From: Bacteroidetes bacterium RIFCSPLOWO2_12_FULL_35_15
GTDB taxonomy: Bacteria; Bacteroidota; Bacteroidia; 2-12-FULL-35-15
DNA length: 64,000 nucleotides
Direction: 5' to 3'
Assembly (NCBI GenBank): GCA_001769385.1
Contig: MEPB01000006.1
Location: forward strand, 24,182-88,181
Made by a program: the position numbers and the translations under genes. The notes below the pieces were generated by a model. The model had not been told where the DNA came from. It saw nothing but the letters and a program-made list of their open reading frames with translations, and made no database searches. Shown here piece by piece: positions 1 to 64,000 of the stretch (positions are counted from its first letter, which is position 1; every line of letters starts with the position of its first letter).

Positions 1-289
1 GGCCGCCATGGCAACGAACTCCGCTAAACCGTTTTCCATGACTAAGAATACTAAAGTCAGGCTGGTTATAAATAAGCGGCATAACGCGTTTAAAATGTGG
101 TGAAAACGTAAGTATCACATCATATATGTCAGCAGGAATACACGTCATTCCATCAACCTTAACGCCATCACCTCTTATTTCATCTTCCAATTGATAACAC
201 AACCATTTGCTATCAGCAAACACATCACTGATGATGTTTCTGTGAGCTCCGGTATTGTAAATTTTACGTTGCGAAATAAATGTTAGCAT
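1..289 (-). CDS. Partial ORF: N-terminus at 289, runs off the window start. Last gene of the tail/lysis operon, possibly an endolysin-like hydrolase.
   Basis: My translation of the minus strand from the ATG at 287-289 is MLTFISQRKIYNTGAHRNIISDVFADSKWLCYQLEDEIRGDG...HGKRFSGVRCHGG, with no stop before position 1. It sits immediately after a holin-like gene. The function is a guess. Confidence 0.3.
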   Translation of the reverse strand, partial: MLTFISQRKIYNTGAHRNIISDVFADSKWLCYQLEDEIRGDGVKVDGMTCIPADIYDVILTFSPHFKRVMPLIYNQPDFSILSHGKRFSGVRCHGG

Positions 290-291
290 GA

Positions 292-498
292 TCAGATCTC
301 CTCGCTTTTTTTATTTGATTTGTTTTTATAATGTGCATGAATTTTAATTCCGTAATATAATAAAATAATAGCTGATACAGCGCATTTCAGAACAATATCT
401 AAACTTGTAAATAATGCAGTTAAACCACCTGCACCAACTACGGCAGCTTTTATTTCTTCGGAATGTTTATCCGCTAATTGAATGAATATTTGTTTCAT
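292..498 (-). CDS. Small membrane protein, holin-like (two predicted TM helices and a charged C-tail).
   Basis: The 68-aa product has hydrophobic stretches AAVVGAGGLTALFTSLDIVL and CAVSAIILLYYGI followed by KIHAHYKNKSNKKSEEI. It lies at the distal end of the tail operon. Confidence 0.4.
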   Translation of the reverse strand: MKQIFIQLADKHSEEIKAAVVGAGGLTALFTSLDIVLKCAVSAIILLYYGIKIHAHYKNKSNKKSEEI

Positions 499-510
499 AA
501 ATATATATTT

Positions 511-891
511 TTAAATATCAAATTTCTTTCTGCTGTCACCAGTTGCAATGGATACTTCCAATAATGATCTAATACTTACACCGTTATCAGTTGCCCAAAT
601 TAAAAACTCTTCTTGACCAATAGCAGTGTCATAACCCTCCTGATCTTTATCAACAATCACTCCTGTTTGCGCATTTACTTTTGTTTCGTTATCTGCTGTT
701 AATGTAACCGGATAAGGATTAAATCGTGATGTTCCTACAACAGGAGTTCCATCAGCATTGAAGTAACGCACTTGTATTTTATGTTCAACAGAAAAACTTT
801 CGTCATCTTGTTTGAATGATAAATGTTTTGCTTTTCTTTTCAATCCGCTAACAGGGCAGTTTGAAATATTTTTTTCGATGTTTAAAGGCAT
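511..891 (-). CDS. Hypothetical phage protein.
   Basis: 126-aa ORF in the tail/lysis operon with no recognisable motif. Confidence 0.4.
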   Translation of the reverse strand: MPLNIEKNISNCPVSGLKRKAKHLSFKQDDESFSVEHKIQVRYFNADGTPVVGTSRFNPYPVTLTADNETKVNAQTGVIVDKDQEGYDTAIGQEEFLIWATDNGVSIRSLLEVSIATGDSRKKFDI

Positions 892-912
892 GATAAATAT
901 TTTAGTTTTAAA

Positions 913-1665
913 TTAAACGCCCCATTTATTAAAAAGATATTGACGAATTGCATTGTAATTGGCATCTGATAAAAAAGTATTGGCATGAATCACTTCACAT
1001 AAATTAAAACTTGATAAAGCAAGTCCACTAGCTTTTCCACCAATTGTAAAATAATTAGAAGATGTGCAATCTGTCATAGCTGCCGATGCAAGGGCGCTAT
1101 TAACTCCATCGCAAGCAACTTTCATTTTAGATGTGTCTTTTCTTACGACAAAACAAATCATCTTTACAGTTGCTGGTGTTGTAATAGGGAAGTATGACCA
1201 TGAAGGCGAAACAGAATTATTGCTGCCCATACATCTCCAACCAGCCCCATTTGCCCAATTAGCAATAGTAAAATTCGGAACAACTGTGGATGCCCATGCC
1301 GAATTAACTATGTTTAGATCATATCCAACAGGCGTCAGTGTTAAGTTTTTAATTACCAAAAAAACTGTTTTTGTTGTCCCTGTCACTCCTGCTACATTTG
1401 CTGCCTCAATATAATCGGACGTGCCATTAAGTAAAATCGTATTCTTCCCACTAACAACCGTATCTTTTTTGAAAGTTCCTGTTCCTGTGAAAACAACTCC
1501 ACCTATCTTATCTTTAATTGTTGTTACCGCTGTTCCATCTGCAATAATTCCTCCCGAATTGATAGTGCTCATATCGTTTCCATCCAACCACAGATTTACA
1601 CCTGCAATTTTATTCGGCAGCTTTGATGCGATAATTATTTTATTTGTTGCTCTATAAACTGGCAT
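913..1665 (-). CDS. LamG/concanavalin-like tail fibre or receptor-binding protein (paralogue 1).
   Basis: N-terminal motif KIAGVNLWLDGNDMS and C-terminus ...YLFNKWGV, both typical of LamG_3-type phage RBPs. It is a paralogue of the upstream ORF, and the stop of one abuts the start of the other. Confidence 0.45.
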   Translation of the reverse strand: MPVYRATNKIIIASKLPNKIAGVNLWLDGNDMSTINSGGIIADGTAVTTIKDKIGGVVFTGTGTFKKDTVVSGKNTILLNGTSDYIEAANVAGVTGTTKTVFLVIKNLTLTPVGYDLNIVNSAWASTVVPNFTIANWANGAGWRCMGSNNSVSPSWSYFPITTPATVKMICFVVRKDTSKMKVACDGVNSALASAAMTDCTSSNYFTIGGKASGLALSSFNLCEVIHANTFLSDANYNAIRQYLFNKWGV

Positions 1666-2391
1666 TTATGCTATCCCCCATTTAGTTTTCAAATAGTATT
1701 CTACTTCTAATATTTCAGGAATACTCAATCTTCTATTAAAAATTATTACCTCATATACTCTATTTGGAGTTGTAACGGACGAAAATCCACCATTACCCAT
1801 GTAAATTCTTGCAGCACTGTAAGAAGGGTTTGATGACTGAGATACTAATAATGGAACCTTTCTGTTACTCCTAAAAACAAGTGGGTAACCAGCGATACCT
1901 GTTTGATTCATCATATACAACCTCTTATTAGTAACCATCGTATTGTCACGCAAATTCCCAACAGCGCCACCGGATGAATCATAAGTAAGAACTTGCGTAC
2001 CAGTATTTGAATCGCCACGTACCTGATGCAACAATGCCGTTAATGTAGCGGTGTAGTTCATTCCGAAAATCAACTCATTAGCTGAACCTCCCGAAACATA
2101 ATTACAATGCGCACCTACTGAGAATGCTGTTAATTCGGATACACCGACTAAACTTGTTATTCCTGTTTTTGAATAGGAACTGTAAGTGCCTTTTATAGTC
2201 AGGAAAGGATAACCGGATGCATCAACTCCTGTTTTCCCCTCTGTTCCTGTCAATGTCAAATCATTATTTCCGGTTTTATCTTTGAAGGTACTAACAACAG
2301 TATTCACAGCTAATGATTTGTAGTCAGAAGCATCCCACCATCCGGCAAGTCCACTTATCTTATTTGGAAATTGTGCGCCTATCGTTCCCAT
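1666..2391 (-). CDS. LamG/concanavalin-like tail fibre or receptor-binding protein (paralogue 2).
   Basis: N-terminal KISGLAGWWDASDYKS and C-terminus ...YLKTKWGIA. It overlaps the 856-aa tail gene by 1 nt. Confidence 0.45.
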   Translation of the reverse strand: MGTIGAQFPNKISGLAGWWDASDYKSLAVNTVVSTFKDKTGNNDLTLTGTEGKTGVDASGYPFLTIKGTYSSYSKTGITSLVGVSELTAFSVGAHCNYVSGGSANELIFGMNYTATLTALLHQVRGDSNTGTQVLTYDSSGGAVGNLRDNTMVTNKRLYMMNQTGIAGYPLVFRSNRKVPLLVSQSSNPSYSAARIYMGNGGFSSVTTPNRVYEVIIFNRRLSIPEILEVEYYLKTKWGIA

Positions 2392-4961
2392 TATGCAAGT
2401 CTTTCAAATGTGGTGGAACAATTTGTTATGCTACCTGATGCGTCACTATGCTGAGCATTAACTACTATATCATTATCAATTGTTGTGTCTAGTGTTTGCG
2501 CTGCGAAAGAACTTACCAATTGGTAAGGCGCTAACGCTCCTAATTGAACAATGTTAAACGTTCCTAACCCCAAAACACTTCCAGAAGCTCCGGTATCAAC
2601 AATTTGAATTTCATAATCTATCTCAAAATAATCATCTGTGTATATTGAATTAACAGCTAATGGCGTAGCAGATGTTAATGTAACTCCTCCTATTTTTATT
2701 TCAATTAATAAAGTGTCAACACTACTGATGGACGTATATTTACCACGTATTTTTAAACGCAATACTTTTCCGCTTGTCATGCTATTTGCGAATACTCTTA
2801 ACGGTGTAGCTGTTGCACCGATATAATCACCTGCTGTTGTAGAAAGTATGGATGTCTTCGTAACTCCTGTAACTGTTTTCGCTCTGTATTGTCGAAAGAA
2901 AACACCACTTAACCAATCGAAAGTAAAACCGTTTTGAGCGTAATTAAATGCTTTCTGATTAACGTCATGAATATCAACAGTACTTATCTCTTGCGCATAA
3001 TCAGTAACACCACTCATGTTACCCATTACTGAATCAGTAGGAATTAATCCTTCATCCACAATAGTTGCATCCCATGTAGAACCATTATATGCGAACTGAG
3101 CCACTTGATATTGGCGAGTCATTGTAATAGATGCTACCGATGTTATAATTACACCTGCACCAGTATCAACTTTTCTTATGTAAAACACAAACCCTGCAAC
3201 ACCTGTTGGATAGGTACAAGTTAATGCACTTGCACCTGTTGTTACATTATATGTTACTCCATTCTCTGTGGCTGCAACTGTCCAACCTGCTGACTTAGCA
3301 ATACCTCTGGAATCGTAATCAAAAACAAAAGTTTTAGTAATGGAGGCATCTCTGAATTTCTTTGCCGAACCGTTATACCATTCCATTCCGTTTAGTAATC
3401 CCGATGTTACATCAACTCCTGCGATATACCGTTGATGTGCTACGGATGCTGTGGAAGCAGGCATCGCTATAAAAGCATTAGTAGGTGCGCCAGCTCCTCC
3501 AACCCCTAAATTTCCAAGGAATGACCAGTTACCGGAAGTGTCCAATGTTGCTTTTATAACATTATATACTTTAATAAGAAAACTCTTATTATCATTTGTA
3601 CCGATAATTGCATTGCCTCCAAAACTATTACCACCTTGAGTAAATGCATTAACAACACTTGATGCAGTCCAAGCCCCTGTGTTGTATGCCCCGGTATAGG
3701 TAAATTGATTATTAGGTGCAGATAAAGAATTTACAACTACGACATTACCTGCTACAGGTGTAGTATAAACCCATGCGGCACTTACCGATTGTGCAATTTT
3801 ATTTTCGCTTCCAACCCAAGCACCTGATAAACCGGCTGCCGGCAATAAGTATCTTTCGCCTTCAACAAATGCCGGAGGCGCTGTAATTGAATTACTTATT
3901 ACAGGATCTAACCAGGAGGATGTGCCATCAGGGACAATGTCGCTTAACATAGCAACCATCCCATCCTTATCAGGATAGGTGTAAGTACGAGCAGCCGTAT
4001 TAGCATTTACAAAGAATGAAGTAAATGTACCGGCTGTATTAACAAATTTTATTTTGAAAGCATCCCAAACAGCAGCCAAAACACGGGCAACGGTAAAATA
4101 CAGATTGGTTAACCCTTCTGGCACATCATCCGTTGTTCCAGGGCTTGCAGTAATGGCAGTATAAACCGTTCCAGTCCATCGATATTGCAAATTATCATCA
4201 ATGGTAATATATATTTTCCCTGTTTCTCCGGCACCTGGCAATGCTGCGTAATTAGCATATTCCAGTACATCATCCACATAACTTGGCAAATAAGCTGCAT
4301 CTATTTTTGATGAAGAATTTAACGGAGCATAGCCACTCGCTGCGCCTTTATTTGTTATTAATTCAAAATCTGATTCAGCGTGAGCTCCAGCAACCATATT
4401 GCTCGATGCGTCAATTACTGCCATTTTAGAAGGCGCTAACTGTGGTAAGTTGATAATCGGAGCATTTAGGGATATCATGCCGGTATGCCGCAAAGCGGCA
4501 ACAGCATCATTTATTTCAAGCCATCCATAATTCGTATCTGCAAAATATTTAAGTAAAATTCCGGTGTCGTAAGCACTAAGTTGTGAGAATCCCAGCAAAA
4601 AAGTTCTGACAATATTGGCTTGATTATATAGGTCAATATATGATTTGCCATCCAAAGAAGAAAAAGTTTTGCTATTCGCTATATAAATTTTATTTGCGTC
4701 CTGGCTTAAATGACTATCACCCAACGACCCTGCATTATTATAAGGAAGAACTCCGGATGTAGGATTAATTGAACCTGCAGGAACATAATTCAATGCGCTC
4801 CATGCAAGAACCCCATCAGCAAATTTAAATCTTCGTTGATTTGTTCCGGAATATAAAAGATCAGAAGTTATTAAAATTCTTTTTTCAGAATAAACAGTTG
4901 TATCAGCTGCCCATGCCGCTGCTGTTTGAACTACTATCTGACTTTGTATATAAAAATCCAT
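2391..4961 (-). CDS. Large tail fibre/tail protein.
   Basis: 856 aa, Gly/Thr/Ser/Asn-rich and beta-rich, upstream of the two LamG-like genes in the same operon. Confidence 0.5.
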   Translation of the reverse strand: MDFYIQSQIVVQTAAAWAADTTVYSEKRILITSDLLYSGTNQRRFKFADGVLAWSALNYVPAGSINPTSGVLPYNNAGSLGDSHLSQDANKIYIANSKTFSSLDGKSYIDLYNQANIVRTFLLGFSQLSAYDTGILLKYFADTNYGWLEINDAVAALRHTGMISLNAPIINLPQLAPSKMAVIDASSNMVAGAHAESDFELITNKGAASGYAPLNSSSKIDAAYLPSYVDDVLEYANYAALPGAGETGKIYITIDDNLQYRWTGTVYTAITASPGTTDDVPEGLTNLYFTVARVLAAVWDAFKIKFVNTAGTFTSFFVNANTAARTYTYPDKDGMVAMLSDIVPDGTSSWLDPVISNSITAPPAFVEGERYLLPAAGLSGAWVGSENKIAQSVSAAWVYTTPVAGNVVVVNSLSAPNNQFTYTGAYNTGAWTASSVVNAFTQGGNSFGGNAIIGTNDNKSFLIKVYNVIKATLDTSGNWSFLGNLGVGGAGAPTNAFIAMPASTASVAHQRYIAGVDVTSGLLNGMEWYNGSAKKFRDASITKTFVFDYDSRGIAKSAGWTVAATENGVTYNVTTGASALTCTYPTGVAGFVFYIRKVDTGAGVIITSVASITMTRQYQVAQFAYNGSTWDATIVDEGLIPTDSVMGNMSGVTDYAQEISTVDIHDVNQKAFNYAQNGFTFDWLSGVFFRQYRAKTVTGVTKTSILSTTAGDYIGATATPLRVFANSMTSGKVLRLKIRGKYTSISSVDTLLIEIKIGGVTLTSATPLAVNSIYTDDYFEIDYEIQIVDTGASGSVLGLGTFNIVQLGALAPYQLVSSFAAQTLDTTIDNDIVVNAQHSDASGSITNCSTTFERLA

Positions 4962-5144
4962 TTTCTTACCAATTTATATTTACAACTTCCGCATCTAATG
5001 CGCTTGAAATAACTGAGCCTTGCAATACACCATTCAAAAAAACATTAACGGTTCCTCCACCGGTAGCAACCAAAGCTTTTTCCATAACTAAGTCAACAGC
5101 TATTTCAATGTTATTTACAATTTCTATGTCAACTGTATCAGCCA

Positions 5145-5540
5145 TTATGGAAGTGTTAGTGTAGAAGTAATTGAATCTTTCAGCGTGAATAAATATTTTT
5201 TTGTAATGCTGTCGTATTTTGAATCATCTGTTACGCCTGCGTCTGTCTTCCTAACTAATACCTCAATGTTTTTTTTACTCAAACTTCCGGTTTTTGTATC
5301 GGTACTATCGATGGCAATTATTAAAATACCGGTAGCCTGATCTGTAACGTCAATGCTCTTCCATCCGGCTGAAACGGTACGCGAATATTTTTGAAAAACA
5401 GAGTTGTCCTGATTATAAATTACAATCACAATATTATTATATCCGATGGAAAAATCAAGAGGAGCTCCAAGGGCATTTTTTACAGTCAACCTAAAGGTTT
5501 TATCCTCGTTCCGATAAACTATTTCTTCACGCTCGTTCAT
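5145..5540 (-). CDS. Hypothetical phage structural protein.
   Basis: 131-aa ORF in the tail module. Confidence 0.4.
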   Translation of the reverse strand: MNEREEIVYRNEDKTFRLTVKNALGAPLDFSIGYNNIVIVIYNQDNSVFQKYSRTVSAGWKSIDVTDQATGILIIAIDSTDTKTGSLSKKNIEVLVRKTDAGVTDDSKYDSITKKYLFTLKDSITSTLTLP

Positions 5541-5594
5541 TGTAAAATTTTTATTTAAAATTAATTTTCAAACATCCGAATAAAAAGGACAGCC

Positions 5595-6125
5595 CTAAAA
5601 CGTCCACTTGGTTTCATCTTCCCATTTACTTTCATCCAACTGATCCGATTTGTTCGTGCTGATCACATGATTTACAATCCATCCGAACCATCCATCGAAC
5701 ACGGGTCCTACAGGCGTTAACCGGATGCTATTTAATTGCAAATGTTTGATCAGGTTTTCAGGAGAAGGTTGTGCTGAGTCAAATGCTTTTCTCCGATCAT
5801 TTTTCAGTTTCGTAACCATGTCCCAGGCTATTTCAAACATTTCATTTCCGGCCGCTTCAATTTGAGTCCAGTCAGCTGAATTGCATTTTTTTAAAATAAG
5901 TGCTCCGCCATTTAATTGAAGCATCACATTGTCCGAATCATTGTCAATTGGACTATATTCAGGCTCTTGCAATGCAATCATCGGAGAATTAATATTTTTT
6001 AATTCAGTCAACACAGCTTCAGGACCAAACGTGCAAAAATGAATACTCGTTTCATCAACATGCGCTATCGACTTATGCCTGATGGCAGCGTTTTTCCAAT
6101 AAGTTTTGTGTTCTGATGGATTCAT
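5595..6125 (-). CDS. Hypothetical phage protein.
   Basis: 176-aa ORF; start/stop overlaps with the neighbouring ORF (ATGA). Confidence 0.4.
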   Translation of the reverse strand: MNPSEHKTYWKNAAIRHKSIAHVDETSIHFCTFGPEAVLTELKNINSPMIALQEPEYSPIDNDSDNVMLQLNGGALILKKCNSADWTQIEAAGNEMFEIAWDMVTKLKNDRRKAFDSAQPSPENLIKHLQLNSIRLTPVGPVFDGWFGWIVNHVISTNKSDQLDESKWEDETKWTF

Positions 6126-6931
6126 TTTTTAGGGTTTTTCAGATTAACTATTTCTTTAAATATTAATGATAGATCGGTAGTACTTGTTTCGCTGAAGTTT
6201 CCAAATTTCCCGCCACTCATGGCAACAATCACATCTATCCAGGTTGATTTTGAAGCGGCCGCTTCTGTCTCTTTGGTAAATATTTCGGGATAACGGCTTA
6301 CAATTAAAGTCCTGCAACCGATATAGAACAATAGTATTGCATGCTTTTCAGTATGCTTTAAGCGGCTAACATAGTTGGCCGTTTGTTCAATTCTATTTTT
6401 ATCGAATGCATCACGTTTATCATCGCCATTTTTTTCACTTCCTTGTCGGTAAAGCACTGCAATCAGTTGATCTAAAAACAAAGTGTCTTTTGTGGTGTTG
6501 TAATGCAGATACATGCTATCCGCAAAACTAAATTCATCAGCGCGGATTCCGGAAAGTTTATCAGGCGGACCGTAAAAAGTCCGGAAGTGTATTTTTACTT
6601 CCGGGAAAGGATTTTTAGTTAAGGCATTTGCATCGAAAATAAAATTAGTAAGCGATGCCAGATCATACAACGATTCATTGGAGAGTTGTTTGATGTAATA
6701 CAATCTTCGTGCATAATCCCATATTTTATTTCCATCCATCAACTTAAGGAATAGCAATGACTTTGCTTTTATCAGCGTCATATTATTTTGTGCTAACAGT
6801 TGCCAGGCTTCCCAGTATTCGGCAACATAAAGCAATTGTTTTTTGCTCAATTCATTCCAGGAAGACGGGAGCGAAATAGTTTCGCTCACCGGTTTTCCTT
6901 TTCTGAAATATTTTAATTCGAATGATATCAT
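6122..6931 (-). CDS. Hypothetical phage protein.
   Basis: 269-aa ORF, translationally coupled to its neighbours. Confidence 0.4.
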   Translation of the reverse strand: MISFELKYFRKGKPVSETISLPSSWNELSKKQLLYVAEYWEAWQLLAQNNMTLIKAKSLLFLKLMDGNKIWDYARRLYYIKQLSNESLYDLASLTNFIFDANALTKNPFPEVKIHFRTFYGPPDKLSGIRADEFSFADSMYLHYNTTKDTLFLDQLIAVLYRQGSEKNGDDKRDAFDKNRIEQTANYVSRLKHTEKHAILLFYIGCRTLIVSRYPEIFTKETEAAASKSTWIDVIVAMSGGKFGNFSETSTTDLSLIFKEIVNLKNPKK

Positions 6932-7260
6932 ATTTCTGGTAATTCAATTGTTAGATTTTTTAATTCATGAGAGCAATCTCCGCAGAACTTTATTTTACCA
7001 TTAGTTATTATGAAGTGGCAGTGATATGAGTTCTCTGGATTTGACAACCACTCTTCGTTACCTTTAACATTTACATCGACAAACCTTCCGGCTTTTTCAT
7101 TTATAGAAGGCGTAAATGTTGGATTATTTACGTCTCCATTAAATCCCCATTGTGCATTTTGCTGATTTGGAACTATTGTATTGATATAATGATCATGCCC
7201 AGCTGGGCAACGGAAGTAATATGTTCCATGATCCTTGTCGTATAGCTTTACCTTTGCCAT
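6928..7260 (-). CDS. Hypothetical Cys/His-rich small protein (possible metal-binding).
   Basis: 110 aa containing FRCPAGHDHY, HCHF and CGDCSHE. Confidence 0.35.
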   Translation of the reverse strand: MAKVKLYDKDHGTYYFRCPAGHDHYINTIVPNQQNAQWGFNGDVNNPTFTPSINEKAGRFVDVNVKGNEEWLSNPENSYHCHFIITNGKIKFCGDCSHELKNLTIELPEI

Positions 7261-7854
7261 TTATTTCTTAAATTTTAATTTAAAATATGCCCCAAGTTCT
7301 ATTCGCTTTTGGATAAGATCATAGCGAACATCATACAACGTATTTTTTTTCGTCTGAAGTAAAATAGATACCCCACAACCTGCATTATTACCTATTGTAT
7401 TAGCGCCTGCAAATATTCCCGGATACAAAGCCATCCGTTTTTTAGGCACTTCAACAGGCTTGTTGATAATTGTTGTACTCGTTATTGGCTTAAGCCACTG
7501 ATAAGTGAATGTGCGGTTGATGATACTATTTTGCGAAACCGAATCGCAGATGACGGCTCGTAAATTTGTATCTGCAATAACTTGTTTGTAATAGTTGATG
7601 TTGAAATACTTTTGCAGTATTGCAGCGGTATCAACGTGTGCAGGAAGTTCTACAATTACAGTTGCGCCCGGTACCGGAAATGGTTTTGGTACGGGAATAT
7701 TTTTCGGGATGGTATCGTAAGTAGTAATGCTAATAGTATCCGATGTGTTTTTTACTTCCGGACAATTCCCTGTTCCGCAGCGCTGCAAAAACAATACAAG
7801 CATGATCGCAAATCCTGCCCATCCAATGATTGTTATTTTAGTTTGATTGCTCAT
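7261..7854 (-). CDS. Secreted/membrane-anchored phage protein.
   Basis: N-terminal hydrophobic segment ITIIGWAGFAIMLVLFL. Confidence 0.4.
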   Translation of the reverse strand: MSNQTKITIIGWAGFAIMLVLFLQRCGTGNCPEVKNTSDTISITTYDTIPKNIPVPKPFPVPGATVIVELPAHVDTAAILQKYFNINYYKQVIADTNLRAVICDSVSQNSIINRTFTYQWLKPITSTTIINKPVEVPKKRMALYPGIFAGANTIGNNAGCGVSILLQTKKNTLYDVRYDLIQKRIELGAYFKLKFKK

Positions 7855-7869
7855 GTTTTATTATTTTAT

Positions 7870-8865
7870 TTATCCCATAAAAAAGTTACCACTCTCACTA
7901 TCATTTGTAAACGAATGATCCGTTGTATCACTATCATATACATCACTGGCGGCATAAGTCGCATAGTCAGCAATGTTAGTCGCTAAAAATTCTTTCAGTT
8001 TTTTACTATATGTTTTTGCGTCATTTTCGGCAGCCATTTCAAGTTTAAAGATCATGGCATCTTTAGCCGGTTGTTTTTGCGAAACAACCTGGGCGTTCCC
8101 GGTATTGTTAAAATTCAAAATGCCTCGTTCATCAATACTTACCGATAATTCGGTAAATGCGCGTTTCATCGTGAATGGCACTAAAGCCTTTTGAATTAAT
8201 GCAACCACTTTCAGGTTATTTGCAGATAAATTATTAGCAATGTGCTGAGTCATCAGCTCATTGTAAAAACTTTCACCGATTATCGCTGTAATATCAAATT
8301 CCTGTGCCTTTTTCATAGCACTTCGCAAGGCAATAAAATTCAAACGTGAATTTCCGATGGGCGAAAACAAGTCCGAAAACTGTTTTGTAGTAGTAATAAA
8401 ACACTCTTTAAATACTGTATAAGCGGATGATGCAGCCCATAAAGCAAATGTTGCCTTGTTTTCTTCCAGGTAATCCAGCAACGCATCCATTGCACTACCC
8501 GAAGAGCGTAAAACGCTGCGGGATAGATCATCAATTTGCCACTGAAAAGCCGTCTTTAAAGTTTCAGTGGTGTTAATCCGGATACCATTATCACCCATGG
8601 AAACTTGTCCGGTTGGGATCCACAGGAAAAGCATGTAATGCACAATTACTTCCTGGCATTTCTCCAGCAATTCAGTTTGTTTGGCTGATAAGGTTGGAGT
8701 AGTAACATTGTAAGCCGCACTCAATGCATCGTATTCTGTCTTACTCATGTTCGGAATAAGGAAATCACGCTCCGCTTGCTTGATGTATGGCGTAAATGAT
8801 GTGAAGGAGGATGAACCAATAATTGGCACCACTTTTTTAATATCAGCTATCGATTTTAGTAACAT
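7870..8865 (-). CDS. Hypothetical phage structural/morphogenesis protein.
   Basis: 331-aa ORF between the portal-like and tail genes. Confidence 0.4.
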   Translation of the reverse strand: MLLKSIADIKKVVPIIGSSSFTSFTPYIKQAERDFLIPNMSKTEYDALSAAYNVTTPTLSAKQTELLEKCQEVIVHYMLFLWIPTGQVSMGDNGIRINTTETLKTAFQWQIDDLSRSVLRSSGSAMDALLDYLEENKATFALWAASSAYTVFKECFITTTKQFSDLFSPIGNSRLNFIALRSAMKKAQEFDITAIIGESFYNELMTQHIANNLSANNLKVVALIQKALVPFTMKRAFTELSVSIDERGILNFNNTGNAQVVSQKQPAKDAMIFKLEMAAENDAKTYSKKLKEFLATNIADYATYAASDVYDSDTTDHSFTNDSESGNFFMG

Positions 8866-8869
8866 GGTT

Positions 8870-9124
8870 TTAAGTATTTTTTATTTTAGTTGCTGTGCCT
8901 GTTATTACATGATTCTTTTTATCCGTAGCGTTTATTGCAACATTACCATCCATTAGAAATACTACCGTACCTCCATGTTTTCCTAATTCTCGTTTTTGTA
9001 GGTAATCCATTAAATTAGAGTAAGAAGTCAAAGAGTTTATTTTGCTTTGATTACGCGTATCAGTCAGGCTTAGATTGAACATGGTTTTTATAGGTATTAG
9101 GTTATGCAATTTTTTTAGTTTCAC
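8870..9124 (-). CDS. Hypothetical small protein.
   Basis: 84-aa ORF. Confidence 0.3.
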   Translation of the reverse strand: MKLKKLHNLIPIKTMFNLSLTDTRNQSKINSLTSYSNLMDYLQKRELGKHGGTVVFLMDGNVAINATDKKNHVITGTATKIKNT

Positions 9125-10436
9125 TTCCTTTATCCAGCGTAGTCATAAATTGATTTCTGAAACGAAATTCTATTTCCGGATCCCAACCGTTGAATTCAAT
9201 AATTAAATTGTTCAGCGGCTCTAAAATCAAATCCTGACGGGATTTATTAGTCATCACATGCAAGTTGTAAGCTTCGCGGATGTTTGAACCTGCACCGCCC
9301 ATTCCATTGTTTGGCATGGTCCCAACTAATGCCGGATGTAGTCCGATGGCTGACATCGTTCTAAGCGAAGCATCTTTACCATCTTCCAGATACTTTCCAT
9401 CTTTAATTTTATCGTCAATGGCTTCGATCTGAATCAAATTAAATTCTTTTCCACCATTACCGCCATTAAACTCATGATGCACAACACTGATAAGTGATCG
9501 CCCTGCTTTTTCAGCTCCCATCAATGTATCTTGCATCGACTCTATTTCTTTTTTCTTAATGTTTGTCTTATCCTTGTCCGGCATTTTCGCCCAGCCGTCA
9601 AACTTCTTTTCCCAATACATGTTGCTGATCCGGATGTGATATTTGATAGTCATTTGATTCGCCAACAAAGCTTTTTTAAATTTCGGAATAGCTTCCGCAA
9701 CCGCTAACCATCCGCTTTCACGCAGCGAGTTCCAACTGGCAAGCTGATAAAATTTATTTCCAGGCTGCGCATAATTCAGCGGATAGATATAGTTGGTCCC
9801 TTTTAAATTTTCTTTTAGTTGTTGTGCAGGATTGTAGTATGCATCCAGTACCGGAAGTTTTTTTGTAAACGGATCGTTCGCTTTTCCATCAGGCCATTGC
9901 GCATTGATGTAGCAATTATCAATCATTCCCGATTTGCTGTTCTGAACGCCCCACCTGCATTCTTCAGCAGCTTGCGAACAGATCTGAAGTATTTCCGTTC
10001 CTCCGATATTCAAAACTATTTCAGGGAAAACATTATAAAACCAATACACATCGGTTGCCGATTCCTGCAGGTAGCGATTGATATTAGAATGCTTCAACCA
10101 TGCTTTGATTTCCACATTGTTTGCTTTATCAACCGGTACCAATTTGCTGTCATCTTCCGGATCAGGAGTTCCCCAGATCAAACCACCGGCATAAAGTAAA
10201 CCAGCTTGTTTCTCCAGTAACATTCCAAGCTCCGTGTTTTTGCGTACATCAGCAATTACCAGTTGTGGAAAATCATTGTCTTCGCCCCAAAATAATATTT
10301 CATTTTTTGCAGCAAGTTTATTTATTGAGGAAGATGGCCGTGTGGTATTGATTACATCGGTAGATATCGATGCACTAACGCCAGGCATGTAACTAAAACG
10401 ATAATCCTCACTGAATAATACTTCTTTATTTTCCAT
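9102..10436 (-). CDS. Putative portal protein.
   Basis: 444 aa, a plausible portal size, sitting between the terminase and tail genes. No diagnostic motif was seen. Confidence 0.35.
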   Translation of the reverse strand: MENKEVLFSEDYRFSYMPGVSASISTDVINTTRPSSSINKLAAKNEILFWGEDNDFPQLVIADVRKNTELGMLLEKQAGLLYAGGLIWGTPDPEDDSKLVPVDKANNVEIKAWLKHSNINRYLQESATDVYWFYNVFPEIVLNIGGTEILQICSQAAEECRWGVQNSKSGMIDNCYINAQWPDGKANDPFTKKLPVLDAYYNPAQQLKENLKGTNYIYPLNYAQPGNKFYQLASWNSLRESGWLAVAEAIPKFKKALLANQMTIKYHIRISNMYWEKKFDGWAKMPDKDKTNIKKKEIESMQDTLMGAEKAGRSLISVVHHEFNGGNGGKEFNLIQIEAIDDKIKDGKYLEDGKDASLRTMSAIGLHPALVGTMPNNGMGGAGSNIREAYNLHVMTNKSRQDLILEPLNNLIIEFNGWDPEIEFRFRNQFMTTLDKGSETKKIA

Positions 10437-10693
10437 TAGATAATTACTTTTTTGTGATTGAGTTCGGTTATAAGGTGAATGTGTACAGGATAAGGGTGGT
10501 CAGCGCTATTCTCCTGGCGAACAGTGATCAGGTCATTACGCTTCATGTTGTATTTCGCACCGGTTTTAAAAGCAGCTGTTAACTCAATGAGTTCACCGCC
10601 TGTGTTTTTCGATAAATTGCAGGTAACAAATTTGAGTTGAAAAGCTTTTTTTGAAGCTTCCATTTGTCTTAGTGCATCGCCCAGTGTTATCAT
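10436..10693 (-). CDS. Hypothetical small protein.
   Basis: 85-aa ORF whose stop overlaps the start of the downstream gene. Confidence 0.35.
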   Translation of the reverse strand: MITLGDALRQMEASKKAFQLKFVTCNLSKNTGGELIELTAAFKTGAKYNMKRNDLITVRQENSADHPYPVHIHLITELNHKKVII

Positions 10694-10779
10694 ATTACGA
10701 ATTTGCGAACACAGCGCAAATAAATAAAGGACAGGTTATGAAAACAAAAAGCATCCCGGTTAGAGATGCTTTTTATTTC

Positions 10780-11106
10780 TTATGAATTTGTCACAATGGA
10801 ATTCCACCATACCCATTTCCGGTCAACATCAGGATCCACATACAACGGTTTTAGAATACTCAGATAGATGATCGTTCCCTTCGGTACAAACGTATTATCT
10901 GAAAGCGTACCCATAAATAATGGAACAGTTCCATTATGAAGCTGAACTGGCGCTTCGTAAACAATCAGGTAACTAACATCAACCATCGGTAACTCATACG
11001 AACTTTCAATTTTCGGGACCTTCTTTGCGCCCGTATCTGCGCTGATCACGCTAAAACATCCAAACAATAGTAAGAATGAGATAGAAATTAATACTTGTTT
11101 TTTCAT
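10780..11106 (-). CDS. Putative lipoprotein.
   Basis: Signal peptide with a lipobox-like LLFGCFSV. Confidence 0.4.
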   Translation of the reverse strand: MKKQVLISISFLLLFGCFSVISADTGAKKVPKIESSYELPMVDVSYLIVYEAPVQLHNGTVPLFMGTLSDNTFVPKGTIIYLSILKPLYVDPDVDRKWVWWNSIVTNS

Positions 11107-11258
11107 AAACCAAAACTATTAAGAGGGCAGGCATATTTAAAGGACAGGTATTTATCCGGATGTGTACCGTTTACACTTGATTTTTTTGCTACTTTTTGTA
11201 TCAAGACAAAAAGTAGGGCGGGCGCCCTTTCTCCGCTTGTTGGTAAGCAGATAATGTA

Positions 11259-11720
11259 CTACTTTAAAAACTCGTTACACATAGCCATCTGTAAGGATTT
11301 AAGCACTTTTATTTTGTCGTTGCAATTGCGTATCACTTCGTCAATCAGTGCCGTATTTTTTAAATACTTATCCTTTTCAGGCTTGTGTTTTTCTATCCCT
11401 TCAAAAATTACGGTTTGAATATCTCCAATCCTAATGAATGGAACAACAGAACCGCCAATATGAATATCAAACTTTCTACCCTTGTACAACAAATGCACAA
11501 TATCAAACAGGTGAGGAGCATCAGAATAAACGGCCACGCAATTTTTTATTGGTTGCCGTAATGGTCGCCCACTATGTAAGCCTTTAGATTGAATATAGAA
11601 ACATGGTGTTAAACTCATTTTGTTTGGGAAGGTCTGCAAGGAAAATTTAAATTTTCCCATTCGTAATAAACATATCAAAAATAGAAAGTGCAACATAGTA
11701 GTTATTTGCTCCTGGTGCAT
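11259..11720 (-). CDS. Hypothetical protein with an HsdS-like target-recognition-domain signature.
   Basis: PFIRIGDIQ plus a C-terminal helix IDEVIRNCNDKIKVLKSLQ resemble type I R-M S-subunit TRDs. The match is weak. Confidence 0.25.
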   Translation of the reverse strand: MHQEQITTMLHFLFLICLLRMGKFKFSLQTFPNKMSLTPCFYIQSKGLHSGRPLRQPIKNCVAVYSDAPHLFDIVHLLYKGRKFDIHIGGSVVPFIRIGDIQTVIFEGIEKHKPEKDKYLKNTALIDEVIRNCNDKIKVLKSLQMAMCNEFLK

Positions 11721-11904
11721 TTCTTCTTATTTTTCTTAGGTAGGTTAAAAAATCTTTTTCATTAAAAATATTATTTAAGCCACGCTGGCTCAATTGTTCA
11801 ATAACAATAGATTTCATATATTTGTACTCCGATTAGTTTGAATTTGCGTTTGAGGTAATTTGGAAAAAACGCCCCGATGGTTACAGCCAAAGGGGCGTTT
11901 GCTT

Positions 11905-12297
11905 TTAGATAACGAAACTTAATACTTCCGCTTCTGAAACATCAATTAAAGAATCAAGCTTCACTTTTGCATACGTCAAAAGTTCTTTAATCACTCCATT
12001 GTTAGCAATTTCAAAGGATTTCATACCACTTTTAAAAACAATAGTGCAACCCTGAGTGCCATCATCCGCAATGATGAATTTTGCTAACTGGCTTTTTTTG
12101 TCCGTCAAAACCTCATGACGTTTCGCCAAGATTTCAAACTGTTCAGCCTTTTTAATTCGGTCAATCGCTGAAACCTTTTTTTCTTCCGCTATTACTTCGT
12201 TTAAAGGTTTTGTAATTACAGTTACTAAACCATTTTTTCCATTTGTAGATGCTTCCATTTTAGGCGCACTTGCATTTTTTTCTTTTGTTACAATCAT
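11905..12297 (-). CDS. Hypothetical protein.
   Basis: 130-aa ORF preceded by the conserved upstream motif. Confidence 0.35.
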   Translation of the reverse strand: MIVTKEKNASAPKMEASTNGKNGLVTVITKPLNEVIAEEKKVSAIDRIKKAEQFEILAKRHEVLTDKKSQLAKFIIADDGTQGCTIVFKSGMKSFEIANNGVIKELLTYAKVKLDSLIDVSEAEVLSFVI

Positions 12298-12325
12298 TTT
12301 TTTTTGCGTTTAAGTATTTGATTAT
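12298..12325 (-). promoter_or_regulatory. Conserved upstream motif copy (variant).
   Basis: Plus-strand tttttttttgcgtttaagtatttgatt immediately 5' of the 12297 start codon. Confidence 0.4.
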
Positions 12326-12694
12326 TAATTATTTAACACCATAAAGATACAAAACAACAAAACGTTTTCCAAATTTTTACAAACTTTAATAACCTGATAC
12401 ACAGACGCTTACAACTATTTTAACATGATTTATATCACCTTTTACGCAAATAAATTGCATAACTTTTTGATTTTTAGAGCCTTAAATAATTTTTTCTTTT
12501 CAAAAACACAAAAATATCTCGATAGAGCCCGTCACGCGCTATGGAAGAAATGGAAGTTTCCAAAATTTAAAAACGTTATATGAGCCGTATCTATTGATAG
12601 TAGAGGGGTTTAAAGCCTTTGAACGCCTTATTTGATAGGTGTTACAGGGTTGCACATAAAAAAACAGTCCTTAGGGTAGTGATGCTGTGAAAGT

Positions 12695-14200
12695 TTATTG
12701 TGGTAAGTTGTAGTCTCCGGATGATGTACTTAAACTTCCTGCATACTTAGCGAATCCAAGTGTATCATGTGCATCACTAAAGTGTGTAGTCTCGGACTGA
12801 TCTAATTTCTTTACGCGCTCAGGGCGCTTATCTTTCTCAAATCCATTCTTACCTTCAACTATACCGGCATTGTTCATGGATAGTATCAGGTGCTTACAGT
12901 TAGACTCGTTATACCTGAACACAGGCAACCTACTGTCATTCTCCTGATGTGCCAGGTACCAGAAGTTATATCTATCCTTATGATCAGGAATAGGCCCTAT
13001 ATCATGCTCATTGATAGTCCACTTATTAGCCGTAAGCACTCTAACTACCATATCCCTGAATGTCTCAGTATGTCCTCTGCCTTTAGCAGATTGATCATAG
13101 TAGTAGTTAACTACCTTGCAACCGTGCTCCTTATAATAGTCGCACCAATCCTGTATAGTAGTGTCAATGTTGAATGGCGAAAGTCTGTGCAATGCACTGA
13201 GGTATCTGAACTCACGGCCTACCTCCTGGCATGTAACCACGCCATTGAATGACGCACCATAATCACATGCGATATCCAGTGGCTCTGAATGAACACGGTC
13301 GCCATCGGCTAAGCAATTAGCTGCTTTCGCTTTTGCAAAGTTATAATCAAGCGATATCAGGAATGAGTTATTGAAAGCATCACGACAATGTTTATCCTCT
13401 TTAAATTGCGGATAAAAGCCTCCTTCGATTCTTCCCGGGCGAATGTTTAGAATTTCCGCATCATAAATCATTTTAGTAAGTACGCGCTTATTTTCCTTAA
13501 ACCATTTAGCACCAAGATTTTTAAAGTTGTGGAACGCATCAGCACGCAGATACATGATACTTGCCGGATCCTTGATCGCTTCCTCTTCCATTTTAAACAA
13601 CCACTTTCCTTTTGCAGTCATTGGAACAGATGTTGCGTACAGCGTATTTTCATGAAGCGGTGACTTTCCGAATATATCTTTATTCCCCCTTATGGTCGCA
13701 CCAACATTGTTGAATAACCGATCGTAATCAAACAATGCGGCCTCATCACCTATGGCGCCATCCACATTATTACCACGACCACCATCAACCATGTCTAAAG
13801 AAACCATCACAAACGTTGTCCCATTAAACCAGTGGATCGCATTGGTATAATCTAAAATAGGCTCATAAGCTTCTTTCCATTTCCATTTTGCCGGTGCTCT
13901 TCGCCCAACAAAATAATGCTTGTCTTTATAATATCCTAAGCGCGCGAATCCCTGAATGGTAGATGGTAGTGTTCGCGTAAGCATTTGGGAATAAGTTGCA
14001 CCAACCAGGGCAATTTTAGAACGCGGAAGCTCTGTAACAAAGTCAACTGCCTTCTTAGCAATTACGGTACTCTTACCTGTTCCGCGCGCCCACTCCAGAA
14101 ATATATGAGGCTGTGGAGCCATGATTGCCAATACCTGTGGAATATTGTATTCAATTGGATCCTGTTCGCCAATAATATATTTTGAGTAGTGTACTGCCAT
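12695..14200 (-). CDS. terL: Terminase large subunit.
   Basis: Walker A LEWARGTGKST and Walker B IGDEAAL; 501 aa. Confidence 0.8.
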   Translation of the reverse strand: MAVHYSKYIIGEQDPIEYNIPQVLAIMAPQPHIFLEWARGTGKSTVIAKKAVDFVTELPRSKIALVGATYSQMLTRTLPSTIQGFARLGYYKDKHYFVGRRAPAKWKWKEAYEPILDYTNAIHWFNGTTFVMVSLDMVDGGRGNNVDGAIGDEAALFDYDRLFNNVGATIRGNKDIFGKSPLHENTLYATSVPMTAKGKWLFKMEEEAIKDPASIMYLRADAFHNFKNLGAKWFKENKRVLTKMIYDAEILNIRPGRIEGGFYPQFKEDKHCRDAFNNSFLISLDYNFAKAKAANCLADGDRVHSEPLDIACDYGASFNGVVTCQEVGREFRYLSALHRLSPFNIDTTIQDWCDYYKEHGCKVVNYYYDQSAKGRGHTETFRDMVVRVLTANKWTINEHDIGPIPDHKDRYNFWYLAHQENDSRLPVFRYNESNCKHLILSMNNAGIVEGKNGFEKDKRPERVKKLDQSETTHFSDAHDTLGFAKYAGSLSTSSGDYNLPQ

Positions 14201-14802
14201 TATTTAACCTCCTCCGACTCTACATCTTCAACATCCTTGAAATTCAACATCTTTGATGGCATTTTTGCAGATAGATTAATTGCTCCATCTTTCAGTAATG
14301 AAACCAGTTGTTTTTGTAGGTCGGAAGGTAAAACAATGCTGTATTTGTGTGGCTCAAAGTCGCTGAAATCAGGCATGTCGTTCATGTCTAATTCAGGACC
14401 AACAATTTCAAGATGACATTTCAATGCCATACTTATTTTTTTGTTATCCCTTGAATTAAGTGCTATCTCAAGGTTTTTACGACTTAACTCCAACAGATAT
14501 GCAATTTCATACGGTCGATTAACCTTAATCATCTGACCAAAAATATATTGCGTTTCAGCAATGCAATACCTGGCCTTACGTTCGGACATTTCGTATTTAT
14601 CTTTCAGGAATCCAATCACCGCTGAATGCTGATTATAGCGCATCAGCATGTTATTGATAATAATATACCGTTCGTAATTCTCGCGCGTTTTTGCAGGCAA
14701 TTTGCTATCATCCGGATTCTCCAGGAATGCAATGATCAGATCTGCTTCCCGGAAGCCTTTTAAATTTTTAGCTGAAGGAATTAATTTTCTGTTTTTTTTC
14801 AT
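14200..14802 (-). CDS. Putative terminase small subunit.
   Basis: 200 aa, directly upstream of TerL and overlapping it (ATGA), with an acidic C-tail. Confidence 0.4.
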   Translation of the reverse strand: MKKNRKLIPSAKNLKGFREADLIIAFLENPDDSKLPAKTRENYERYIIINNMLMRYNQHSAVIGFLKDKYEMSERKARYCIAETQYIFGQMIKVNRPYEIAYLLELSRKNLEIALNSRDNKKISMALKCHLEIVGPELDMNDMPDFSDFEPHKYSIVLPSDLQKQLVSLLKDGAINLSAKMPSKMLNFKDVEDVESEEVK

Positions 14803-15059
14803 ACGCTGATACCATGAAGTTTTGTGTTTTCAATTATCTGCAGGGCTGAAATTTGTGCCGGTGACGAACCATTAATTGCCAGCTCAAATACACTTCTTCT
14901 TACCAAAGCTTCTTGCTTTAATCTTCCGCGCTGATAATGAATCTTGAAGTCTTTATTATCAATAGATTTCTCTTCTAATTCAAGGATAATCGCAATTTCT
15001 TTTGGAGAAAAGAAAAGTCCGGCATACTGCTCAACTTGGTTTTGAACTTCTGTATTCAT
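14799..15059 (-). CDS. Hypothetical small protein (possible HTH).
   Basis: 86-aa ORF coupled to the TerS-like gene. Confidence 0.3.
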   Translation of the reverse strand: MNTEVQNQVEQYAGLFFSPKEIAIILELEEKSIDNKDFKIHYQRGRLKQEALVRRSVFELAINGSSPAQISALQIIENTKLHGISV

Positions 15060-15071
15060 GTTTTTAAACTT

Positions 15072-15665
15072 TTAGTAAACTTTTTTACCATTAATTACAT
15101 CCATAATCCATTGCTTGTGAAAATTCATGCTATGCTCATTTCCCATAATGTAACCGCATTCAATGCGCGGATTGTTGCTCATGTTGGCTGAGCTAACAAC
15201 AGAAGCCTTTAACCGCTCACCATCAATTACCATCACCTTTGCATGACACTTGGTAAGCACATAGCCGGTTGCAAACTTTTCAATAAAATCAAAGTGTTTG
15301 GCATCCAGTGTCCGGATCCGATAATCGAAAACAAAATATAAATTGCGGATAGCGCCTGATTGCTTGAGCGCATACAGGATGCGCGCAGGCTCTTCTTTCA
15401 GTGTCCAGGTACTAATATAAACATCTGCTGGTCCCGATTGTTCAAGCAAATAAGTAAGTAACTCGTGCATGCTAAATTCACCTGCAGTACAAAATTCAAC
15501 AAACCGATTGGACAAATTTCGTCCAATTAGTTTTGTCAGCAATTCCGATGCTTTGCAACGTATTTGATAGGACAATTCAAATGAATTATCCGAAGCAGAA
15601 GCTTCCAGCTTCGTAGCTTTTTCAGAAAGTTTTTTATCAATATCACTTATCTCAAACAGCGCCAT
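15072..15665 (-). CDS. Phospholipase D-family (single HKD) nuclease-like protein.
   Basis: HKD motif CHAKVMVIDGERLKASVVSSAN. Confidence 0.55.
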   Translation of the reverse strand: MALFEISDIDKKLSEKATKLEASASDNSFELSYQIRCKASELLTKLIGRNLSNRFVEFCTAGEFSMHELLTYLLEQSGPADVYISTWTLKEEPARILYALKQSGAIRNLYFVFDYRIRTLDAKHFDFIEKFATGYVLTKCHAKVMVIDGERLKASVVSSANMSNNPRIECGYIMGNEHSMNFHKQWIMDVINGKKVY

Positions 15666-16275
15666 TTGTAAGTTTTATTAGTTCCATATCTATTTCCGCT
15701 ATTCTGGTAACGGTATAATTATAATCAGCTACCCGCTTTTTATTTGATTTCAGTTTACTTCTTTGCACGCGAAGCCTTCGTGCTTCATCTTTCAATTGAA
15801 GCGCTTTAAGCGCAACATTTTCAGTGTTGTATTCGGGAATTTCTTTTTTGATTTCAATCGGAAGAAGATCTTTCCCGGTTGTTTTAAATTCGTCCAGGCG
15901 GTTAAAAATATTCCTACGCTGTTCCACAAGCTTCAATACATCCTTCGCAATTTTAAAGCGATCAGAATTTGTTCGTACAATAGCTAATTGTGCATGTAGA
16001 TAACCGATCTTACGAATCAGCTCACCAAGTTTATCAAATTCGGTTTGCAGCTGCAGAGGAAAATCATCACGATTGTATTTTGAAATTTTCCGCTCCGGGA
16101 CCAGGACGGAAATTGCGCGAAGCTCAGAGTCTAATTTTTCTTTTGTGTAAATATTAGCACCTGATTGAAACAAAGCTTTCAGTGTATTGTTTGAACCGTA
16201 TTTCAGGTAAAAATCAACACCCTGCTTGTATTCTCTTCCGGATGCAACCCATTTGGTATAAAAAGAAATTTCCAT
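15652..16275 (-). CDS. Hypothetical protein.
   Basis: 207-aa ORF with a charged C-terminal region. Confidence 0.4.
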   Translation of the reverse strand: MEISFYTKWVASGREYKQGVDFYLKYGSNNTLKALFQSGANIYTKEKLDSELRAISVLVPERKISKYNRDDFPLQLQTEFDKLGELIRKIGYLHAQLAIVRTNSDRFKIAKDVLKLVEQRRNIFNRLDEFKTTGKDLLPIEIKKEIPEYNTENVALKALQLKDEARRLRVQRSKLKSNKKRVADYNYTVTRIAEIDMELIKLTNGAV

Positions 16276-16318
16276 ACCGTAAACTTACAGTATGGAAATT
16301 TCCAATCAGAGGACAACC

Positions 16319-16603
16319 TTAAGCCAACTTAACTAACCATTGTAATTTTGCATCATCACCAATGGCCGAATAACTATATCCGTTATCTTTTAATAATTTA
16401 TACATTTCACTGCTATCCAGCATAGCGGCAAGCGGATAATGTTGTGTAATGCGTTCAATGAAATCAACTGTTGACAAACATAAATCAGCTTCTCTTATAC
16501 TTGCAACAGGAATATACTTTTCCTTTATCGCAAACATGATATCTTCTAATTCGGCTCTGAAATTTATTTCTTCAGGGGATTGTTTTTCTTCGTTTATAGA
16601 CAT
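16319..16603 (-). CDS. Hypothetical protein.
   Basis: 94-aa ORF. Confidence 0.35.
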   Translation of the reverse strand: MSINEEKQSPEEINFRAELEDIMFAIKEKYIPVASIREADLCLSTVDFIERITQHYPLAAMLDSSEMYKLLKDNGYSYSAIGDDAKLQWLVKLA

Positions 16604-16743
16604 GGTTGCGGAAGTATGGTGCCAGGATGTGTCTATAATTAATACCGAAGTAATAAATATCGAAGAGTGTTACCACATCTTCCATCCTGGCATTTTTAAT
16701 TATCAATTTTAAGCGGTAAAATTATAGACAGGACAAAACTAAT

Positions 16744-16777
16744 AAAAAAAGCCACGCATTACTGCATGGCCTTTTTT
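16744..16777 (-). terminator. Rho-independent terminator-like hairpin flanked by an A-run and a T-run (bidirectional).
   Basis: aaaaaaaGCCACGCAttacTGCATGGCCtttttt, immediately after the 16800..16997 gene. Confidence 0.5.
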
Positions 16778-16799
16778 AAAAATAATTTAAAACCCTAAA

Positions 16800-16997
16800 C
16801 TAAACCCTTTTTGTTACAGGGGGTTCAACCCTGCTAATCACTTCCGCTCCGGCTTTAATAAAAGCATCTGCCTGCGCTACGCTGCATGTGCTTAAATCAA
16901 TGCTCACGTTTCCGTGAACATATTTTCCGGGTCCGTAGCCTGGCGACATCTTGAATTTCCCTTCAAGCTTTGTCGATAATTTTAATGGTTCTGCCAT
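16800..16997 (-). CDS. Hypothetical small protein.
   Basis: 65-aa ORF at the end of the head operon, followed by the terminator. Confidence 0.3.
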   Translation of the reverse strand: MAEPLKLSTKLEGKFKMSPGYGPGKYVHGNVSIDLSTCSVAQADAFIKAGAEVISRVEPPVTKRV

Positions 16998-17033
16998 TTT
17001 AAATAGATATTAAATGAATACTTGATTGAATTA

Positions 17034-17573
17034 CTAAACTGCAGGAACCAACGAAACAGTGCTTGTGTAAACATAGTTTACAGGAGCCATGCTGCTGATC
17101 TCAAACTCGTGTCCGCGAACTCCGCCACTGTTTGTACCGGAATTAAATTTCGGCTTGAACTGTGCGTAAAAATCAGCGCTTCCGATTTGAATCATTGTTC
17201 CATCTGCTAAGGGAACAAGAACGAGCATTTGGTCATTTTTTACTAAGCTTGCAAAACCGATCGCTTCTTTTTTCGCTCCCGGATGGAAAATTTTTGCAAG
17301 TTGGCCAAAACTGTGACCATCGCGCTCTCCTTGAACGTTGAATTCAACACTTCCTTTGTCAAGTGTGCAATACAATTGGTTCCAGCATTTGCCGACAACA
17401 AAAGTATGTGCAGTTGCAATTTCGACTTTTGCACCCGGAGTTACCGCTGCAGGATTTGGAACCTGAATGGCCAAAAAATCCCTGATTGGCGCAAAAAATA
17501 TTTTTTGTTTGGTACCACCCATGTTGTCTTCTTGACCATCCGGTGTTCCTAAATCTTCATATGCTATTACCAT
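17034..17573 (-). CDS. Hypothetical phage structural protein (head-associated).
   Basis: 179-aa ORF downstream of the capsid gene. Confidence 0.4.
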   Translation of the reverse strand: MVIAYEDLGTPDGQEDNMGGTKQKIFFAPIRDFLAIQVPNPAAVTPGAKVEIATAHTFVVGKCWNQLYCTLDKGSVEFNVQGERDGHSFGQLAKIFHPGAKKEAIGFASLVKNDQMLVLVPLADGTMIQIGSADFYAQFKPKFNSGTNSGGVRGHEFEISSMAPVNYVYTSTVSLVPAV

Positions 17574-17626
17574 GATTAAAAATTTTTTATGTTTAAATAC
17601 TTTATTGAATTGTCAAAAAAATTTCC

Positions 17627-17914
17627 TTAAATCTCTTTAAGAAAACTGCTGCCGGACTCAACCAACTCAGCCACTAATTTTTTATTGGCAGACAGGTCTT
17701 CGGCTTTTACTTCTTTTTTATTGTGGAAAAAAGATTTCGGAACTACTTCGTATTTCTTTTCGTCATGTTCTACCACATGCTTTAATTTAGCAGAGCTTGA
17801 AAGGCTGCCTAGCTTCTTGCTTAATTCAGCAATTACAGCGTCTTTTTCGTCACACTGTTTTTGTAATTCTTCAACCTCAGTTAATTCAGTTGGAGCGTTT
17901 TTTGTTTTTGCCAT
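17627..17914 (-). CDS. Hypothetical charged/coiled-coil protein.
   Basis: 95 aa, Lys/Glu-rich. Confidence 0.35.
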   Translation of the reverse strand: MAKTKNAPTELTEVEELQKQCDEKDAVIAELSKKLGSLSSSAKLKHVVEHDEKKYEVVPKSFFHNKKEVKAEDLSANKKLVAELVESGSSFLKEI

Positions 17915-17997
17915 TTTTATAAAAATAAAATTGTTTTAATTCCGTGAACTGCAATAAAACTAAGCGAAGCAATATGCTTCGCTTAGAATTTTTTTTC

Positions 17998-19068
17998 TTA
18001 CGCCTGATCGTTAACGTAAAGTGTTTCAAGGTCAGATATTTCGCAACCTTGTCTCCACTTAACAATAGCTTTGTAGCCATGCAAGGTATCAACCACTTTA
18101 CCAATCTTGTTAAAGTCGCCTTCCATGTTGGTACCGAAAGCAAGGTTCTCGCGTTGTGTTACAATAACACGTCCGCTGTCTCCCATCCAGGTGCATTCTT
18201 CAATACCCCATTTTTTACCGCTTCCGTAGATGTACTTTTTACCATCACCCATATCGGATGTAGCAACTGTACCATAAGTAGTACGCTCATGTTCAACATA
18301 CGCGCGGAATACATCAGGTGCAACACGGAATGTACCACCCAAATTACGGTGAGTAACAGTCATTCCATTGTACATCAACTCCAGTTTTGTTAATGCGTTT
18401 GCATTGGTGATTGCACCGGTAGCAATCAGGTTTGCACCTGCAATTCCACCTCCGGTAATTTCATCAGCAATGATGGTTCCCCATCCTGAAGAAATCACAA
18501 CATCATCCGCATCAACCCATTTTGCAGGGTGAGTAGCAGGAGATTCACCAGCAGCAGTGATCACTGCACATTTGTAAACTACTTCTCCATAATTTACATA
18601 ATCACCTACAGCATACGCTAACAAAGCGTCAAACGCAGCAGCATTTCCGTTGTAGTCACTCAAATAAATGTTGTCATTTATTTCCTGAGCAATTTTTTTC
18701 ATTTCCTGTTCCCAGATCCATTGAGAAAACGGAATGTCTTTCGCGTTTGGGTCCAACTGATCTCCTGCAAAAGTTCCGCGGGCCTCTTCCGGGATGATGG
18801 TAATGATTTTCATTCCTTCATACACCAATAATTTTCTGCCTGAAAAATCACGATTAGTTCCTTTCGGAGTTTCCACGTTCAGGTTCAAAGGACGGATTCC
18901 TTTGTTTACAGTCATTTTTGGTAATAACATACCAAATGATGATACGTTACGTAATACACGAACTTGTGGAATGAAATCCATTCCGTTCAATGCTTGTGCA
19001 ATCAATTGCTTGTCGAACTGACCAGCGTATTTTAGGATTGCATCAAATGTTGTTGCTTTTGTTGCCAT
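17998..19068 (-). CDS. Putative major capsid protein.
   Basis: 356 aa, immediately downstream of the prohead protease-scaffold gene; its position and size fit an HK97-like MCP. Confidence 0.5.
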   Translation of the reverse strand: MATKATTFDAILKYAGQFDKQLIAQALNGMDFIPQVRVLRNVSSFGMLLPKMTVNKGIRPLNLNVETPKGTNRDFSGRKLLVYEGMKIITIIPEEARGTFAGDQLDPNAKDIPFSQWIWEQEMKKIAQEINDNIYLSDYNGNAAAFDALLAYAVGDYVNYGEVVYKCAVITAAGESPATHPAKWVDADDVVISSGWGTIIADEITGGGIAGANLIATGAITNANALTKLELMYNGMTVTHRNLGGTFRVAPDVFRAYVEHERTTYGTVATSDMGDGKKYIYGSGKKWGIEECTWMGDSGRVIVTQRENLAFGTNMEGDFNKIGKVVDTLHGYKAIVKWRQGCEISDLETLYVNDQA

Positions 19069-19132
19069 TATTTTTTTAATTAATTGTGAATACTATTTTT
19101 TTACTTTTTTACTGATTGCGTTTAAGGCTATT

Positions 19133-20452
19133 TTATTTGCGTGGACCGTAAAGCTTTTCGCGTGAAGCGCGTACTTCATCATCCACATCACAGGAGAAAT
19201 CGGATTCTTTTTCTTCTGCAGTCGTGGTGTCGGTAACTTTTTTTATAGGAGCTGTTGCACCCGGATGTTTCGCTTTCAAATCAGCTAACTCAGTATCGGC
19301 ACTTGTTTTTGCTGTAGTTAGTGTTTGAATAGAAGTGTTGGCGGTTGCCAATTCTCCTTCAGCTTTTTCAGCGCGTGCAATAGCTGCCGTTAAATCTGTT
19401 TTTGCTTGAGCAAGCGTTGCAAGCTCCGCGTTCATCTGACTTAAATGATCTTCAGTCAAAACCGTTTCATCGGCTTTAAAAGTGGAATCTTTACCAGAAA
19501 AAAAGGCCGTAATTGCAGCCCAACTTAATTTTGATTTCATGTTTGATTGATTTTGGTTTGTATTACTTGATTGATTGAACTCTTGTGAATTGGCAAGCTC
19601 CTGAGCGCGCGCAATAGCTTCATCGAATGTTTTAAATCCATCTATAAGCCCGACACTGATTGCGTCCTGAGCCATAAACATTTTCCCTGATAAAGTTTCT
19701 TTTTGATTTAGTCTATCGCCCCTGTTTGATTTTACAGCTCCTACAAATACATCATTGATAGAATTCAGCGTTGCTTTAAGCGCATCGTATTTACCCTGCC
19801 TGGCTTGTATAAACTCTTGATTTTTTTGAGTACTTGCATCAGCATATATTTCATGAAAAACGACACCTTGCTTTTCATACATCGCTTGGAGATCTGCAAA
19901 ACTTACCATTGTACCAATGCTTCCTATACGGTCCGTTTTGTTGGATGCGTAAATTTCAGTTGATGCAGAAGCAAACCAATAGCCTGCGCTTGCGAGCAAT
20001 CCATCGACAAGAGTAAGTACAGGTTTTTGAGTTTTCGCTGCGAGAACAGCCTCGTGAAGCCCTTCTGTTCCATTTACTGTCCCTCCGGGAGTATCATCTA
20101 CCATCAGGATAGAACCAATATTAGGATTAGCAGCAGCAGACTGAACTAATGAAATATATGTTTGTGTTCCAGGAGCTCCGCAATTATCGTGTTTCATGAT
20201 CGGACCAGAAACATATATTACAGCTGTTGAACGGGAAGAAGAGTTGCTAAATGGTTTTGTGTCTTTTGAAGAAAAAGAAACGGCTCCAACGTTATCTATT
20301 GAAAAGTATTTTGCAACGACATTTTCTTTATCTAATACATTGAAGTTTCCTTTTAGAATACTATCTATTAAAAGAAACTGAGAATCTGCGTATGACTTTT
20401 CAATCAACCAGATACCATTTGTAATTTCTAAAAAAATATTATGTTTTGACAT
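19133..20452 (-). CDS. S49 (SppA/ClpP-fold) prohead protease fused to a coiled-coil scaffold-like C-terminus.
   Basis: SppA-like core (TLVDGLLASAGYWFASAS...IGSIGTM) and a C-terminal Ala/Glu/Leu/Thr-rich heptad region. Confidence 0.7.
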   Translation of the reverse strand: MSKHNIFLEITNGIWLIEKSYADSQFLLIDSILKGNFNVLDKENVVAKYFSIDNVGAVSFSSKDTKPFSNSSSRSTAVIYVSGPIMKHDNCGAPGTQTYISLVQSAAANPNIGSILMVDDTPGGTVNGTEGLHEAVLAAKTQKPVLTLVDGLLASAGYWFASASTEIYASNKTDRIGSIGTMVSFADLQAMYEKQGVVFHEIYADASTQKNQEFIQARQGKYDALKATLNSINDVFVGAVKSNRGDRLNQKETLSGKMFMAQDAISVGLIDGFKTFDEAIARAQELANSQEFNQSSNTNQNQSNMKSKLSWAAITAFFSGKDSTFKADETVLTEDHLSQMNAELATLAQAKTDLTAAIARAEKAEGELATANTSIQTLTTAKTSADTELADLKAKHPGATAPIKKVTDTTTAEEKESDFSCDVDDEVRASREKLYGPRK

Positions 20453-20518
20453 AGCTTCATTATTGAACTATGCCAAAATTCTAACAACCGGAAGGTTTAT
20501 TAAAGGACAGAAAAACGA

Positions 20519-21028
20519 CTATATATCATACACATAAGCCGGATGTGTTCCATCACCGAAGAAGCTGATGTTATAACCTGCAAGCTCCGGAATGTTTGAT
20601 TTTGTATTTAACGAATATTTGAAACGGACAGGCTCTTCAATAGAACCAATTATTTTGCGCAACTTATTGCTATCAGTATAGTCAACAATGAATTTACCAT
20701 TGCGCATTTCATTAAATATTTTTGTTTTTTCAATGGTATCTTTTGGCGAAAATGCTGAAATGTTTCTTTTGTAAACAGTACCACTATTGGTATCTTCAGT
20801 AGGCTCCGCATAACCGATGGTACCTAAAGTTGCATACACTTCGTACCATCTGCAATTTGCTTTTAATGTTATTTCGGTAGTAATAGCGCCATCAATAGCG
20901 TCATCTATACTTTCAACATCATCAGCTTTAGCAATTTTAAAGCGGATTATTCCGCCTAAATTATCATCTTCAAATAGGGTTATATCGTCCATTTTTATTG
21001 AGTTTTTGTACTGTTTTTCGGGACACAT
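20519..21028 (-). CDS. Hypothetical protein.
   Basis: 169-aa ORF. Confidence 0.4.
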   Translation of the reverse strand: MCPEKQYKNSIKMDDITLFEDDNLGGIIRFKIAKADDVESIDDAIDGAITTEITLKANCRWYEVYATLGTIGYAEPTEDTNSGTVYKRNISAFSPKDTIEKTKIFNEMRNGKFIVDYTDSNKLRKIIGSIEEPVRFKYSLNTKSNIPELAGYNISFFGDGTHPAYVYDI

Positions 21029-21042
21029 GTCCCATAAATTAA

Positions 21043-21507
21043 TTATATCAATGATACCAAAGGCTCTAAGCCTTTCTCGTGTCGGTAGTAATCTTTTTTG
21101 ATAGTTTCGTACGGCAGAACGGTCTCATCCATGTTAAATTTGTCGTATGCAAACAGGATCGCTTCTTTCTTTTTTATCTTTTTTATTTCCATCAATGTAT
21201 CGATCATAATTCGCATTTGCATTTTTAAATGACACTCCACAAAACGGTTGAACTCAACAATATTTGTTTTTGTGAGCACACAACCCTTCCTCAGAAAAAC
21301 TTCTTCCACAATTTTAACCGTGATCAGATCCGAGTAATACGCATTGCAATCAGCAATGCGTTTATCCTTTGTAGTTTTCGGATCACCCACAAGTTGGTAA
21401 AAATACTTTCCTATTGCGCTGTCTCTCCTCATCAATGCAGGAGTTCCAAAACAATTTTCAATATGTTTTCTTACGTATGGTTTTGCCGGAATAGATGCTG
21501 TAAACAT
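21043..21507 (-). CDS. Hypothetical protein.
   Basis: 154-aa ORF just downstream of the iteron-like region. Confidence 0.4.
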   Translation of the reverse strand: MFTASIPAKPYVRKHIENCFGTPALMRRDSAIGKYFYQLVGDPKTTKDKRIADCNAYYSDLITVKIVEEVFLRKGCVLTKTNIVEFNRFVECHLKMQMRIMIDTLMEIKKIKKKEAILFAYDKFNMDETVLPYETIKKDYYRHEKGLEPLVSLI

Positions 21508-21539
21508 AAATAGCGAGTTAGGTTAGTATCTGTTTTTTT

Positions 21540-21930
21540 TCTGGACTACTGGACTGAATACATTTATACATAGTAATTTACCAATAAACACTGGACTTTG
21601 CAATAGTCCAGACGATTTTTTTTGAAAAGCACTGTTAAACAGTCCAATTGACGATATTCAATTAAATATATTGATGCTCTAAGTATTCCGATCATAAAAA
21701 AAGTGGACTATTTTCGCTTAGTCCACAATAGGACTAATTAGTACTATTTTAAAAACCACTTAAAAGCACTGCCATTATTGCAGCACATAAACATTCAGTC
21801 CAAAAGTCCACTTTTTTACATCTTTTATAGGTGACTATTAAACAAAGAAATAAGGAATAAAAAAGAATATATATACTGTATGCGCTGATCTAAAAATTTA
21901 CATCAGAAAACATCACAAGTGGACTTATTG
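21540..21930. repeat. Iteron-like cluster of about 11 TGGACT/AGTCCA hexamers (many as GTGGACT/AGTCCAC) in a 610-bp non-coding gap.
   Basis: ctggactactggactg, cactggactt, atagtccagac, acagtccaatt, agtggactat, ttagtccacaatAGGACTaat, ttcagtccaaaagtccactt, agtggacttatt. Confidence 0.6.
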
Positions 21931-22016
21931 CATTGGCGGGCTTCTTTTGACACCCCTGCGCTAAAAACAACCTTTCAGGGGAGAGGGGTAAAGGGGAGAG
22001 GAAGGTAAATTAAAGG

Positions 22017-22049
22017 CATAAAAAAGGCTCAACAATGTACTGTTGAGCC
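22017..22049 (-). terminator. Rho-independent terminator for the 22120..22608 gene.
   Basis: Perfect hairpin GGCTCAACAatgtacTGTTGAGCC, with a T-run on the minus strand (A-run 22017-22025 on plus). Confidence 0.6.
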
Positions 22050-22119
22050 AAATTAATAAGATACATCCCATTGTGTGAGATACGCGCTAAGAAGTTACAT
22101 TACTGTGTTTGATTCAAGT

Positions 22120-22608
22120 TTAAATCTTGTTTCCATTTGTTAGTTTTCCAGTCCCGCCACAACTTTTGCAGGCTCCCGGGTATGGTTCTATGCTTGTTGA
22201 TCTTGTTTGTTCAAAACCTCTGTCTTTTCCATTGCCACGGCAATCCGGACATTGGAAAGGAAGCTCTTCAATGAGCTGCCCCTTATCAAAATTTAATTGC
22301 AACTCGAATATAAGATCCTTTCTTTTTAGCCTGGTACAATATTCATGGGCAATCACTAATTTATCTTCATAGCCGGGCACAACTGTAATTCCTCTGTATT
22401 GTAATCCTTTTTTAATTTCAACAGTTTCAGGTTCTCTGTAAAATTTTCGCAAGTAATCAATGTGCATTCCGATAAAATACTCAGGCGCAAATATTTTCAC
22501 TCTTTCCATGTCGCAGAAATTACGCAAAGTGATGTGCGCTGAATGGTATAGTTTGTGCAAAAGCTGTTCGGTAATGCCTTCTGTATAAATAATACTTCTT
22601 GTTTCCAT
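22120..22608 (-). CDS. Hypothetical protein with a C-terminal CxxC...CxxC zinc ribbon.
   Basis: FQCPDCRGNG...CKSCGGTG. Confidence 0.4.
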   Translation of the reverse strand: METRSIIYTEGITEQLLHKLYHSAHITLRNFCDMERVKIFAPEYFIGMHIDYLRKFYREPETVEIKKGLQYRGITVVPGYEDKLVIAHEYCTRLKRKDLIFELQLNFDKGQLIEELPFQCPDCRGNGKDRGFEQTRSTSIEPYPGACKSCGGTGKLTNGNKI

Positions 22609-22760
22609 ATTTCAAATTTATTAATTATTTACCAATTTCAATACATGTAAAATCAATTTGCTCTACTCCCGGGTGTTCTGCAAACTGCCAGATGCCTACA
22701 ATTTCATAAGTGCCTAGTTTCGAAATATAAATCAGTTTCCCTGATTCCGATATAAACAAG

Positions 22761-23078
22761 TTAGATTCCATCTTTTATTTTTTTATAGATCAACAGCATT
22801 AAATATTCGCTATTAGACCCCGATTTAAACTCAGTTAAAAACTCGCTGGCGGAAACTCCATTTGATGCATAAGTCACAATGCTTCCCAGATCAAAAATAT
22901 GGATCCTGGCCACATCAATTAATTTTGCGTAAAACTTATTATTCGTATCCGGATCACAAATGATCACATCCATTGGTAAATCTTTTTGAGGAATTAAATG
23001 TTCCGGAGCCAAATTGAGGCTGTAAATAATATCTGCCTGCAGCTTATTATTTATGTTTTGTATGTTGATTGTTTTCAT
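22761..23078 (-). CDS. Hypothetical protein.
   Basis: 105-aa ORF overlapping its neighbour by 4 nt. Confidence 0.3.
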   Translation of the reverse strand: MKTINIQNINNKLQADIIYSLNLAPEHLIPQKDLPMDVIICDPDTNNKFYAKLIDVARIHIFDLGSIVTYASNGVSASEFLTEFKSGSNSEYLMLLIYKKIKDGI

Positions 23079-23767
23079 CGCGTAATTTTTTTGAATTCAA
23101 TTACCCATACCCAGGGATTTGCAAACCATGACGCTACTCCATTTGTTTCATACCACAATGATTCAAACGAATCCCTTGCAGTATAGCATTCGCTAACTGA
23201 GTTTTTAAGGTAATTTTTATATGTATTAATAGTTTTTGTATTCCCCCATTTATTTCCATCCCAAACCTGAATATCTTTCAGGTCGTCATCCTGTGGAAAT
23301 AATAATACTCCTTCAGCTTTCGCATCTTCTTCTGTAATATCATGTAATCGTTCAACTCTGATATTAGTGATTTCAAGCCATATACGGGCATATGATTTAG
23401 GCATATGAATAGATGGCTTCCATTTAGACAGTCCGGATGGAACTTCTCTGTTTACATAGTTGGCTTTAAAAAAATGAAACCCTGATGTCAATCCTATTGC
23501 GAAAGTTTCTCGCACCCAAAGCAAATCACCAATTTTGCCGTAAGGGCATTTGATTACATCAGTTACTTCATATCTTTCCACTTCTCCAGGAACTACAAAC
23601 CTTGCAACAAAGTCTCCTTGTTTTTGCCAGTTATTGCTTTTTACAATTTCAGTTGCTTTTATATTTATTTTTTCTAATCCTCTTGTTCTCCTGGTCTTTG
23701 ATTTTGTTTCGTTATCAACAGCAATCACCATTGGTGTGCTGAATAATATTGGAATTTCTTTTTTCAT
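23075..23767 (-). CDS. Hypothetical protein (possibly ASCH-like).
   Basis: 230 aa with a weak ASCH-like N-terminus (PMVIAVDNETKSKTRRTRG). Confidence 0.3.
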   Translation of the reverse strand: MKKEIPILFSTPMVIAVDNETKSKTRRTRGLEKINIKATEIVKSNNWQKQGDFVARFVVPGEVERYEVTDVIKCPYGKIGDLLWVRETFAIGLTSGFHFFKANYVNREVPSGLSKWKPSIHMPKSYARIWLEITNIRVERLHDITEEDAKAEGVLLFPQDDDLKDIQVWDGNKWGNTKTINTYKNYLKNSVSECYTARDSFESLWYETNGVASWFANPWVWVIEFKKITR

Positions 23768-23790
23768 TGCTTTGCGTTTAAGGGTTATTA
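23768..23790 (-). promoter_or_regulatory. Conserved upstream motif (minus-strand sense ...TAATAACCCTTAAACGCAAAGC-aATG).
   Basis: One of at least 9 copies of the motif (TT)GCGTTTAAGG(G)TT found 1-12 nt upstream of minus-strand start codons. Confidence 0.45.
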
Positions 23791-23791
23791 A

Positions 23792-24121
23792 TTAGTTAAC
23801 TTTTTCAAAAATTAATCTCCAGTATTCAGTTCGTTTTACTTTCGAACATTCTATTCCTATGATATTCATTCTTTCTGTTGCGCCATCAGGATGAAGCAAT
23901 AATATTTCTTTTGCTTCACTGATTACTTTTCCGAAAAATTCTTTTATGTCAATCCAGTTTCTATTCCCATCGGAATATTCTACCTCTATCAACTTTTCAT
24001 TTTTATCGTAATCACATGGTGTAATTCCTTTTGGAATTTTCCTTGTAAATCCCGGGTGAGAAAACCTTGAATCCATCGATTCTTTTATTAAATGGTGAAT
24101 GGGTATTTTAATGAAGTCCAT
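23792..24121 (-). CDS. Hypothetical protein.
   Basis: 109-aa ORF preceded by the conserved motif. Confidence 0.35.
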   Translation of the reverse strand: MDFIKIPIHHLIKESMDSRFSHPGFTRKIPKGITPCDYDKNEKLIEVEYSDGNRNWIDIKEFFGKVISEAKEILLLHPDGATERMNIIGIECSKVKRTEYWRLIFEKVN

Positions 24122-24145
24122 TTTGTTTTGCGTTTAAGGGTTTAT
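24122..24145 (-). promoter_or_regulatory. Conserved upstream motif copy.
   Basis: Plus-strand tttgttttgcgtttaagggtttat immediately 5' of the 24121 start codon. Confidence 0.45.
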
Positions 24146-24153
24146 ATTGATTA

Positions 24154-24426
24154 TTATTTATAGTGGTATTTCTTGAATTTCTCATAAAGTACATCAGCAG
24201 CTGCTCTCACTTCATCAATTGTTTTTCCTTTTAATTTTTCCAGCTCATCATAAAGCTTATCGGCTTGTTTTCTGTTTTTAAAGACAATTGGAAATTTAAA
24301 CTCTCCGGATTTCTTTTTTCCAAATCTTAGCACTGGACAGTATAAGTCGATATACGGTTTTTTTATAGTCATCATGGGCTGCAAGTGAACAAATCTTAGT
24401 GCTTCTGTTTGATTTAAATTTTTCAT
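24154..24426 (-). CDS. Hypothetical protein.
   Basis: 90-aa ORF preceded by a motif variant (cgtttaaggttagtatc). Confidence 0.35.
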   Translation of the reverse strand: MKNLNQTEALRFVHLQPMMTIKKPYIDLYCPVLRFGKKKSGEFKFPIVFKNRKQADKLYDELEKLKGKTIDEVRAAADVLYEKFKKYHYK

Positions 24427-24621
24427 TTTTTTTCGTTTAAGGTTAGTATCTCAATTTTCTCTTTTAACTCAATTATTTTTTGAATATATTCAGCTTGCTC
24501 AGCAGCAATTTTCTTATTCAGATTATTGCCAATTGTAATTAACTCAGTTGAGTTTTTATCTGTTATTAATGCTGCTGTTAGAATAGCTGCGTGTATTTCG
24601 TTTTTTGAAGTTTTTCATGGT

Positions 24622-25047
24622 TTATAATTTAGTACGCATTTCAATTTCTATTTTGGCCAGGTTAATTATTTGTCCGATTGAACTGGATATTTCTTTTGCC
24701 TGAGGCACGTATTCTTTATCGGCTTTCACTTTTTCGATATTATCTAATAGAGTATCCCTGAGCTTCGACATTATGCTTAATGGAATAGTTTGTGATTTGA
24801 GAATTACTGCCGTGTTTTTATTTAGTTCAGTAACATCACCGGAGATCGCCACTTCAACTTCAATGTGATTCTGAAATAAAATATTTAAATCAAATAATGT
24901 TGTCATGATCCACTCTGAATCTGTGGCAATATGAATCACGTCATTATCCTGCCTGAAGGATTGAAATAATAATATCTGATCGTTTTTTTTGTTTTTAAAG
25001 TGCTTCCCCATCATGGATTGCAGCTTTTTAATTTTGTCGTTGCTCAT
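24622..25047 (-). CDS. Hypothetical protein.
   Basis: 141-aa ORF. Confidence 0.35.
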   Translation of the reverse strand: MSNDKIKKLQSMMGKHFKNKKNDQILLFQSFRQDNDVIHIATDSEWIMTTLFDLNILFQNHIEVEVAISGDVTELNKNTAVILKSQTIPLSIMSKLRDTLLDNIEKVKADKEYVPQAKEISSSIGQIINLAKIEIEMRTKL

Positions 25048-25852
25048 GTTTTTTAATTTGTCGGTTTAACATTAATTCATTTCTTTTTAGTTCAATTAAT
25101 TCGGGATATTTTAATAATTCTTTTTTCAATTCCGGTTTTTTAAATGCCAGCAATCCGGCTACGTATCTATCACTTAAGGCCATATTTGATGATGCTGCAT
25201 TTAGCATTGCGTTTTCCGCCCTGGTAATTAATGATAAATTTTCAAGTGTAACATTGGTTGTGTCTTCATCTAAAAATCTCAAAACAAATCCTTCAGGTAC
25301 CGGTCCGAAATGTTGTTCAAATAACCATGGTCCATAATGAACAAATCCGGATCCTGTTTTTATTACTTTAAATGGCCTGTTATAATCGCGATCGTACCAG
25401 GTGCGAATATCACCAACTTTCAAAACTCTTCCTTCCCAGCATTTCCAATGACTATCAGCATATCTGCGCATATCAACATTTCGTACTTTAATTTCAGATT
25501 TTTCAATTTCTGTTCGTTTCAGTTGCAGATACCTTCTTTTCTTCTCAACATGTTTTTGCCTCCATCCTTTATTTTTATTGTAGAAAACATTGAATAGTTC
25601 AGCGATTTCCGTGTCACCCAAAACTTTATAAAACTTCTTCAGGAAATAAATCTGATCATCATTCCAGTATTCCAGATCCATTCTTTTCAATCCAAGTTCA
25701 TAAAGTTTTGTCCGGGTTGTAGTAAGTCTTAAATTCAAAGCATTAGCCAACTCGCTATTTGTCATCGATTGATAATTTGCTTTTAAAAAGCAAAGCATAT
25801 CATCTGTCCAGACAGTTTCATTGTACACGTATTTCCCGTTTTTATATGGCAT
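25028..25852 (-). CDS. HNH homing-endonuclease-like protein.
   Basis: C-terminal WLFEQHFGPVPEGFVLRFLDEDTTNVTLENLSLITRAENA is HNH_3-like. Confidence 0.5.
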   Translation of the reverse strand: MPYKNGKYVYNETVWTDDMLCFLKANYQSMTNSELANALNLRLTTTRTKLYELGLKRMDLEYWNDDQIYFLKKFYKVLGDTEIAELFNVFYNKNKGWRQKHVEKKRRYLQLKRTEIEKSEIKVRNVDMRRYADSHWKCWEGRVLKVGDIRTWYDRDYNRPFKVIKTGSGFVHYGPWLFEQHFGPVPEGFVLRFLDEDTTNVTLENLSLITRAENAMLNAASSNMALSDRYVAGLLAFKKPELKKELLKYPELIELKRNELMLNRQIKKHEQRQN

Positions 25853-25853
25853 A

Positions 25854-26159
25854 CTATGTAAATATTAATCGTTTATTTTCTTTGATAATTTTTGATTCAA
25901 AAGGAAATCCATTTTCAGGGACCTGCTGGATCTGATCCATCAAGGCGCCCGAACCGGTAAATACAACATGATATGCTGCACCAATCATAATTTGTAAATG
26001 CAAACACTTTCCATTGCTTTTATCCTTTGCGTATTTTGATTCTACAATCCGGAAAGCGTGCACCATTATTTTATTATTCAGGATGTTATCCATTTCTATT
26101 TTGGTTCCGATAAAAGATTTTGAAGCAGTTTCGATACCGAATTCGCTAAACTTTTTCAT
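25854..26159 (-). CDS. Hypothetical protein.
   Basis: 101-aa ORF directly downstream of the RT. Confidence 0.35.
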   Translation of the reverse strand: MKKFSEFGIETASKSFIGTKIEMDNILNNKIMVHAFRIVESKYAKDKSNGKCLHLQIMIGAAYHVVFTGSGALMDQIQQVPENGFPFESKIIKENKRLIFT

Positions 26160-27105
26160 TTGCTATTTTCTTTTTTAGATTAATACAATTGGCGTGATTT
26201 AACCATCCATTATAGGATGCTAATGATTGCCGGTTTTTGTTTTTGGATATCATCCGGAAACAGTTTTGTTTTATTCGCTTCCTTAATCGAACATGTGTGT
26301 GGTAAAATACATAACCAACAAAATCAACTCCGCGATATTCAACCGGAAATACCTGGTAGTTTTTTTTAACTGTTAATTTTAAATGTTCCTGCATGTATTT
26401 TTTTATATCAGCAAGGATGGCGTGTAAATAGGGTTTATTATCAGAAAGGATCACAATATCATCAGCATACCGGAAATAATACTTCACTGCTTTATCTTCT
26501 TTTATCCAGTGATCGAGATAGGTGAGATAGAAATTTGCAAAATATTGACTTAAATAATTTCCAATTGGTAGTCCCGGTGCGCTATCAATAATTTCATCAA
26601 GCAAAATCAATAAATCAACATCCTTTATTTTTTTTCGAAGCATGTATTTTAAAATATCATGATTCACATTCGGATAAAACTTCGTTACGTCAAGTTTTAA
26701 GCAATATTTTGTTCCCTGCTTATCAACTAATGCTTTTTTGAATGAACGTACGGCTGCATGTATTCCTTTCCCTTTTATACAGCTATATGTATCCGCAGTA
26801 AATGTTGAAACAAAAATCTTTTCCATTACATTCATAATCGCATGATGAACAATTCGATCAGGAAAGTATGGCAAACAAAATATTTCGCGTGGCTTAGGAT
26901 CTGTAATCATAAAAGTTTTATACTCGGATGTTTTATAGGTTTTGTTTTTCAGCGATTCATGAAGCTGTAGTATTTTTTCTTCACGATTCTTATCAAATAG
27001 CTGAACACCGTATTGATGTTTTTTGCCTTTTCTGGCATTTGCATCAGCAGCATATAAATTTTCAATGCTGATGATCTTATCGTATATGTTTCCTGTTCTT
27101 TTCAT
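26146..27105 (-). CDS. Diversity-generating-retroelement-type reverse transcriptase. The likely true start is Met at 27105; the ORF track extends it to 27309 across the TR-like repeat.
   Basis: N-terminal MKRTGNIYDKIISIENLYAADANARKGK, the catalytic FRYADDIVIL, and the DGR-diagnostic LPIGNYLSQYF (I/LGxxxSQ in place of the group II QG motif). About 320 aa and no maturase or endonuclease domain. Confidence 0.75.
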   Translation of the reverse strand: MKRTGNIYDKIISIENLYAADANARKGKKHQYGVQLFDKNREEKILQLHESLKNKTYKTSEYKTFMITDPKPREIFCLPYFPDRIVHHAIMNVMEKIFVSTFTADTYSCIKGKGIHAAVRSFKKALVDKQGTKYCLKLDVTKFYPNVNHDILKYMLRKKIKDVDLLILLDEIIDSAPGLPIGNYLSQYFANFYLTYLDHWIKEDKAVKYYFRYADDIVILSDNKPYLHAILADIKKYMQEHLKLTVKKNYQVFPVEYRGVDFVGYVFYHTHVRLRKRIKQNCFRMISKNKNRQSLASYNGWLNHANCINLKKKIANEKV

Positions 27106-27215
27106 TCCTTTGCTTTCACGGTCGTTTTCGTTTTCACTACCAACGCCCAATCTTTTAAACTTTATTTTTTGCCCTGTTGGCAAGGTTTGCATTGTTATTA
27201 AATTATTCCCAGCAT

Positions 27216-27284
27216 AGGTGGGAGCCGCAATCCGTACCCGTGTGCCAACCATCGTAATTCGAGTACGAGAAGCCGAAGCCCGAC
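27216..27284 (-). repeat. Copy A of a 69-bp repeat, the DGR template-repeat (TR) candidate. It lies in a non-coding context 5' of the RT.
   Basis: aggtgggagccgcaatccgtacccgtgtgccaaccatcgtaattcgagtacgagaagccgaagcccga. Its flanks are unique and its 3' (sense) end differs from copies B and C. Confidence 0.55.
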
Positions 27285-27321
27285 ACATCAAACAGCTCAT
27301 CCAATGCACAACCCAATTTCA

Positions 27322-27696
27322 TTACATTAAATAATAATCAATGTATAGTTGTTTAAATTGCTCTACCGCATATAAGCATAAATCACTTGATTTAAAGCAA
27401 AGGCGGGAGCCGCAATACGTAAGCGTGCTCCAACCAGCGTAAGCCGAGTCCGAGACGCCGAAGCCCGATGGCTTTTCGTTAGAGGCATCTACTTCAAACC
27501 ATGGGAAGTATTTCCATTCATTTTTATTATTCCAGTTTGGTTCCCATCCTTCATTCAATGCCTGAGTGATGATGATAAGTTTATAATGGGATAACAAAGC
27601 TTTCTGATGCTTTTCAGGAAGCGCACTTACATCAGGTAATGTTTCAGAAGTGTTTAATGCTTTGCACGCATCTTCAAATGTTTTGATTTTGTTCAT
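27322..27696 (-). CDS. DGR variable target protein 2 (small; C-terminal variable region).
   Basis: Paralogue of 27704..28189 (IKTFEDAC, NEGWEPNWNN..EWKYFPWFE). Its C-terminal ...PSGFGVSDSAYAGWSTLTYCGSRLCF is encoded by repeat copy B. Confidence 0.6.
   Translation of the reverse strand: MNKIKTFEDACKALNTSETLPDVSALPEKHQKALLSHYKLIIITQALNEGWEPNWNNKNEWKYFPWFEVDASNEKPSGFGVSDSAYAGWSTLTYCGSRLCFKSSDLCLYAVEQFKQLYIDYYLM
27401..27469 (-). repeat. Repeat copy B, the variable-repeat (VR) candidate at the 3' end of target 2.
   Basis: aggcgggagccgcaatacgtaagcgtgctccaaccagcgtaagccgagtccgagacgccgaagcccga. Confidence 0.6.
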
Positions 27697-27703
27697 TTGT
27701 TTA

Positions 27704-28189
27704 TTATTTGATTGTTAAAAATTGATTGTATAAGTCGATGAATTGTGTCCCGGCATAAATGGCTAACTCTTTATTTTTAAAGCAAAGGCGGGAGCCGCAA
27801 GTCGAATGCGTGAACCAAATACCGTAATCCGAGTACGAGAAGCCGAAGCCCGACTTGTTTGCTTCAAACCAAGGGTAATATTTATATTCACTGGAGTTGT
27901 TCCAATCCGGCTTCCACCCTTCGTTCAATGATCTATTGATGATTGAAATTTTCAGAAATGCTTGCGCAGCCAATAATTCTTCATCAACTCCACTATAATT
28001 CAATAATATTGACTGGCTTTCTGTAGTTCCAACTTCATCACATGCATCTTCAAATGTTTTTATTCGATCCATAATGTTTTGTGAAAGGATCTCTTTGCCG
28101 ATTAAATTTTCAAGCAAAGATTTTCCGCTTTTGTCAGCGGATCTGTATGCTTTTAAGGCATTTGATTTTTTAATGTTGATTGTTCCCAT
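27704..28189 (-). CDS. DGR variable target protein 1 (small; C-terminal variable region).
   Basis: Its C-terminal ...KSGFGFSYSDYGIWFTHSTCGSRLCF is encoded by repeat copy C. Confidence 0.6.
   Translation of the reverse strand: MGTINIKKSNALKAYRSADKSGKSLLENLIGKEILSQNIMDRIKTFEDACDEVGTTESQSILLNYSGVDEELLAAQAFLKISIINRSLNEGWKPDWNNSSEYKYYPWFEANKSGFGFSYSDYGIWFTHSTCGSRLCFKNKELAIYAGTQFIDLYNQFLTIK
27786..27854 (-). repeat. Repeat copy C, the VR candidate at the 3' end of target 1.
   Basis: aggcgggagccgcaagtcgaatgcgtgaaccaaataccgtaatccgagtacgagaagccgaagcccga. Confidence 0.6.
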
Positions 28190-28256
28190 TTTGGTTTTTT
28201 GTTTAAGGTTTATATTTATTTAATATTCATTTTTGAAAATTTGCTTTTCATAAAAC

Positions 28257-31200
28257 TCAAAACGGCATATCATCACTCTTCTTAGGCAATACACCAACTT
28301 TCGAATCAAACACCGTAAAGTATTCTACATTATTTCGTTTATCGCGGCCGCCATCTTTATCACCGGTATCGTTATTTGCAATGGTTGGATTAAATACATA
28401 TCCTTTGTATAAGCAATATCTTTTTATCGAACGCTTGAATACACGCGTATCCATGTATTTATTTTGTTTTTGTTCTGGGAATGCTGCATAGAAATCTTCG
28501 AGCATTATTTTTCTATCGAACGGTTTATTTAAGTGGTAATTAATTTTTCCTGTTTGTGCATCATCCTCGTTATCGTGATCATAATACGATTCTGCCCACT
28601 CAAGAAAGATCTCACCAATTTGCTGACGTAACCTGCGTTTTTCCAAACGTTCCATTGGAGCTTCAACCAAACCGTGTTCAAAATAAATTTGTACACAGTT
28701 GGCAGCGAAATTGTAAAATCGATTCCACTGGTCATCGCTCCACTCGCTAAAAAACATGCAGCCGTGTTCATCAACCGGTTGATATTTTGCACTGTAATAA
28801 TCACTGAAAGCCATTTTAAACTGACGCGCTTCAAAACTTCCACCTTCGCCATTCAGCGCATGGTTAGTCGTTATTAAAATCTTTGGTGATTCTTCAGGTG
28901 TTAATCTGAAGGAAGGCTTACCTTTTGGATTTATTTTCCAGTTTCCGCCAATGTGACTAAACCAGTTTTCGAAATCGAAATTCACTCGCACGTCATCAAT
29001 ATTCACAACGCGTGTTCGCTCGTTTACTTCTTCCAGGATAAATTTATCTTCAGCGATATCCTTTTGTTTTCCCGGGATAATAACAGTCGGAATAAGTTTT
29101 TCAAGAGCTGTACCGTTTAATGATTTTCCGCTGCGTCCATTACTATCTCCAACTTCCGATTGAACGCCATCCATGGCAATTACTGCTTTTGCTCTGTTTG
29201 CATCAAAATAATCATGAAGTAAAAAACCGAAGCCACAGCATTTATTTATAAAGTGCATCATCAGATCTTCTTTTTTCAGATCCGACAATTCTGTTTTTGG
29301 AGTATTCGGTTTTTTGATTTTAAAAATGCCTTCATGCGTATCGCGCCAGTGGAAATTACTGGTGTTCATGTAATATTGATAAAACATACATTTCTCAGCT
29401 TCTTCTTTTCCTTGCGGGTATTCAATGCTGAATTTTTTATCTGCATCCTGTTTTACTCTTATGTTTAAAGGTTTTATTGTTGCGCTGAAATCTTTTATCT
29501 TATCTTTCCATACATGGCCATCCAGTTCGGTTATTTGTTTTTCTTCAACTCCTTCAGATGTAATTTTCCAGTACACTTTGTTAAAATACATAAACTGGAT
29601 TCCTTTATCCGATTTGTGAAATTTTAGTGTAATAAAATCGAGGTTGTTAAAATTGTCCAGGTACATGCGATATCCTCTGAAAAACATTTCCTGAACATTC
29701 TTTTTCTGCAAAGCAAACTTTACAAAATCACTTAAATAATCTTTGATTTGCGAAGGCTTTACAACTCGCACAACGTTATCTTCAACGCGGATAAAATTAA
29801 ATTCACCATCTCCCTGTAATGCGTACCGGCCAAACTTTTTATTTTGAAGGAACATGCAGCACTCTACATATTTAAAAGTGGTTACAGTTTCGGTACCATC
29901 GCCTTTTTTCTTGGTGTATTCTTCCCAGAACTGTTCTTCATGCGAAATTGGTTGCGCAAGCTCCAGTTCGTTTTCTTCATTAAAATGAAATTTTTCACGG
30001 CCAATCAAAAACACTTTTCGTTCCTTCAATAAGTCCATGTGATGTTTGGCAAACTCCACATTACTATCCAGGTGAAAGAATTCTTTGCGTAATTTAAATT
30101 CGTTATACGCTGTAATATTGTGGCAATTCACGTAATGTCCAATTCCTTGCGGATGCAATTTTGCATCTTCAAAATCTTTCAGGAACAGATCTTCCTGGCC
30201 CTCTAGTGTGTATTTCAATAAATCATCAACGCCCTTTTGTTTATGTTCTTTGCGCACATACGCAAAATAAATTTGCAAGTGGATCCCGGAACTGTTTAAC
30301 GCATGAAAATATTTACGGAAATTCATAATAGCAGCAACGAAGCTTCTTGGCCGCTGATCTACCGGAGCATCAATACTTGATCCGATATCGCAAAAGTCAG
30401 CATCAACAAAAAATACCACTTCTTCTACTTCGCATTGCTTTACAATCAGTTGGTATTCGTGTGCTAACTGTCCGCTGTTAGCGATATTGTGAATACCCAT
30501 GATGCCAACACTATCTAAACCGTGTTTCGTGCTTTTGTCGGCTTTTTTTTCGCCTTCCTGAGTAGCCAGGCATTTTATTTTAATTCTGTTTTTATATTTA
30601 GTGCGGATGGTTTTATTAATCCAAATTCGGGATCCCGAATTGTAGGGGCTTTTATATTTAGTGGGCCGTCCGTTTTTATCAGGCCATAACTCAGGATGTT
30701 GGTAGCGGATTCGAATAAGCGGAAAATCTTTAGATGTTCCTTTTCGATTATACAACATCGGATTGTTATTCAAATCCATGTAATGCAAAATCATATCATC
30801 ACCACTGGGATCAATTTCCCAACGCTCGTTCAGTGTTCCTTTTTGATATCGGTCAATTTCAATGGTAGTTTCATCGTTATTCCCTTTTTTCTCATCACGC
30901 TGATCAGCATCATTTAATCCGGAAGCCGCTAATTGTTGATCGCGGAAACTACTTTGTTTCTCAGCTTTCTTTTCTTTTTTAGCTGGCTGCTTTGGTTGTA
31001 TTAATGGTAATTCTGCTTGTTCGTATTCCAGATTTATATTTAGTCTGTCTGCTAAAAACTTCATGGTTTGCAACCAATCCAAGTTTTTAACTTTCGTTAC
31101 AAAACCAACATAACCAACACCGGCAGTATCACAGCTCCAACACTTCCATATTCCTTTTTGCTTACTTACATTAAATTTCTTTTTTGAATTGCAAAACGGA

Positions 31201-31307
31201 CAATCCCCAACTCCTTTATTTGACAGGGTAACATAATCACCAATCACATCCAGGATAGCTCCTTTGGTTTCAATTTCTATTTTACAATTTTCGGTTATAT
31301 AGGTCAT
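28257..31307 (-). CDS. DNA primase-helicase (zinc-finger primase N-terminus plus P-loop helicase C-terminus).
   Basis: CPFCNSKKKF...KCWSC zinc motif, and Walker A GDSNGRSGKS in the C-terminal half; 1016 aa. Confidence 0.7.
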   Translation of the reverse strand: MTYITENCKIEIETKGAILDVIGDYVTLSNKGVGDCPFCNSKKKFNVSKQKGIWKCWSCDTAGVGYVGFVTKVKNLDWLQTMKFLADRLNINLEYEQAELPLIQPKQPAKKEKKAEKQSSFRDQQLAASGLNDADQRDEKKGNNDETTIEIDRYQKGTLNERWEIDPSGDDMILHYMDLNNNPMLYNRKGTSKDFPLIRIRYQHPELWPDKNGRPTKYKSPYNSGSRIWINKTIRTKYKNRIKIKCLATQEGEKKADKSTKHGLDSVGIMGIHNIANSGQLAHEYQLIVKQCEVEEVVFFVDADFCDIGSSIDAPVDQRPRSFVAAIMNFRKYFHALNSSGIHLQIYFAYVRKEHKQKGVDDLLKYTLEGQEDLFLKDFEDAKLHPQGIGHYVNCHNITAYNEFKLRKEFFHLDSNVEFAKHHMDLLKERKVFLIGREKFHFNEENELELAQPISHEEQFWEEYTKKKGDGTETVTTFKYVECCMFLQNKKFGRYALQGDGEFNFIRVEDNVVRVVKPSQIKDYLSDFVKFALQKKNVQEMFFRGYRMYLDNFNNLDFITLKFHKSDKGIQFMYFNKVYWKITSEGVEEKQITELDGHVWKDKIKDFSATIKPLNIRVKQDADKKFSIEYPQGKEEAEKCMFYQYYMNTSNFHWRDTHEGIFKIKKPNTPKTELSDLKKEDLMMHFINKCCGFGFLLHDYFDANRAKAVIAMDGVQSEVGDSNGRSGKSLNGTALEKLIPTVIIPGKQKDIAEDKFILEEVNERTRVVNIDDVRVNFDFENWFSHIGGNWKINPKGKPSFRLTPEESPKILITTNHALNGEGGSFEARQFKMAFSDYYSAKYQPVDEHGCMFFSEWSDDQWNRFYNFAANCVQIYFEHGLVEAPMERLEKRRLRQQIGEIFLEWAESYYDHDNEDDAQTGKINYHLNKPFDRKIMLEDFYAAFPEQKQNKYMDTRVFKRSIKRYCLYKGYVFNPTIANNDTGDKDGGRDKRNNVEYFTVFDSKVGVLPKKSDDMPF

Positions 31308-31320
31308 AAATAATTTATAA

Positions 31321-31632
31321 TTAGGTTAGTCCATCACAAAAGTTTGACAAGGCATGATCTATTTGATCTAATAAGTCTTCATGTTTTTCAATTGTCATTG
31401 AACTTTTTATTGTTTCCGAAGGAAAATTTTTAGCACGCAAAACAATTGCTTTGCTTTTTATTCTTAATGCCTCAAGTCCTTCAATAATCAATTTTTCATC
31501 TGTAGCAGTTAATCTTAAATTAATTGAGCGGTCATTTTCTCTTTCAATTGGCGAACTATAAATACCCGAACTATATTCTTTTTGGCGGGCAAGCTCCATT
31601 GCTTTTTTTGTAAAATCGGATATCTCAGTCAT
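31321..31632 (-). CDS. Hypothetical protein.
   Basis: 103-aa ORF. Confidence 0.35.
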   Translation of the reverse strand: MTEISDFTKKAMELARQKEYSSGIYSSPIERENDRSINLRLTATDEKLIIEGLEALRIKSKAIVLRAKNFPSETIKSSMTIEKHEDLLDQIDHALSNFCDGLT

Positions 31633-31635
31633 GGT

Positions 31636-31824
31636 TTAATAAATTTTTAATATTCCGTTATGTGATTTTCCTTCTAAATCTTCAATTGCACTTTCTACGC
31701 CTGCTTTCAAGTAACCATAAGCTACCGCAGCATTATATTCGCGGCTATTTTCCTCTGCTCTGTTTAAATTATGTTTTAAATAATTTATAAGGCTTTGTTT
31801 TTCTTTTGCTGATAATCCTGCCAT
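31636..31824 (-). CDS. Hypothetical small protein.
   Basis: 62-aa ORF. Confidence 0.3.
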   Translation of the reverse strand: MAGLSAKEKQSLINYLKHNLNRAEENSREYNAAVAYGYLKAGVESAIEDLEGKSHNGILKIY

Positions 31825-32078
31825 TGTTATAATTTTTAGTTATATAATTCTATTAGTTGAAGCATTACATTAGCGCGCTTTTCAATCACTTTTAATTTCT
31901 GATGAACATGCTGCAGTAATCTTTTTTGTTTAATTTTCTTTTGCTGATGCCAGCGCTGTTTGTTGGTGAATACTGTCATGGGCTATAAATGGTTTATAAT
32001 GCGGACGGCTTAAAGTCAGGTAGCACTGCCATTGAAATATAATTTCGTCTAATGCTTTTTCGATGTCAGATTTCTTTT

Positions 32079-32393
32079 TCATCGTTTATAAGATCTGGCA
32101 ACATCAATGATCATATTTAATTTTTCCAACTCACCGGCATAAGATCTATTAGTCATCACCGGAAGAATATTTTTCAGATCCTCTTCATGAAAATTAACCA
32201 GCCAGCATATTTGAAACATAGTATATTTCGAACAATCCTTTCCAACCGATTTATACAAATCATACACCTTAGCCATCGATCTTGCAACCTGTGGTTTTTT
32301 ATAGTGATCGCTTAATTTTTCCAATACACGCTTATGGTTTATCCACAATTGTATTTTAAAAGCAAATTGCTGTTTAGTTAGTGGCTGATTCAT
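32079..32393 (-). CDS. Hypothetical protein.
   Basis: 104-aa ORF. Confidence 0.35.
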   Translation of the reverse strand: MNQPLTKQQFAFKIQLWINHKRVLEKLSDHYKKPQVARSMAKVYDLYKSVGKDCSKYTMFQICWLVNFHEEDLKNILPVMTNRSYAGELEKLNMIIDVARSYKR

Positions 32394-32664
32394 TTTCGAT
32401 AGAATTAGTAAGGTTTACAACTAATTGAATAAGGTCGTTTACGGTTTTTAATTTATTTACATCATCGTATGCCAATGCTATTTCAAATGCGCTTTCTACT
32501 TCATAACCTATGGTCATCATATCTAATGAATCAGCTCCAATGTCTTCTGCAAAGCGTGATGTTTCGGTAATTTGTGAAACCGGTGTTCCGGTCACATCAA
32601 AAATTATTTCAATAATTTTCTTTTCCGGTTGTAGTCTGTTTATTTCTGTCATGGTAGGTATCAT
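32374..32664 (-). CDS. Acyl-carrier-protein-like (phosphopantetheine-attachment) protein.
   Basis: FAEDIGADSLDMMTIGYEVESAFEI matches the ACP DSLD Ser motif and helix II. Confidence 0.45.
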   Translation of the reverse strand: MIPTMTEINRLQPEKKIIEIIFDVTGTPVSQITETSRFAEDIGADSLDMMTIGYEVESAFEIALAYDDVNKLKTVNDLIQLVVNLTNSIENESATN

Positions 32665-33020
32665 TAGAAGTTTAGGTGTAAATGTTTTTCAATAAATATG
32701 GAGTAGGGGTGAACGGCAATAAAGCCCCATCTGCGTGCAGTATCAACTTCCATTTTTGCACCTTCTGATTGATCCCAATCATTTAGAGTTACCAATACAT
32801 CAGCAACAGGTAATACTTGAAAACAAGCACGCATACAAGCTAACCAGTGTTCGTGATCGCTTGTGTAAAATTCCCGTGGAATCGATTGGCAGATCTCATG
32901 TGGATTTAACACAATGTATCCCAGCGTTTCGAGGTTTTTTTGTGCTTCTTCAAATGTTACGAAGTTTCCGCCTATCACTTTGGAAATCGGGCCAGAGATG
33001 TAAATTGTTTTTTTACTCAT
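32664..33020 (-). CDS. DUF4406/nucleoside-2-deoxyribosyltransferase-like protein.
   Basis: N-terminal MSKKTIYISGPIS... Confidence 0.4.
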   Translation of the reverse strand: MSKKTIYISGPISKVIGGNFVTFEEAQKNLETLGYIVLNPHEICQSIPREFYTSDHEHWLACMRACFQVLPVADVLVTLNDWDQSEGAKMEVDTARRWGFIAVHPYSIFIEKHLHLNF

Positions 33021-33045
33021 AATTGTTTTGCGTTTAAGGGTTAGT
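33021..33045 (-). promoter_or_regulatory. Conserved upstream motif copy.
   Basis: Plus-strand aattgttttgcgtttaagggttagtatt immediately 5' of the 33020 start codon. Confidence 0.45.
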
Positions 33046-33071
33046 ATTAAAGTTTGCTCCGGGGGGAGTGA

Positions 33072-33329
33072 TTATTTTTTCTTTTCTAACTGTTCTTTAA
33101 ACAGGATATACTCAGGCTCAGCAAAAATTTCACAAAGCACTGCACGGCATAATTTCGGAACAGGAGTTATGCCCTGGCACCAATTGAAAAATACTGTTGA
33201 ATTAACACCGCATTCATCCATCACCTTTTTTTTAATGATGGGTGCGTCAATTCGTGAAAGCAACATATATTTTTCCTTCAGTTTAGTTTCAAAATGTGGC
33301 TTTTCAATTATTTCCTTGATTTTCGTCAT
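33072..33329 (-). CDS. Putative Cro-like/early regulator.
   Basis: 85-aa ORF divergent from the XRE repressor gene. Confidence 0.3.
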   Translation of the reverse strand: MTKIKEIIEKPHFETKLKEKYMLLSRIDAPIIKKKVMDECGVNSTVFFNWCQGITPVPKLCRAVLCEIFAEPEYILFKEQLEKKK

Positions 33330-33394
33330 TGTTGTATTGTGATTTTATAATTATGTCATATATTTATAATGCAAACTAAACGAAATTATAGTTA

Positions 33395-33416
33395 CGACTA
33401 AAATATATTTTAGTCG
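33395..33416. promoter_or_regulatory. Perfect palindromic operator candidate in the divergent regulatory gap.
   Basis: CGACTAAAATatATTTTAGTCG, 10-bp arms, between 33329 and 33445. Confidence 0.5.
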
Positions 33417-33444
33417 AGTTGTTAACACGATTTCAACAACCGCC

Positions 33445-33801
33445 ATGAAAGAAGCAATAGATTTATATCTAAAGAAGCGTGGAAAGACAATAAAGGATAT
33501 ACTTCCAGAGATTGGAATGACAGAGGCCGGTTATTATGCTGCTATCAGAAATGATAGTATGAAAGTAATTACACTGCAGAAAATTGCAAAAGCTCTTTCA
33601 GTCTCCATTTGCCAATTTTTTACCGAAAATGACAATAATCTGACGGAGCCGAAAGCTGATTCTGGGAATGACACCGAAATTGTAAAAACATTGAAACGAA
33701 CAATAAAGGCGCAAGAAATTGCAATGGAGGCAATGCAGGTAACAATTAACATGCTTCAAAAGGAAGAAGCACGCCAAATAACTTATAGTAAAAAGAAATA
33801 A
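33445..33801 (+). CDS. XRE-family helix-turn-helix repressor (phage CI-like).
   Basis: HTH_XRE signature KTIKDILPEIGMTEAGYYAAIRNDS..ITLQKIAKALSVSICQFF. It is the only plus-strand gene in the phage region and is divergently arranged from the lytic genes. Confidence 0.6.
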   Translation: MKEAIDLYLKKRGKTIKDILPEIGMTEAGYYAAIRNDSMKVITLQKIAKALSVSICQFFTENDNNLTEPKADSGNDTEIVKTLKRTIKAQEIAMEAMQVTINMLQKEEARQITYSKKK

Positions 33802-34269
33802 TAAAAAGATTGAATTCATACAGCGTTAGCTGATCTTGTCCGTTAAAAACCGCGAACTTTTAAAATCACACAAGAACAAGCCCAAACGTTCACGCAAAGC
33901 GTGGGCAGGCTTATTTGTGTGTGATGCGTGCTTCGCGGTACGTTAACGGCATGGGTATAGTTCTAGCTCACGCTGATTTTTTAAAAGCTTATGAGTGCGT
34001 GTAAAGGTTGCGAACTATTCGATTTATTGATAGAACTAAATAAAGCTCTGGAGAAAACAATAAAGAACCAGAAAAAAGCAATAAAACTGCTTACCAAGAA
34101 TCAACAATTAAAAATGGATTTTAACCCGAATTAACGCACTAAATAAAATGCGCCAAGTGAGTCAAGTGCGCCACGAGTGCGCCAAAAATGAAAACACAAA
34201 ATATAGCAATATCAGTATGTACAGGAAATTATACGGAAGATTTGAATCCCTTCGCGGTCACAAAAATTA

Positions 34270-34297
34270 AAGCCCTTGATTTCAAGGGCTTTTTTTA
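34270..34297. terminator. Bidirectional terminator hairpin.
   Basis: AAAGCCCTTGAtttCAAGGGCTTTTTTT, between the phage region and the end of the T9SS gene. Confidence 0.55.
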
Positions 34298-34381
34298 TGA
34301 TATTTTTGATTTTTATCTATTATGATTTTTCATATGTAAAGTCTAATGAATATTAAATTTATTCTGAAGACTACTAAAGAA

Positions 34382-37300
34382 TTATTTTACTACTAATCGT
34401 TTATGTATTATTTCGTTTTTACTTGTTGCTGTTACCATATAAACACCTGAAGACAGTCTTGTTAAAGGATCTATTGCGGTAATAGTTTGGTCAGTGGTTT
34501 TTGTAATAATTTTAGAATAAACCTCTTGCCCTGTTGCATCATAAAGAACAACCAAAATTTCTTCATTTTCATTTCCTGTTAACAAAATATTAAATCCATT
34601 TCCATCGTTTGGATTTGGAAATATATTTACAGAAGTTCCTGCTTTCTTATAATCTATTGAAACTATATTGGAGTAATTCCTATTCCCATCATAATCTGTT
34701 TGTTTTAATCTGTAATAAGAAGTCCCGGCATAAGGATTTAAATCCACCTCTGAATAATACAATGTGTTTGTACTTGTTCCTGCTCCATCAATGGTTATGA
34801 CAGATTCAAAATTGGCTGCGTCAATACTTTTTTCTATTGTGAAGTAATCATTGTTTTTTTCAGAAGCTGTACTCCAGGCTAAATCAACTGTTTTTGATGA
34901 ATTTAATTTTGCATCAAAAGTTAATAATTTTATTGGCAAAGGGTTTAATCCAATACGTGATCCAAATGTAAACGGACTGAATGAGTTCATAACATCAGAT
35001 GTTATATTTCCAGGACTTGCTGCAGTAATAGATGATTGCCCTGCATTTTCCCATGCACTACCATTCCAGTGGGCAACATTCAAATCGGAAGAGTAATTAT
35101 TTATAAAGCTTCTGGCAGCATCTTCCCAAAATAATTGTACCGGCACATCTGAAGTTCCTGTGTTTCTATCACATGTCCAATATTCAACTATACTTACATT
35201 ATTTAATACCGGTGCCGGAATGGTTGCCATAGATAAAAAGTCAACATAGGGTGTGTCAAAATATTGAGCAGTAAATGCGTCTGTTGCATCTGAAGGGGTC
35301 CCTATTCCCAATCGAGCCCAGGTACTGCCTTTCCCAATTGGAAATACAAAGGCTTGGTTTCCAATTTTTTTCATTGGCCCATTTACAAAACTTGTGTTTG
35401 TTCCCGCTGTAGAGGTGGCGTTGTCTGTTAGTGTTAAAATATTTGTTGATGTTGTGTTTATTATTCCATCGGTCATTGTCAAGCTTCCGGTAACCGTAAG
35501 AGGAATTAAAAGTGTTGTTGTTGATCCAGGTTTGTTTTGTTCAAGATGATCAAAAGTTATGGAACCTAATGTACTGTTAATTGTAGCTGGTGTACTACTA
35601 AAAAAAGTAACTACTTGTCCTGTGGTTGTTAAATTCCCATTCAAAATAAGATTACCTCCAATAGTTAGTGGTTTATTATAAGTTAAATCAGCTCCTGTTG
35701 CAATAGTTAGGTTATAATAATTACCTATACCGGTTCCATCAACAACAACAGGATTCCCTGTAAATGTTACCGTAGAAGTATTTCCGTTAAATACACCATT
35801 GTTTGTAAAGTTCCCTGCAATTGTATGACTAAGACTTGTTCCTGCATTAAAAGTTGAACCTGTTCCTATTAATACATCCTGAAGATTCCAGGAGTTAGGT
35901 GGAGTGATGCCGGTTGTATTGGTATTTGATATTTCTAAAAAATTGAAAACAGGGGCATTATCCAAAATGGTAATGGGCTCTGTTCCTCCAAATTCAACTT
36001 CTCCTGTACTTAAAAAACTTCCTCCAACGTCATCAAGCCGGATAGTGGCTTCAGCAGAAAACGGGGGCTGAGGCATAAAATAGATTTTGTAATTACTTAT
36101 TACATTTCCATTATTAGTAAAATTCCCATAAAATGTATGTTTTAAAGAACCACCATTAAAAGTAGCTCCTGCTCCTACTGTGAAAGAACCGTAAACAGAC
36201 CAAGGTTCTGATGCTGTTATTCCTGCTGTGTTATTAATGTTTACAGTAGCAAATATAGGAGGAGTATTACTGTTTAGAATGGGAGCAACAGTTCCATTAA
36301 AATTAATTACTCCGGTTGAAGTGGATGTCATTGCGTTTATTAACTGCAATGTTTGGACTCTTGTTCCAGTAAATGTTACCGCACCACTGCTAAACAAAGT
36401 TCCCTTATTTGTGCAATCACCATTAAAACTAACAGTAGATGATCCCCAATTAACTGAGCTTAAAGTATCCACAAAAAAATCACCTGAAATGGATATGTTA
36501 GAATTTAAAAAAGTATATGAACCGCCTGAAGCTACCAGGTTATCCAGAGTAGCATTTCCCGAAAATGTTTTAGATATGCCACTTAATATAAGTGTGCTTT
36601 TATAAGTAGAATAAGTACCATTATTTGTTAAATTTCCATATACAGTGACAATGTTTGAATCACAATAAATTGTTGCACCTGAGTTTATTGTAAGATCCCC
36701 TTTAATCAGTACAGTTCGCAAATGAAAATGTTTTTTGTTACTTCCACCATTGGATATGAGTAGATTTCCAAATTCAGTTGCTAAAATATGCTGGTGCATT
36801 GTACCGTTAAATTCGACCGTACTTGATGCATGCATAACATTGGTTATAAAGTTGGTTGGAAAATTAGTTGCTCCTCCCACTTTCAGGTAGGAAGCAGAAT
36901 CAAGCATAAATGTACCACCGGGATTGCTTCTGTTTGCATTATACATTGCCAGGTCCATTGTTCCTTTACTGATCAGCAGGTCGCTGTTTATTATTAAATT
37001 TCCACTAAGAGATAAGGAACCTGAGGGTTTGTTTACAATTAGAATATTAAATGTATTCGCATTTACAAATTGATCGGTTGTTCCATTAAAATTTACAGAT
37101 CCGGAGTTGGTTGTAAATGTTCCGTTGTTCGTCCAGCTTCCCATTAAATTAATCCTGGCTCCGAATTCAATGAAATTGGTATTGGAACCAATTGAAATAT
37201 TTCCGGCAACTGTCAGTGTATCAGAAATTGCCAGTTCACCTCCTATGCCGGTGCTTAAATTTCCATTAATAACTGTCGGGAAATTAATTTTTGCCCGTTC

Positions 37301-40300
37301 AGTAGACTTTTCGATTGATAAATTATTATAGATAACAGGTGCTACAATTTGCCTTTCTGTTCCCGAATAAATAACAGTACCCGACCCTGCCGTAAAGCTT
37401 CCTGAAGTATAGTTGTAAGCTCCATTTATTGTAAGTGTCCCGTTTCCTGTAAAATTAATCGAACCGGTCGCACTTTGGTTTAGATCATTATTAATCATAA
37501 CAGAGCCGTTTCCAATTTTCAATTGAATATCATGGCCATTCGTTCCATCACTTAAATTAATGTTTGTTCCTATTATTAATGCATTTGAGGAGACATCAAT
37601 CACATGCGATGCAGGATCAATCCAATTTCCATTCACAGCTCCAAGAATGCTCAGTGAACCACTGATTAAGGTAAGTGTGCTTGCCTGTATACTTCCATAT
37701 TGCAAAACACTAACTGTTCTGGTTGAGCTAATTGTCGGATTATAGATAAAGCCCGTTTGCCCTATTTGTGCCTCATCCGTTGACGTTGGAATTCTGTTTG
37801 CCATTGATTCTCCTGAAATGGTAGTCCAGTTTGCGGCATTTTCCCATGCTGAACTTACAGAACCATTCCAACGGACAACATTTTTTATCCCGGCCAATGT
37901 CCACCTTCCTTCAAGAGCTGAAATTCCGGTTTTTTCTACAAAATTTAAGGCTGTATCTTTTGTAGTATAACCAATACTATCCCAAACATTACTATCCGAA
38001 TTGTAATTAAATTCGTTTAAGTTAGGTTCGTTCACAGCATTCAATTCGTTGTGGTCGTAATGCAGACGCAATGTGGAGGAGCTGAAAGTCCCTGCAGGTA
38101 TTGTAATGTTATATTCCCGGTTAAGACATTCTTGTCCGACATTAAAGTCGGGTACATTTGCAAGAGTTACAACCTCTGTAACAGAAGTCAGAGATACTGA
38201 TGGGTTGATGAATGTAATTGCATTTTGTGCACTTTCAAAATAATAAGCAGTGCCGTCAATAAAAGTATGATTGTGAGTGATTGTACCAATAATAATACCT
38301 GCACCAATGCGTGTGTCTGTAATTGTTACCGCATTAGTTCCTGTCTGTATGGTGCCATTCGTTACTGTTAAATTTGTAACTGTAATATTATTTGACAGTG
38401 TCAAATTAATGAATAAGCTATTTTTATTTACGATAAGATTATTAAATTCGGTTGCTCCCGCTATCGTTGCCGAATTGCCTCCTAACAATTGAATGGTTGA
38501 TGTTCCATCAGTAAAAGTTCCGCTGTTTGTAAAATGGCGATATATGGTATGTGTGAAAGAGGAAGCATCGAATGTCACACCGAAATTAATTGTAAAGTCA
38601 TTGTTAATTATAAGCTCATCAATAGGAGTTTTTATGCCTCCGTTGGAAAGTATAAGGTTGTGATAAGTAGTATTAACAAGTGACTGAGCTGTAGGTGAAT
38701 TATACACCACTGTGTTAGGAATATTTGTAGTTACATTTAATGTCCCGGTTTTAGTGAATACATTAGCAATACATAAAGTTGCATTACTTCCAAGAAGTAC
38801 TGTTTTGGTTGCGTTAATCGTAACATTAAATAAATTTGCTGTTCCCGAAAGAGCTGTAGTTCCATTCATTGTTGTTGTTCCTGCCGTTGCAGTAAAGCTT
38901 CCTGAACTTGCTACAGAAAGATTCGACAATAAAGTATAATTACTTGCTGTTGAAATTGTTCCCAAAATACTTAAAGCAAAAAAAGTAATTGCGCCATTTC
39001 CTGAAATTGTTTTTGTAACACCATTAAAAGTGATTGTTCCTGCACTTGCAGCAAATGAATTATTTACACTAAGGTTCCCGGAAATAGTAATGTTTGATGC
39101 TGTCGTTATGCTGCCTGTAATGATGCAATTATATAATAAAAGACCAGGGCCTGATATTGTTTTTCCTGTTCCCGACATTGTAAGTGAGCCTCCTGTTGAA
39201 TGAATGAAATTTGCGGTAAGGGAGGTACTTATATTCCCGGAGACATTTATGGAAGTATTTCCGGAAGCATTTATTCCTGTGGCTGTGAAAGCAAGATTAT
39301 AGAAATTATTCGTTCCTGTACCACTCAGTACAACATTTGTTCCTGAAAATGTAACTGTGGAAGTGTTTCCATTAAAAGTTCCGGAATTGTTCCAATTGCT
39401 GATGAATTTATGAGTAAATGTCCCTCCATCAAATGTGGATGCAGCATCCAGAACCACGTTCCCGTTTACAGTAATGTTTTGTGCAGCAAAAAATGTAACA
39501 CTTGTACCTGTCCCGACAGTGCTTGTTAAATTTCCTGATATTGTGATTGCCGTGGCAGGCATGGTTTTTACAACAGCTCCTGTAGTGCCGCTAAATGATA
39601 GGTTTCCATAAGCTGCTGCTAAAACAATTTGATTGTTTCCGTAATACTCTACCGTACTGGTAGTGGAAAGGGAAATGGTTGAATAATTGCTTGGGAAAGT
39701 AGTTGTTCCTCCGATTCTAAGTTTAGCGCCAGCAGCAACAATAACTGAACCTCCTGTATTAGTATTGCCTCTGTTAGCAGTGAAAGTTAGTAAATCAAGT
39801 GTCCCGGCATCAATATATATCTTTCCTGAAGAGGAGGAGGAAGAATTTAAAGCAGGTAAATTTCCTGTTAAAGTTTTTGTCATACCCCCGCTAACGTGCA
39901 GATAGCCATATGTTAGGATATTTGTAATGTTTTGGTTTATAACAGAGGATGCGTAGTTTACAGTACTTGTAGCATTTAATGTGATTGTACCTGACAATGA
40001 ATAGTTATTTGTGAAATTTAGTGTTTTGACGAATATGACTCCAGCTGAATTCACCGTTAATGTTGCGTTACCGGACACTAAACAGGAAGCTGTTGGGTCG
40101 AGTGAACCATTGACAGTTAGCATAGTATTGATTGAAATATTGTTTGCTAATGTTACTAAACTTCCCGCATTAATAGCTAATCGTTGAAAAGCCGTTACTC
40201 CGGTAAGGGTTTGTGTTGTTCCCAAAAAAGTCACAACCGCAGTTGCATTGCTTGCAGAGTAGGTGCCTGCATTGTTCCAATTCCCTTTAATTGAAATGGA

Positions 40301-40633
40301 TGTTCCTGCACCTGTATGCAAAATTGTTCCATTGCCACCAATAGTAACATTACCCGAAATAGTAATGTTTTTTGTAACCGTCAATGTGGATACTTTCGTA
40401 CTACTTCCAATAATTAAGGACTTACAATTAACAGGGGTAGTTAATGAAGGTTGAAAAGATCCTGTGAAATTGGCATCCCCAATTATAGCATCAACAGTAG
40501 AATTAGGTATTCCTGCTGTCCAGTTAGAAGGAGAGCTCCAGTTTGTGCTGACAGTACCTTTCCAGGAAGTTTGAGCGGTGATATTACTCATTATCATGAG
40601 TAAAAGCGATATACTATAAATGAACTTTTTCAT
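34382..40633 (-). CDS. Giant secreted repetitive beta-rich surface protein with a T9SS C-terminal sorting domain.
   Basis: N-terminal signal peptide MKKFIYSISLLLMIMSNITAQ, a 2083-aa body made of Gly/Asn/Thr/Ser repeats, and a C-terminal ~80-aa Por/T9SS CTD-like segment (...SGVYMVTATSKNEIIHKRLVVK). Confidence 0.75.
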   Translation of the reverse strand: MKKFIYSISLLLMIMSNITAQTSWKGTVSTNWSSPSNWTAGIPNSTVDAIIGDANFTGSFQPSLTTPVNCKSLIIGSSTKVSTLTVTKNITISGNVTIGGNGTILHTGAGTSISIKGNWNNAGTYSASNATAVVTFLGTTQTLTGVTAFQRLAINAGSLVTLANNISINTMLTVNGSLDPTASCLVSGNATLTVNSAGVIFVKTLNFTNNYSLSGTITLNATSTVNYASSVINQNITNILTYGYLHVSGGMTKTLTGNLPALNSSSSSSGKIYIDAGTLDLLTFTANRGNTNTGGSVIVAAGAKLRIGGTTTFPSNYSTISLSTTSTVEYYGNNQIVLAAAYGNLSFSGTTGAVVKTMPATAITISGNLTSTVGTGTSVTFFAAQNITVNGNVVLDAASTFDGGTFTHKFISNWNNSGTFNGNTSTVTFSGTNVVLSGTGTNNFYNLAFTATGINASGNTSINVSGNISTSLTANFIHSTGGSLTMSGTGKTISGPGLLLYNCIITGSITTASNITISGNLSVNNSFAASAGTITFNGVTKTISGNGAITFFALSILGTISTASNYTLLSNLSVASSGSFTATAGTTTMNGTTALSGTANLFNVTINATKTVLLGSNATLCIANVFTKTGTLNVTTNIPNTVVYNSPTAQSLVNTTYHNLILSNGGIKTPIDELIINNDFTINFGVTFDASSFTHTIYRHFTNSGTFTDGTSTIQLLGGNSATIAGATEFNNLIVNKNSLFINLTLSNNITVTNLTVTNGTIQTGTNAVTITDTRIGAGIIIGTITHNHTFIDGTAYYFESAQNAITFINPSVSLTSVTEVVTLANVPDFNVGQECLNREYNITIPAGTFSSSTLRLHYDHNELNAVNEPNLNEFNYNSDSNVWDSIGYTTKDTALNFVEKTGISALEGRWTLAGIKNVVRWNGSVSSAWENAANWTTISGESMANRIPTSTDEAQIGQTGFIYNPTISSTRTVSVLQYGSIQASTLTLISGSLSILGAVNGNWIDPASHVIDVSSNALIIGTNINLSDGTNGHDIQLKIGNGSVMINNDLNQSATGSINFTGNGTLTINGAYNYTSGSFTAGSGTVIYSGTERQIVAPVIYNNLSIEKSTERAKINFPTVINGNLSTGIGGELAISDTLTVAGNISIGSNTNFIEFGARINLMGSWTNNGTFTTNSGSVNFNGTTDQFVNANTFNILIVNKPSGSLSLSGNLIINSDLLISKGTMDLAMYNANRSNPGGTFMLDSASYLKVGGATNFPTNFITNVMHASSTVEFNGTMHQHILATEFGNLLISNGGSNKKHFHLRTVLIKGDLTINSGATIYCDSNIVTVYGNLTNNGTYSTYKSTLILSGISKTFSGNATLDNLVASGGSYTFLNSNISISGDFFVDTLSSVNWGSSTVSFNGDCTNKGTLFSSGAVTFTGTRVQTLQLINAMTSTSTGVINFNGTVAPILNSNTPPIFATVNINNTAGITASEPWSVYGSFTVGAGATFNGGSLKHTFYGNFTNNGNVISNYKIYFMPQPPFSAEATIRLDDVGGSFLSTGEVEFGGTEPITILDNAPVFNFLEISNTNTTGITPPNSWNLQDVLIGTGSTFNAGTSLSHTIAGNFTNNGVFNGNTSTVTFTGNPVVVDGTGIGNYYNLTIATGADLTYNKPLTIGGNLILNGNLTTTGQVVTFFSSTPATINSTLGSITFDHLEQNKPGSTTTLLIPLTVTGSLTMTDGIINTTSTNILTLTDNATSTAGTNTSFVNGPMKKIGNQAFVFPIGKGSTWARLGIGTPSDATDAFTAQYFDTPYVDFLSMATIPAPVLNNVSIVEYWTCDRNTGTSDVPVQLFWEDAARSFINNYSSDLNVAHWNGSAWENAGQSSITAASPGNITSDVMNSFSPFTFGSRIGLNPLPIKLLTFDAKLNSSKTVDLAWSTASEKNNDYFTIEKSIDAANFESVITIDGAGTSTNTLYYSEVDLNPYAGTSYYRLKQTDYDGNRNYSNIVSIDYKKAGTSVNIFPNPNDGNGFNILLTGNENEEILVVLYDATGQEVYSKIITKTTDQTITAIDPLTRLSSGVYMVTATSKNEIIHKRLVVK

Positions 40634-40979
40634 AGAAAATCAGGTTTAAAGTTTGTTCCTTTTTTCAAAAAACGTTGTAGGATTTTTTGTGATCAGAGTT
40701 ATATTTTCGGTGTAAAATCCTATGTAAAATTGATAAGGATTGCACTGAAATTATTTACGAAAAAACTCTTTTTCTTACATCTGTAACTATTAAATGATTG
40801 TTTTTGTTAGAATTTATGACGAGGGTTATGATTTGATATAAAACGATTTGAGATTGACATTTTAGTGTGCATTCATGAGTTCTTGATTTTAGTATTTAAT
40901 GGTTAAAAGAATCTGGTAAATTATTTTAAAATCTTCTTGTCATATATTTTCAGTAATTTGTACAACCAAACTAAAACCA

Positions 40980-41924
40980 ATGAACCCATACGCAATAGCA
41001 ATACATGGTGGTGCAGGCACCATTCTTCGCTCAACGATGACCCCTGAAAAAGAAGCCAATTATAAAAATGGATTAGAAGAAGCGATTAATTCTGCTGAGA
41101 CAATATTAAAAAAAGGTGGAACTTCTATTGATGCTGTGGAGGCTGCAATTAAAACATTAGAGGACAATCCTCTTTTCAATGCCGGCAAGGGCGCTGTATT
41201 TACGAATGAAGGGAAAAACGAGATGGATGCTTCCATCATGAATGGAAAAGATCTGATGGCTGGTGCTGTTTCCGGAGTAAGTAATATAAAAAACCCAATT
41301 AGCTTATCGAGGGTGGTAATGGAAAGATCGGAGCATGTTTTCTTATCCGGAAAGGGAGCTATGGATTTCGCAAAAAAAAATAATTTTGAATTTTTGCCTG
41401 ATGAGTACTTTTTTGTTCAGATGCGTTACGATCAGCTACAACAAGCTAAAGAAACCGATAGCATTGTTTTAGATCATTCTGAAAATAAATTTGAAAATGG
41501 TGAAAAAAAATTCGGAACAGTTGGTGCTGTTGCTTTAGATATTCATGGAAACATTGCCGCAGGAACAAGCACCGGAGGTATGACAAATAAAAAGAATGGA
41601 CGTGTTGGCGATACTCCTGTCATTGGTGCCGGTACCTATGCAAATAATAAAACCTGTGCTGTTTCTTGCACCGGGCACGGTGAGTTTTTTATCCGTTCCG
41701 TTGTAGCGTATGATATATCCTGCTTAATGGAATATAAAGGTTTAACATTAAAACAAGCCTGCGATTATGTGGTGAATGACAAATTAGTTAAAATTGGTGG
41801 CGAAGGTGGACTTATCGCGCTTGATGCAAAAGGGAATATTGAATTGCCATTTAATTCAGAAGGAATGTACCGCGCCATGAAAAGATCAGATGGGGATATT
41901 TATATTGGAATTTACAGGGAGTAA
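40980..41924 (+). CDS. iaaA: Isoaspartyl peptidase/L-asparaginase (Ntn hydrolase, plant type).
   Basis: IAIHGGAGTI and the autoproteolytic site GTVGAVALD. Confidence 0.85.
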   Translation: MNPYAIAIHGGAGTILRSTMTPEKEANYKNGLEEAINSAETILKKGGTSIDAVEAAIKTLEDNPLFNAGKGAVFTNEGKNEMDASIMNGKDLMAGAVSGVSNIKNPISLSRVVMERSEHVFLSGKGAMDFAKKNNFEFLPDEYFFVQMRYDQLQQAKETDSIVLDHSENKFENGEKKFGTVGAVALDIHGNIAAGTSTGGMTNKKNGRVGDTPVIGAGTYANNKTCAVSCTGHGEFFIRSVVAYDISCLMEYKGLTLKQACDYVVNDKLVKIGGEGGLIALDAKGNIELPFNSEGMYRAMKRSDGDIYIGIYRE

Positions 41925-41960
41925 TCTATATTTAAGTAAAACCGGCAGTGTTAATGAAGG

Positions 41961-41984
41961 CAGGATGTATTTCCTGTTTTTTTA
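41961..41984 (+). terminator. Rho-independent terminator after the asparaginase gene.
   Basis: CAGGAtgtattTCCTG followed by TTTTTTT. Confidence 0.55.
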
Positions 41985-42383
41985 TTATTTATAGGAACTA
42001 TCTGATTTATTATAAAAAATGGTTTTAAAAAGTTTTCTTCCTAAACCTGTTTTATAAAAGATTGTATTTATATATTTTGTTATTTTTATTGCAGAACAAA
42101 TTTTTTTAAATGCCTTTATTCTATTGAGGTATTTCCCTTCATTTACATCACTTCACAATCTATTTTATACCTCGCCTTTTTAGGTTTTTTAATCCGGTAA
42201 AAATACTTTGCCCGGAATTTCAAAAGCATGATTTTGCGCATGTTTTTAAAAAAAAGAATTATTGATATTTGAACAATTCGAGTTTTATTAAAAAGTGTAG
42301 TTTCAATAATTTTGTTTATCTTTTTTGAATAGATTTAATAAACAAATTATTAGTATTCAATTATTCTGAATTTTTAAATATAA

Positions 42384-44075
42384 ATGGAAAAACTTTTACA
42401 TAAATCGGAAATAGAACTCGGAAATTTTGCTGTTTCAATTTTAAATAAACCATTCACAGGTCCTGATGGAGTTATCCATTCGAATACTGCCCAAGTGGAT
42501 TTCTTTGATAGTAGAGGAAAAAAAATTAATGTAGTCGAATATGGTTATAAAACCAGGGAAGAGATTTTCAAGTTAATTGATTCTCAAAATCTCAATCTTA
42601 ATTATTGTTATGTAAATAATTTTTCCCTGCCGGAATATCGTAAAATCAGTCACCTTCCGGCCAATGAGCCGATTCCCTTTTTAACATTTTCAGCAAAAAA
42701 TAGTTTTTTTGATTGTGATCACACAACAGATTTTTCTTTTGCTGTATTTCAAGCCGCTAAAATAAGTTTTGAATCAACAATTTTTGGCGATGGATTTGTA
42801 AATTTTACCGGAGTAAAGTTTGCTGATTCAACTGTAAGTTTCAGACGTACCCGTTTTGGGGATGGGACCATTGATTTCCGTTTTGCGGAGTTTGGTGAAG
42901 GAAATCTTAGCTTTCATTATTCACATTTTGGTCTTGGTGATGTTTCATTCGTAAATACAAATTTTGGCGACAGCAATGTCGATTTTCAATCTACCACGTT
43001 TGGCGATGGCAATATTGATTTTAAGTACGCGAAGTTTGGGAAAGGTGATATTTCTTTTGAAAAAACAATTTTCGGGAATGGAAAAAAAGATTTTAAAGCT
43101 GTTGAATTTGGCGAGGGAAAAGTGGACTTTAAAAGAGTTCAATTTGGCAATGGTGATATTTCATTCGAAGGCGCAGAGTTTGGTGCAGGCAAAATTAGTT
43201 TTAGGCTTTCAACTTTCGGCAAAGGTCATATTAGTTTTGAAATGGCTGACTTTAGAAAGACGGAGGTGTCTTTTGAAAAAGTGGAGTTTGCTTCTGGCCG
43301 GGTAACTTTTCGGGATGCTAAAGTAGATCAGATCACATTTAAGGCAAGTCAACTGGATGCCTATTTTGATTTTAAATTTTCTCAATGTAACTATCTCGAT
43401 CTTACCGAAACTATTATAAGAGATGTTATCGATTTTCTTTCTGATGATGTGAAAACAAACATTAAACTCCTGAATTTTTCGGGAATGAAAAATTTCGGGA
43501 GAATAATTATTGACTGGAAAGATAACGATGTTAAGGCAATTATCTATAATCAAAAAGAAACTTCTTTTCGTCAAAAAGCTAACCAGTTTAGAGTTTTGAA
43601 AGAAGAGTTCCATAGTGCAGGAAAATACAATGATGAGGATAGAGCGTATGTCGAATTTAAACGTTGTGAACAAAAAGCTCATTTAGAAGTGGACTTGAAG
43701 GAACACCCTTTGAATTTTCTTTGGGCCTACCCATCCTATTTTTTTAAGTGGTTAATATTTGATAAAATGGGCAAATATGCAACAAACCCGATGCGTGTGA
43801 TTCTTAGTGTGCTAATTGTTTACTCTGTTTATGGTCTTTTATATTTTGTTATGCCTATGTTTTGTGACGCTTCTCTTGAATCGTCATACCAATTAAAAGA
43901 TGCACATTCTATTGGTGTGGCATTCTACTATAGTGCCGTTACCTTTTTTACCATTGGATTTGGGGATTATTATCCGATGGGATATTTAAGAGTTTTAGCT
44001 GCTACCGAAGGTTTTTCCGGAGTCTTTTTGATGTCCTATTTTACGGTTGCCTTTGTTAGGAAAATTTTAAGATAA
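42384..44075 (+). CDS. Pentapeptide-repeat protein fused to a K+-channel-like pore domain.
   Basis: Many A(D/N)FxG-type repeats (e.g. TIFGDGFVNF, TRFGDGTIDF, TNFGDSNVDF), then C-terminal TM helices containing TIGFGDYYP. Confidence 0.55.
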   Translation: MEKLLHKSEIELGNFAVSILNKPFTGPDGVIHSNTAQVDFFDSRGKKINVVEYGYKTREEIFKLIDSQNLNLNYCYVNNFSLPEYRKISHLPANEPIPFLTFSAKNSFFDCDHTTDFSFAVFQAAKISFESTIFGDGFVNFTGVKFADSTVSFRRTRFGDGTIDFRFAEFGEGNLSFHYSHFGLGDVSFVNTNFGDSNVDFQSTTFGDGNIDFKYAKFGKGDISFEKTIFGNGKKDFKAVEFGEGKVDFKRVQFGNGDISFEGAEFGAGKISFRLSTFGKGHISFEMADFRKTEVSFEKVEFASGRVTFRDAKVDQITFKASQLDAYFDFKFSQCNYLDLTETIIRDVIDFLSDDVKTNIKLLNFSGMKNFGRIIIDWKDNDVKAIIYNQKETSFRQKANQFRVLKEEFHSAGKYNDEDRAYVEFKRCEQKAHLEVDLKEHPLNFLWAYPSYFFKWLIFDKMGKYATNPMRVILSVLIVYSVYGLLYFVMPMFCDASLESSYQLKDAHSIGVAFYYSAVTFFTIGFGDYYPMGYLRVLAATEGFSGVFLMSYFTVAFVRKILR

Positions 44076-44111
44076 ATTTTAATAAATAAAATAATTTGAT
44101 AAATTAATTAA

Positions 44112-46259
44112 ATGCGCTACAAACTAGGAATTGATATTGGCGGTACGTTCACAGATCTAATTTTAGTCTCTGATGAAGGAACAACCACCATCCACAAAAC
44201 ACTTTCTACCCCTCTTGATCCCTCTATTGGATTTATTAATGGTATCAGCGAACTGGCTGAAATGATAAAGTTGCCTTTCGGGAAATTTATTAATTCCATT
44301 GATACCATTGTTCATGGAACCACAGTAGCAACTAATGCTTTGCTTACTTTAAGAGGAGCAAAAACAGCACTTGTTACCACCAAAGGTTTTCGTGATGCAT
44401 TGGAAATGAGAAGAGGAATTCGTGAAGAACAATATAATAATCATTATAAAAATGTAACACCGCTTGCGCCTCGCTATTTACGATTTACTATTGATGAACG
44501 TATTGATGCCGAAGGAAAAGTGTTGAATAAATTTGATGAAAAAGAACTTCTCTCCATCATTAAAAAAATAAAAGAAGAAAAGGTAGAGTCTGTTGCCATT
44601 TGTTTTTTGAATTCATTTAAAAATGATATCCATGAACGTAAAGCAGTCAGGTTTTTAAGAAAAGCATTGCCAGGAATCTTTGTAACTGCTTCATTCGAAG
44701 TATTGCCATCCATTCGTTTTTATGAGCGTGTGAGTACAACTGTTGTTAGCGCATTTGTTGGACCGATCGTTGCAAATTATTTTGATAAACTTACACAAAA
44801 GTTAAAAGGCATTGATTTCAAAGGACAATTACTGATCATGCAATCAAACGGTGGAGTGGTAACACCGGATGTTGTGAAGAAAACACCAGCAGTTACTGTT
44901 CTTTCAGGACCTGCAGCAGCACCAACCGCAGGAGCATTTTATTCTGCTTTGTTAGGATATAAAAATTGCATCACGGTGGATATGGGTGGGACGAGCTTTG
45001 ATGCTGCTCTGGTAATTGAAAACCAAAGTGTAACCAGTACCGAAGGAAGTATTAATCGCTATCGCATTGCATTGCCATCATTGGATATTATTACAATTGG
45101 TGCCGGTGGAGGAAGTATTGGCTGGATAGATAGTGGAGGTCTTTTACAAATGGGACCTCAAAGTGCTGGCGCATTGCCTGGTCCGGCTTGTTACGATAGA
45201 GGAGGGGAACTTCCTTCCTGTACAGATGCTGATCTGGTTCTTGGATACCTGAATCCTGATTTTTTTGCGGGAGGGAAATTAAAATTAGATAAAGCAAAAG
45301 CTGTAAAAGCGATCAAAGAGGAACTTGCTGCTAAACTTGGTTTAACGGTTGAAGAAGCTGCCGCAGGAATGTATCGTATCATCAATAGCAACATGGCGCA
45401 AGGTGTTCGTCAGGTTTCAGTAGAGAGAGGTTATGATCCACGCGAATTCTTGTTTATTGTTGCCGGTGGTGCAGGATCCATACATTCTTCTGAAATATGT
45501 AAAGAATTAGAAATCTCCATGTTCCTTGTTCCGAATGTGTCTTCTATTTTTTGTGCAGCAGGGATGTTGCTGGGTGATCTGAAACATGATTATATCCGTT
45601 CGTATTTCACTTCTTTCAATAATATTAATAAAAATAAATTCCTTACACTATTTAATGAAATGAAAGAAGAGGGTATGAAAACATTGATTGAAGAAGGAAT
45701 TAAAAAGAATAAGATCGAGTTTTATCCTGTGTTGGATATGCGTTATCTGGGGCAATATCACGAAGTGCAATTACAAGCTGATTGGAAAGATGTTACCAAC
45801 TTTAAATTGGATAATATTTTTGAAACGTTCCATAAAGAACATAACCGGCAGTTTGGTTATTCCTTGAAAGAGGAAGGAACTGAAATGGAACTTATCAATG
45901 TGAGATTGAGAGTGATCGGACAAAATGAAAAACCAAAATTTTTATCGGGAAATAATAATTCTGTTTCTGCAGAATCTGCGATCAAAGAAAATCGTGATGT
46001 GTATATTCCTGAGTTGAATAAATACAAAAAAATTCCTGTTTATGATGGTGATAAAGCTATATATGGTGCACAAATAAAAGGTCCTTGCATCATTGAAAAA
46101 ATTACCACTTCAATTTTTGTTAGTGAGAATTACGATTGTATTGTAGATAATTTTGGATCGATCATCGTGTATGAAAAGGGAATGATTACAGAGATTTCTA
46201 AGAAGATTTCAACGATTAAATTGAATAAAACAGAAAAAGAATCAGCAATTAAAAATTAA
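44112..46259 (+). CDS. hyuA: Hydantoinase/oxoprolinase family protein, A subunit.
   Basis: N-terminal MRYKLGIDIGGTFTDL; 715 aa. Confidence 0.85.
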   Translation: MRYKLGIDIGGTFTDLILVSDEGTTTIHKTLSTPLDPSIGFINGISELAEMIKLPFGKFINSIDTIVHGTTVATNALLTLRGAKTALVTTKGFRDALEMRRGIREEQYNNHYKNVTPLAPRYLRFTIDERIDAEGKVLNKFDEKELLSIIKKIKEEKVESVAICFLNSFKNDIHERKAVRFLRKALPGIFVTASFEVLPSIRFYERVSTTVVSAFVGPIVANYFDKLTQKLKGIDFKGQLLIMQSNGGVVTPDVVKKTPAVTVLSGPAAAPTAGAFYSALLGYKNCITVDMGGTSFDAALVIENQSVTSTEGSINRYRIALPSLDIITIGAGGGSIGWIDSGGLLQMGPQSAGALPGPACYDRGGELPSCTDADLVLGYLNPDFFAGGKLKLDKAKAVKAIKEELAAKLGLTVEEAAAGMYRIINSNMAQGVRQVSVERGYDPREFLFIVAGGAGSIHSSEICKELEISMFLVPNVSSIFCAAGMLLGDLKHDYIRSYFTSFNNINKNKFLTLFNEMKEEGMKTLIEEGIKKNKIEFYPVLDMRYLGQYHEVQLQADWKDVTNFKLDNIFETFHKEHNRQFGYSLKEEGTEMELINVRLRVIGQNEKPKFLSGNNNSVSAESAIKENRDVYIPELNKYKKIPVYDGDKAIYGAQIKGPCIIEKITTSIFVSENYDCIVDNFGSIIVYEKGMITEISKKISTIKLNKTEKESAIKN

Positions 46260-46649
46260 TGAATAAGGAAGATAGAGATCCATTGACAGAAAAAATTATT
46301 GCTTGTGCCTTTCAAGTGCATAATGAGATTGGCCCAGGCTTTCTTGAAAAAATATATCATAAGGCCATGATTCTTTTTTTTAAAATTGATGGATTAGATG
46401 TTGAAACAGAAAAGTAATTTAATGTGATATTTTAAAATGAAAATGTTGGAAAATTTCGTTGTGATTTGGTTGTGGAAAATAAAGTAAATAGTGGAGTTCA
46501 AAGCAGTATCAGGATATCTTCCTGTTTTGTTTGAGCATCAGGTTCTTTCTTATCTAAAAGCATCAGGAAAAAGTACAGGCTTAATTATAAATTTTGGAAA
46601 TAAAAGTTGTGAAATAAGAAGATTAATATCAAACCAAAAATCGATGTAA
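46259..46649 (+). pseudogene. Frameshifted GxxExxY-family gene remnant.
   Basis: Frame 1 gives MNKEDRDPLTEKIIACAFQVHNEIGPGFLEKIYHKAMI...ETEK*. Other frames downstream encode GKFRCDLVVENKV... and ...SYLKASGKSTGLIINFGNKSCEIRRLISNQ. It is collinear with the intact paralogue at 49026 but is broken by stops and frameshifts. Confidence 0.55.
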
Positions 46650-46679
46650 TCTTTCTTTAATCTTGTAATCTTATTTAAT

Positions 46680-48350
46680 ATGAAAGTAGATAAAATATTA
46701 ATTTCCATTTTCCAGCGTTCCTTCAAATCCATTACAGATGAGATGAGTATTTCGCTGACTAAAACTACACGATCTCCAATTCTTTGTGAAGCGAAGGATT
46801 TTGTAACGGGTCTGTATGATGCAAAAGGACAGATGTTAGAGCAAACAGAGAATCTTCCGATCCTGTCTTTTTCTTTGGGGCCTGTTTGTAAACATCTTTT
46901 AGAAGTATATGGAAAAGAAATTTATCCCGGTGATGTGATTATTCACAATGATGTATTCACCATGGGAAATCAGAATAATGATGTGGCCATTTTCAAACCA
47001 ATATTTTTGGGAGAAACATTAATTGGTTGGTCTGCTGCAAAAGGGCATCAGGCCGATATTGGGGGGGCAGTTCAAGGTGGTTATAATCCAAATGCAACTG
47101 AAGTTTGGCAGGAAGCAATTCGTATTCCGGCAACCAAATTGTACGACAGAGGCAAACTTCGTAAAGATGTTTGGAATCTGATCTTTGCAAACATTCGTTT
47201 GAATATTGTGGAACAGGATATCAAAGCACAGATCGGTGCTTGTACGCTTGGAGAAAGGCGTTTTCAGGCTTTTGTGGAGAAATACGGATTAGAATGTTTT
47301 GAACTGCACAAGCAAGAGTTGTTCAATGCAACTGAAAAAATGATGCGTCAGGAAATAAAAGAAATTCCAAATGGAGTTTATTTTGGCGAAAGTATGGTGT
47401 ATTACGATGGAAAACATCCCGGAAGTAAATTCCCTATTAAGGCAAAAATAACGGTGAAGAATGAGGACATTGAATTTGATTTTTCAAAATCATCACCTCA
47501 AACAACAGGCTTTGTAAATGGAATTTATACATCAACCTGTTCTGCAATAACACTTACTTTCCTTCAAATGGTGAATCCAAATATTCCGCACAACGAAGGA
47601 ATGATCAAGCCTTTAAAATATATTGTACCGGAAGGTACAATTTTGAATGCCCGATATCCGGCCGCAACAACTTTTGGAAATCATTTATGTCCGCAAGTGG
47701 CTGATAGTATTTTTAAAGCATTGTCAAAAGCGGTTCCTACACGTATCACAGCGGGTTGGAATCATTTGCTTTGTTCATTGTTCACAGGAAATCATCCGCG
47801 AACAAATCGCAAATACGTGGACATCTGTTTCCTGGGAATGAAAGGTGGATCAGGTGCAATGTTAGGGGATGACGGGTATGATCACATTGGAATGATAGAT
47901 GCATCGGGTGGTGTGCTTGATCAGGATTATGAAATGTATGAGCAGCAAACTCCGCATTTAATAATGAAACATGAATATCTCTGCGATTCGGCAGGAGCAG
48001 GCAAATGGCGAGGTGGATTGGGAACAGAAACTATAATTAAAGTGGGAGCTAACAATACGAAAATGGTAGTGTTTGGTGATGGTGATGTGGTTCCTGCTTA
48101 TGGATTAAAAGGTGGTAAAGAAAGTATCTTGAATATTCTTGAATTGCGTTACCCGAATGGAAAAAAGAAAAGACCATACAGCAAAGATATTGTGGACGAT
48201 ATTCCTTCCGGAACTATTTATTATCAAGTTGCCGGTGGTGGCGGAGGTTACGGAAATCCAAAAGAAAGAGGAAAAGAGCAAGTGAAGATGGATGTGAAAA
48301 ATGGAATTGTTTCTAAGAAAGTTGCTGAGAAAGTTTATGGAGTAAAATGA
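46680..48350 (+). CDS. hyuB: Hydantoinase B/oxoprolinase family protein.
   Basis: 556 aa, paired with hyuA, with conserved Gly-rich segments (DGYDHIGMIDASGG...). Confidence 0.8.
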   Translation: MKVDKILISIFQRSFKSITDEMSISLTKTTRSPILCEAKDFVTGLYDAKGQMLEQTENLPILSFSLGPVCKHLLEVYGKEIYPGDVIIHNDVFTMGNQNNDVAIFKPIFLGETLIGWSAAKGHQADIGGAVQGGYNPNATEVWQEAIRIPATKLYDRGKLRKDVWNLIFANIRLNIVEQDIKAQIGACTLGERRFQAFVEKYGLECFELHKQELFNATEKMMRQEIKEIPNGVYFGESMVYYDGKHPGSKFPIKAKITVKNEDIEFDFSKSSPQTTGFVNGIYTSTCSAITLTFLQMVNPNIPHNEGMIKPLKYIVPEGTILNARYPAATTFGNHLCPQVADSIFKALSKAVPTRITAGWNHLLCSLFTGNHPRTNRKYVDICFLGMKGGSGAMLGDDGYDHIGMIDASGGVLDQDYEMYEQQTPHLIMKHEYLCDSAGAGKWRGGLGTETIIKVGANNTKMVVFGDGDVVPAYGLKGGKESILNILELRYPNGKKKRPYSKDIVDDIPSGTIYYQVAGGGGGYGNPKERGKEQVKMDVKNGIVSKKVAEKVYGVK

Positions 48351-48351
48351 A

Positions 48352-48453
48352 ATCTACGAAATACGAATGGGTACGAATATACGAAAACGATAAAATGATG
48401 ATCTACGAAATACGCCCTTCGACAAACTCAGGGTGACTACGAATATACGAATG
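48352..48453. repeat. TACGAAT heptamer repeat array (intergenic).
   Basis: ctacgaaatacgaatgggtacgaatatacgaaaacg...atctacgaaatacg...gactacgaatatacgaatg. Confidence 0.7.
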
Positions 48454-48603
48454 AAAAAAAATAATTTAAATATTGAATGATTTGCGTTAGGGATAGCAGC
48501 GGAAATCCTTTTGAGAGGAACGAGCAAAAGATTGAAGCGAATAGCCCGACCCGCAGGGTAACGCCCAAAATAGAATAATAAGATTATTTAAAAAATTATA
48601 AAT

Positions 48604-49014
48604 ATGCAGCATACCACAATTTTACCGGATGGTTGGCCAACACCAAAAGGATATTCCAATGGAATACTTGCAGCAAAAGGCAGAGTACTTTTTTTAGCTG
48701 GTCAGGTAGGTTGGACCCCTGAAGAAAAATTCGCAAGCGATAAACTGATCCCACAGTTTGAACAAGCATTAAAAAATATTGTTGCTATTGTAAAACAAGC
48801 AGGTGGAAAACCGGAAGATATTTGCAAGATGACTTGTTTCTGCAAAGACAGAGCACAATATTTAGAAAGCAGAAGAGAGTTAGGAGCTATCTGGAAAAAT
48901 ATCATGGGAAAACATTATCCCTGCATGAGTATGATTTTCGTGGTGGATTTGTTGGATCATCCTGCATTAATCGAGATTGAAGCTACAGCAGTTATTCCTA
49001 CTAATAACGAATAA
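48604..49014 (+). CDS. RidA/YjgF/TdcF-family protein.
   Basis: 136 aa, YjgF-like. Its stop codon lies within a TACGAAT-type repeat (aacgaaTAAacgaattacgaATG). Confidence 0.7.
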   Translation: MQHTTILPDGWPTPKGYSNGILAAKGRVLFLAGQVGWTPEEKFASDKLIPQFEQALKNIVAIVKQAGGKPEDICKMTCFCKDRAQYLESRRELGAIWKNIMGKHYPCMSMIFVVDLLDHPALIEIEATAVIPTNNE

Positions 49015-49025
49015 ACGAATTACGA

Positions 49026-49439
49026 ATGAGAGTTGTGTTAAAAAAAGAAAATTTGTTATATCCTGAACTATCTTTTCAGGTTGTAGGAGTTTTATTTGAA
49101 GTAAGTAATACATTAGGATATGGCTATCTGGAAAAATATTATCAAAAAGCAATTGCAGCATTACTTAAAAAATCAAATATAAATTTTAAGGAACAGGTTA
49201 AAGTTGAAGTAATAATTGGAGATGAAATTATAGCAGAAGGTCGTGCGGATTTCATAATTGATGAAAAAATTATTTTGGAAATTAAAAAAGGTGATTCATT
49301 CCGGAAAGATAATATTGATCAATTGCACAGTTATTTAAAAATGACCGGAATGGAGCTTGGCATCCTTGCGAATTTTACATCAAAAGGATTACTTTATAAA
49401 AGAATCGTAAATATTCGTAATTCACAAATTCGTAATTAG
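49026..49439 (+). CDS. GxxExxY-family protein.
   Basis: GYGYLEKYY motif; its C-terminal residues and stop are encoded by the ATTCGTAA repeat. Confidence 0.7.
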   Translation: MRVVLKKENLLYPELSFQVVGVLFEVSNTLGYGYLEKYYQKAIAALLKKSNINFKEQVKVEVIIGDEIIAEGRADFIIDEKIILEIKKGDSFRKDNIDQLHSYLKMTGMELGILANFTSKGLLYKRIVNIRNSQIRN

Positions 49440-49546
49440 TAGAACGATGGACTTAAATATTCGTAATTAGTAAATTCGTAATTAGTAGAACGATGGACTT
49501 AAATATTCGTAATTAGTAAATTCGTAATTAGTAGAACGATGGACTT
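49409..49546 (+). repeat. 3 x 46-bp tandem repeat built from ATTCGTAATTAGTA units. Each copy ends in ...agaacgATGGACTT, and the third copy supplies the start codon of the acyl-CoA dehydrogenase.
   Basis: Copies at 49409-49454, 49455-49500 and 49501-49546. Copies 2 and 3 are identical and copy 1 differs at 3 positions. Copies 1 and 2 encode only the mini-ORF MDLNIRN*. Confidence 0.8.
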
Positions 49547-50669
49547 TGAATTAAACGAAATACAAAAACAAATTCAACAAACTTTTCGAGACTTTACCGA
49601 TAGGAGAGTAAAACCTGTTGCTGGTAAATTAGATGAAGAAAAAAAGTTTCCTCACCAGCTTTTTAAAGAAGCCGGGGATCTGGGATTTTTTGGGATGCGT
49701 TATCCTGAAAGTGCAGGAGGAAGCGGATTGGATATTGTTTCCTACTCATTAGCTGTAATTGAAATGGCAAGAGGATCCTTGTCGCTGGCTGCTGTTTGTA
49801 CCATGCAATCATTAATGGGAACCTACTTTCTTTATCGTTTTGGTAATAAAGAGATCATTGAAAATTATTTTGATGAAGCCCTGAAAGGTAATAAAATTGG
49901 TGGTATTTGCATGACGGAGCCTAATGCAGGTTCCGATTTAATGGCAATTAAAACACTTGCAAAAGTTACTGATGATGGCTTTATTCTTAGCGGACAAAAG
50001 ACCTGGATCACATCAGCTCCGGTTGCTGATTTTTTTACGGTGCTTGCACGAACCGATAATCATGAAAAACTCTCCATATTTTTTGTGCCTGCTGATTTGA
50101 AAGGAGTGATTGTTGGAAAAAGTATTGAGAAAATGGGTGTGCGAGCTTCCGTAACCAGTGAAGTAGCTTTTGTTGATGTTCAGCTCCCGAAAAAATATTT
50201 GCTTGGCGAAATTGGTGGAGGAACAAAATGCCTTATTGAAATTCTTGCCGAGATCCGGATCATGACCGCTGCTCTTGCTATCGGAGTTGCAACAGCAGCT
50301 TATGAAGATGCTTTGAAATATGCCAATGAGCGTTCACAATTTGGAAAACCAATTGGGAAATTTCAGGCTGTACAAATGAAATTTGCGGACATGGCAGTGA
50401 AACTGGAAACATCCAAACATTATGTGATGTATGCAGCAAGCTTAAGTGATAAAAATCTCCCGCGTCAGAAAGAAGCAATGATAGCAAAGCTCTATGCTTC
50501 GGAATGTGCAGTAAATATATGTGATGAAGCATCCCGTGTACTTGCTTCTTATGGTTACGCAGTTGAATATAATGTAGAAAGGTATTTACGGGATTCTCGT
50601 TTTACGTTGATTGGTGGGGGAACCTCAGAAATATTAAAAATAAATATTGCAAAAGAATTAGGACTATGA
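49539..50669 (+). CDS. Acyl-CoA dehydrogenase.
   Basis: ACAD fold motifs: CMTEPNAGSDL, a C-terminal RYLRDSRFTLIGGGTSEI, and catalytic Glu context. Confidence 0.85.
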   Translation: MDFELNEIQKQIQQTFRDFTDRRVKPVAGKLDEEKKFPHQLFKEAGDLGFFGMRYPESAGGSGLDIVSYSLAVIEMARGSLSLAAVCTMQSLMGTYFLYRFGNKEIIENYFDEALKGNKIGGICMTEPNAGSDLMAIKTLAKVTDDGFILSGQKTWITSAPVADFFTVLARTDNHEKLSIFFVPADLKGVIVGKSIEKMGVRASVTSEVAFVDVQLPKKYLLGEIGGGTKCLIEILAEIRIMTAALAIGVATAAYEDALKYANERSQFGKPIGKFQAVQMKFADMAVKLETSKHYVMYAASLSDKNLPRQKEAMIAKLYASECAVNICDEASRVLASYGYAVEYNVERYLRDSRFTLIGGGTSEILKINIAKELGL

Positions 50670-50675
50670 GAAGTT

Positions 50676-50826
50676 CTACGAATTACGAATTAAACGAATT
50701 ACGAATGAGATTTTCCAATTTATCAGATGTTTACGTTAGTATTTCATCTTTATTCGTAATTCGGCCATTCGTAATTAGTAGTGTAATATATTCACTTTTA
50801 TTTGCAGTTTGTTCATTCGTAATAAA
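50676..50826. repeat. TACGAAT/ATTCGTA inverted heptamer array (intergenic).
   Basis: ctacgaattacgaattaaacgaattacgaatgag ... ttattcgtaattcggccattcgtaattagt ... cattcgtaata. Confidence 0.7.
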
Positions 50827-50837
50827 TAGGTAAAAAT

Positions 50838-52238
50838 ATGAGTAATATAAAATCATACGGAATCGCATTACCTCATTTCAGAATCGAGGATACTATTCTT
50901 CACCCCAAAGGAAAGAAAGGCATAACAAAGTCAGTTTGTTTTTCTGATGAAGATTTGATCACACTTGCTTTTCAGGCAGCATCAAACTGTTTGGATGTCA
51001 GTTCGAGCGGAGTCGAGAACTCAAATCTCAAATCTAATATTGATGCAATTCTCTTTGCCTCATCAACTCCGGTTTTTAAAAATCGGTATCATGCTTCTTT
51101 TCTTGCTGATCAATTAGGTTTACTTCATGGCATTTTAGCGCTTGATCTTATAAATTCAGCCCGAAGTGGAACGGATGCCCTGTTATTGGCAAATACATTA
51201 ATTGATTTCGGTAAATACAAAAATATTTTGGTGCTTGCTTCTGATGTTCATTTTCCTTCAATCGGAAAAGAGCTTTCAACTCCCTTCGGTCATGCTGCCT
51301 GTGCAATTTTGATAGGTAATGAAAAAGGTATTGCAGAATTTACTTCAGCCAAATCATACAGTTCTTCACTGGCTGAAGAATTTTCTTACAAAGGAAATAC
51401 TATTCAGTATGATCCTCGATTTAGCCGTGATGCAGGATTTAAAGCAAACCTGACTTCTGCACTTAAAAGTTTTGCGTCTAACCCAAAATCGATTGATGCT
51501 GTAATTTTAAATTCTCTTTATGCTCGAATGGCAGGAGGGATTTTTGCGAAAGCTGGTTTTGAAGAAACACAATTTGCAATGGACACCCTTTCTTCCAAAC
51601 TAGGAAATACAGGTGCTGTTCATGCGTTACTGCTGTTAGTGAATGAAATTGAAAACGAAAAGAAAACCATCTTACTTGCAGATTACACAAACGGAACAAA
51701 CTTTTTTGAAATAAAAAATCAAGGTTCCAATTCTGAAAAAGTACTGCAAGAGCAATTGAAAAATTTCGAATTAATTAATTCTTATCAGGATTATTTATTG
51801 TTGCGCAAAACAGGAAATTTCAATTCAGCAAAATACGAAACCAAAGAAATGTTTTCTTCTGAAATGATGCAGGAACGTGAGAAAGACACCTTGCAATATC
51901 TGAAAGGTTTGAAATGCGATAAGTGCGGAACCATTTATTATCTGAAATCTACTCGATGTAAAAATTGTAAAGAAGAAAATTTTTCAGATGTTCAATTATC
52001 AAAAACTGGAATTGTTTATACCTTAACAAGCGAACATTATTTTCCAAGTTCATTCCCTCCAATTCATATGTTGGTAATTGATCTGGATGGTGGGGGAAGG
52101 GTTACAGTTCAACAAACTGATACCATGTATCCTGAAAAAAATAAAATAAAGATCGGTTCGAAAGTGAAATTGGTTTTACGAAAAATGATTGAGAATGATA
52201 TGAAACCAAATTATTTCTGGAAGGCTGTAAATCTATGA
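50838..52238 (+). CDS. HMG-CoA-synthase-like (thiolase-fold) protein fused to a C-terminal DUF35-type Zn-ribbon/OB-fold domain.
   Basis: N-terminal SYGIALPHFRIEDT and a C-terminal zinc ribbon CDKCGTIYYLKSTRCKNCKEE. Confidence 0.5.
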   Translation: MSNIKSYGIALPHFRIEDTILHPKGKKGITKSVCFSDEDLITLAFQAASNCLDVSSSGVENSNLKSNIDAILFASSTPVFKNRYHASFLADQLGLLHGILALDLINSARSGTDALLLANTLIDFGKYKNILVLASDVHFPSIGKELSTPFGHAACAILIGNEKGIAEFTSAKSYSSSLAEEFSYKGNTIQYDPRFSRDAGFKANLTSALKSFASNPKSIDAVILNSLYARMAGGIFAKAGFEETQFAMDTLSSKLGNTGAVHALLLLVNEIENEKKTILLADYTNGTNFFEIKNQGSNSEKVLQEQLKNFELINSYQDYLLLRKTGNFNSAKYETKEMFSSEMMQEREKDTLQYLKGLKCDKCGTIYYLKSTRCKNCKEENFSDVQLSKTGIVYTLTSEHYFPSSFPPIHMLVIDLDGGGRVTVQQTDTMYPEKNKIKIGSKVKLVLRKMIENDMKPNYFWKAVNL

Positions 52239-52240
52239 AA

Positions 52241-52297
52241 TACGAATTGATACGAATAGAATCTACGAATACGAATTAGTACGAATATACGAATAGA
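52241..52297. repeat. TACGAAT heptamer array (intergenic).
   Basis: aaatacgaattgatacgaatagaatctacgaatacgaattagtacgaatatacgaatag. Confidence 0.7.
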
Positions 52298-52333
52298 TGA
52301 AATTAAGAATGTAAAATTCACAATTAAGAATTA

Positions 52334-53506
52334 ATGAAAGATATAGCAATAATAGGCATTGGAGTAACAAAGTTCGGTGAATTGTTTCATCAGAGTTATG
52401 ACGACTTGGTGCGTGATGCCGCGATGCAAGCTGTGAACGATGCTCAGATCAATATGGATGAAATTGGGGCTGCATGGCTTTCAACTGCATTCCCTGAAAT
52501 AGGTGTTTTTAAAGGTAGAAGCGGAATGGATCTGTCTGAGCCACTTTCTTTGTATAATATTCCTGTAACAAGGGTTTCAAATTTTTGTGCCTCAGGCGCA
52601 GATGCTATACGCAATGCCGTGAATGCATTACGTGCAGGAGAATGTGATGTAGCGATGGCATTGGGAGTGGAGAAGCTTCGTGATCGCCAACCGCAGGATA
52701 GTATTGTAAAAATGATGGTTGAATACGGACATCCGTTTTTACAAAAAGGATTTACAGCTGCCGGTACATTTGCTGTATATGCAAACCGGATGATGAAAGA
52801 ATTTGGTGTAACCCGTGAAGATATTTCAAACGTTTCGGTGAAAAATCATTTTCATGGTTCATTAAATGAAAAAGCATTCTATCGTAAACCATGCACACTT
52901 GAAGAAGTAATGAGATCACAAATGGTTGCTGATCCTCTTACCGTTTTGGATAGCTGCCCGACCACTGATGGTGCAGCTTGTGTGATAATTGTGCGTGCGG
53001 AAGATGTGAATAAAAATAAACACAAGCCTGTTTTTATTAAAGGTGTTGGACTTTCTGTTTCAACAGGATGGGATCTTCCTTTCTTCGATCCCAATCATGA
53101 TTTTCTTTCTTTTGAAGCCACACGCAATGCAGCAAAAATGGCTTATAAACAAGCAGGTATTACAAATCCAATTGAAGAACTGGATTTGGTGGAAGTACAT
53201 GATTGTTTTTCAATAGTCGAATTATTAACTTATGAAGATCTCGGATTATGCAAACAAGGGGAAGCAAAAGATCTGATACGAGGAAAAGAAACACAACTCG
53301 GAGGGAAAATTCCTGTGAATGTGAGTGGTGGACTTTTATCTTGTGGACATCCGGTTGGTGCAACAGGAATAAGAATGGTGGTTGAAGTTTCCAATCACTT
53401 GCGCAATTCTGCAGGTGAACGACAAGTGAAAAAAGCAAAAAGAGGATTAACACATAATATTGGAGGTCCAGGTGCTATTGCATCGGTGATCATTCTGGAA
53501 AATTAA
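52334..53506 (+). CDS. Thiolase, SCP-x/non-specific lipid-transfer type.
   Basis: Active-site region NFCASGADAIRNAV and C-terminal GGLLSCGHPVGATG. Confidence 0.75.
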   Translation: MKDIAIIGIGVTKFGELFHQSYDDLVRDAAMQAVNDAQINMDEIGAAWLSTAFPEIGVFKGRSGMDLSEPLSLYNIPVTRVSNFCASGADAIRNAVNALRAGECDVAMALGVEKLRDRQPQDSIVKMMVEYGHPFLQKGFTAAGTFAVYANRMMKEFGVTREDISNVSVKNHFHGSLNEKAFYRKPCTLEEVMRSQMVADPLTVLDSCPTTDGAACVIIVRAEDVNKNKHKPVFIKGVGLSVSTGWDLPFFDPNHDFLSFEATRNAAKMAYKQAGITNPIEELDLVEVHDCFSIVELLTYEDLGLCKQGEAKDLIRGKETQLGGKIPVNVSGGLLSCGHPVGATGIRMVVEVSNHLRNSAGERQVKKAKRGLTHNIGGPGAIASVIILEN

Positions 53507-53509
53507 ATT

Positions 53510-53630
53510 TTACGAAAATACGAATGAATACTAATCTCCGAATAAAGTAAAATGCAAAATCCGAAATTAAAAATTGGATTAATTCGATTCATAAATTCGT
53601 ACAATTGGTATTTCGTAAAGCAAACTAAAT
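53510..53630. repeat. TACGAAA/TACGAAT and ATTCGTA/TTTCGTA heptamer array (intergenic).
   Basis: ttacgaaaatacgaatgaatac...aattcgattcataaattcgtacaattggtatttcgtaaag. Confidence 0.65.
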
Positions 53631-53640
53631 TATATAAAAG

Positions 53641-54024
53641 ATGAAAGTACTACTTAGCAAACCCGGACTTGATGGTCATGATGTAGGAGTGAAAGTATTG
53701 GCTCACGGATTAATTGATGCAGGATTTCAGGTTGTTTATACCGGACTCCGGAAAACAATTGAAGAGATCGTTGATATAGCTGTAAAAAACAAAGTGGACA
53801 TTATAGGTATGTCGATACTCTCCGGGACACATTTAGTTCTTGCGCAAAGAATGAAAGAAGTTCTTGCGGAAAGAAAACTTAATATTCCATGGTTTGTCGG
53901 AGGAAATATTCCTGCAAAAGATATTGAAAAATTGAAAAAGCTGGGAGCACACAATGCATTCGCTACCGGGAGTAAAGTGGCAGATGTGGTTAATTATTTT
54001 AATTCGATAAAAGTAAAAGCATGA
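53641..54024 (+). CDS. Cobalamin-binding small subunit of an acyl-CoA (methylmalonyl-CoA-type) mutase.
   Basis: DxHxxG B12-binding motif (LDGHDVG); 127 aa. Its stop overlaps the start of the large subunit. Confidence 0.85.
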   Translation: MKVLLSKPGLDGHDVGVKVLAHGLIDAGFQVVYTGLRKTIEEIVDIAVKNKVDIIGMSILSGTHLVLAQRMKEVLAERKLNIPWFVGGNIPAKDIEKLKKLGAHNAFATGSKVADVVNYFNSIKVKA

Positions 54025-55643
54025 GCACAACAAAAACAAAAAAAACGGCTGAAGATCTGGGTGTAAAAAGAGTATATTTAGAATCAGGTCTTGAAGTTGA
54101 CCCTGTTTATACTGCAAGCGATACCGAAAATTCAAATAGTAAGAATGAAATGCCTGGAGTATATCCTTTTACCCGTGGTATTCATCCTACCATGTATCGT
54201 AATAAACCCTTTACGATTCGTCAGTATGCGGGTTTTGCTTCTCCTGAGGAAACTAATGAACGGTTTCAGTTTTTGATAAAAAATGGTCAGTCAGGATTAA
54301 ATGTGGCCTTTGATCTTCCAACTCAATGTGGTCTGGATTCAGACGACCTAAGAGCATTTGGTGAAGTAGGGAGAGTGGGTATGTCAATTGATACACTTCA
54401 TGATTTCGAAATTGCTTTTAAAAATATCGATCTTGATAAAATTACAGTTTCCATGACTATCAATGGTACTGCAATTATTTTGATTGCTATGTATATCGCC
54501 ATGGCAGAAAAAGCCGGATATGATATTTCAACGTTGAGAGGTACCGCACAAAATGATATTTTAAAAGAATTTATCGGTAGAGGAACATGGATCTTTCCGG
54601 TAGATAAATCGGTGAAATTGGTGGTAGATACCATTGAGTATTGTGCTAAACACGTACCTAAATATAGTCCTGTTAGCGTTTGTGGTTATCATATCCGGGA
54701 AAGTGGTGCTAATCCGATCCAGGAAATGGCTTATGCTTTCTGTATTGCAAAAGCTTATACGGATGGCGCCTTGAGTAGGGGAATTACCATTGATGATTTT
54801 GCATCACGATTGTCTTTCAATTTTGATATTTATGGAAATCTTTTTGAGCAGGTTGCAAAGTTCCGTGGTGGAAGAAGATTATGGGCAAAAATAATACGTG
54901 AAGAGTATGGTGCTAAAAAAGACAGCTCCTGCTGGTTACGGATGATCGCTGGTGGTGGCGGTGGCGGATTGACGAAAGAACAACCTGAAAATAATATTGT
55001 GAGAAGCGCATATTATGCATTGATCAGTGCTTTATCAGGAACCCAAACCATGGCGCTTTGCAGTTATGATGAAGCCTATACCATTCCTACAGAACACTCA
55101 GCTGAAATTTCATTACGTACCATGCAGATCATGATCCATGAAATGGGTATTTGCGATACTGTTGATCCATTGGGTGGTTCATACTATGTGGAAGCATTGA
55201 CCGATAAGTTTGAAGAAGAAATTAAGAAAGAAATGAAGACCGTTGAAAAATGGGATGGGATCGTGAATGCTGTTGCCACAGGGAAAATCCAAGAGTCGGT
55301 TTCTAAACAGGCTTATGTTAGAGAAATGGGAATGCAAACAGGAAAAGTCCCTAAAGTGGGAGTAAATATTTATACGAGAGAAGAAGAAGCGAAAGAGGTT
55401 GAATTTCATCCATACAATTTAGATGCAGCAAATGCTCAAATTGGAAAATTGAAAACAACAAAAGCTGCAAGAAATGCTGAAAAAGTAAAAGCTTGTCTGG
55501 CATTGGTAAAACAAGATGCAATCGATGATAAAAATTTGATGCCGGCAATTATTGCAGCTGTAAAAGAATATTGTACTGTTGGCGAAATTGTAACAGCCAT
55601 GAAAGAAGTATATGGAGAATTTAAAGAACCAATTTTCTTTTAA
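54021..55643 (+). CDS. Acyl-CoA mutase large (substrate-binding TIM-barrel) subunit. Substrate specificity unknown.
   Basis: 540 aa with methylmalonyl-CoA-mutase-like segments (YPFTRGIHPTMYRNKPFTIRQYAGF...). Confidence 0.8.
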   Translation: MSTTKTKKTAEDLGVKRVYLESGLEVDPVYTASDTENSNSKNEMPGVYPFTRGIHPTMYRNKPFTIRQYAGFASPEETNERFQFLIKNGQSGLNVAFDLPTQCGLDSDDLRAFGEVGRVGMSIDTLHDFEIAFKNIDLDKITVSMTINGTAIILIAMYIAMAEKAGYDISTLRGTAQNDILKEFIGRGTWIFPVDKSVKLVVDTIEYCAKHVPKYSPVSVCGYHIRESGANPIQEMAYAFCIAKAYTDGALSRGITIDDFASRLSFNFDIYGNLFEQVAKFRGGRRLWAKIIREEYGAKKDSSCWLRMIAGGGGGGLTKEQPENNIVRSAYYALISALSGTQTMALCSYDEAYTIPTEHSAEISLRTMQIMIHEMGICDTVDPLGGSYYVEALTDKFEEEIKKEMKTVEKWDGIVNAVATGKIQESVSKQAYVREMGMQTGKVPKVGVNIYTREEEAKEVEFHPYNLDAANAQIGKLKTTKAARNAEKVKACLALVKQDAIDDKNLMPAIIAAVKEYCTVGEIVTAMKEVYGEFKEPIFF

Positions 55644-55714
55644 ACTGTTGCGGAATATGAATAAAGAAAAAAAAACATTTTGCGTCTTTGCGCCTTAGTG
55701 GCAAAAAATAATAA

Positions 55715-56947
55715 ATGAAAAATAGAAATCAAATTACCGTATTATCTTTAGAACAAGCATTGGCTTTGCCTTTCGCTACCGAACGAATGGTGCAGCAAGG
55801 TTGGCGGGTAATTCGTATTGAGACTCCTTCCGAAGATGGTGGTGGAAATGCTGGTGATCCGAATCGTTATATAGGTTCTGATCTGGGTTATCATGATCTT
55901 CATTCCTATTACATTGCTCCGAATATAGGCAAAGAAGCAATTACGATAAATCTGAAAAAGAAAGAAGGACAAGATCTTCTTCTGAAAATAATTAAAGAAT
56001 TGAATGTGGATGTGTTTATGTGTAACACCTTACCAAAACGTTACAAACAACTTGGAATAGATTTTAATACACTTTCACAAGCTAATCCAAAATTAATTTG
56101 GTGTGGTATTTCTGCCATGGGGCCTGATTATCCGGAGCGCGCTGGTTACGATCCTGCATTGCAGGCATTGATGGGTTATACGTTTATGACGGGGGAACCG
56201 GATGGAAAACCTGTTCCTTGCGGAATCCCTATCATCGATCTGAAAGCAGGTGATGAAGCATTTACCCAAGTGATCTTGGCGATGCTGGAACAAAAAAACT
56301 CTCCTGTGGGAAGGGTTGGGGTGGGGGCAGGAAAAGAAATTCATATTTCCATGGCGCAATGTGCTGCCAGTTGGCTCATTACCGCTTTACCTCAATTGGC
56401 ATTTGTAAAAAACGAAAGCGAACTTTTTACGCGTAGTGGAAACGAACATCGCAGTTTTATTCCTTGCAATGCTTATCCGACAACAGATGGGTTTGTATAT
56501 CTCGCTATCGGGAATGATTTGCAATGGAACAAATTCACTTCACTAAAAGGATTCGAGAAATTGTTTTCTGAGAGTAGAAAAACAAATGAAGGCCGCATGA
56601 AGGATAAAGAGAATATTTATCATGAGATCGGTGAGATAACAAAGAATTATACAACAAAAGAATTTTCAGATCTGTGTTTGTCGATTAATTTATCTGTTGC
56701 TCCTGTTAACTCTATCAAAGAAGTGGCGGCATTAGAGTTTGTGAATAAGAACATGCTGAAAACGAGTCTTCCAGATGGAAGAGAAGCAAAACTTTCACCC
56801 GCATCATACAATACTGAATATTTAGAAAAAAATAATTTTTTATTAAAGTGTTCACCACGATTGGGAGAACAAAATGAGATCGTTTATAAAGAAATTGGAT
56901 ATAGTGAAAGTGAAATTAAGCAGCTTGAAGAGGAAAGAATCATTTAA
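55715..56947 (+). CDS. Family III CoA-transferase (CaiB/BaiF-like).
   Basis: 410 aa, CaiB-like fold. Confidence 0.75.
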   Translation: MKNRNQITVLSLEQALALPFATERMVQQGWRVIRIETPSEDGGGNAGDPNRYIGSDLGYHDLHSYYIAPNIGKEAITINLKKKEGQDLLLKIIKELNVDVFMCNTLPKRYKQLGIDFNTLSQANPKLIWCGISAMGPDYPERAGYDPALQALMGYTFMTGEPDGKPVPCGIPIIDLKAGDEAFTQVILAMLEQKNSPVGRVGVGAGKEIHISMAQCAASWLITALPQLAFVKNESELFTRSGNEHRSFIPCNAYPTTDGFVYLAIGNDLQWNKFTSLKGFEKLFSESRKTNEGRMKDKENIYHEIGEITKNYTTKEFSDLCLSINLSVAPVNSIKEVAALEFVNKNMLKTSLPDGREAKLSPASYNTEYLEKNNFLLKCSPRLGEQNEIVYKEIGYSESEIKQLEEERII

Positions 56948-57052
56948 TAAAATTTGATATGTAAACCCCTGTCAGGGTTTCAAACCCTGACAGGGGTATT
57001 ATTGCTTGGTTTAAGATGTATGTGATAATCAACAATTCTAATTTCCCAATAA

Positions 57053-60000
57053 ATGCAAAAACAGACCATTGACATATTAACTTCTTTCAGTAAAGCACAA
57101 AAACGTTGTGTTATGGGAAATGTTGCTGTTGCTCGTGGAGCGATTGAAGCAGGAGTGAATGGTGTATTCTCCTATCCGGGAACACCTTCCACAGAAATTT
57201 CAGAAGTATTTAATTTTGTCAATGATTTTCAAAGTAAAAAAGATTTTCAAAAAAAATATCCTAAACAAACCGAACATAAAATTTATTTTGAATACAGCAT
57301 CAATGAAAAAATTGCATTAGAAAAAGCAATTGCTTATTCCATAGGAAATAAAAGTGCCATGTGTGTGATGAAAAATGTGGGGATGAATGTGGCCTCGGAT
57401 GCTTTGATGAGCGTTACCTATCAAACAATTATTGCTCCTTTGGTTATTGTTCTTTGCGATGATCCGGGCTGTTTTTCTAGTTCAAACGAACAGGATTCTC
57501 GCTATTGGGGAAAATTTGCTTCTGTCCCAATGTTTAATCCGGCATCTCCGGAAGATGCATTATTAATGACAAAAACAGCTTTCTCGCTTTCTGCTCAATT
57601 ACGATTACCGGTTATTGTTCGTATGACTACTCGTGTAGATCATTCTCGCGGAGTGATTTCGTATGGTAATTTTGATCCGAAAGAAACAATTGCTCATTTT
57701 GATAGATTACCTCAACATATTAATATTCCTGCACGTACAGCAACCGCTCATAAAACATTACTAGATAAACTAGATTCGGAACTTTTTGTTATACTGAATA
57801 AAAAGTTCAATACTGTTTTTCCATCTGTTAAAACCGGGAAGGAGCAAATGGGAATTATTGCGAGTGGTGTTTCTTTGGTGTATGCTCAGGAATTGTTATC
57901 AAGAAACAGCGAAACAAAAAATATTTCTGTTCTAAAAGTTGGTGTGATTCATCCTTTCCCTGAAAAAGATATTTTAACGTTTTTAAAGAAAGGAATTAAA
58001 AGAGTTTTAATTCTTGAAGAACTGGATCCACTCCTTGAAAATGATGTTCGAGTGATCATTCAAAAAAATAAAATTGATTGCGAAGTTATTGGGAAAGGAT
58101 ATTCAGGATTAAATGTTACGGGTGAATATACGTTGGATATTATTAGAAATGTTCTTGAAAAATTTACATCTTATTCTTTATGCAAAAAAGAAAATCAACC
58201 ATTACCTGATGTCGATAAACTCCTTGCCAGTTTACCGCCTCGTCCGCCAACACTTTGTGCAGGATGTCCTCATCGGGCAACATTCTATGCACTTAAATTA
58301 GCTGTCCCTCGGGAGAATGGAAATATTATTTTGTGTGGAGACATCGGCTGTTCAGGATTGGGAGCATTACCTCCAATTCAAATGATCGATACGATCAACC
58401 ACATGGGAATGAGTGTATCGATGGCACAAGGACTTTCGGAGGCAATGCATTTGAAACCAGAACAAGGGAAAGTTATAGCGATGCTGGGTGATGGAACATT
58501 TTTTCATTCCGGTGTGGCATCTTTGATCAATGCAATTTATACACGTGCAAATATTACGGTTATTATTTTTGATAACAGAACTATTGGAATGACGGGCCAT
58601 CAGGATCATCCCGGTGCCACTCAACATTCAAAATATCAACAGATTGATATTTATTCGTTGGTAAAAGGATTGGGAGTGGAATGTGTTGAAACCATGATGC
58701 CTTTTAATTTGAAGGATACTTATGAGAAAGTAAAAAATGCAATTAACCATATAGGGGTTTCTGTTTTAATTGCAAGGGCTCCTTGTATTTTCCTTCCTGA
58801 ATTTAAAGATGGGGCACTCGTTAGAAAGAGTTTGCATGTTGACCAAAGCAAATGCAATACCTGTTTTAATCATTGCGATGTAAGTATTTCATGTTCAAAA
58901 GAATATTCGGGGAAAGAAAGTCTTGATCGCGCAAGAGCAAAAGTTGTTGCAAAAGTACAGGTGTATGCCCAGGAACAATTATGCCCGGCAAACATTTGTA
59001 ATCACGGATTTTTTAATTCTATCCTAAGTAAAAATTATAAATCAGCTTTAGAAATTGTTAGGGATAAAATGTTGTTTGCCGCTGTATGTGGGGATGTTTG
59101 CCATAAACCGTGTGAATCGTTGTTCAGAACTGAGAATGGGAAATCTGTTCCGATAAAAAAATTAAAAAACTTTGTTAGCAACATTGAAGATAATTTCAAT
59201 GATTTTTCGAAACAAATTTCACGAGCAAAAGTTTCAAATAAGAAGAATAAAAAGATTGCTGTTATCGGTTCAGGTCCTGCAGGGTTAAGTTCCGCATATG
59301 ATCTTGTTCAGGCAGGATATGATGTAACTGTTTTTGAGAAGAACGCTTCCGCTGGGGGAATGATCCGTTTTGTTATTCCTGATTTCAGGATGAACAAAAA
59401 TAATATGGACAAGGAAATGAATGTGCTGAAGGAAATGGGTGTTCGTTTTAAATTTAATTCAATTCTTGGAAAAAATATTACGATAGAAAAACTTTCAAGC
59501 GATTACGATGCGGTTATTCTGGCAATAGGAATGTGGGATTCAGCGACATTAGAGATTGTTGAAAAAAATGTTTCTATTGGCAAAAAGTTTGACGCGATCA
59601 ATTTCTTACGTTCCTACAATGAAAAGAATCTTAAAATAAAATCAGGTTCAACAATATTTATTGTTGGTGGTGGAAATAGTGCCATGGATGCTGCAAGAGC
59701 TGCAAAAAAATTCAACAAAAAAAATAATGTAATAGTTTCTTGCATTGAAAAGACAGATTCAATGCCGGCATTTGTGCAGGAAGTAGAAGAAGCAAAAAGG
59801 GAAGGCATCCGCATTATTGATGGTTGTTTTGCAGATTTGATCGTTGAAAAAAAGAATAAAATATCGATCTCATTAAAATCGTTTGATAAGAAGAAATATC
59901 TTGAAACTATAAAAGCTGATTATATAATTACAGCAATTGGCCAACGTGGCGATGCATCTGCATTAAATGAAAAATTAAGCCTGGATACAAATTTCAGAGT

Positions 60001-60415
60001 TAAGTCTGCAAGCAAGTACAAAAATGTTTTTTTTGCTGGTGATATTGCTTCAGGTAATCATATTTCTTTGATTGGTGCTATTGGCAGTGGAAAGAAAGCT
60101 GCAGTGAATGCAAGAAAGTTATTGGAAGGATATAAGTTTGAATACGAAGGAGAGTTTGCTTTAGATAAGTTGTCGAATTCTGAGAATGGAAATAAAAATA
60201 TACTTAAGAAATTTGAAACCATAGATTTTGAAATTGAAAATGTTCATGACTTTAATTTATATCAACCTTGCGCCAAGTGTGATCATTGTATCGAAAATTT
60301 TGGTTGTCCGGCTATGGTAAAAGTGAATGGAAAAATAATAATTGATGATAAACGCTGTACCCGTTGTGGTTTGTGTATAGATGTTTGTCCGAATGGAGCT
60401 ATTGATTGGGTTTAA
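57053..60415 (+). CDS. iorA: Indolepyruvate/2-oxoacid:ferredoxin oxidoreductase alpha subunit fused to a GltD-like FAD/NAD(P)-binding domain and a C-terminal 4Fe-4S ferredoxin.
   Basis: IorA motifs (CAGCPHRATFYALK and a TPP-binding region) within residues ~1-650. Then KKIAVIGSGPAGLSSAYDL...VGGGNSAMDAARAA (glutamate synthase small-chain-like), ending in CTRCGLCIDVCPNGAI. Confidence 0.7.
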   Translation: MQKQTIDILTSFSKAQKRCVMGNVAVARGAIEAGVNGVFSYPGTPSTEISEVFNFVNDFQSKKDFQKKYPKQTEHKIYFEYSINEKIALEKAIAYSIGNKSAMCVMKNVGMNVASDALMSVTYQTIIAPLVIVLCDDPGCFSSSNEQDSRYWGKFASVPMFNPASPEDALLMTKTAFSLSAQLRLPVIVRMTTRVDHSRGVISYGNFDPKETIAHFDRLPQHINIPARTATAHKTLLDKLDSELFVILNKKFNTVFPSVKTGKEQMGIIASGVSLVYAQELLSRNSETKNISVLKVGVIHPFPEKDILTFLKKGIKRVLILEELDPLLENDVRVIIQKNKIDCEVIGKGYSGLNVTGEYTLDIIRNVLEKFTSYSLCKKENQPLPDVDKLLASLPPRPPTLCAGCPHRATFYALKLAVPRENGNIILCGDIGCSGLGALPPIQMIDTINHMGMSVSMAQGLSEAMHLKPEQGKVIAMLGDGTFFHSGVASLINAIYTRANITVIIFDNRTIGMTGHQDHPGATQHSKYQQIDIYSLVKGLGVECVETMMPFNLKDTYEKVKNAINHIGVSVLIARAPCIFLPEFKDGALVRKSLHVDQSKCNTCFNHCDVSISCSKEYSGKESLDRARAKVVAKVQVYAQEQLCPANICNHGFFNSILSKNYKSALEIVRDKMLFAAVCGDVCHKPCESLFRTENGKSVPIKKLKNFVSNIEDNFNDFSKQISRAKVSNKKNKKIAVIGSGPAGLSSAYDLVQAGYDVTVFEKNASAGGMIRFVIPDFRMNKNNMDKEMNVLKEMGVRFKFNSILGKNITIEKLSSDYDAVILAIGMWDSATLEIVEKNVSIGKKFDAINFLRSYNEKNLKIKSGSTIFIVGGGNSAMDAARAAKKFNKKNNVIVSCIEKTDSMPAFVQEVEEAKREGIRIIDGCFADLIVEKKNKISISLKSFDKKKYLETIKADYIITAIGQRGDASALNEKLSLDTNFRVKSASKYKNVFFAGDIASGNHISLIGAIGSGKKAAVNARKLLEGYKFEYEGEFALDKLSNSENGNKNILKKFETIDFEIENVHDFNLYQPCAKCDHCIENFGCPAMVKVNGKIIIDDKRCTRCGLCIDVCPNGAIDWV

Positions 60416-60459
60416 AATATGATTCGGTGAAATGAATAAAATTATTTATGTTTAGTAGG

Positions 60460-60545
60460 GCTTTGCGTTTTCTTTGCGATTTTTTTTCTTTGCGAACTTT
60501 GCGAGAAATAGGTCACGCAAAGAACACAAAGATTTTCGCAAAGTA
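60460..60545. repeat. CTTTGCG/CGCAAAG heptamer array forming a nested palindrome.
   Basis: gctttgcgttttctttgcgattttttttctttgcgaactttgcgagaaataggtcacgcaaagaacacaaagattttcgcaaag. Confidence 0.6.
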
Positions 60546-60595
60546 TTAAGAACGCATGAACTGGAATAAAGGTTTTAATATTTAGATAACAGTGG

Positions 60596-61189
60596 ATGAC
60601 AAAAAAAAGTAAAATTATTATTGCCGGTGTAGGAGGACAAGGAGTTGTTTTTCTTACCGAAATTCTTGTAGATGCAGCTATTCGTGCCGGAATAAATGCT
60701 GCAACAAGTGAAATTCACGGACTTTCACAACGTGGTGGTTCTGTAGTAGCAGGAGTGACATTCGGAGAAAATACATTTGGATTTGTTGAAAATGCTGCAG
60801 CGGATTTTTTACTTGGATTGGAATTGTTGGAAGCACAACGTGCATTAAATTATTTACATTGCAATAGCATTGCAATTGTTGACAATACAAAGATACTTCC
60901 TCATTCTGTAAATGCCAAAAAAGGAGTTTATCCTGATACTGAAAAGTTTATCAGTTATTTGAAAAAAAATATCAAAGGAACTATTTTTATTGAGGAAGAA
61001 TTTTTAGGTTTGACACCTGTGATGCGTAATTTAGTTGTCTTGGGAAAAGCGGCATCAGTAAAAAGTTTTCCGGTAAAATCGAAATTTATTGAAGAAGCAA
61101 TTAAAAATAATACCAGAGGTGATGCTGAAAAATCACTTAAGGTTTTTAGGGAAGCATTGAATAGTGTAAACAAAATTAAAGCAGTTTAA
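60596..61189 (+). CDS. iorB: Indolepyruvate oxidoreductase beta subunit (2-oxoacid:ferredoxin oxidoreductase gamma-type).
   Basis: 197 aa, N-terminal IIIAGVGGQGVVFLTEIL. Confidence 0.75.
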   Translation: MTKKSKIIIAGVGGQGVVFLTEILVDAAIRAGINAATSEIHGLSQRGGSVVAGVTFGENTFGFVENAAADFLLGLELLEAQRALNYLHCNSIAIVDNTKILPHSVNAKKGVYPDTEKFISYLKKNIKGTIFIEEEFLGLTPVMRNLVVLGKAASVKSFPVKSKFIEEAIKNNTRGDAEKSLKVFREALNSVNKIKAV

Positions 61190-61226
61190 AATAGGTCATA
61201 CAATATTACATTGTCATTAAGTGAAA

Positions 61227-61307
61227 AATATTCGACCCCGAAGGGGGCGCATGTTAATAGCAAAATAAGATATTTCTATAAATATTAGACCCCGAAGGGG
61301 TCGAATA
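61227..61307 (+). terminator. Pair of related GC-core hairpins (REP-like; probable terminator after iorB).
   Basis: aatattCGACCCCgaaGGGGGCG and aatattaGACCCCgaaGGGGTCgaata. The 5' half of the first is complementary to the 3' half of the second. Confidence 0.45.
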
Positions 61308-61347
61308 AAATATGTTTAAAAATAATATTTAATAATGTTTTTATAAA

Positions 61348-61854
61348 ATGAGTAAAAAGAAAAAATTAGTTGTTCAGAATGTGGAAGTAACTTTTATTTT
61401 GAATGGAAAAAAGGTTACAAAACAAATTCGCCCTTCTCTGTTATTGATTGATTTTATTCGGGACGAATTATCTCTGGCTGGTACTAAACCTGGCTGTTTA
61501 GAAGGTGAATGTGGTGCTTGTTCTGTATTGATTGATGGTGCAGCAGTAAATTCATGTATGTATCTGGCAATAAATATTCATGGTAAAAATCTAACGACTA
61601 TTGAAGGATTATCTGATGTTAATGGCTTGGATCCGGTTCAGGATTCTATGATAAAACATGGCGCTGTGCAGTGTGGATTCTGTTCTTCCGGTATGACAAT
61701 GAGCATTAAATCGATGCAGATCAAATATAAAAAAGATAAAAAGAAGCCATCAAAAGAGGAGATAAAAAAAGGTTTGGAAGGGAACTTATGCAGATGTACC
61801 GGATATGTGAAAATTATTGAAGCAGCAGAAGCAGTGATAAATAAGGTTAAATAG
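61348..61854 (+). CDS. (2Fe-2S)-binding small subunit of a xanthine dehydrogenase/CO dehydrogenase-family molybdoenzyme.
   Basis: GCLEGECGACSV, CGFCSSGM and LCRCTGY motifs. Confidence 0.85.
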   Translation: MSKKKKLVVQNVEVTFILNGKKVTKQIRPSLLLIDFIRDELSLAGTKPGCLEGECGACSVLIDGAAVNSCMYLAINIHGKNLTTIEGLSDVNGLDPVQDSMIKHGAVQCGFCSSGMTMSIKSMQIKYKKDKKKPSKEEIKKGLEGNLCRCTGYVKIIEAAEAVINKVK

Positions 61855-61898
61855 GATAAAATTTTCGATTCAAAATAAATAAATATTATTTTATTAAT

Positions 61899-64000
61899 AT
61901 GAGTAAAAAATTAAATGTAATTGGAACACCAATACCGAAGATAGATGCAGGTATTCGTATCACGGGAAAAGCGGTTTATGGTCAGGATGTAAAACTACCG
62001 GGAATGCTTCATGGTGCTATTCTTCGTGCTGAGTATCCATGCGCGGAATTTACAATTGATGTTTCTGCTGCAAGAAAATTGCCCGGAGTTATTGCTGTTA
62101 TTACAGCGGATGATATTGATTGCAATAACATTAGCTATAAAAAGGATCATCCGATATTAAAAAAAGGAGAAGTAAATTGTATTCGTGATGAAATAGCAGC
62201 TGTTGCCGCTGAAAGTAAAGAGATCGCTGAAAGAGCCATTAAACTTATCAAAGTAAAGTACAAAGAAAAGAAAGGGATTTATGATCCTTTCGATGCATTA
62301 AAGCCTAATGCTCCTCTTGTAAATAAATATTTGAAGGATAGTAAATTCGCGAAAAACATTTCTGATATTTTCTTCTACGAACATGGAAATCTGGAAGAAC
62401 AAAAAAAGAAAAGCGCTGTTATTATCAGCAAACGTTTCGTATTACCTCGCGTAACACATTGTTGTATGGCAACAAGCAACATCACCGCTGATTATTCCTC
62501 TGTCACCAAACGCTTAACATTATATAGTTCAACACAAGTTCCGTTTTTATATCAACGCGACATGGCACATGCTTTGAAAATGAATGCCTCCGATATTCGT
62601 GTTATTCAAGTGGTGATCGGTGGCGGATTTGGAAGTAAATTAGATATGTATCCTTTTGAACCAATTGCTGCTATTCTTTCTATAAAAACAGGAAAGCCTG
62701 TTCAGATAATTTTTGACCGTGAAGAGGAATTTATTGCTTCACCTACGAGGCAGAATATGGTGATTGACTTAATAGCAGGGGCTGATAAAAATGGGAAATT
62801 CACTTTTCGTGATGTTACTATTGTAAAAGATAATGGTGCATTCACTTCCTGGGGCGCAACCACTCCTTTTGTAATGATGCAGACTTTTTCATCACTCTAT
62901 CAAATGCCTGCTTGTCGGTTTGAATCAAAAGCCGTTTATACAAATAATATTTCAGCAGGTTCTTTCCGTGGTTATGGGAATCCACAAGCTGCTTTCGCTA
63001 TCGAAAGTTGTATTGATCTGATGGCCGATAAATTAGGAATGGATAAAGCAGAAATTCGTTTGCTTAATGCAAATTATGCAGGTGAAATAACAGGACAAGG
63101 AATGCACTACGACACTTGCGGACATATAGAAGCCTTGAAAACCGTTATTGAAAAATCGGATTTACGAAATACAAATAAAGAAACTTTACGAAATACTAAT
63201 AAATACGAATCTACGAATAAAGAAAAAGAAACAGTCAACACAGATTCGTATATTCGAAAAAATCCGTATTTCGTAGATAATGTAGATAGATATAAGCGGG
63301 GAGTGGGAATTGCTTCGATGATGCATGTTGGGGGTGGTGCTAAAATTTATCGATCAGATGGTTGCGGAACTACCTTAAAATTGGATGATTACGGACATCT
63401 GACTTTAATTACAGGCTCGAGCGAGATCGGTCAGGGCTCCGAAACTGTTTTGGCAATGATGGCTTCAGAGGAACTTACAATTCCAATGAATAAAATAAAA
63501 GTTATTAATACGGATACGGATGTAAAGCCTTGGGATGTTGGGGTGCATGCATCCCGTACCAGTTTTGTAGCAGGGAATTCGGTGTTAGGTGCTGTTAAAA
63601 AATTAAAAGAAAAATTAAATCAAAAAGCTGCTGTACTTTTAAAATGTACGATTGAGAATTTGATCTATGAAAATGAAGAAATAAAAAATAGTGACGGAAG
63701 TAATTCTGTTCGAATAGAAAAAGTGGTTCGTGAAATGCATTTTGGAGGACAAAATGAGCTGTGTACGGTAAACCATTTTTATGAACCAACAAGTGATTTT
63801 CAGGATAAACAGTTCAAAGGAAATGTTTCAGGTACTTATGCATTTGCTGCGCAGTCAGCTGAAGTGGAAGTGGATACCTATACCGGAAATATTAAGGTAT
63901 TAAATATTCATGTTGCACAAGATGTGGGTAAAGTATTGAATCCACTAAACATCATGGGACAAATTGAAGGAGGTGTTTTGACTGGAGTGGGTTATGGAAT
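61899..64000 (+). CDS. Molybdopterin-binding large subunit of a xanthine dehydrogenase/aldehyde oxidase-family enzyme (3' end beyond the window). It contains an in-frame TACGAAT-repeat insertion.
   Basis: The product begins MSKKLNVIGTPIPKIDAGIRITGKAVYGQDVKLPGMLHGAILRAEYP. Typical MoCo-enzyme segments: RGYGNPQA, GSSEIGQG and VHASRTSFVAG. There is no stop through 64000. Confidence 0.85.
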   Translation, partial: MSKKLNVIGTPIPKIDAGIRITGKAVYGQDVKLPGMLHGAILRAEYPCAEFTIDVSAARKLPGVIAVITADDIDCNNISYKKDHPILKKGEVNCIRDEIAAVAAESKEIAERAIKLIKVKYKEKKGIYDPFDALKPNAPLVNKYLKDSKFAKNISDIFFYEHGNLEEQKKKSAVIISKRFVLPRVTHCCMATSNITADYSSVTKRLTLYSSTQVPFLYQRDMAHALKMNASDIRVIQVVIGGGFGSKLDMYPFEPIAAILSIKTGKPVQIIFDREEEFIASPTRQNMVIDLIAGADKNGKFTFRDVTIVKDNGAFTSWGATTPFVMMQTFSSLYQMPACRFESKAVYTNNISAGSFRGYGNPQAAFAIESCIDLMADKLGMDKAEIRLLNANYAGEITGQGMHYDTCGHIEALKTVIEKSDLRNTNKETLRNTNKYESTNKEKETVNTDSYIRKNPYFVDNVDRYKRGVGIASMMHVGGGAKIYRSDGCGTTLKLDDYGHLTLITGSSEIGQGSETVLAMMASEELTIPMNKIKVINTDTDVKPWDVGVHASRTSFVAGNSVLGAVKKLKEKLNQKAAVLLKCTIENLIYENEEIKNSDGSNSVRIEKVVREMHFGGQNELCTVNHFYEPTSDFQDKQFKGNVSGTYAFAAQSAEVEVDTYTGNIKVLNIHVAQDVGKVLNPLNIMGQIEGGVLTGVGYG
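63162..63275 (+). repeat. Intragenic TACGAAT/ATTCGTA heptamer array, in frame.
   Basis: gatttacgaaatacaaataaagaaactttacgaaatactaataaatacgaatctacgaataaag...cagattcgtatattcgaaaaaatccgtatttcgtag. It translates in the gene frame as ...SDLRNTNKETLRNTNKYESTNKEKETVNTDSYIRKNPYFVDNV... Confidence 0.7.

What the first reader, a model, noticed from the sequence alone, without database searches (positions are those of the whole stretch)
12298..33045. Recurrent about 18-nt motif immediately upstream of at least 9 prophage start codons
On the plus strand, the sequence (T)TGCGTTTAAGG(G)TT(A) lies 1-12 nt from the ATG of minus-strand genes. Copies: 12298 (variant ...gcgtttaagtatttg), 19105 (upstream of the capsid gene), 21512 (variant gagttaggttagtatc), 23768, 24122, 24427 (cgtttaaggttagtatc), 28190 (tgtttaaggtttat), 31308 (aattaggttagtcc) and 33021. 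In gene sense it reads ...AACCCTTAAACGCAAAAC-(n)-ATG. It is absent from the host genes at 41-64 kb. It does not match the Bacteroidota sigma-A -7 TAnnTTTG or -33 TTTG elements. It could be a phage-specific promoter for an alternative sigma factor or phage RNAP, a site for a translational regulator, or an RNA processing signal.
Basis: seen in the sequence. Interest (0 to 1): 0.55.

Follow-up and report, generated by a model that had tools for sequence, protein, structure and literature searches.

The report
Start-codon-linked repeat in a Bacteroidota prophage
A 13-base sequence (CTTAAACGCAAAA in gene sense) sits 2-5 bases before the start codon of six prophage genes, recurs unchanged in a distant relative, and is most likely a sequence-specific form of the Bacteroidota ribosome-binding region, much like the unexplained "start-associated sequences" of mycobacteriophages.

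Summary
The motif is real and far beyond chance. CTTAAACGCAAAA has 3 exact and 2 one-mismatch copies, all on the gene strand and all 2-5 nt before an ATG (expected 0.004 exact, 0.13 within one mismatch). Six copies are firmly linked to a start codon. One good copy (19114-19126) lies 45 nt from the next ATG. The two "variants" (21507, 31307) share only the 5' half, ACTAACC.

A phage with 46% primase identity and 8 points higher GC carries 4 exact, 1 one-mismatch and 1 two-mismatch copy, all before ATGs of mostly non-orthologous genes. Among about 240 other relatives, only three show one or a few copies.

The TTAAA of the motif falls at -14 to -17. In 1238 upstream regions from relatives, TTAAA peaks at -16/-15, matching the published A-rich non-Shine-Dalgarno ribosome-binding site of Bacteroidota. 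Motif leaders are unusually unstructured. The motif is not a TAnnTTTG promoter, has no Shine-Dalgarno core, has no copy in the repressor/cro region, and no sigma factor or RNA polymerase gene was found.

The best reading is a translation-initiation element with extra sequence-specific positions. It resembles Cluster K mycobacteriophage start-associated sequences but has no Shine-Dalgarno core. A promoter or processing role is not excluded.

The parts
33026..33038 (-). Exact 13-mer CTTAAACGCAAAA, 5 nt before ATG 33020 (DUF4406 / nucleoside 2-deoxyribosyltransferase-like gene, 32664-33020). Preceded by the ACTAACC module (33039-33045).
33057..33068 (-). Inverted repeat CTCCCCCCGGAG, 18 nt upstream of the first motif copy. 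The pair hairpin + CCTTAAACGC is kept at the orthologous place in L121, L128 and L212.
28195..28207 (-). Copy CTTAAACAAAAAA (2 mismatches), 5 nt before ATG 28189. This is the first gene of the reverse-transcriptase cassette (phrog_11581).
24429..24441 (-). Copy CTTAAACGAAAAA (1 mismatch), 2 nt before ATG 24426 (90-aa ORF). Preceded by GATACTAAC.
24126..24138 (-). Exact copy, 4 nt before ATG 24121 (109-aa ORF). The whole intergenic gap is 32 nt.
23770..23782 (-). Copy CTTAAACGCAAAG (1 mismatch), 2 nt before ATG 23767 (230-aa ORF, phrog_874). The intergenic gap is 24 nt.
19114..19126 (-). Orphan copy CTTAAACGCAATC (first 11 nt exact). It starts 6 nt after the stop codon of the S49 protease gene and lies 45 nt before ATG 19068 of the probable capsid gene. 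No start codon is adjacent.
12302..12314 (-). Exact copy, 4 nt before ATG 12297 (130-aa ORF, phrog_19224). It lies in a 397-nt gap after the large terminase gene. A TAnnTTTG box sits about 195 nt upstream (12509-12516).
21508..21530 (-). Partial copy GATACTAACCTAACTCGCTATTT directly before ATG 21507. It shares the 5' module with the 24426 and 33020 copies. The ortholog in L213 carries CCTAAACGCAAAAaaatATG.
31308..31330 (-). Partial copy ACTAACCTAATTATAAATTATTT directly before ATG 31307 (primase). It has the 5' module only and overlaps the end of the upstream gene.
11842..11854 (-). Doubtful copy CTCAAACGCAAAT (2 mismatches), just after a terminator-like GGGGCGTTTTTT and about 120 nt before ATG 11720. 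It may be a chance match.

Best explanation
The motif is a start-associated element that acts on the mRNA at translation initiation.

Its core, (C)TTAAAC, followed by an A-run, is the Bacteroidota type of ribosome-binding region. That type has an A/U-rich 'TAAAAA' core about 9-16 nt before the start codon and adenines at -3 and -6. It is read without Shine-Dalgarno pairing, probably through protein bS1 and an open mRNA conformation.

In this phage lineage, a subset of mostly early or accessory genes carry one fixed version of that region, (ATAC)TAACC(C)TTAAACGCAAAA-N2-5-ATG. This gives them a common, very accessible initiation site.

The positions that the generic signal does not need (CC before TTAAA, CGC after it) are nevertheless kept identical in a distant relative with a different GC content. 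I therefore infer that something reads the sequence specifically: a host or phage protein, or an RNA. That would allow coordinate control of these genes.

Shown: the copies, their strand, their spacing, their conservation, the register match to the family-wide signal, and the low predicted structure.

Inferred: that ribosome binding is the function, and that a specific reader exists.
For: - Spacing is fixed. There are 2-5 nt between the 13-mer and the ATG in 6 window copies, and 2-3 nt in all 6 L121 copies.
- All copies are on the sense strand: 0 on the other strand within one mismatch.
- The register matches the general signal. In 1238 non-redundant upstream regions from low-GC (42% or less) related loci, including host flanks, A reaches 0.50-0.57 at -14..-11 and is raised at -6 and -3. 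TTAAA peaks at -16/-15 (44 and 39 against about 7). CTTAA peaks at -17 (20 against about 2). The motif's TTAAA lies at -14 to -17. This agrees with the published Bacteroidota non-SD RBS: 'TAAAAA' about 9 nt from the start, found before internal operon genes and so 'cannot be a promoter' (PMC6028130), and A at -3, -6, -12, -13 (PMC6847099).
- Gaps are too short for separate promoters (24 and 32 nt; in L121 the motif begins 10 nt after a stop), and three consecutive genes each have a copy.
- Motif leaders are unstructured. Mean unpaired probability from -20 to +3 is 0.81 against 0.55 for the other 40 phage genes (P=3e-5). MFE is -2.9 against -7.6 kcal/mol.
- Selection acts on the exact sequence. 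L121 has 46% primase identity and 44-45% GC against 37%, yet has 4 exact copies before mostly non-orthologous genes.
- Other Bacteroidota phages have their own repeated sequence close to start codons: AAAACTAAAAAA-ATG, AAATCAAACAAAC-ATG, AAACCCC-N6-8-ATG.
Against: - The copy at 19114-19126 has no start codon within 45 nt.
- In L212 the conserved CCTTAAACGC abuts the ATG directly, so the register is not kept there.
- A generic initiation-region weight matrix ranks the motif sites only at the 62nd-93rd percentile. 'Best possible ribosome site' therefore does not explain the conserved C and G positions.
- No candidate reader was found. The only protein shared by the two motif-rich phages and not by eight other sampled relatives has homologues in four other contigs, and none of those carries the motif.
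- No transcript or ribosome data exist for this organism.
- Pairing with rRNA could not be tested, because no 16S gene is in any fetched locus.
Confidence: 0.5

Rival explanations
1. It is a promoter, or the promoter-proximal part of one, read by an alternative host sigma factor or an unrecognised phage factor. It would give very short-leader or leaderless transcripts for each gene that carries it.
For: - The motif is about 13-25 nt long, asymmetric and in one orientation, like phage-specific promoters.
- The orphan copy before the capsid gene (19114-19126) and the doubtful copy after a terminator (11842-11854) lie 45 and about 120 nt from the next ATG. That suits a promoter better than a ribosome site.
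- The first copy follows a conserved inverted repeat that could be an operator.
- In L358 a different repeated sequence lies 8-19 nt from ATGs, a looser spacing.
Against: - PHROG or Pfam scans of about 40 ORFs gave no sigma factor or RNA polymerase.
- The motif does not resemble TAnnTTTG or TTTG. The prophage does use that box elsewhere, including directly before two ATGs (22613-22620, 11111-11118).
- Conservation between copies stops about 30 nt upstream.
- Gaps of 24-32 nt would put any upstream element inside the preceding gene.
- In F. johnsoniae 87% of mRNAs have leaders longer than 10 nt (PMC6847099).
- The tight 2-5 nt spacing has no reason under this model unless the mRNAs are leaderless, and then the spacing should be exact.
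Confidence: 0.17
2. It is a DNA site for a phage regulator, in the manner of mycobacteriophage stoperators. In those phages the immunity repressor binds many asymmetric 13-14 bp intergenic sites in one orientation and blocks elongation through the prophage.
For: - The motif is an asymmetric 13-mer, is intergenic and has one orientation relative to transcription.
- The element is a prophage with an HTH repressor-like gene (33445-33801).
- The window and L121 share a homologue of that gene at 34% identity.
- Stoperators are described in PMC9283540.
Against: - There is no motif-like site in the repressor/cro intergenic region, where a true operator is expected. The best match there has 5 mismatches.
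- L126 has an equally similar repressor homologue (33%) but no motif.
- There are only 6-7 copies.
- The strict spacing to ATG is not a stoperator property.
Confidence: 0.1
3. It is an RNA signal for processing, stability or antitermination. One version would be a boxA-like sequence next to a boxB-like hairpin after the cro-like gene, loaded once and then repeated at other places.
For: - Hairpin CTCCnnnnGGAG followed by CCTTAAACGC is conserved at the same place, after the first early gene, in four phages. Spacing to the ATG there ranges from 0 to 9 nt.
- From my own knowledge, lambda nut sites and rrn leaders combine a short linear box with a small hairpin in that region.
Against: - Only one of the 7 window copies has the hairpin.
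- The four hairpins show one G-U change and no compensatory change.
- The resemblance to boxA (CGCTCTTTAACAA) is weak and recalled from memory.
- Rfam gives nothing for the region.
Confidence: 0.1
4. It has no regulatory role of its own. It is a junction sequence left by, or used for, recombination that moves gene cassettes between phages, and it is copied together with accessory genes.
For: - The motif precedes small, poorly conserved accessory genes.
- It precedes different genes in the window and in L121.
- Relatives are highly mosaic.
Against: - A junction would not need a 2-5 nt spacing to the ATG or a single strand.
- The downstream genes in the window and L121 are mostly unrelated or only 28-46% identical, so the exact 13-mers are not recent transfers.
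- Identity would have decayed without selection.
Confidence: 0.06

Closest known systems
Start-Associated Sequences (SAS) of Cluster K mycobacteriophages (Pope et al. 2011, PMC3203893; PMC11373665; PMC12699233)
   Same: - Both are 13-nt asymmetric sequences repeated within one temperate siphovirus genome.
- Both have one orientation and lie a few nt (3-9) before start codons, nearly always ATG.
- Both occur mostly in the non-structural part of the genome.
- Both are kept across diverged relatives, in front of genes of different families.
- Both are absent from host sequence.
- Both have the host's ribosome-binding core embedded in extra conserved positions that ribosome binding does not explain.
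- Both have occasional orphan copies.
- Some copies are preceded by an inverted repeat (ESAS there, CTCCnnnnGGAG here).
- The function is still unknown there too, as of 2024-2025.
   Different: - The sequence is different: GGGATAGGAGCCC against CTTAAACGCAAAA.
- The SAS core is a Shine-Dalgarno AGGAG that can pair with 16S rRNA. Here there is no SD and the host phylum does not use SD pairing.
- There are fewer copies: 6-7 against 11-19.
- The phage lineage and host phylum are unrelated.
- Only one copy has an upstream inverted repeat.
Bacteroidota non-Shine-Dalgarno ribosome-binding region (A-rich 'TAAAAA' core; GeneMarkS-2 group B, PMC6028130; Baez et al. 2019, PMC6847099)
   Same: - The position is the same: TTAAA at -14 to -17 and an A-run from -8 to -3.
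- Both are G-poor and unstructured.
- Both are present before internal genes of operons.
   Different: - The general signal is a loose composition bias.
- Here a specific 13-25 nt sequence with fixed C and G positions is repeated exactly and conserved between distant phages.
- A generic weight matrix does not rank it exceptionally.
Stoperators of Cluster A mycobacteriophages (PMC9283540, PMC6550527)
   Same: Both are asymmetric 13-14 bp sites, occur many times per prophage, are intergenic, and have an orientation tied to the direction of transcription.
   Different: - Stoperators include a true operator at the early lytic promoter. No such copy is present here.
- Stoperators are not tied to a fixed distance from start codons.
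- Stoperators number 20-30 or more copies.
Translational operators of phage RNA-binding repressors such as T4 RegA (from my own knowledge, not tested)
   Same: Both are a shared short sequence overlapping or adjoining the initiation region of several early mRNAs.
   Different: - RegA sites are loosely conserved and overlap the AUG.
- No RegA-like gene was recognised here.
Intergenic repeats that carry promoters (halovirus HF2, PMC8707807) and mobile regulatory cassettes of T4-type phages (PMC2839356). Both are known to me only from the abstracts.
   Same: Both are repeated intergenic sequences upstream of phage genes and are linked to modular gene shuffling.
   Different: - Those repeats are 29-58 bp or stem-loop cassettes.
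- They contain recognisable promoter elements and sit further from the start codon.

Membership tests
Start-Associated Sequences (Cluster K mycobacteriophage type) | Short (13 bp) asymmetric sequence repeated many times (11-19) in one phage genome | tested here: inconclusive
   The asymmetric 13-mer is present, but there are only 5 copies within one mismatch, 7 good copies in all, and 2 partial copies. L121 has 5-6.
Start-Associated Sequences (Cluster K mycobacteriophage type) | Lies 3-9 nt upstream of the translation start codon, usually ATG | tested here: met
   There are 2-5 nt between the 13-mer and the ATG in 6 of 7 window copies and in 6 of 6 L121 copies. All starts are ATG.
Start-Associated Sequences (Cluster K mycobacteriophage type) | Single orientation relative to transcription | tested here: met
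   All copies within one mismatch are on the sense strand and none on the other. The same holds in L121.
Start-Associated Sequences (Cluster K mycobacteriophage type) | Concentrated in the non-structural half of the genome | tested here: met
   In the window, 5 of 7 good copies lie in the early region (23.7-33.0 kb). There are none in the 12 kb of tail genes in the window, or in the further 10 kb of tail genes and integrase to the left. In L121, 5 of 6 copies are in the early region and one lies at the end of the late genes.
Start-Associated Sequences (Cluster K mycobacteriophage type) | Conserved across diverged relatives in front of genes of different families | tested here: met
   The window and L121 (46% primase identity) share the exact 13-mer. 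The downstream genes are mostly non-orthologous.
Start-Associated Sequences (Cluster K mycobacteriophage type) | Absent or near-absent from the host genome | tested here: inconclusive
   The motif is absent from the 30 kb of host DNA in the window; the only hit is a 2-mismatch match inside a gene. The rest of the host genome was not available.
Start-Associated Sequences (Cluster K mycobacteriophage type) | Consensus GGGATAGGAGCCC with a Shine-Dalgarno AGGAG core | tested here: not met
   The sequence is CTTAAACGCAAAA. It has one G and no complementarity to the CCUCC anti-SD (read directly from the sequence). It is therefore an analogue, not a member.
Bacteroidota non-SD ribosome-binding region | A-rich core (TAAAAA-like) about 9-16 nt before the start, with A at -3 and -6 and few G | tested here: met
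   The motif's TTAAA lies at -14 to -17 and its A-run at -8 to -3. The family-wide profile peaks at the same positions (PMC6028130, PMC6847099).
Bacteroidota non-SD ribosome-binding region | Low secondary structure around the start codon | tested here: met
   Unpaired probability is 0.81 against 0.55 for the other genes of the prophage (P=3e-5).
Bacteroidota primary-sigma promoter | -7 element TAnnTTTG, with TTTG near -33 | tested here: not met
   No TAnnTTTG lies within 60 nt upstream of any copy. The only nearby one is a box about 195 nt upstream of the 12314 copy. The motif holds no TTTG on the sense strand.
Stoperator system (Cluster A mycobacteriophage type) | A copy acting as operator at the early lytic promoter, next to the repressor gene | tested here: not met
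   The best match in 33330-33444, on either strand, has 5 of 13 mismatches.
Stoperator system (Cluster A mycobacteriophage type) | Bound by the immunity repressor | not testable with these tools
   This needs binding assays with the 33445-33801 product.
Phage-encoded RNA polymerase promoter (T7/T3/SP6 type) | A phage RNA polymerase gene in the same genome | tested here: not met
   There is no polymerase hit in PHROG or Pfam scans. The only ORFs over 800 aa are the primase, a tail protein and the tape measure. The shared TAACCCT with the T3 promoter is a resemblance recalled from memory only.

The most novel reading that the evidence does not exclude
[quoted passage not shown] In that setting, this phage lineage marks a set of its mRNAs with a specific sequence, CC(C)TTAAACGC, that is read by a dedicated factor: a phage or host RNA-binding protein, or a segment of rRNA or a small RNA. 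This would give sequence-specific selection or timing of translation initiation. It would be a functional substitute for SD pairing, and the first handle on what mycobacteriophage start-associated sequences do.
Probability: 0.2. Interest if true: 0.8.

Novelty: new variant of a known kind. Interest (0 to 1): 0.5.

Why it matters
Start-associated sequences have been known in mycobacteriophages since 2011 and their function is still unresolved. There the ribosome-binding explanation is confounded because the motif contains a Shine-Dalgarno core.

Here the same genomic behaviour appears in an unrelated phage lineage. Its host phylum does not use Shine-Dalgarno pairing, and the motif has no such core. 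The conserved positions therefore cannot be explained by 16S pairing at the anti-SD.

That makes the question 'what reads these sequences?' cleaner. It is directly testable with reporter fusions in Flavobacterium johnsoniae or Bacteroides.

On the practical side, a compact, unstructured and portable 20-nt leader could be a useful expression part for Bacteroidota. The motif also helps to call true start codons in these prophages.

Tried and rejected
- **Megablast of 12-34 kb against INPHARED phages.** No match.
- **Exact-pattern scans of IMG/VR for the motif** **and for hairpin+motif**. Only 5 of 102 such hits are followed by ATG. Only L121's own contig has the hairpin form.
- **Candidate trans-factor.** The 90-aa protein at 24154-24426 is the only product shared by the window and L121 and not by the eight other relatives in the comparison. 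Its homologues lie in four other contigs, three of them 160-235 kb and packed with small genes. None carries the motif, so it was rejected.
- **'Ideal ribosome site' idea.** The generic weight matrix ranks the motif sites at only the 62nd-93rd percentile. It is not sufficient alone.
- **Sigma-70-type promoter scan.** It found fewer sites than the shuffled controls, so it is uninformative for this phylum.
- **TAnnTTTG scan.** None sits next to the motif.
- **Rfam at permissive E-value over 1-41 kb.** Only sub-threshold hits, none at a motif copy.
- **Pairing with 16S rRNA.** Not tested.
- **ECF-sigma reading** (AAC at -35, CGT at -10). The spacing would put the -10 on or after the ATG. Rejected by inspection.
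- **boxA and T3-promoter resemblances.** Both are recalled from memory and weak. They are kept only as leads.
- **GCAAAAACA, 8 sense-strand copies**. All are in coding sequence as Ala-Lys-Thr codons. Not a signal.

Full report
**Setting**

Window 1-33.8 kb is the larger part of a temperate siphovirus-like prophage, with nearly all genes on the minus strand. Recognised genes:
- large terminase, 12695-14200
- S49 prohead protease, 19133-20452, followed by the probable capsid gene, 17998-19068
- primase-helicase, 28257-31307
- a reverse-transcriptase cassette, 26146-28189
- a DUF4406 / deoxyribosyltransferase-like gene, 32664-33020
- a divergently transcribed HTH repressor-like gene, 33445-33801

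The next gene (34382-40633) carries a type IX secretion sorting domain and belongs to the host. The prophage continues about 10 kb to the left of the window, with tail genes, tape measure and integrase. An identical primase is on record from 'Bacteroidetes bacterium RIFCSPLOWO2_12_FULL_35_15'.

**The observation**

Read in gene sense, the motif is (ATAC)TAACC(C)TTAAACGCAAAA, followed by 2-5 nt and ATG.

The 13-mer CTTAAACGCAAAA has these copies:
- exact: 12302-12314, 24126-24138, 33026-33038
- one mismatch: 23770-23782, 24429-24441
- two mismatches: 28195-28207, 19114-19126

All are on the sense strand. Six of them end 2-5 nt before the ATG of an ORF of 90-230 aa.

A first-order Markov model of the phage sense strand expects 0.004 exact copies and 0.13 within one mismatch. 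Observed are 3 and 5. A repeat finder that knows nothing of the motif recovers four copies as a 35-nt family. At two mismatches the pattern is no longer specific, with 11 found against 5.3 expected. I therefore treat 11842-11854 as doubtful.

The copy at 19114-19126 matches the first 11 positions exactly, so it is not chance. However, it lies 45 nt from the next ATG.

That heptamer is not over-represented overall. Even so, 4 of its 5 sense-strand copies lie within 25 nt of a start codon. The ortholog of the 21507 gene in L213 is preceded by CCTAAACGCAAAAaaatATG. I regard these two sites as degenerate or partial relatives.

**Conservation**

The primase family is large in Bacteroidota phages and prophages. 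I collected about 240 related loci from viral, metagenome and genome collections.

One of them, L121, has 46% primase identity and 44-45% GC against 37% here. It carries four exact copies, one one-mismatch copy and one two-mismatch copy. All lie 2-3 nt before an ATG. Five are in the early region and one is at the end of the late genes. Most of the genes downstream are not orthologous to the window's motif genes.

At this divergence unconstrained intergenic sequence would be randomised. The exact sequence is therefore under selection.

In other relatives:
- L128 and L212 have a single copy at the orthologous place, before the DUF4406 gene. It is preceded by the same small inverted repeat, CTCCnnnnGGAG.
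- L213 has one good copy and two looser ones.
- The other relatives have none.
- Some have their own repeated sequence close to start codons: ATCATTCAAAA in L358, AAACCCC in L236, AAATCAAACAAAC in L360.
- Unrelated phage-like contigs, three of them 160-235 kb, repeat AAAACTAAAAAA-ATG.

**What it is**

The key result is the register. I took 1238 non-redundant upstream regions from the low-GC related loci, including host flanks.
- Adenine rises to 0.50-0.57 at -14 to -11, and is also raised at -6 and -3.
- TTAAA peaks sharply at -16/-15.
- CTTAA peaks at -17.
- AACC peaks weakly at -22 to -19.

This is the known ribosome-binding signal of the phylum. GeneMarkS-2 describes an A-rich non-SD motif, 'TAAAAA' in Flavobacterium, about 9 nt from the start. 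It occurs before first and internal operon genes alike, and the authors conclude it cannot be a promoter (PMC6028130). Ribosome profiling in F. johnsoniae shows that A at -3, -6, -12 and -13, and low structure, promote initiation. Most of its mRNAs are leadered (PMC6847099).

The motif places its TTAAA at -14 to -17 and its A-run at -8 to -3, which is exactly that register.

Further points in favour of a translation role:
- Motif leaders are much less structured than those of the other 40 prophage genes (unpaired probability 0.81 against 0.55, P=3e-5).
- Gaps of 24 and 32 nt leave no room for separate promoters.
- Three consecutive small genes each carry a copy.

The prophage does contain host-type TAnnTTTG boxes. 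Two of them sit 4 nt before an ATG (22613-22620, 11111-11118). These show what a start-adjacent promoter looks like in this organism, and the motif is unlike it.

**What the ribosome-site reading does not explain**

A weight matrix built from the family-wide profile ranks the motif sites only at the 62nd-93rd percentile. The conserved CC and CGC are therefore not demanded by the generic signal. Yet they are identical in a phage of different GC content. Something must read the sequence specifically.

I looked for a reader.
- No sigma factor, RNA polymerase or recognisable RNA-binding protein appeared in the PHROG or Pfam scans.
- Among the window proteins compared with ten relatives, only the 90-aa protein at 24154-24426 is shared with L121 alone.
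- Its homologues occur in four other contigs, and none has the motif. I rejected it.
- The repressor/cro intergenic region has no motif-like site. That argues against a stoperator-type repressor system.
- The motif has one G and no complementarity to the anti-SD.
- Pairing elsewhere in rRNA could not be tested, because no 16S gene was in reach.

**Comparison with known systems**

The closest match in behaviour is the Start-Associated Sequence of Cluster K mycobacteriophages. Its properties, from PMC3203893, PMC11373665 and PMC12699233:
- a 13-bp asymmetric sequence with 11-19 copies
- 3-9 bp before start codons, mostly ATG
- one orientation, in the non-structural arm
- conserved between subclusters in front of different gene families
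- absent from the host
- conservation extending beyond the ribosome-binding core
- some copies preceded by inverted repeats
- role still 'ill-defined' in 2024-2025

The present motif meets the positional, orientation, distribution and conservation criteria. It fails the sequence criterion, since it has no AGGAG core, and it has fewer copies. It is an analogue in another phylum, not a member.

In my literature searches I found no report of such an element in Bacteroidota phages. That is a limited search, not proof of absence.

**Verdict**

This is a real, selected, start-codon-linked repeat. It most likely acts in translation initiation, as a sequence-specific form of the Bacteroidota non-SD ribosome-binding region (confidence 0.5).

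Remaining alternatives and their confidence:
- promoter: 0.17
- regulator-binding DNA site: 0.1
- processing or antitermination signal: 0.1
- recombination junction: 0.06

The main obstacles to the favoured reading are the orphan copy at 19114-19126 and the L212 copy that abuts its ATG.

Noticed in passing
window 26146-28189 (minus strand); repeats at 27211-27284, 27396-27469, 27781-27854: This looks like a diversity-generating retroelement. It has a reverse transcriptase (phrog_1423, E=1e-123). A 74-nt template-like repeat lies just upstream of it. Two 82%-identical variable copies lie in the 3' parts of two paralogous target genes (phrog_11581). Mismatches are biased to template adenines: 6-7 of 13 mismatches, although A makes up only 11 of the 74 bases. 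A sub-threshold Rfam RT-17 hit lies at 27106-27187. Relatives L127, L128, L130, L132 and L213 carry the same cassette.
   Followed up: partly
window 21508-22119: A non-coding gap of about 610 nt lies before the first gene of the head module. It holds four terminator-like hairpins on the sense strand (22049-22026, 21786-21766, 21726-21703, 21611-21591). Relatives keep a gap of similar size at the same place (L126, L128, L129, L130). It could be a packaging site, a late-operon control region or a non-coding RNA.
   Followed up: no
window 33057-33068; L121 about 7010-7025; L128 about 1700-1715; L212 about 8975-8990: The inverted repeat CTCCnnnnGGAG (stem of 4-5 pairs, C-rich loop, no T-run) is conserved in four phages, directly upstream of the first motif copy, between the cro-like gene and the DUF4406 gene. 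It shows one G-U change and no compensatory change. It could be an operator, or a boxB-like or stabilising hairpin. It recalls the 'extended SAS' inverted repeats of Cluster K phages.
   Followed up: partly
window 22613-22620 and 11111-11118 (minus strand): Perfect Bacteroidota -7 boxes (TAAATTTG, TAGTTTTG) lie exactly 4 nt before the ATGs at 22608 and 11106. Given the 4-5 nt box-to-start spacing reported for F. johnsoniae, these two prophage genes may be expressed from leaderless mRNAs.
   Followed up: no
L377 (contig positions left of window base 1); window 33802-34381: The prophage extends about 10 kb beyond the left end of the window, with tail genes, a 1104-aa tape measure and an integrase at the far end. 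The whole element is about 44 kb. The right end lies between the repressor gene and a 2083-aa type IX secretion cargo gene. There is no tRNA gene in the window.
   Followed up: partly
L358, L236, L360; L373, L374 (contigs of 160-182 kb): Other Bacteroidota phages have their own sequence repeated just before several start codons: ATCATTCAAAA (8-19 nt from ATG), AAACCCC-N6-8-ATG, AAATCAAACAAAC-ATG and AAAACTAAAAAA-ATG. Start-linked 'dialects' may be common in phages of this phylum.
   Followed up: partly
window 21508-21530; L128 about 10170-10195; L126 about 19640-19664: The leader of the first head-module gene is conserved between relatives as an orthologous sequence: taacctaactcgctattt / taaccgacctctatctt / tacccaactcactctactgt. 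This is distinct from the main 13-mer.
   Followed up: no

What the first reader, a model, noticed from the sequence alone, without database searches (positions are those of the whole stretch)
21540..21930. Iteron-like array of GTGGACT/AGTCCAC hexamers in a 610-bp gene-free gap
At least 11 copies of TGGACT or its complement lie in both orientations within about 390 bp, between two minus-strand genes. The stretch is AT-rich and is followed by a G-rich tract (ggggagaggggtaaaggggagaggaagg) and a terminator hairpin. This organisation is typical of a phage or plasmid replication origin, or of a partition (parS-like) centromere.
Basis: seen in the sequence. Interest (0 to 1): 0.5.

Follow-up and report, generated by a model that had tools for sequence, protein, structure and literature searches.

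The report
Conserved hexamer array, probable phage origin
A 612-bp non-coding gap inside a Bacteroidota prophage holds about a dozen copies of one hexamer at fixed positions; related phages keep the same layout with their own hexamer, so it is a docking site for a phage protein, most likely the replication origin bound by the phage's primase-helicase.

Summary
There are 10 exact TGGACT/AGTCCA copies in 21542..21925, against about 0.12 expected, plus one near copy and three related hexamers. They lie in a 612-bp gap between two minus-strand genes of an integrated prophage.

The array sits between the terminator that ends the early/accessory genes and the first gene of the structural block. The same gap occurs in at least 12 related phage genomes, including the cultured Polaribacter phage Leef_1. 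Each has 9-13 sites at conserved offsets and orientations, ending in inverted pairs spaced 8 bp apart. The hexamer differs by lineage (AGTCCA, AGTGCA, AGCACT, GCACGA, AGTTCGA, G/ATTACA).

This points to double-stranded DNA sites for a phage-encoded protein. It is not chance, an attP site, or an RNA.

In one mosaic genome the motif follows the upstream (replication) module, not the downstream gene. Every genome where the replication gene is visible encodes a primase–SF3 helicase fusion. The window's copy has a C-terminal winged-helix domain, and the P4 origin-binding domain is among its top fold matches.

Best reading: a SaPI/P4-style origin (about 0.45). Main rival: a control region for the late operon (about 0.3). 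Partition and packaging are unlikely. The binding protein was not identified directly.

The parts
21508..22119 (-). Non-coding gap at the junction between the early/accessory genes and the structural (late) genes of the prophage
   Evidence: ORF list. Homologous gaps in L001, L002, L005, L006, L007, L030, L031, L009, L026, L027 and Leef_1.
21542..21555 (-). Proximal tandem pair AGTCCAgtAGTCCA on the gene strand (8-bp period), 40-48 nt before the ATG of gene 21043..21507
   Evidence: The same pair sits at the same offset in L002, L007, L006, L005, L030 and L031 with their own hexamers.
21573..21591 (-). Block GTGTTTATTGGTAAATTAC (consensus TTGATTTTATTGGTAAATT), conserved in clade A whatever the lineage hexamer. 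Possibly a promoter or a second factor's site
   Evidence: Alignment A3; L030 and L031.
21592..21610 (.). Inverted pair TGGACT-N7-AGTCCA (offsets -103 and -90)
21628..21646 (.). Pair AGCACT-N7-AGTCCA (offsets -126 and -139). The AGCACT/AGTGCT member is kept in several lineages
21647..21703 (.). Central spacer of about 57 bp without sites, AT-rich in the window (50-bp dG -55.2 against a mean of -62.5)
   Evidence: The site-free gap between offsets -202 and -140 is kept in L002, L007 and L006.
21704..21745 (.). Inner cluster: GTGGACT-N10-AGTCCAC, then AGGACT (near copy, 21730..21735), then AGTACT (21740..21745)
   Evidence: The aligned positions carry the lineage hexamer in L001, L002, L005, L006 and L007.
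21765..21787 (.). AGCACT (21765..21770) and AGCACA (21782..21787), related hexamers
21797..21810 (+). Distal tandem pair AGTCCAaaAGTCCA on the + strand (8-bp period), inverted relative to the proximal pair and about 255 bp from it
   Evidence: Equivalent terminal pairs occur in L002, L007, Leef_1, L009, L026 and L027.
21826..21880 (.). Conserved AT-rich block (TATACTGTATATATATTCTTTTTTATT...). It holds the least stable 50-bp stretch of the gap and is the candidate unwinding element
   Evidence: dG -50.3, about 2.9 SD above the prophage mean; tenth of the ranked distinct least-stable sites in 1..34000. The sequence is conserved across clade A.
21920..21925 (+). Isolated outlying site (offset -418). 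A site is present near this offset in 5 of 6 close relatives
21978..22005 (+). G-rich tract (CCCCTTTACCCC on the gene strand), conserved next to the terminator in clades A and B
22016..22049 (-). Intrinsic terminator that ends the early/accessory transcription unit
   Evidence: 10-bp stem, then a T-run. A terminator sits at the same place in every relative.
28257..31307 (-). Candidate cognate protein: DnaG-type Zn-ribbon/TOPRIM primase fused to a P-loop SF3 (DUF5906-type) helicase. The C-terminal winged-helix domain is encoded by 28260..28664
21043..21507 (-). First gene after the array ('X', 154 aa, no known family). It is the positional marker of the array in all relatives and is probably not the binding protein

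Best explanation
The array is the phage's origin of replication. It is a set of about 12 short double-stranded DNA sites recognised by the C-terminal winged-helix domain of the phage's own primase–SF3 helicase (28257..31307).

The sites form two oppositely oriented sets, each ending in a tandem pair with an 8-bp period. This would let two helicase hexamers load facing opposite ways, next to the easily melted AT-rich block (21826..21880). SaPI Rep/PriRep and phage P4 alpha work this way.

Shown here: the sites are non-random, their positions are conserved, and the hexamer is lineage-specific, so they are protein-binding sites. The motif belongs to the upstream genome module. A primase–SF3 helicase with a winged-helix tail is encoded in that module.

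Inferred, not shown: that this protein binds these sites, and that replication starts here.
For: 1. Non-random array: 10 exact copies against 0.12 expected.

2. Conserved architecture. Close relatives have sites at the same offsets and orientations, each with its own hexamer. The window has -303<, -295<, -228>, -218<, -202>, -139<, -126>, -103<, -90>, -48>, -40>. L007 (AGTGCA) has the same positions, and so does L002 (AGTGCT). L030 uses GCACGA and L031 uses AGTTCGA.

3. Clade B arrays have 12-13 sites. These are Leef_1, L026, L027 and L009. They show the orientation string <<><><>>(>)<>>. Leef_1, L026 and L027 share the conserved spacings; L009 keeps the terminal pairs but differs inside.

4. 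The cluster is unique where this was checked: the window, the complete Leef_1 genome and two 16-kb loci.

5. Sites occur in both orientations. At one aligned position, direct and inverted arrangements interchange between lineages. That fits double-stranded DNA recognition, not RNA pairing.

6. Mosaic genome L024/L009. Its primase-helicase is clade B (42-49% identity to Leef_1, L026 and L027; 19-35% to the window clade) and its motif is the clade-B GGTTACA. Its X protein is nearer the window clade (31-32%) than clade B (17-22%). The primase-helicase is the only early-region protein shared by all four TTACA genomes.

7. Leef_1, L026 and L027 keep the motif and the spacings with primase-helicases 71-82% identical, although their X proteins are only 24-32% identical.

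8. Every array-bearing genome where the replication gene is visible encodes a primase fused to a DUF5906/P-loop SF3 helicase.

10. SaPI origins, per PMC9371898, have 6-12 penta- or hexanucleotide iterons. Half lie on each side of an AT-rich region, with at least two on each side pointing in opposite directions. They are bound by the C-terminal winged helix of an SF3 Rep, which is fused to a primase in SaPI5.

11. No other iteron-like non-coding region exists in the 33 kb of prophage in the window.
Against: 1. The array lies 5-8 kb from the primase-helicase gene, beyond a block of variable accessory genes. It is always at the start of the structural operon. In SaPIs the ori lies immediately 3' of rep.

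2. The linkage evidence rests on one mosaic genome. A late-gene activator encoded in the same early module would give the same pattern.

3. GTTACA-type motifs occur with two primase-helicase types, clades B and C, whose C-terminal parts show no BLAST or HMM similarity.

4. Within clade A, the hexamer does not track C-terminal-domain identity any better than it tracks X identity.

6. The central spacer is AT-rich in the window but not clearly so in relatives.

7. GC skew gives no origin signal because it follows transcription.
Confidence: 0.45

Rival explanations
1. The array is the control region of the late (structural) operon. The sites would be operators or upstream activating sites for a phage regulator encoded in the early region. 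That regulator would switch on, or keep silent, the single promoter that drives genes from 21507 downstream.
For: A conserved strong terminator ends upstream transcription just before the array in every lineage, so the structural genes need their own promoter or antitermination here.

The array always precedes the first gene of the structural block, even when replication modules differ or 1-3 small genes are inserted between them.

The proximal tandem pair lies 40-48 nt before the ATG, just after a conserved promoter-like block.

A regulator acting on a single late promoter would also give one cluster per genome and linkage to the early module.
Against: Known phage late-promoter regulators (lambda Q, P2 Ogr, Mu C; from my own knowledge) use one to a few sites, not 12-13 spread over about 260 bp in two inverted sets.

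No canonical Bacteroidota -33 TTTG / -7 TAnnTTTG promoter was visible in the conserved block. I checked this by eye only.

No candidate regulator is shared by genomes with the same motif. The LuxR-like Leef1_22 is absent from L024 and from the window.

The motif is absent from the lysogeny-switch region, so the prophage repressor is not the binder.
Confidence: 0.3
2. The array is a packaging recognition site, like cosB or pac. The hexamers would be bound by the small terminase subunit to position the terminase.
For: Lambda-type cos sites lie at the start of the morphogenetic genes and carry several terminase-binding repeats with lineage-specific sequence (own knowledge). Leef_1 is predicted to have 3' cohesive ends (PMC8776804).
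Against: The TerS-like and TerL genes are 7 kb downstream (14200..14802 and 12695..14200).

The Leef_1 record starts 83 bp after TerL, next to a GC-rich segment in a 30% GC genome. An independent 42-kb IMG/VR contig also ends about 180 bp after TerL. This suggests cos lies there.

The motif follows the early module, not the structural/terminase module, in the L024 mosaic.
Confidence: 0.07
3. The hexamers act at the RNA level. Inverted hexamer pairs would form hairpins that serve as tandem terminators, attenuators or a structured leader in the transcript entering the late operon.
For: The scan found 6 terminator-like hairpins in 21300..22300 against 0.6 expected. Three are formed by hexamer pairs; one of these three is the pair at 21591..21611 read on the opposite strand. 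The pair at 21726..21703 is followed by T7. At one aligned position AGTCC/GGACT, AGTGC/GCACT and AGTAC/GTACT keep complementarity.
Against: At the same aligned positions L001 and L006 have direct repeats, which cannot pair. The tandem 8-bp pairs cannot form hairpins. All helices in a genome use the same sequence, which RNA structure does not require but a single binding protein does. There was no Rfam match above threshold.
Confidence: 0.05
4. The array is a partition centromere (parS/parC-like) for an extrachromosomal prophage.
For: Short repeats in both orientations with an 8-bp period recall ParG, ParR and omega-type centromeres (own knowledge).
Against: The element is integrated: host genes begin at 34382. 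Relatives carry an integrase plus repressor module. None of the roughly 35 phage ORFs scanned had a Pfam, PHROG or NCBIfam match to ParA or ParB. The downstream genes X and Y do not look like a partition pair.
Confidence: 0.03

Closest known systems
SaPI (staphylococcal pathogenicity island) origins bound by Rep/PriRep self-loading SF3 helicases
   Same: SaPI origins have six to twelve penta- or hexanucleotide iterons. They form two sets on either side of an AT-rich region, with at least two on each side pointing in opposite directions. The sequence is element-specific. They are recognised by a C-terminal winged-helix domain of an SF3 helicase, which is fused to a primase in SaPI5 (PMC9371898).

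Here there are about 12 hexamers, inverted terminal pairs, lineage-specific sequence, and a primase–SF3 helicase with a winged-helix tail.
   Different: The SaPI ori lies immediately downstream of rep. Here the array is 5-8 kb away, at the early/late junction. There is no detectable sequence similarity between the proteins. The most AT-rich block lies beside the array rather than at its centre. Binding was not tested.
Phage P4 ori/crr bound by the alpha protein (primase-helicase with a C-terminal origin-binding domain, PDB 1KA8)
   Different: P4 uses octamers in two separate regions, ori and crr. Here there is one cluster per genome. Identity to 1KA8 is 4% over 67 aligned residues, so the similarity is at fold level only.
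Polyomavirus/papillomavirus core origins (large T antigen GAGGC pentamers, E1 sites)
   Same: Short 5-6 bp sites in inverted arrangement direct head-to-head loading of two SF3 helicase hexamers next to an AT-rich tract (own knowledge).
   Different: Those are eukaryotic viruses with four core sites rather than about 12, and the origin-binding-domain fold is different.
Arrays for ribbon-helix-helix proteins with short periods (MetJ met-boxes, ParG/parH, omega heptads)
   Same: Tandem sites with a 7-8 bp period in direct or inverted orientation (own knowledge).
   Different: No ribbon-helix-helix protein was identified. Only the terminal pairs have the 8-bp period; the other spacings are 10-63 bp.

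Membership tests
Iteron-type origin of an SF3 self-loading initiator-helicase (SaPI/P4 kind) | Multiple copies of a short (5-8 bp) element-specific repeat clustered in a non-coding region | tested here: met
   10 exact plus 4 related hexamers in about 390 bp. Each of at least 12 related genomes has its own motif.
Iteron-type origin of an SF3 self-loading initiator-helicase (SaPI/P4 kind) | Repeats in two sets of opposite orientation flanking or adjoining an AT-rich, easily melted region | tested here: inconclusive
   Terminal 8-bp pairs are inverted relative to each other in clades A and B. The least stable segment (21826..21880) adjoins the array rather than lying at its centre. The central spacer is AT-rich only in the window.
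Iteron-type origin of an SF3 self-loading initiator-helicase (SaPI/P4 kind) | The element encodes an SF3 helicase initiator with a sequence-specific DNA-binding (winged-helix) domain | tested here: met
Iteron-type origin of an SF3 self-loading initiator-helicase (SaPI/P4 kind) | Repeat sequence co-varies with the initiator's DNA-binding domain | tested here: inconclusive
   Supported by the L024 mosaic and by the clade A versus clade B split. No finer correlation within clade A. Clades B and C share GTTACA despite dissimilar C-terminal parts.
Iteron-type origin of an SF3 self-loading initiator-helicase (SaPI/P4 kind) | Origin adjacent to the initiator gene | tested here: not met
   The array is 6.1 kb from the 3' end of the primase-helicase gene in the window and 5-8 kb away in relatives.
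Iteron-type origin of an SF3 self-loading initiator-helicase (SaPI/P4 kind) | The fragment supports initiator-dependent replication, and the initiator binds the repeats | not testable with these tools
   Needs EMSA or footprinting and a replication assay.
Partition centromere (parS/parC) | Cognate ParA-type NTPase and centromere-binding protein encoded nearby, on an extrachromosomal replicon | tested here: not met
   None of the roughly 35 phage ORFs scanned had a match to ParA or ParB. The element is integrated next to host genes, and relatives have integrases.
attP with integrase arm-type sites | The site is split into attL and attR in the integrated prophage and lies next to the integrase | tested here: not met
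   The array is intact in the middle of the integrated prophage. In relatives the integrase/repressor module lies between the tail genes and the early genes.
cos/pac terminase recognition site | Adjacent to the genome end or the terminase genes, with repeats that follow terminase specificity | tested here: not met
   TerS-like and TerL genes are 7 kb away. The likely cos lies after TerL. The motif follows the early module.

The most novel reading that the evidence does not exclude
The array is one nucleoprotein switch at the early/late junction that does both jobs. Assembly of the primase-helicase on about 12 sites would start replication and also open or activate the only late promoter. Late gene expression would then be physically coupled to the onset of replication in a whole family of Bacteroidota siphophages (Helgolandviridae-like). 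This would explain why the origin sits 5-8 kb from its initiator gene and always directly before the structural operon.
Probability: 0.12. Interest if true: 0.75.

Novelty: new variant of a known kind. Interest (0 to 1): 0.55.

Why it matters
Nothing is known experimentally about replication origins or late-gene control in temperate Bacteroidota siphophages. The core proteins of their cultured representative family (Helgolandviridae) are all annotated 'hypothetical' (PMC8776804).

This array is an easily recognised landmark that is conserved across the family. It marks the early/late boundary. It gives a defined DNA fragment and a defined candidate protein to test in a cultured system: Leef_1 and Polaribacter.

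Its natural variants offer a way to study how an initiator or regulator changes DNA specificity. About a dozen lineages share the same layout but use different hexamers.

If it is an origin, it could also seed shuttle vectors for Flavobacteriia, which are hard to manipulate genetically.

Tried and rejected
1. Chance: rejected.

2. GC skew as an origin test: uninformative. Skew follows gene strand in the window and in the complete Leef_1 genome.

3. tRNA or known RNA families: none found in the gap. Weak sub-threshold hits only.

4. X (154 aa, first gene after the array) as the binder.
- A profile search against PDB sequences found nothing.
- Its N-terminal strand and variable loop do not co-vary with the motif.
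- X is 24-32% identical among genomes that share motif and spacing, yet 45-65% identical among genomes with different motifs.

5. Y (169 aa): acidic and beta-rich, so an unlikely DNA binder.

6. Zn-ribbon protein 22120..22608: only a sub-threshold match to the DnaJ-type CXXCXGXG domain, and no relative was found in the viral collection, so it is absent from L001, which keeps the array.

7. Genes just upstream of the gap: the 230-aa protein (phrog_874, no assigned function) looks ASCH-like by eye from its sequence; the 105-aa protein has no family match and I did not classify it. Neither is shared by L005 and L008, which have the same motif.

8. LuxR-like Leef1_22: absent from L024 and from the window.

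9. Prophage repressor: the motif is absent from the switch region.

10. A homolog search with the primase C-terminal fragment alone returned nothing. It had to be repeated with the full protein.

11. The conserved 35-nt element before the terminator showed no covariation.

12. L029 and L025 did not reach an array within the fetched DNA.

13. The 8 kb upstream of the L013 array holds five DNA methyltransferase genes, and the three L017 ORFs scanned are not replication genes, so those loci could not test the primase link.

Full report
**Observation**

The gap 21508..22119 (612 bp) lies between minus-strand ORFs 22120..22608 and 21043..21507. TGGACT or its complement occurs 10 times in 21542..21925, five on each strand. 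The remaining 63.6 kb hold 20 copies. The expected number in 384 bp is 0.12. None of 2000 dinucleotide shuffles of the gap gave any non-A/T hexamer ten times, and no other 400-bp stretch of the window reaches this count.

GTGGACT applies to four copies only. The G-rich tract (21978..22005) and the terminator (stem-loop 22026..22049 plus a T-run) are real. The terminator is on the minus strand, so it ends the upstream gene.

**Context**

The window comes from the MAG 'Bacteroidetes bacterium RIFCSPLOWO2_12_FULL_35_15'.

- Positions 1 to about 33.8 kb are a prophage with all genes on the minus strand.
- From 34382 onward the genes are host genes: a T9SS-sorted protein, asparaginase, oxoprolinase, acyl-CoA metabolism genes and a Flavo-1 RNA.

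Read on the gene strand, the prophage runs in this order:

- Small early genes.
- A 1016-aa primase-helicase (28257..31307).
- A block of accessory genes: a reverse transcriptase, an HNH protein, two proteins without a family name, and a Zn-ribbon protein.
- The terminator, then the gap.
- X (154 aa), Y (169 aa), an S49 head-maturation protease, the major capsid protein, a TerS-like protein, TerL, the portal and the tail genes.

The gap is therefore the junction between the early/accessory genes and the structural genes. GC skew follows gene orientation and shows nothing at the gap.

**Related genomes**

Homologs of X led to the same gap in IMG/VR, Logan, JGI and GTDB contigs. A Foldseek match (E 3e-6) and a phmmer match (7.8e-10, from the L005 homolog of X) led to gene 39 of the cultured Polaribacter phage Leef_1 (Helgolandviridae).

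In gene-strand order every gap has:

- a terminator;
- a C-rich tract (CCCCTTTACCCC);
- an AT-rich block;
- an array of a short motif;
- the first structural gene.

The motif differs by genome:

| Genome | Motif |
|---|---|
| window | AGTCCA |
| L007 | AGTGCA |
| L001, L002, L005 | AGCACT/AGTGCT |
| L006 | AGTTCA |
| L030 | GCACGA |
| L031 | AGTTCGA |
| L009, L026 | GGTTACA |
| Leef_1, L027 | GATTACA/ATTACA |
| L010, L012 | T/GGTTACA |
| L013 | TGTTGGA |
| L017 | GTACGA |

**Architecture**

Site positions relative to the ATG of X are conserved while the hexamer changes. Here '>' means the AGTNCW form is on the gene strand and '<' means its complement is.

- The window has sites at -303<, -295<, -228>, -218<, -202>, -139<, -126>, -103<, -90>, -48> and -40>.
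- L007 has -302<, -294<, -229>, -219<, -203>, -141<, -128>, -50> and -42>. L002 matches as well.

The array begins and ends with tandem pairs spaced 8 bp apart. The two pairs are inverted relative to each other and lie about 255 bp apart.

Clade B genomes have 12-13 sites with the orientation string <<><><>>(>)<>>. Leef_1, L026 and L027 share the spacings 8, 55, 21, 18, 12 ... 8. L009 keeps the terminal pairs but its inner layout differs.

The cluster is unique in the window, in the complete Leef_1 genome and in two 16-kb loci.

At one aligned position some lineages have inverted copies and others have direct copies. All sites within a genome change together. This is what a single double-stranded-DNA-binding protein with lineage-specific specificity predicts. 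RNA helices do not predict it.

**Which protein binds**

X is always next to the array but does not co-vary with the motif. Genomes that share motif and spacing (Leef_1, L026, L027) have X proteins only 24-32% identical. Clade A genomes with different hexamers have X proteins 45-65% identical. X has no informative fold match.

The genes just upstream of the gap differ between lineages.

The informative case is the contig behind L009 and L024:

- Its primase-helicase is clade B: 42-49% identity to Leef_1, L026 and L027, and 19-35% to the window clade.
- Its motif is the clade-B GGTTACA.
- Its X protein is closer to the window clade.
- The primase-helicase is the only early-region protein shared by all four TTACA genomes.

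So the array belongs genetically to the upstream module.

**Comparison with known origins**

SaPI origins are described as 6-12 penta- or hexanucleotide iterons. Half lie on each side of an AT-rich region, with at least two on each side pointing in opposite directions. They are bound by the C-terminal winged helix of an SF3 Rep, which is fused to a primase in SaPI5. The Rep is thought to self-load as two hexamers (PMC9371898).

The present array matches this description in number of sites, length, orientation logic, lineage specificity and type of candidate initiator.

The window's least stable DNA in the gap is the conserved AT-rich block 21826..21880, which adjoins the distal pair.

**What does not fit**

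- The array is 5-8 kb from the initiator gene and always directly before the structural operon, behind a strong terminator.
- A late-gene regulator encoded in the early module would give the same linkage pattern, a single cluster per genome and the same position.
- Clades B and C share GTTACA although their C-terminal regions are not detectably similar.
- Within clade A, no residue-level co-variation could be shown.
- In clade A a second site type, AGCACT/AGTGCT, persists at fixed positions whatever the lineage hexamer. This hints at relaxed specificity or at a second factor.

**Other readings**

- attP is excluded. The array is intact inside an integrated prophage, and relatives place the integrase and repressor between the tail genes and the early genes.
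- Packaging is unlikely. The terminase genes are 7 kb away. The Leef_1 record, with predicted 3' cos ends, and an independent 42-kb contig both end just after TerL.
- Partition is unlikely. The element is integrated, and none of the roughly 35 phage ORFs scanned had a match to ParA or ParB.
- The prophage repressor is not the binder, because the motif is absent from the switch region.

**Verdict**

This is a real, family-conserved array of protein-binding sites. The best explanation is a SaPI/P4-style origin for the phage's primase–SF3 helicase (about 0.45). The main rival is a late-operon control region (about 0.3). A combined role is possible.

A literature search on the phage family found only taxonomic and genomic papers and no description of this element.

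Noticed in passing
window 22058..22094 (minus strand): A non-coding element of about 35 nt (TTAAGCGCACATCTCA-N5-TGGGATGTATC) is more conserved than the flanking genes. It lies between the stop codon of non-homologous upstream genes and the terminator in the window, L001, L002, L005, L006 and L031, and occurs twice in L007. It contains a small TCTCA/TGGGA hairpin with no covariation. It might be an antitermination or RNA 3'-end element.
   Followed up: partly
window 21978..22005: The G-rich tract (CCCCTTTACCCC on the gene strand) sits right after the terminator. It is conserved in clades A and B, is duplicated in L030, and is inverted in L012. Its function is unknown; a Rho-utilisation site or a primer/R-loop element are guesses.
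   Followed up: partly
window 26146..27309 (minus strand): The prophage encodes a reverse transcriptase (RVT_1). Its nearest NCBIfam models are the group II intron RT and the antiviral Drt3a, both far below their cut-offs. A homolog is in L009 (65% identical); L029 and L031 also carry RVT_1 genes. I did not look for TR/VR repeats (as in diversity-generating retroelements) or a retron ncRNA.
   Followed up: no
window 32374..33020 (minus strand): The phage early region encodes an acyl-carrier-protein-like protein (PP-binding, 96 aa) next to a nucleoside 2-deoxyribosyltransferase-like protein. This may point to DNA or nucleotide modification.
   Followed up: no
window 49408..49546 and 48479..48555: A 46-bp unit is repeated three times (96% identity, rich in TTCGTAATTAGTA) just upstream of the acyl-CoA dehydrogenase gene. 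A Flavo-1 RNA lies 0.9 kb before it. TCGTAA/TACGAA hexamers are enriched over 48.1-52.1 kb of host DNA.
   Followed up: no
L022 (Leef_1) 28136..28999; L030 17737..18573: A Xer-like tyrosine recombinase (SAM-like N-terminal domain plus catalytic domain, about 280 aa) is encoded 0-2 genes upstream of the array in two lineages. It is separate from the lysogeny integrase and is absent from the window.
   Followed up: partly
L013 836..5957: Five DNA methyltransferase genes (four N6/N4 type, one C5 type) lie in a row in the accessory block before the array. Other lineages carry glycosyltransferases, a PAPS reductase or an IS1595 transposase in the same block.
   Followed up: no
window 34147..34184: Three copies of A(A/G)TGCGCCA lie within 38 bp near the presumed prophage/host junction. 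This could be an att-related or regulatory repeat.
   Followed up: no
window 12298..12694 (minus strand): A gap of about 400 bp follows TerL and contains a GC-rich segment (AGCGCGTGACGGGCTC). It matches the place where the Leef_1 record and one IMG/VR contig end, so it is the probable cos site.
   Followed up: partly

What the first reader, a model, noticed from the sequence alone, without database searches (positions are those of the whole stretch)
26146..28189. Diversity-generating retroelement with two small tandem target genes inside the prophage early region
A roughly 320-aa reverse transcriptase carries the DGR-specific motif-4 variant IGNYLSQ (not the group II QG motif). It also has YADD and the typical DGR N-terminus NIYDKIxSxENLYxAxxxARKGK. 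Two paralogous small genes lie immediately upstream on the same strand, 27704..28189 and 27322..27696. Each ends with a 69-bp repeat (copy C 27786..27854, copy B 27401..27469). A third copy (A, 27216..27284) sits non-coding just 5' of the RT, the classical TR position. Across the three copies the flanking codons are identical down to synonymous third positions. Differences are confined to first and second positions of about 8 codons: aat/gat/gct, gat/ggt/gct, ggt/att/ggt, cac/ttc/agc, ggt/cat/ctt, acg/tcg/acg, gat/act/tat and cac/cgc/cgc. This is the hallmark of AAY-codon mutagenic homing. Copies B and C share an identical 3' end, ...tcccgcctttgcttt, which would be the IMH, while copy A differs there (...tcccacctatgctggg), which would be IMH*. 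That again fits A as TR and B/C as VRs. Two targets, no recognisable Avd gene, and very small targets (124 and 161 aa) make this a non-canonical DGR.
Basis: partly seen in the sequence, partly recalled or inferred. Interest (0 to 1): 0.9.

Follow-up and report, generated by a model that had tools for sequence, protein, structure and literature searches.

The report
Retroelement whose own template got mutated
This is a real diversity-generating retroelement in a Bacteroidota prophage, of an already widespread kind, but its supposedly invariant template repeat has itself lost about half of its mutable adenines, so it can no longer have written the two variable genes beside it.

Summary
On the minus strand lie two paralogous small genes (161 and 124 aa), each with a 73-nt repeat. 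A third, non-coding copy follows, then a 319-aa reverse transcriptase (RT) whose best solved relative is the Bordetella phage DGR RT.

Copy A sits at the template-repeat (TR) locus, but only 13 of its 25 mismatches to the two variable repeats (VRs) fall on TR adenines. Of 45 unique related DGR loci, 43 are canonical.

The closest relatives (L007/L069) carry the same TR with AAY codons. Against that TR, the window's VRs differ at adenines in 27 of 28 mismatches. The window TR differs from it at 9 sites, all adenines. At least 6 of these changes postdate the writing of VR1, while no non-adenine site has changed.

So the TR has been adenine-mutagenised, most likely by the element's own cDNA. A second, independent case is L065.

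"No Avd" is true, but a conserved basic OB-fold gene follows the RT and is fused to the RT in one relative. The targets belong to an uncharacterised phage family with no detectable C-type lectin fold. Avd-less and multi-target DGRs are already known.

The parts
27704..28189 (-). Target gene T1 (161 aa), member of uncharacterised phage family phrog_11581
   Evidence: ORF. phrog_11581 E 8.4e-35. 872 homologues, hypervariable between GFGFS and GSRLCF. AF2 pLDDT 86: helical N-domain, irregular VR segment.
27781..27853 (-). VR1 (73 nt) with IMH-like 3' end GCGGCTCCCGCCTTTGCT
   Evidence: 13/13 mismatches to the sister-lineage TR lie at adenines, but only 7/13 to the window's own TR.
27322..27696 (-). 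Target gene T2 (124 aa), paralogue of T1 lacking the first ~37 residues
   Evidence: phrog_11581 E 1.5e-30. 48% identical to T1.
27396..27468 (-). VR2 (73 nt) with the same IMH-like 3' end
   Evidence: 14/15 mismatches to the sister-lineage TR lie at adenines, but only 6/12 to the window's own TR.
27211..27283 (-). Template repeat (TR) with IMH*-like 3' end (CCCACCTATGCT). It has lost 9 of 20 ancestral adenines.
   Evidence: Orthologous position and flanks to the TRs of L007, L069 and L004. All 9 differences from the L007/L069 TR lie at their adenines. An independent assembly is identical.
27302..27308 (-). 5' strand (TGCATTG) of a long-range duplex that encloses the TR in the DGR RNA
   Evidence: RNAalifold on 22 loci: columns 19-25 pair with 140-146, with 3-11 sequences showing compensatory changes at six of the seven pairs (none at the seventh). 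Resembles the upstream:Sp 'cPRT Stop' duplex of BPP-1 (10.1101/2023.10.23.563531).
27188..27194 (-). 3' strand (CAATGCA) of the same long-range duplex
27106..27187 (-). Spacer RNA between TR and RT: stem-loop TTGCC/GGCAA followed by an A-run, then a second covarying helix. Matches Rfam RT-17.
   Evidence: RF03020 at 29.1 bits, below the gathering score of 40.4, E 8e-4. The same element passes gathering in L048, L072 and L020. Covariation.
26146..27105 (-). DGR reverse transcriptase (319 aa), ORF intact
   Evidence: RVT_1 4.4e-18. phrog_1423 1.7e-122. Best PDB hit is bRT 8ub7_A at 4.7e-44, with aligned IGxxxSQ and YxDD motifs.
25854..26159 (-). p101: 101-aa basic (pI 9.3) OB-fold protein overlapping the RT stop by 14 nt. 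Candidate accessory protein of this DGR clade.

Best explanation
The locus is a genuine diversity-generating retroelement. It belongs to a widespread clade found in Bacteroidota phages and prophages.

The cassette, read along the minus strand, is: 1-3 tandem small target genes, TR, structured spacer RNA, RT, OB-fold gene. In relatives the RT copies the TR transcript into cDNA, misreading adenines, and the cDNA replaces the VR inside each target gene.

In this prophage the two VRs were written in that way from a TR that carried AAY codons. Afterwards the TR itself acquired A-to-N changes at 9 of its 20 adenines, of which at least 6-7 demonstrably came after the VRs were written. No other TR base changed.

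I think the most likely cause (about 50%) is that the element's own adenine-mutagenised cDNA was installed into the TR DNA instead of a VR. That would be a leak in the donor/recipient discrimination normally provided by IMH versus IMH*. Back-conversion from a VR variant is the main alternative route (about 25-30%).

Two of the nine changes (AGC to GGC at the Gly codons of GFG and CGS) may be older 'hard-wiring' substitutions. The same change is seen in other family TRs.

Consequences: the TR now keeps 9 mutable adenines instead of 18, so the theoretical DNA repertoire falls from 4^18 to 4^9. Neither VR has been rewritten since.

What is shown: DGR identity, the ancestral TR state, the A-specificity and relative timing of the TR changes, and activity in the sister lineage. 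What is inferred: the route by which the TR was changed, the role of p101, and whether the element is still active.
For: 1. DGR identity.
- RT best PDB hit is bRT 8ub7_A at E 4.7e-44, against about 1e-17 for group II and retron RTs.
- In 43 of 45 unique related loci, at least 85% of TR-VR mismatches lie at TR adenines, with 1-3 VRs per locus.

2. Recent activity in the closest relatives.
- L007 and L069 are identical over 6,957 nt except for 9 sites. All 9 lie in VR1 at TR-adenine positions.

3. Ancestral TR.
- The TR of L007/L069 (RT 82% identical to the window's) is flanked by the same sequences and carries 6 AAY codons.
- Against it the window's VRs show 13/13 and 14/15 mismatches at A. Against the window's own TR they show 7/13 and 6/12.

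4. The TR changes are A-specific.
- All 9 differences from the L007/L069 TR fall at the 20 adenines of 76 nt (hypergeometric P 1.2e-6).
- These adenines are conserved in far more distant TRs.
- L007 and L004 TRs, whose RT genes differ at 58% of 4-fold sites, differ at 7 TR sites. Five are third codon positions and none touches the AA dinucleotides of the AAY codons.

5. Internal clock.
- At least 6 of 19 ancestral-A sites changed after VR1 was written.
- Over the same interval, 0 of 46 non-A sites (0 of 21 third positions) differ between TR and VR1 (Fisher P 3e-4 and 7e-3).

6. Not an assembly artefact.
- An independent MEGAHIT contig (L075) is identical over 6.5 kb, TR included.

7. The phenomenon recurs.
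- The L065 TR differs from its sister L066 TR at 17 of 118 sites, all adenines (P 8e-12). Eleven of these postdate its VR, against 0 of 86 non-A sites (P 1e-7).

8. Plausibility of self-homing.
- 47-50% of mutable adenines changed, close to the 51.6% single-pass misincorporation rate of bRT-Avd (PMC7826257).
- At least 8 bp of 5' homology suffices for cDNA integration (PMC3240598).
- The stem-loop after IMH is not strictly required, and TR-VR recombination is rare (PMC12875486).
Against: - There is no read-level or experimental evidence from this genome, only a consensus sequence.
- The 'ancestral' TR is inferred from a sister lineage that is well diverged: 45% of 4-fold sites in the RT gene differ. 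That equals the fraction of TR adenines changed, so slow neutral loss of adenines cannot be dismissed on the count alone. Only the internal-clock test speaks against it, and for the window that test is modest (P 3e-4 to 7e-3).
- The substitution spectrum (7 G, 1 T, 1 C) is richer in G than the raw bRT spectrum (about 35% of changes; P about 0.01). It is closer to the post-selection VR spectrum of this family (55-58% G). This fits a VR-derived or transition-biased origin better than a raw cDNA.
- The TR keeps its IMH*-type end, which in BPP-1 is what prevents it from being a recipient.
Confidence: 0.8

Rival explanations
1. Back-conversion. A VR variant, from this genome's past or from a co-infecting sibling genome, recombined into the TR by homologous or single-strand-annealing recombination. 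This copied already diversified and selected codons into the template.
For: - The TR now encodes, in the VR frame, a plausible target segment (SGFGFSYSNYDGWHTGTDCGS), with Gly at both positions where 88% and 99% of family proteins have Gly.
- The G-rich spectrum matches family VRs.
- In L065, 4 of 5 sites that are G in all three compared VRs are G in the corrupted TR.
Against: - The converted tract matches neither resident VR.
- Only 9 nt of homology lies 5' of the first changed site, and at most 16 mismatched nt lie 3' of the last. TR and VR share no long perfect run, which is poor substrate for recombination.
- TR-VR recombination was rare in the E. coli reconstitution (PMC12875486).
- The two Gly-codon changes can be independent hard-wiring, because the same A-to-G is seen in at least nine other family TRs.
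Confidence: 0.27
2. Ordinary decay. The DGR became inactive in this lysogen, or selection for mutability lapsed, and the TR adenines were lost one by one through normal point mutation.
For: - The fraction of adenines changed (9/20) equals the 45% divergence at 4-fold sites between the window and L007 RT genes.
- 7 of the 9 changes are A-to-G transitions.
- Neither VR has been rewritten since.
Against: - No non-adenine TR site changed (0/53-56), including 21 third-codon positions. In a dead element these would be equally free to change.
- At least 6 adenine changes fall within an interval in which TR and VR1 accumulated no other difference.
- A-to-G runs against the AT-biased composition of this genome.
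- L065 shows the same pattern more strongly, with 5 A-to-T and 3 A-to-C changes.
- The RT and p101 ORFs are intact.
Confidence: 0.08
3. One reading: a currently functional DGR in which copy A as it stands is the template, and B and C are its direct products.
For: Architecture, RT type and IMH/IMH*-like ends are all present. About half of the mismatches do fall on TR adenines, which make up only 15% of the TR.
Against: - 12 of 25 mismatches are at G, C or T of copy A.
- In 43 of 45 related loci, non-adenine mismatches number 0-3 per VR.
- The mismatches vanish when the sister TR is used as template.
Confidence: 0.03
4. Assembly or consensus artefact: reads from heterogeneous VR populations were threaded into the TR position.
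For: The source is a metagenome-assembled genome, and three similar repeats lie within 650 bp.
Against: - An independent assembler gave the identical 6.5 kb.
- The 73-nt repeat is shorter than a read and has unique flanks on both sides.
- The TR's middle section matches neither VR.
- The pristine TR would share no k-mer longer than about 12 nt with the VRs.
- An unrelated locus (L065) shows the same phenomenon.
Confidence: 0.03

Closest known systems
Bordetella phage BPP-1 DGR (mtd-avd-TR-brt)
   Same: - Homologous RT (8ub7_A, E 4.7e-44).
- TR directly upstream of the RT.
- Adenine-specific TR-to-VR transfer in the relatives.
- Fixed 3' differences between VR and TR, as with IMH/IMH*.
- The RNA around the TR has an upstream:downstream duplex, then a short stem-loop, then adenosines, like the 'cPRT Stop'.
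   Different: - No Avd. Instead a basic OB-fold gene follows the RT.
- Two (elsewhere 1-3) small tandem targets sit next to the replication genes, not a tail-fibre gene.
- The VR lies about 25 codons before the stop.
- No GC-rich hairpin follows the VR.
- No detectable C-type lectin fold.
- Here the TR, which in BPP-1 'remains unchanged' (PMC3240598), is itself mutated.
Avd-less DGRs: architecture A and the Bacteroides-associated lineage 3 of Wu et al. 2018 (PMC5758913)
   Same: No avd. TR-RT core. Multiple adjacent targets. Bacteroidota and phage context.
   Different: - I did not place this RT in their tree, so lineage membership is untested.
- Their named accessory classes (Avd, HRDC, MSL, CH1) do not describe a 101-aa basic OB-fold protein. 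CH1 is 160-169 aa and acidic.
- They attribute non-A-to-N mismatches to RT infidelity or integration errors, not to TR change.
Engineered BPP-1 in which IMH* of the TR is replaced by IMH, making the TR a recipient of mutagenic homing (Doulatov et al. 2004, recalled from memory and not read here)
   Same: The outcome is the same: the template repeat acquires adenine-specific substitutions.
   Different: Here it occurred naturally and the TR still has its IMH*-type 3' end. So either discrimination leaked or another route was used.
Rfam RT-17 RNA (RF03020)
   Same: The spacer between TR and RT matches the full-length model. Three relatives score above the gathering threshold.
   Different: The window's copy scores 29.1 bits, below the threshold of 40.4. 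The long-range duplex enclosing the TR lies outside that model.

Membership tests
Diversity-generating retroelement (DGR) | Reverse transcriptase of the DGR clade ([I/V/L]GxxxSQ in motif 4, YxDD) | tested here: met
   Best PDB hit is bRT 8ub7_A at E 4.7e-44, against about 1e-17 for group II and retron RTs. IGNYLSQ aligns with IGSLTSQ and YADD with YMDD. phrog_1423 at 1.7e-122.
Diversity-generating retroelement (DGR) | A non-coding template repeat next to the RT and one or more near-identical variable repeats inside target genes | tested here: met
   Three 73-nt copies. A lies 106 nt upstream of the RT start. B and C lie inside T2 and T1.
Diversity-generating retroelement (DGR) | TR-to-VR differences essentially restricted to adenines of the present TR | tested here: not met
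   7/13 (VR1) and 6/12 (VR2) mismatches at A. 43 of 45 related loci meet the criterion at >=85%.
Diversity-generating retroelement (DGR) | VRs explicable as adenine-mutagenised copies of a TR (here the sister-lineage TR with AAY codons) | tested here: met
   13/13 and 14/15 mismatches at adenines of the L007/L069 TR.
Diversity-generating retroelement (DGR) | Fixed 3' sequence differences between VR (IMH) and TR (IMH*) that set the direction of transfer | tested here: met
   Most family TRs have cAcc and ctAtg where their VRs have cGcc and ctTtg (a few TRs diverge here), the latter at a synonymous Leu site. The sequences diverge after TGC. That these differences are what set directionality is inferred by analogy, not tested.
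Diversity-generating retroelement (DGR) | Inverted repeat (hairpin/cruciform) just downstream of the VR | tested here: inconclusive
   Short AT-rich hairpins of 5-6 bp with 4-nt loops follow both VRs, but they are no better than shuffles (z 0.33 and -1.23).
Diversity-generating retroelement (DGR) | Accessory variability determinant (Avd) or another named accessory (HRDC, MSL, CH1) | tested here: not met
   No Avd-like ORF. The conserved neighbour is a 101-aa OB-fold protein. Absence of an accessory is compatible with membership: architecture A is 29% of DGRs.
Diversity-generating retroelement (DGR) | Structured RNA around the TR: upstream:downstream duplex, stem-loop, adenosines | tested here: met
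   RNAalifold on 22 loci: 18 of 25 pairs show compensatory changes. Compared with the BPP-1 RNP description.
Diversity-generating retroelement (DGR) | Observed VR hypervariation between otherwise identical genomes (activity) | not testable with these tools
   No reads or strain variants are available for the window's own element; the independent contigs are identical. In the sister lineage L007/L069 it is met: all 9 of 9 differences in 6,957 nt lie in VR1 at TR-adenine sites.
C-type lectin-fold DGR variable proteins (Mtd, TvpA, DUF1566, FGE-like) | VR displayed on a C-type lectin / FGE-like fold | tested here: not met
   - AF2 model of T1 (pLDDT 86): helices plus an irregular VR segment.
- Profile against PDB sequences: nothing.
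- Pfam on 72 members: nothing.
- The VR segment itself has low confidence (pLDDT 56-57), so a minimal or divergent lectin-like fold is not excluded.
phrog_11581 (uncharacterised phage protein family) | Significant match to the family profile | tested here: met
   T1 at 8.4e-35 and T2 at 1.5e-30. Homologues without an adjacent RT lie in the replication/recombination modules of Bacteroides phages BI-TP1 and Versailles.
Rfam RT-17 RNA (RF03020) | Score at or above the curated gathering threshold (40.4 bits) | tested here: not met
   Window 29.1 bits. The orthologous spacer passes in L048 (44.0), L072 (43.2) and L020 (42.7).

The most novel reading that the evidence does not exclude
DGR donor/recipient discrimination leaks in nature. 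The element's own adenine-mutagenised cDNA occasionally overwrites the template repeat, which erodes the template and eventually freezes the repertoire.

This would be an intrinsic decay pathway for DGRs, seen here in 2 of 45 loci. It would also be a hidden cause of the 'non-adenine mismatches' reported in about a quarter of catalogued DGRs. Such elements are systematically discarded by detection pipelines that demand adenine-specific mismatches.

In the same clade, a small OB-fold protein, sometimes fused to the RT, replaces Avd as the RT's partner.
Probability: 0.4. Interest if true: 0.7.

Novelty: new variant of a known kind. Interest (0 to 1): 0.58.

Why it matters
DGR biology rests on the rule that the template repeat is invariant and information flows only from TR to VR. 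Two natural loci in which the TR carries a burst of adenine-specific changes show that the safeguard is not absolute.

- This offers a concrete explanation for some DGRs with many non-adenine mismatches. Surveys have attributed these to RT infidelity or have filtered them out.
- It gives a way to date and measure DGR decay from sequence alone. One compares a locus's TR with sister TRs and uses the VRs as a record of the former template.
- For engineered DGR mutagenesis systems, TR self-targeting would be a practical failure mode.

Separately, the clade offers a candidate new accessory protein. This is the OB-fold p101, which is syntenic in about 40 fetched loci and fused to the RT in one lineage. 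The clade also offers a target family that is small, acidic, without detectable lectin fold, and encoded beside replication genes rather than tail genes. Its function is open.

Tried and rejected
- Searching for a further, pristine TR copy in the window. Both anchor patterns match only the three known copies.
- Searching IMG/VR for other TR variants with the same non-adenine skeleton gave zero matches.
- Testing for a hairpin downstream of the VRs. Small AT-rich stems exist but are not better than shuffles.
- Considering the Bacuni (B. uniformis) phage DGRs as the same family. Rejected: they have Avd and DUF1566 targets.
- Considering CH1 (Wu 2018) as the identity of p101. Rejected: CH1 is 160-169 aa and acidic, whereas p101 is 101 aa with pI 9.3.
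- My first statistic, that the density of TR changes exceeds that of the flanks, failed (Fisher P 0.82). In addition, the equal-rates hypergeometric test overstates the case, given 45% synonymous divergence from the sister lineage. I replaced it with the internal-clock test.
- Using the two Gly-codon changes as evidence for a VR origin of the TR sequence. Weakened: the same A-to-G occurs in at least nine other family TRs.
- The 39-aa ORF that covers the TR in the VR frame is not conserved. L004 has no start codon there. I treat it as spurious.
Full report
**1. What is there**

All features lie on the minus strand. Reading 5' to 3':
- a 1016-aa primase-like gene (28257..31307; phrog DNA primase);
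- target gene T1 (27704..28189, 161 aa);
- target gene T2 (27322..27696, 124 aa);
- a 216-nt intergenic region holding repeat copy A;
- a 319-aa reverse transcriptase (RT, 26146..27105);
- a 101-aa ORF overlapping the RT stop by 14 nt (25854..26159, "p101");
- an HNH endonuclease gene (25028..25852).

Further along the same strand are terminase, head protease and tail genes. Beyond about 34 kb the genes are chromosomal Bacteroidota genes: a T9SS-sorted 2083-aa protein and hydantoinases. The exact protein T1 is on record from the MAG "Bacteroidetes bacterium RIFCSPLOWO2_12_FULL_35_15". So "prophage, next to the replication genes" holds.

**2. Checking the observation**

The three repeat copies are real and far beyond chance. 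I extend them to 73 nt:
- A: 27211..27283
- B: 27396..27468
- C: 27781..27853

The motifs quoted for the RT are present. Differences among the copies are confined to first and second codon positions, and B and C share a 3' end that A lacks. About 25 codons follow each repeat, so the genes do not literally end with it.

**3. The problem with the simple reading**

If A is the template repeat (TR) and B and C are variable repeats (VRs), DGR mutagenesis predicts that mismatches fall on adenines of A. They do not: 6 of 12 for B and 7 of 13 for C. The other mismatches fall on G, C and T of copy A, at the same codons that vary between B and C. Copy A has AAT at only one of the variable codons.

**4. 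Relatives resolve it**

I fetched about 70 loci through the target protein and the RT. A script searched the 40-275 nt upstream of each RT for a repeat matching elsewhere in the locus.

Among 45 unique RT sequences with a TR/VR pair, 43 have at least 85% of mismatches at TR adenines. Typical counts are 12-16 at A and 0-1 elsewhere, with one to three VRs per locus. The two exceptions are the window and L065.

The closest relatives are L007 and L069, whose RT is 82% identical to the window's and which share the upstream primase gene. They have the same cassette, and their TR reads TCG GGC TTC AGC TTC TCG AAC TCG AAT TAC GAT AAT TGG AAC ACG AAT ACG AAT TGC AGC TCC CAC CTA TGC.

Against that TR, the window's VR1 has 13 of 13 mismatches at adenines and VR2 has 14 of 15. 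The window's own TR differs from it at nine sites, all adenines: seven A-to-G, one A-to-T and one A-to-C. The IMH*-type 3' end and the flanks are retained. These adenines are conserved in TRs of much more distant family members.

L007 and L069 are identical over 6,957 nt except for nine positions. All nine lie in VR1 at TR-adenine sites. This is direct evidence that this kind of element is active.

**5. Burst or slow decay?**

The window and L007 lineages are not close. 45% of 4-fold degenerate sites in the RT gene differ, which equals the fraction of TR adenines changed (9 of 20). The raw count therefore cannot by itself exclude ordinary loss of adenines under relaxed selection. My first test, comparing the density of change in the TR with the flanks, was not significant. 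Three observations argue for a burst.

- *Normal TR evolution keeps the adenines.* The TRs of L007 and L004, whose RT genes differ at 58% of 4-fold sites, differ at seven TR sites. Five are third codon positions and none touches the AA dinucleotides of the AAY codons. The window shows the reverse pattern: nine adenines changed and no third position.
- *The VRs act as a clock.* A TR change made before a VR was written would have been copied faithfully into it. VR1 disagrees with the TR at six of the nine changed sites and VR2 at five, seven distinct sites in all. Those changes therefore came after the last writing. In the same interval, TR and VR1 accumulated no difference at any of 46 ancestrally non-adenine sites, including 21 third positions (Fisher P 3e-4 and 7e-3).
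- *It recurs.* L065 belongs to a different DGR type: its RT is 45% identical to the window's and its target is a 564-aa protein. Its TR differs from the TRs of its relatives L064 and L066 at 17 sites, all adenines (9 to G, 5 to T, 3 to C; P 8e-12). Eleven of these postdate its VR, against 0 of 86 non-adenine sites (P 1e-7).

An independent MEGAHIT contig reproduces the window's 6.5 kb exactly, so an assembly artefact is unlikely.

The two AGC-to-GGC changes are uninformative for timing. They fall at codons where 88% and 99% of family proteins have Gly. The same change is seen in the TRs of at least nine other loci, so they may be older hard-wiring substitutions.

**6. Mechanism**

*Shown:*
- The RT is a DGR RT. 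Its best solved relative is 8ub7_A at E 4.7e-44, and the numbering of D138, D215 and D216 in that chain fits bRT as described in 10.1101/2023.10.23.563531.
- The RNA around the TR has a long-range duplex between sequences upstream and downstream of the TR. A short stem-loop, a run of adenosines and a second helix follow. 18 of 25 predicted pairs show compensatory changes across 22 loci.
- This is the arrangement described for the BPP-1 "cPRT Stop". The downstream part matches Rfam RT-17: below threshold in the window, above it in three relatives.
- VR and TR carry fixed 3' differences across most family TR/VR pairs (a few TRs diverge there), one of them at a synonymous site, so they are not products of mutagenesis.

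*Inferred:*
- The TR was overwritten by the element's own mutagenised product.
- I favour direct installation of cDNA into the TR (about 50%). The fraction of mutable adenines changed (47-50%) matches the 51.6% single-pass misincorporation of bRT-Avd (PMC7826257).
- Only 8 bp or more of 5' homology is needed for integration (PMC3240598).
- The cDNA is more complementary to the TR than to any VR.
- In the E. coli reconstitution the target stem-loop is helpful but not essential, and TR-VR recombination is rare (PMC12875486).
- Back-conversion from a VR variant (about 25-30%) fits the G-rich spectrum better. However, it needs recombination across a 73-nt, roughly 80% identical repeat with almost no flanking homology, and a donor that is no longer present.

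*Consequences.* The TR retains 9 mutable adenines instead of 18. Neither VR has been rewritten since. The RT and p101 ORFs are intact, so the element may still work with a reduced repertoire. Whether it does is untested.

**7. The accessory question**

There is no Avd, but p101 is a strong candidate partner of the RT.
- A homologue sits directly after the RT in all fetched loci with RT identity of at least 60% and enough downstream sequence except L031, and in L025 and L072 (56-59%). The other flanking genes differ among these loci.
- In L022 and L053 it is fused in frame to the C-terminus of the RT, giving a 420-aa ORF (hhalign probability 99.5%).
- In L034 a homologue lies between VR and TR, the classical Avd position. 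L063 has a weak match in the same place.
- p101 is basic (pI 9.3), comparable to the average pI of 9.5 that Wu et al. report for Avd proteins.
- It does not correspond to the four accessory classes of Wu et al. 2018.

**8. The targets**

- T1 and T2 belong to phrog_11581, of unknown function. The search returned 872 homologues.
- The segment between GFGFS and GSRLCF is hypervariable and is flanked by near-invariant residues.
- Homologues without an adjacent RT lie in the replication/recombination modules of Bacteroides phages.
- The proteins are small and acidic (pI 5.3-5.9).
- A C-type lectin fold is therefore not demonstrated, and the function is unknown. Viral DGR targets are usually tail proteins (Roux et al. 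2021), so a non-structural role is possible but untested.

**9. Comparison and novelty**

As a DGR this is a member of a clade that is abundant in public metagenomes and IMG/VR.

What I could not find described in the papers I read:
- a natural TR that has undergone adenine-specific mutation. The papers state that the TR "remains unchanged" or that aligned TRs contain no substitutions, and they attribute non-adenine mismatches to RT infidelity or integration errors;
- the OB-fold accessory and its fusion to the RT.

My literature search was limited, so absence of a report is not proof of novelty. Detection tools that require mostly adenine mismatches would reject this locus, so such cases are probably under-counted.

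**10. Verdict**

This is a real DGR of a known general kind, with an unusual and informative defect. I rate it a new variant of a known kind, of moderate to good interest.

Noticed in passing
window 25854-26159 (-); L022 750-2012; L034 1974-2249; L072 3971-4288: A 101-aa basic OB-fold protein always accompanies this RT clade. It lies directly after the RT, is fused to the RT in L022/L053, or sits in the Avd position in L034. It is a candidate new DGR accessory protein.
   Followed up: yes
L065 2767-2883 (TR) compared with L064 and L066: A second, unrelated DGR (564-aa target, RT 45% identical) whose TR has lost 17 adenines relative to sister TRs. Its VR still reflects the old template and its RT ORF is intact.
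   Followed up: yes
L007 3750-3773 compared with L069: Two contigs from different sources are identical over 6,957 nt except for nine positions, all in VR1 at TR-adenine sites and all in the 5' half of the VR. This suggests a partial or recent homing event.
   Followed up: partly
window 27106-27310 (-); alignment A4: The DGR RNA has a covarying long-range duplex enclosing the TR, then a stem-loop and an A-run, like the BPP-1 'cPRT Stop'. The downstream part corresponds to Rfam RT-17.
   Followed up: yes
TR alignment (L042, L012, L045, L057, L014, L046, L010, L013, L016): Several family TRs carry G instead of A at the two AGC codons that VRs almost always turn into Gly. This suggests repeated 'hard-wiring' of required residues in the template.
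   Followed up: partly
window 25028-25852 (-): The HNH endonuclease gene immediately after p101 is absent from all related loci. It may be a separately mobile insertion next to the cassette.
   Followed up: no
L004 2083-3120: A second, different RT gene (345 aa, RVT_1) lies about 3 kb upstream of the three-target DGR, beside a DnaB-like helicase gene, with UDG and WCX-domain genes between it and the DGR targets.
   Followed up: no
contig of P0002 (ENA ERZ27297709, no DNA available), genes 5001-5876: A 67%-identical T1 homologue and a 127-aa paralogue are followed by a 630-nt gap and small ORFs, but no called RT. This may be a cassette that lost its RT, or orphan targets.
   Followed up: no
window ~33800-34400: Apparent prophage/host junction. 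Phage-like genes, almost all on the minus strand, end near 33.8 kb. From 34382 onward the genes are chromosomal (T9SS-sorted 2083-aa protein, ion channel, hydantoinases). There is no tRNA in the window.
   Followed up: partly
window 27206-27325 (-): A 39-aa ORF (MKLGCALDELFDVSGFGFSYSNYDGWHTGTDCGSHLCWE) covers the TR in the VR reading frame and starts within the stop of T2. It is not conserved in L004 and is probably meaningless.
   Followed up: partly
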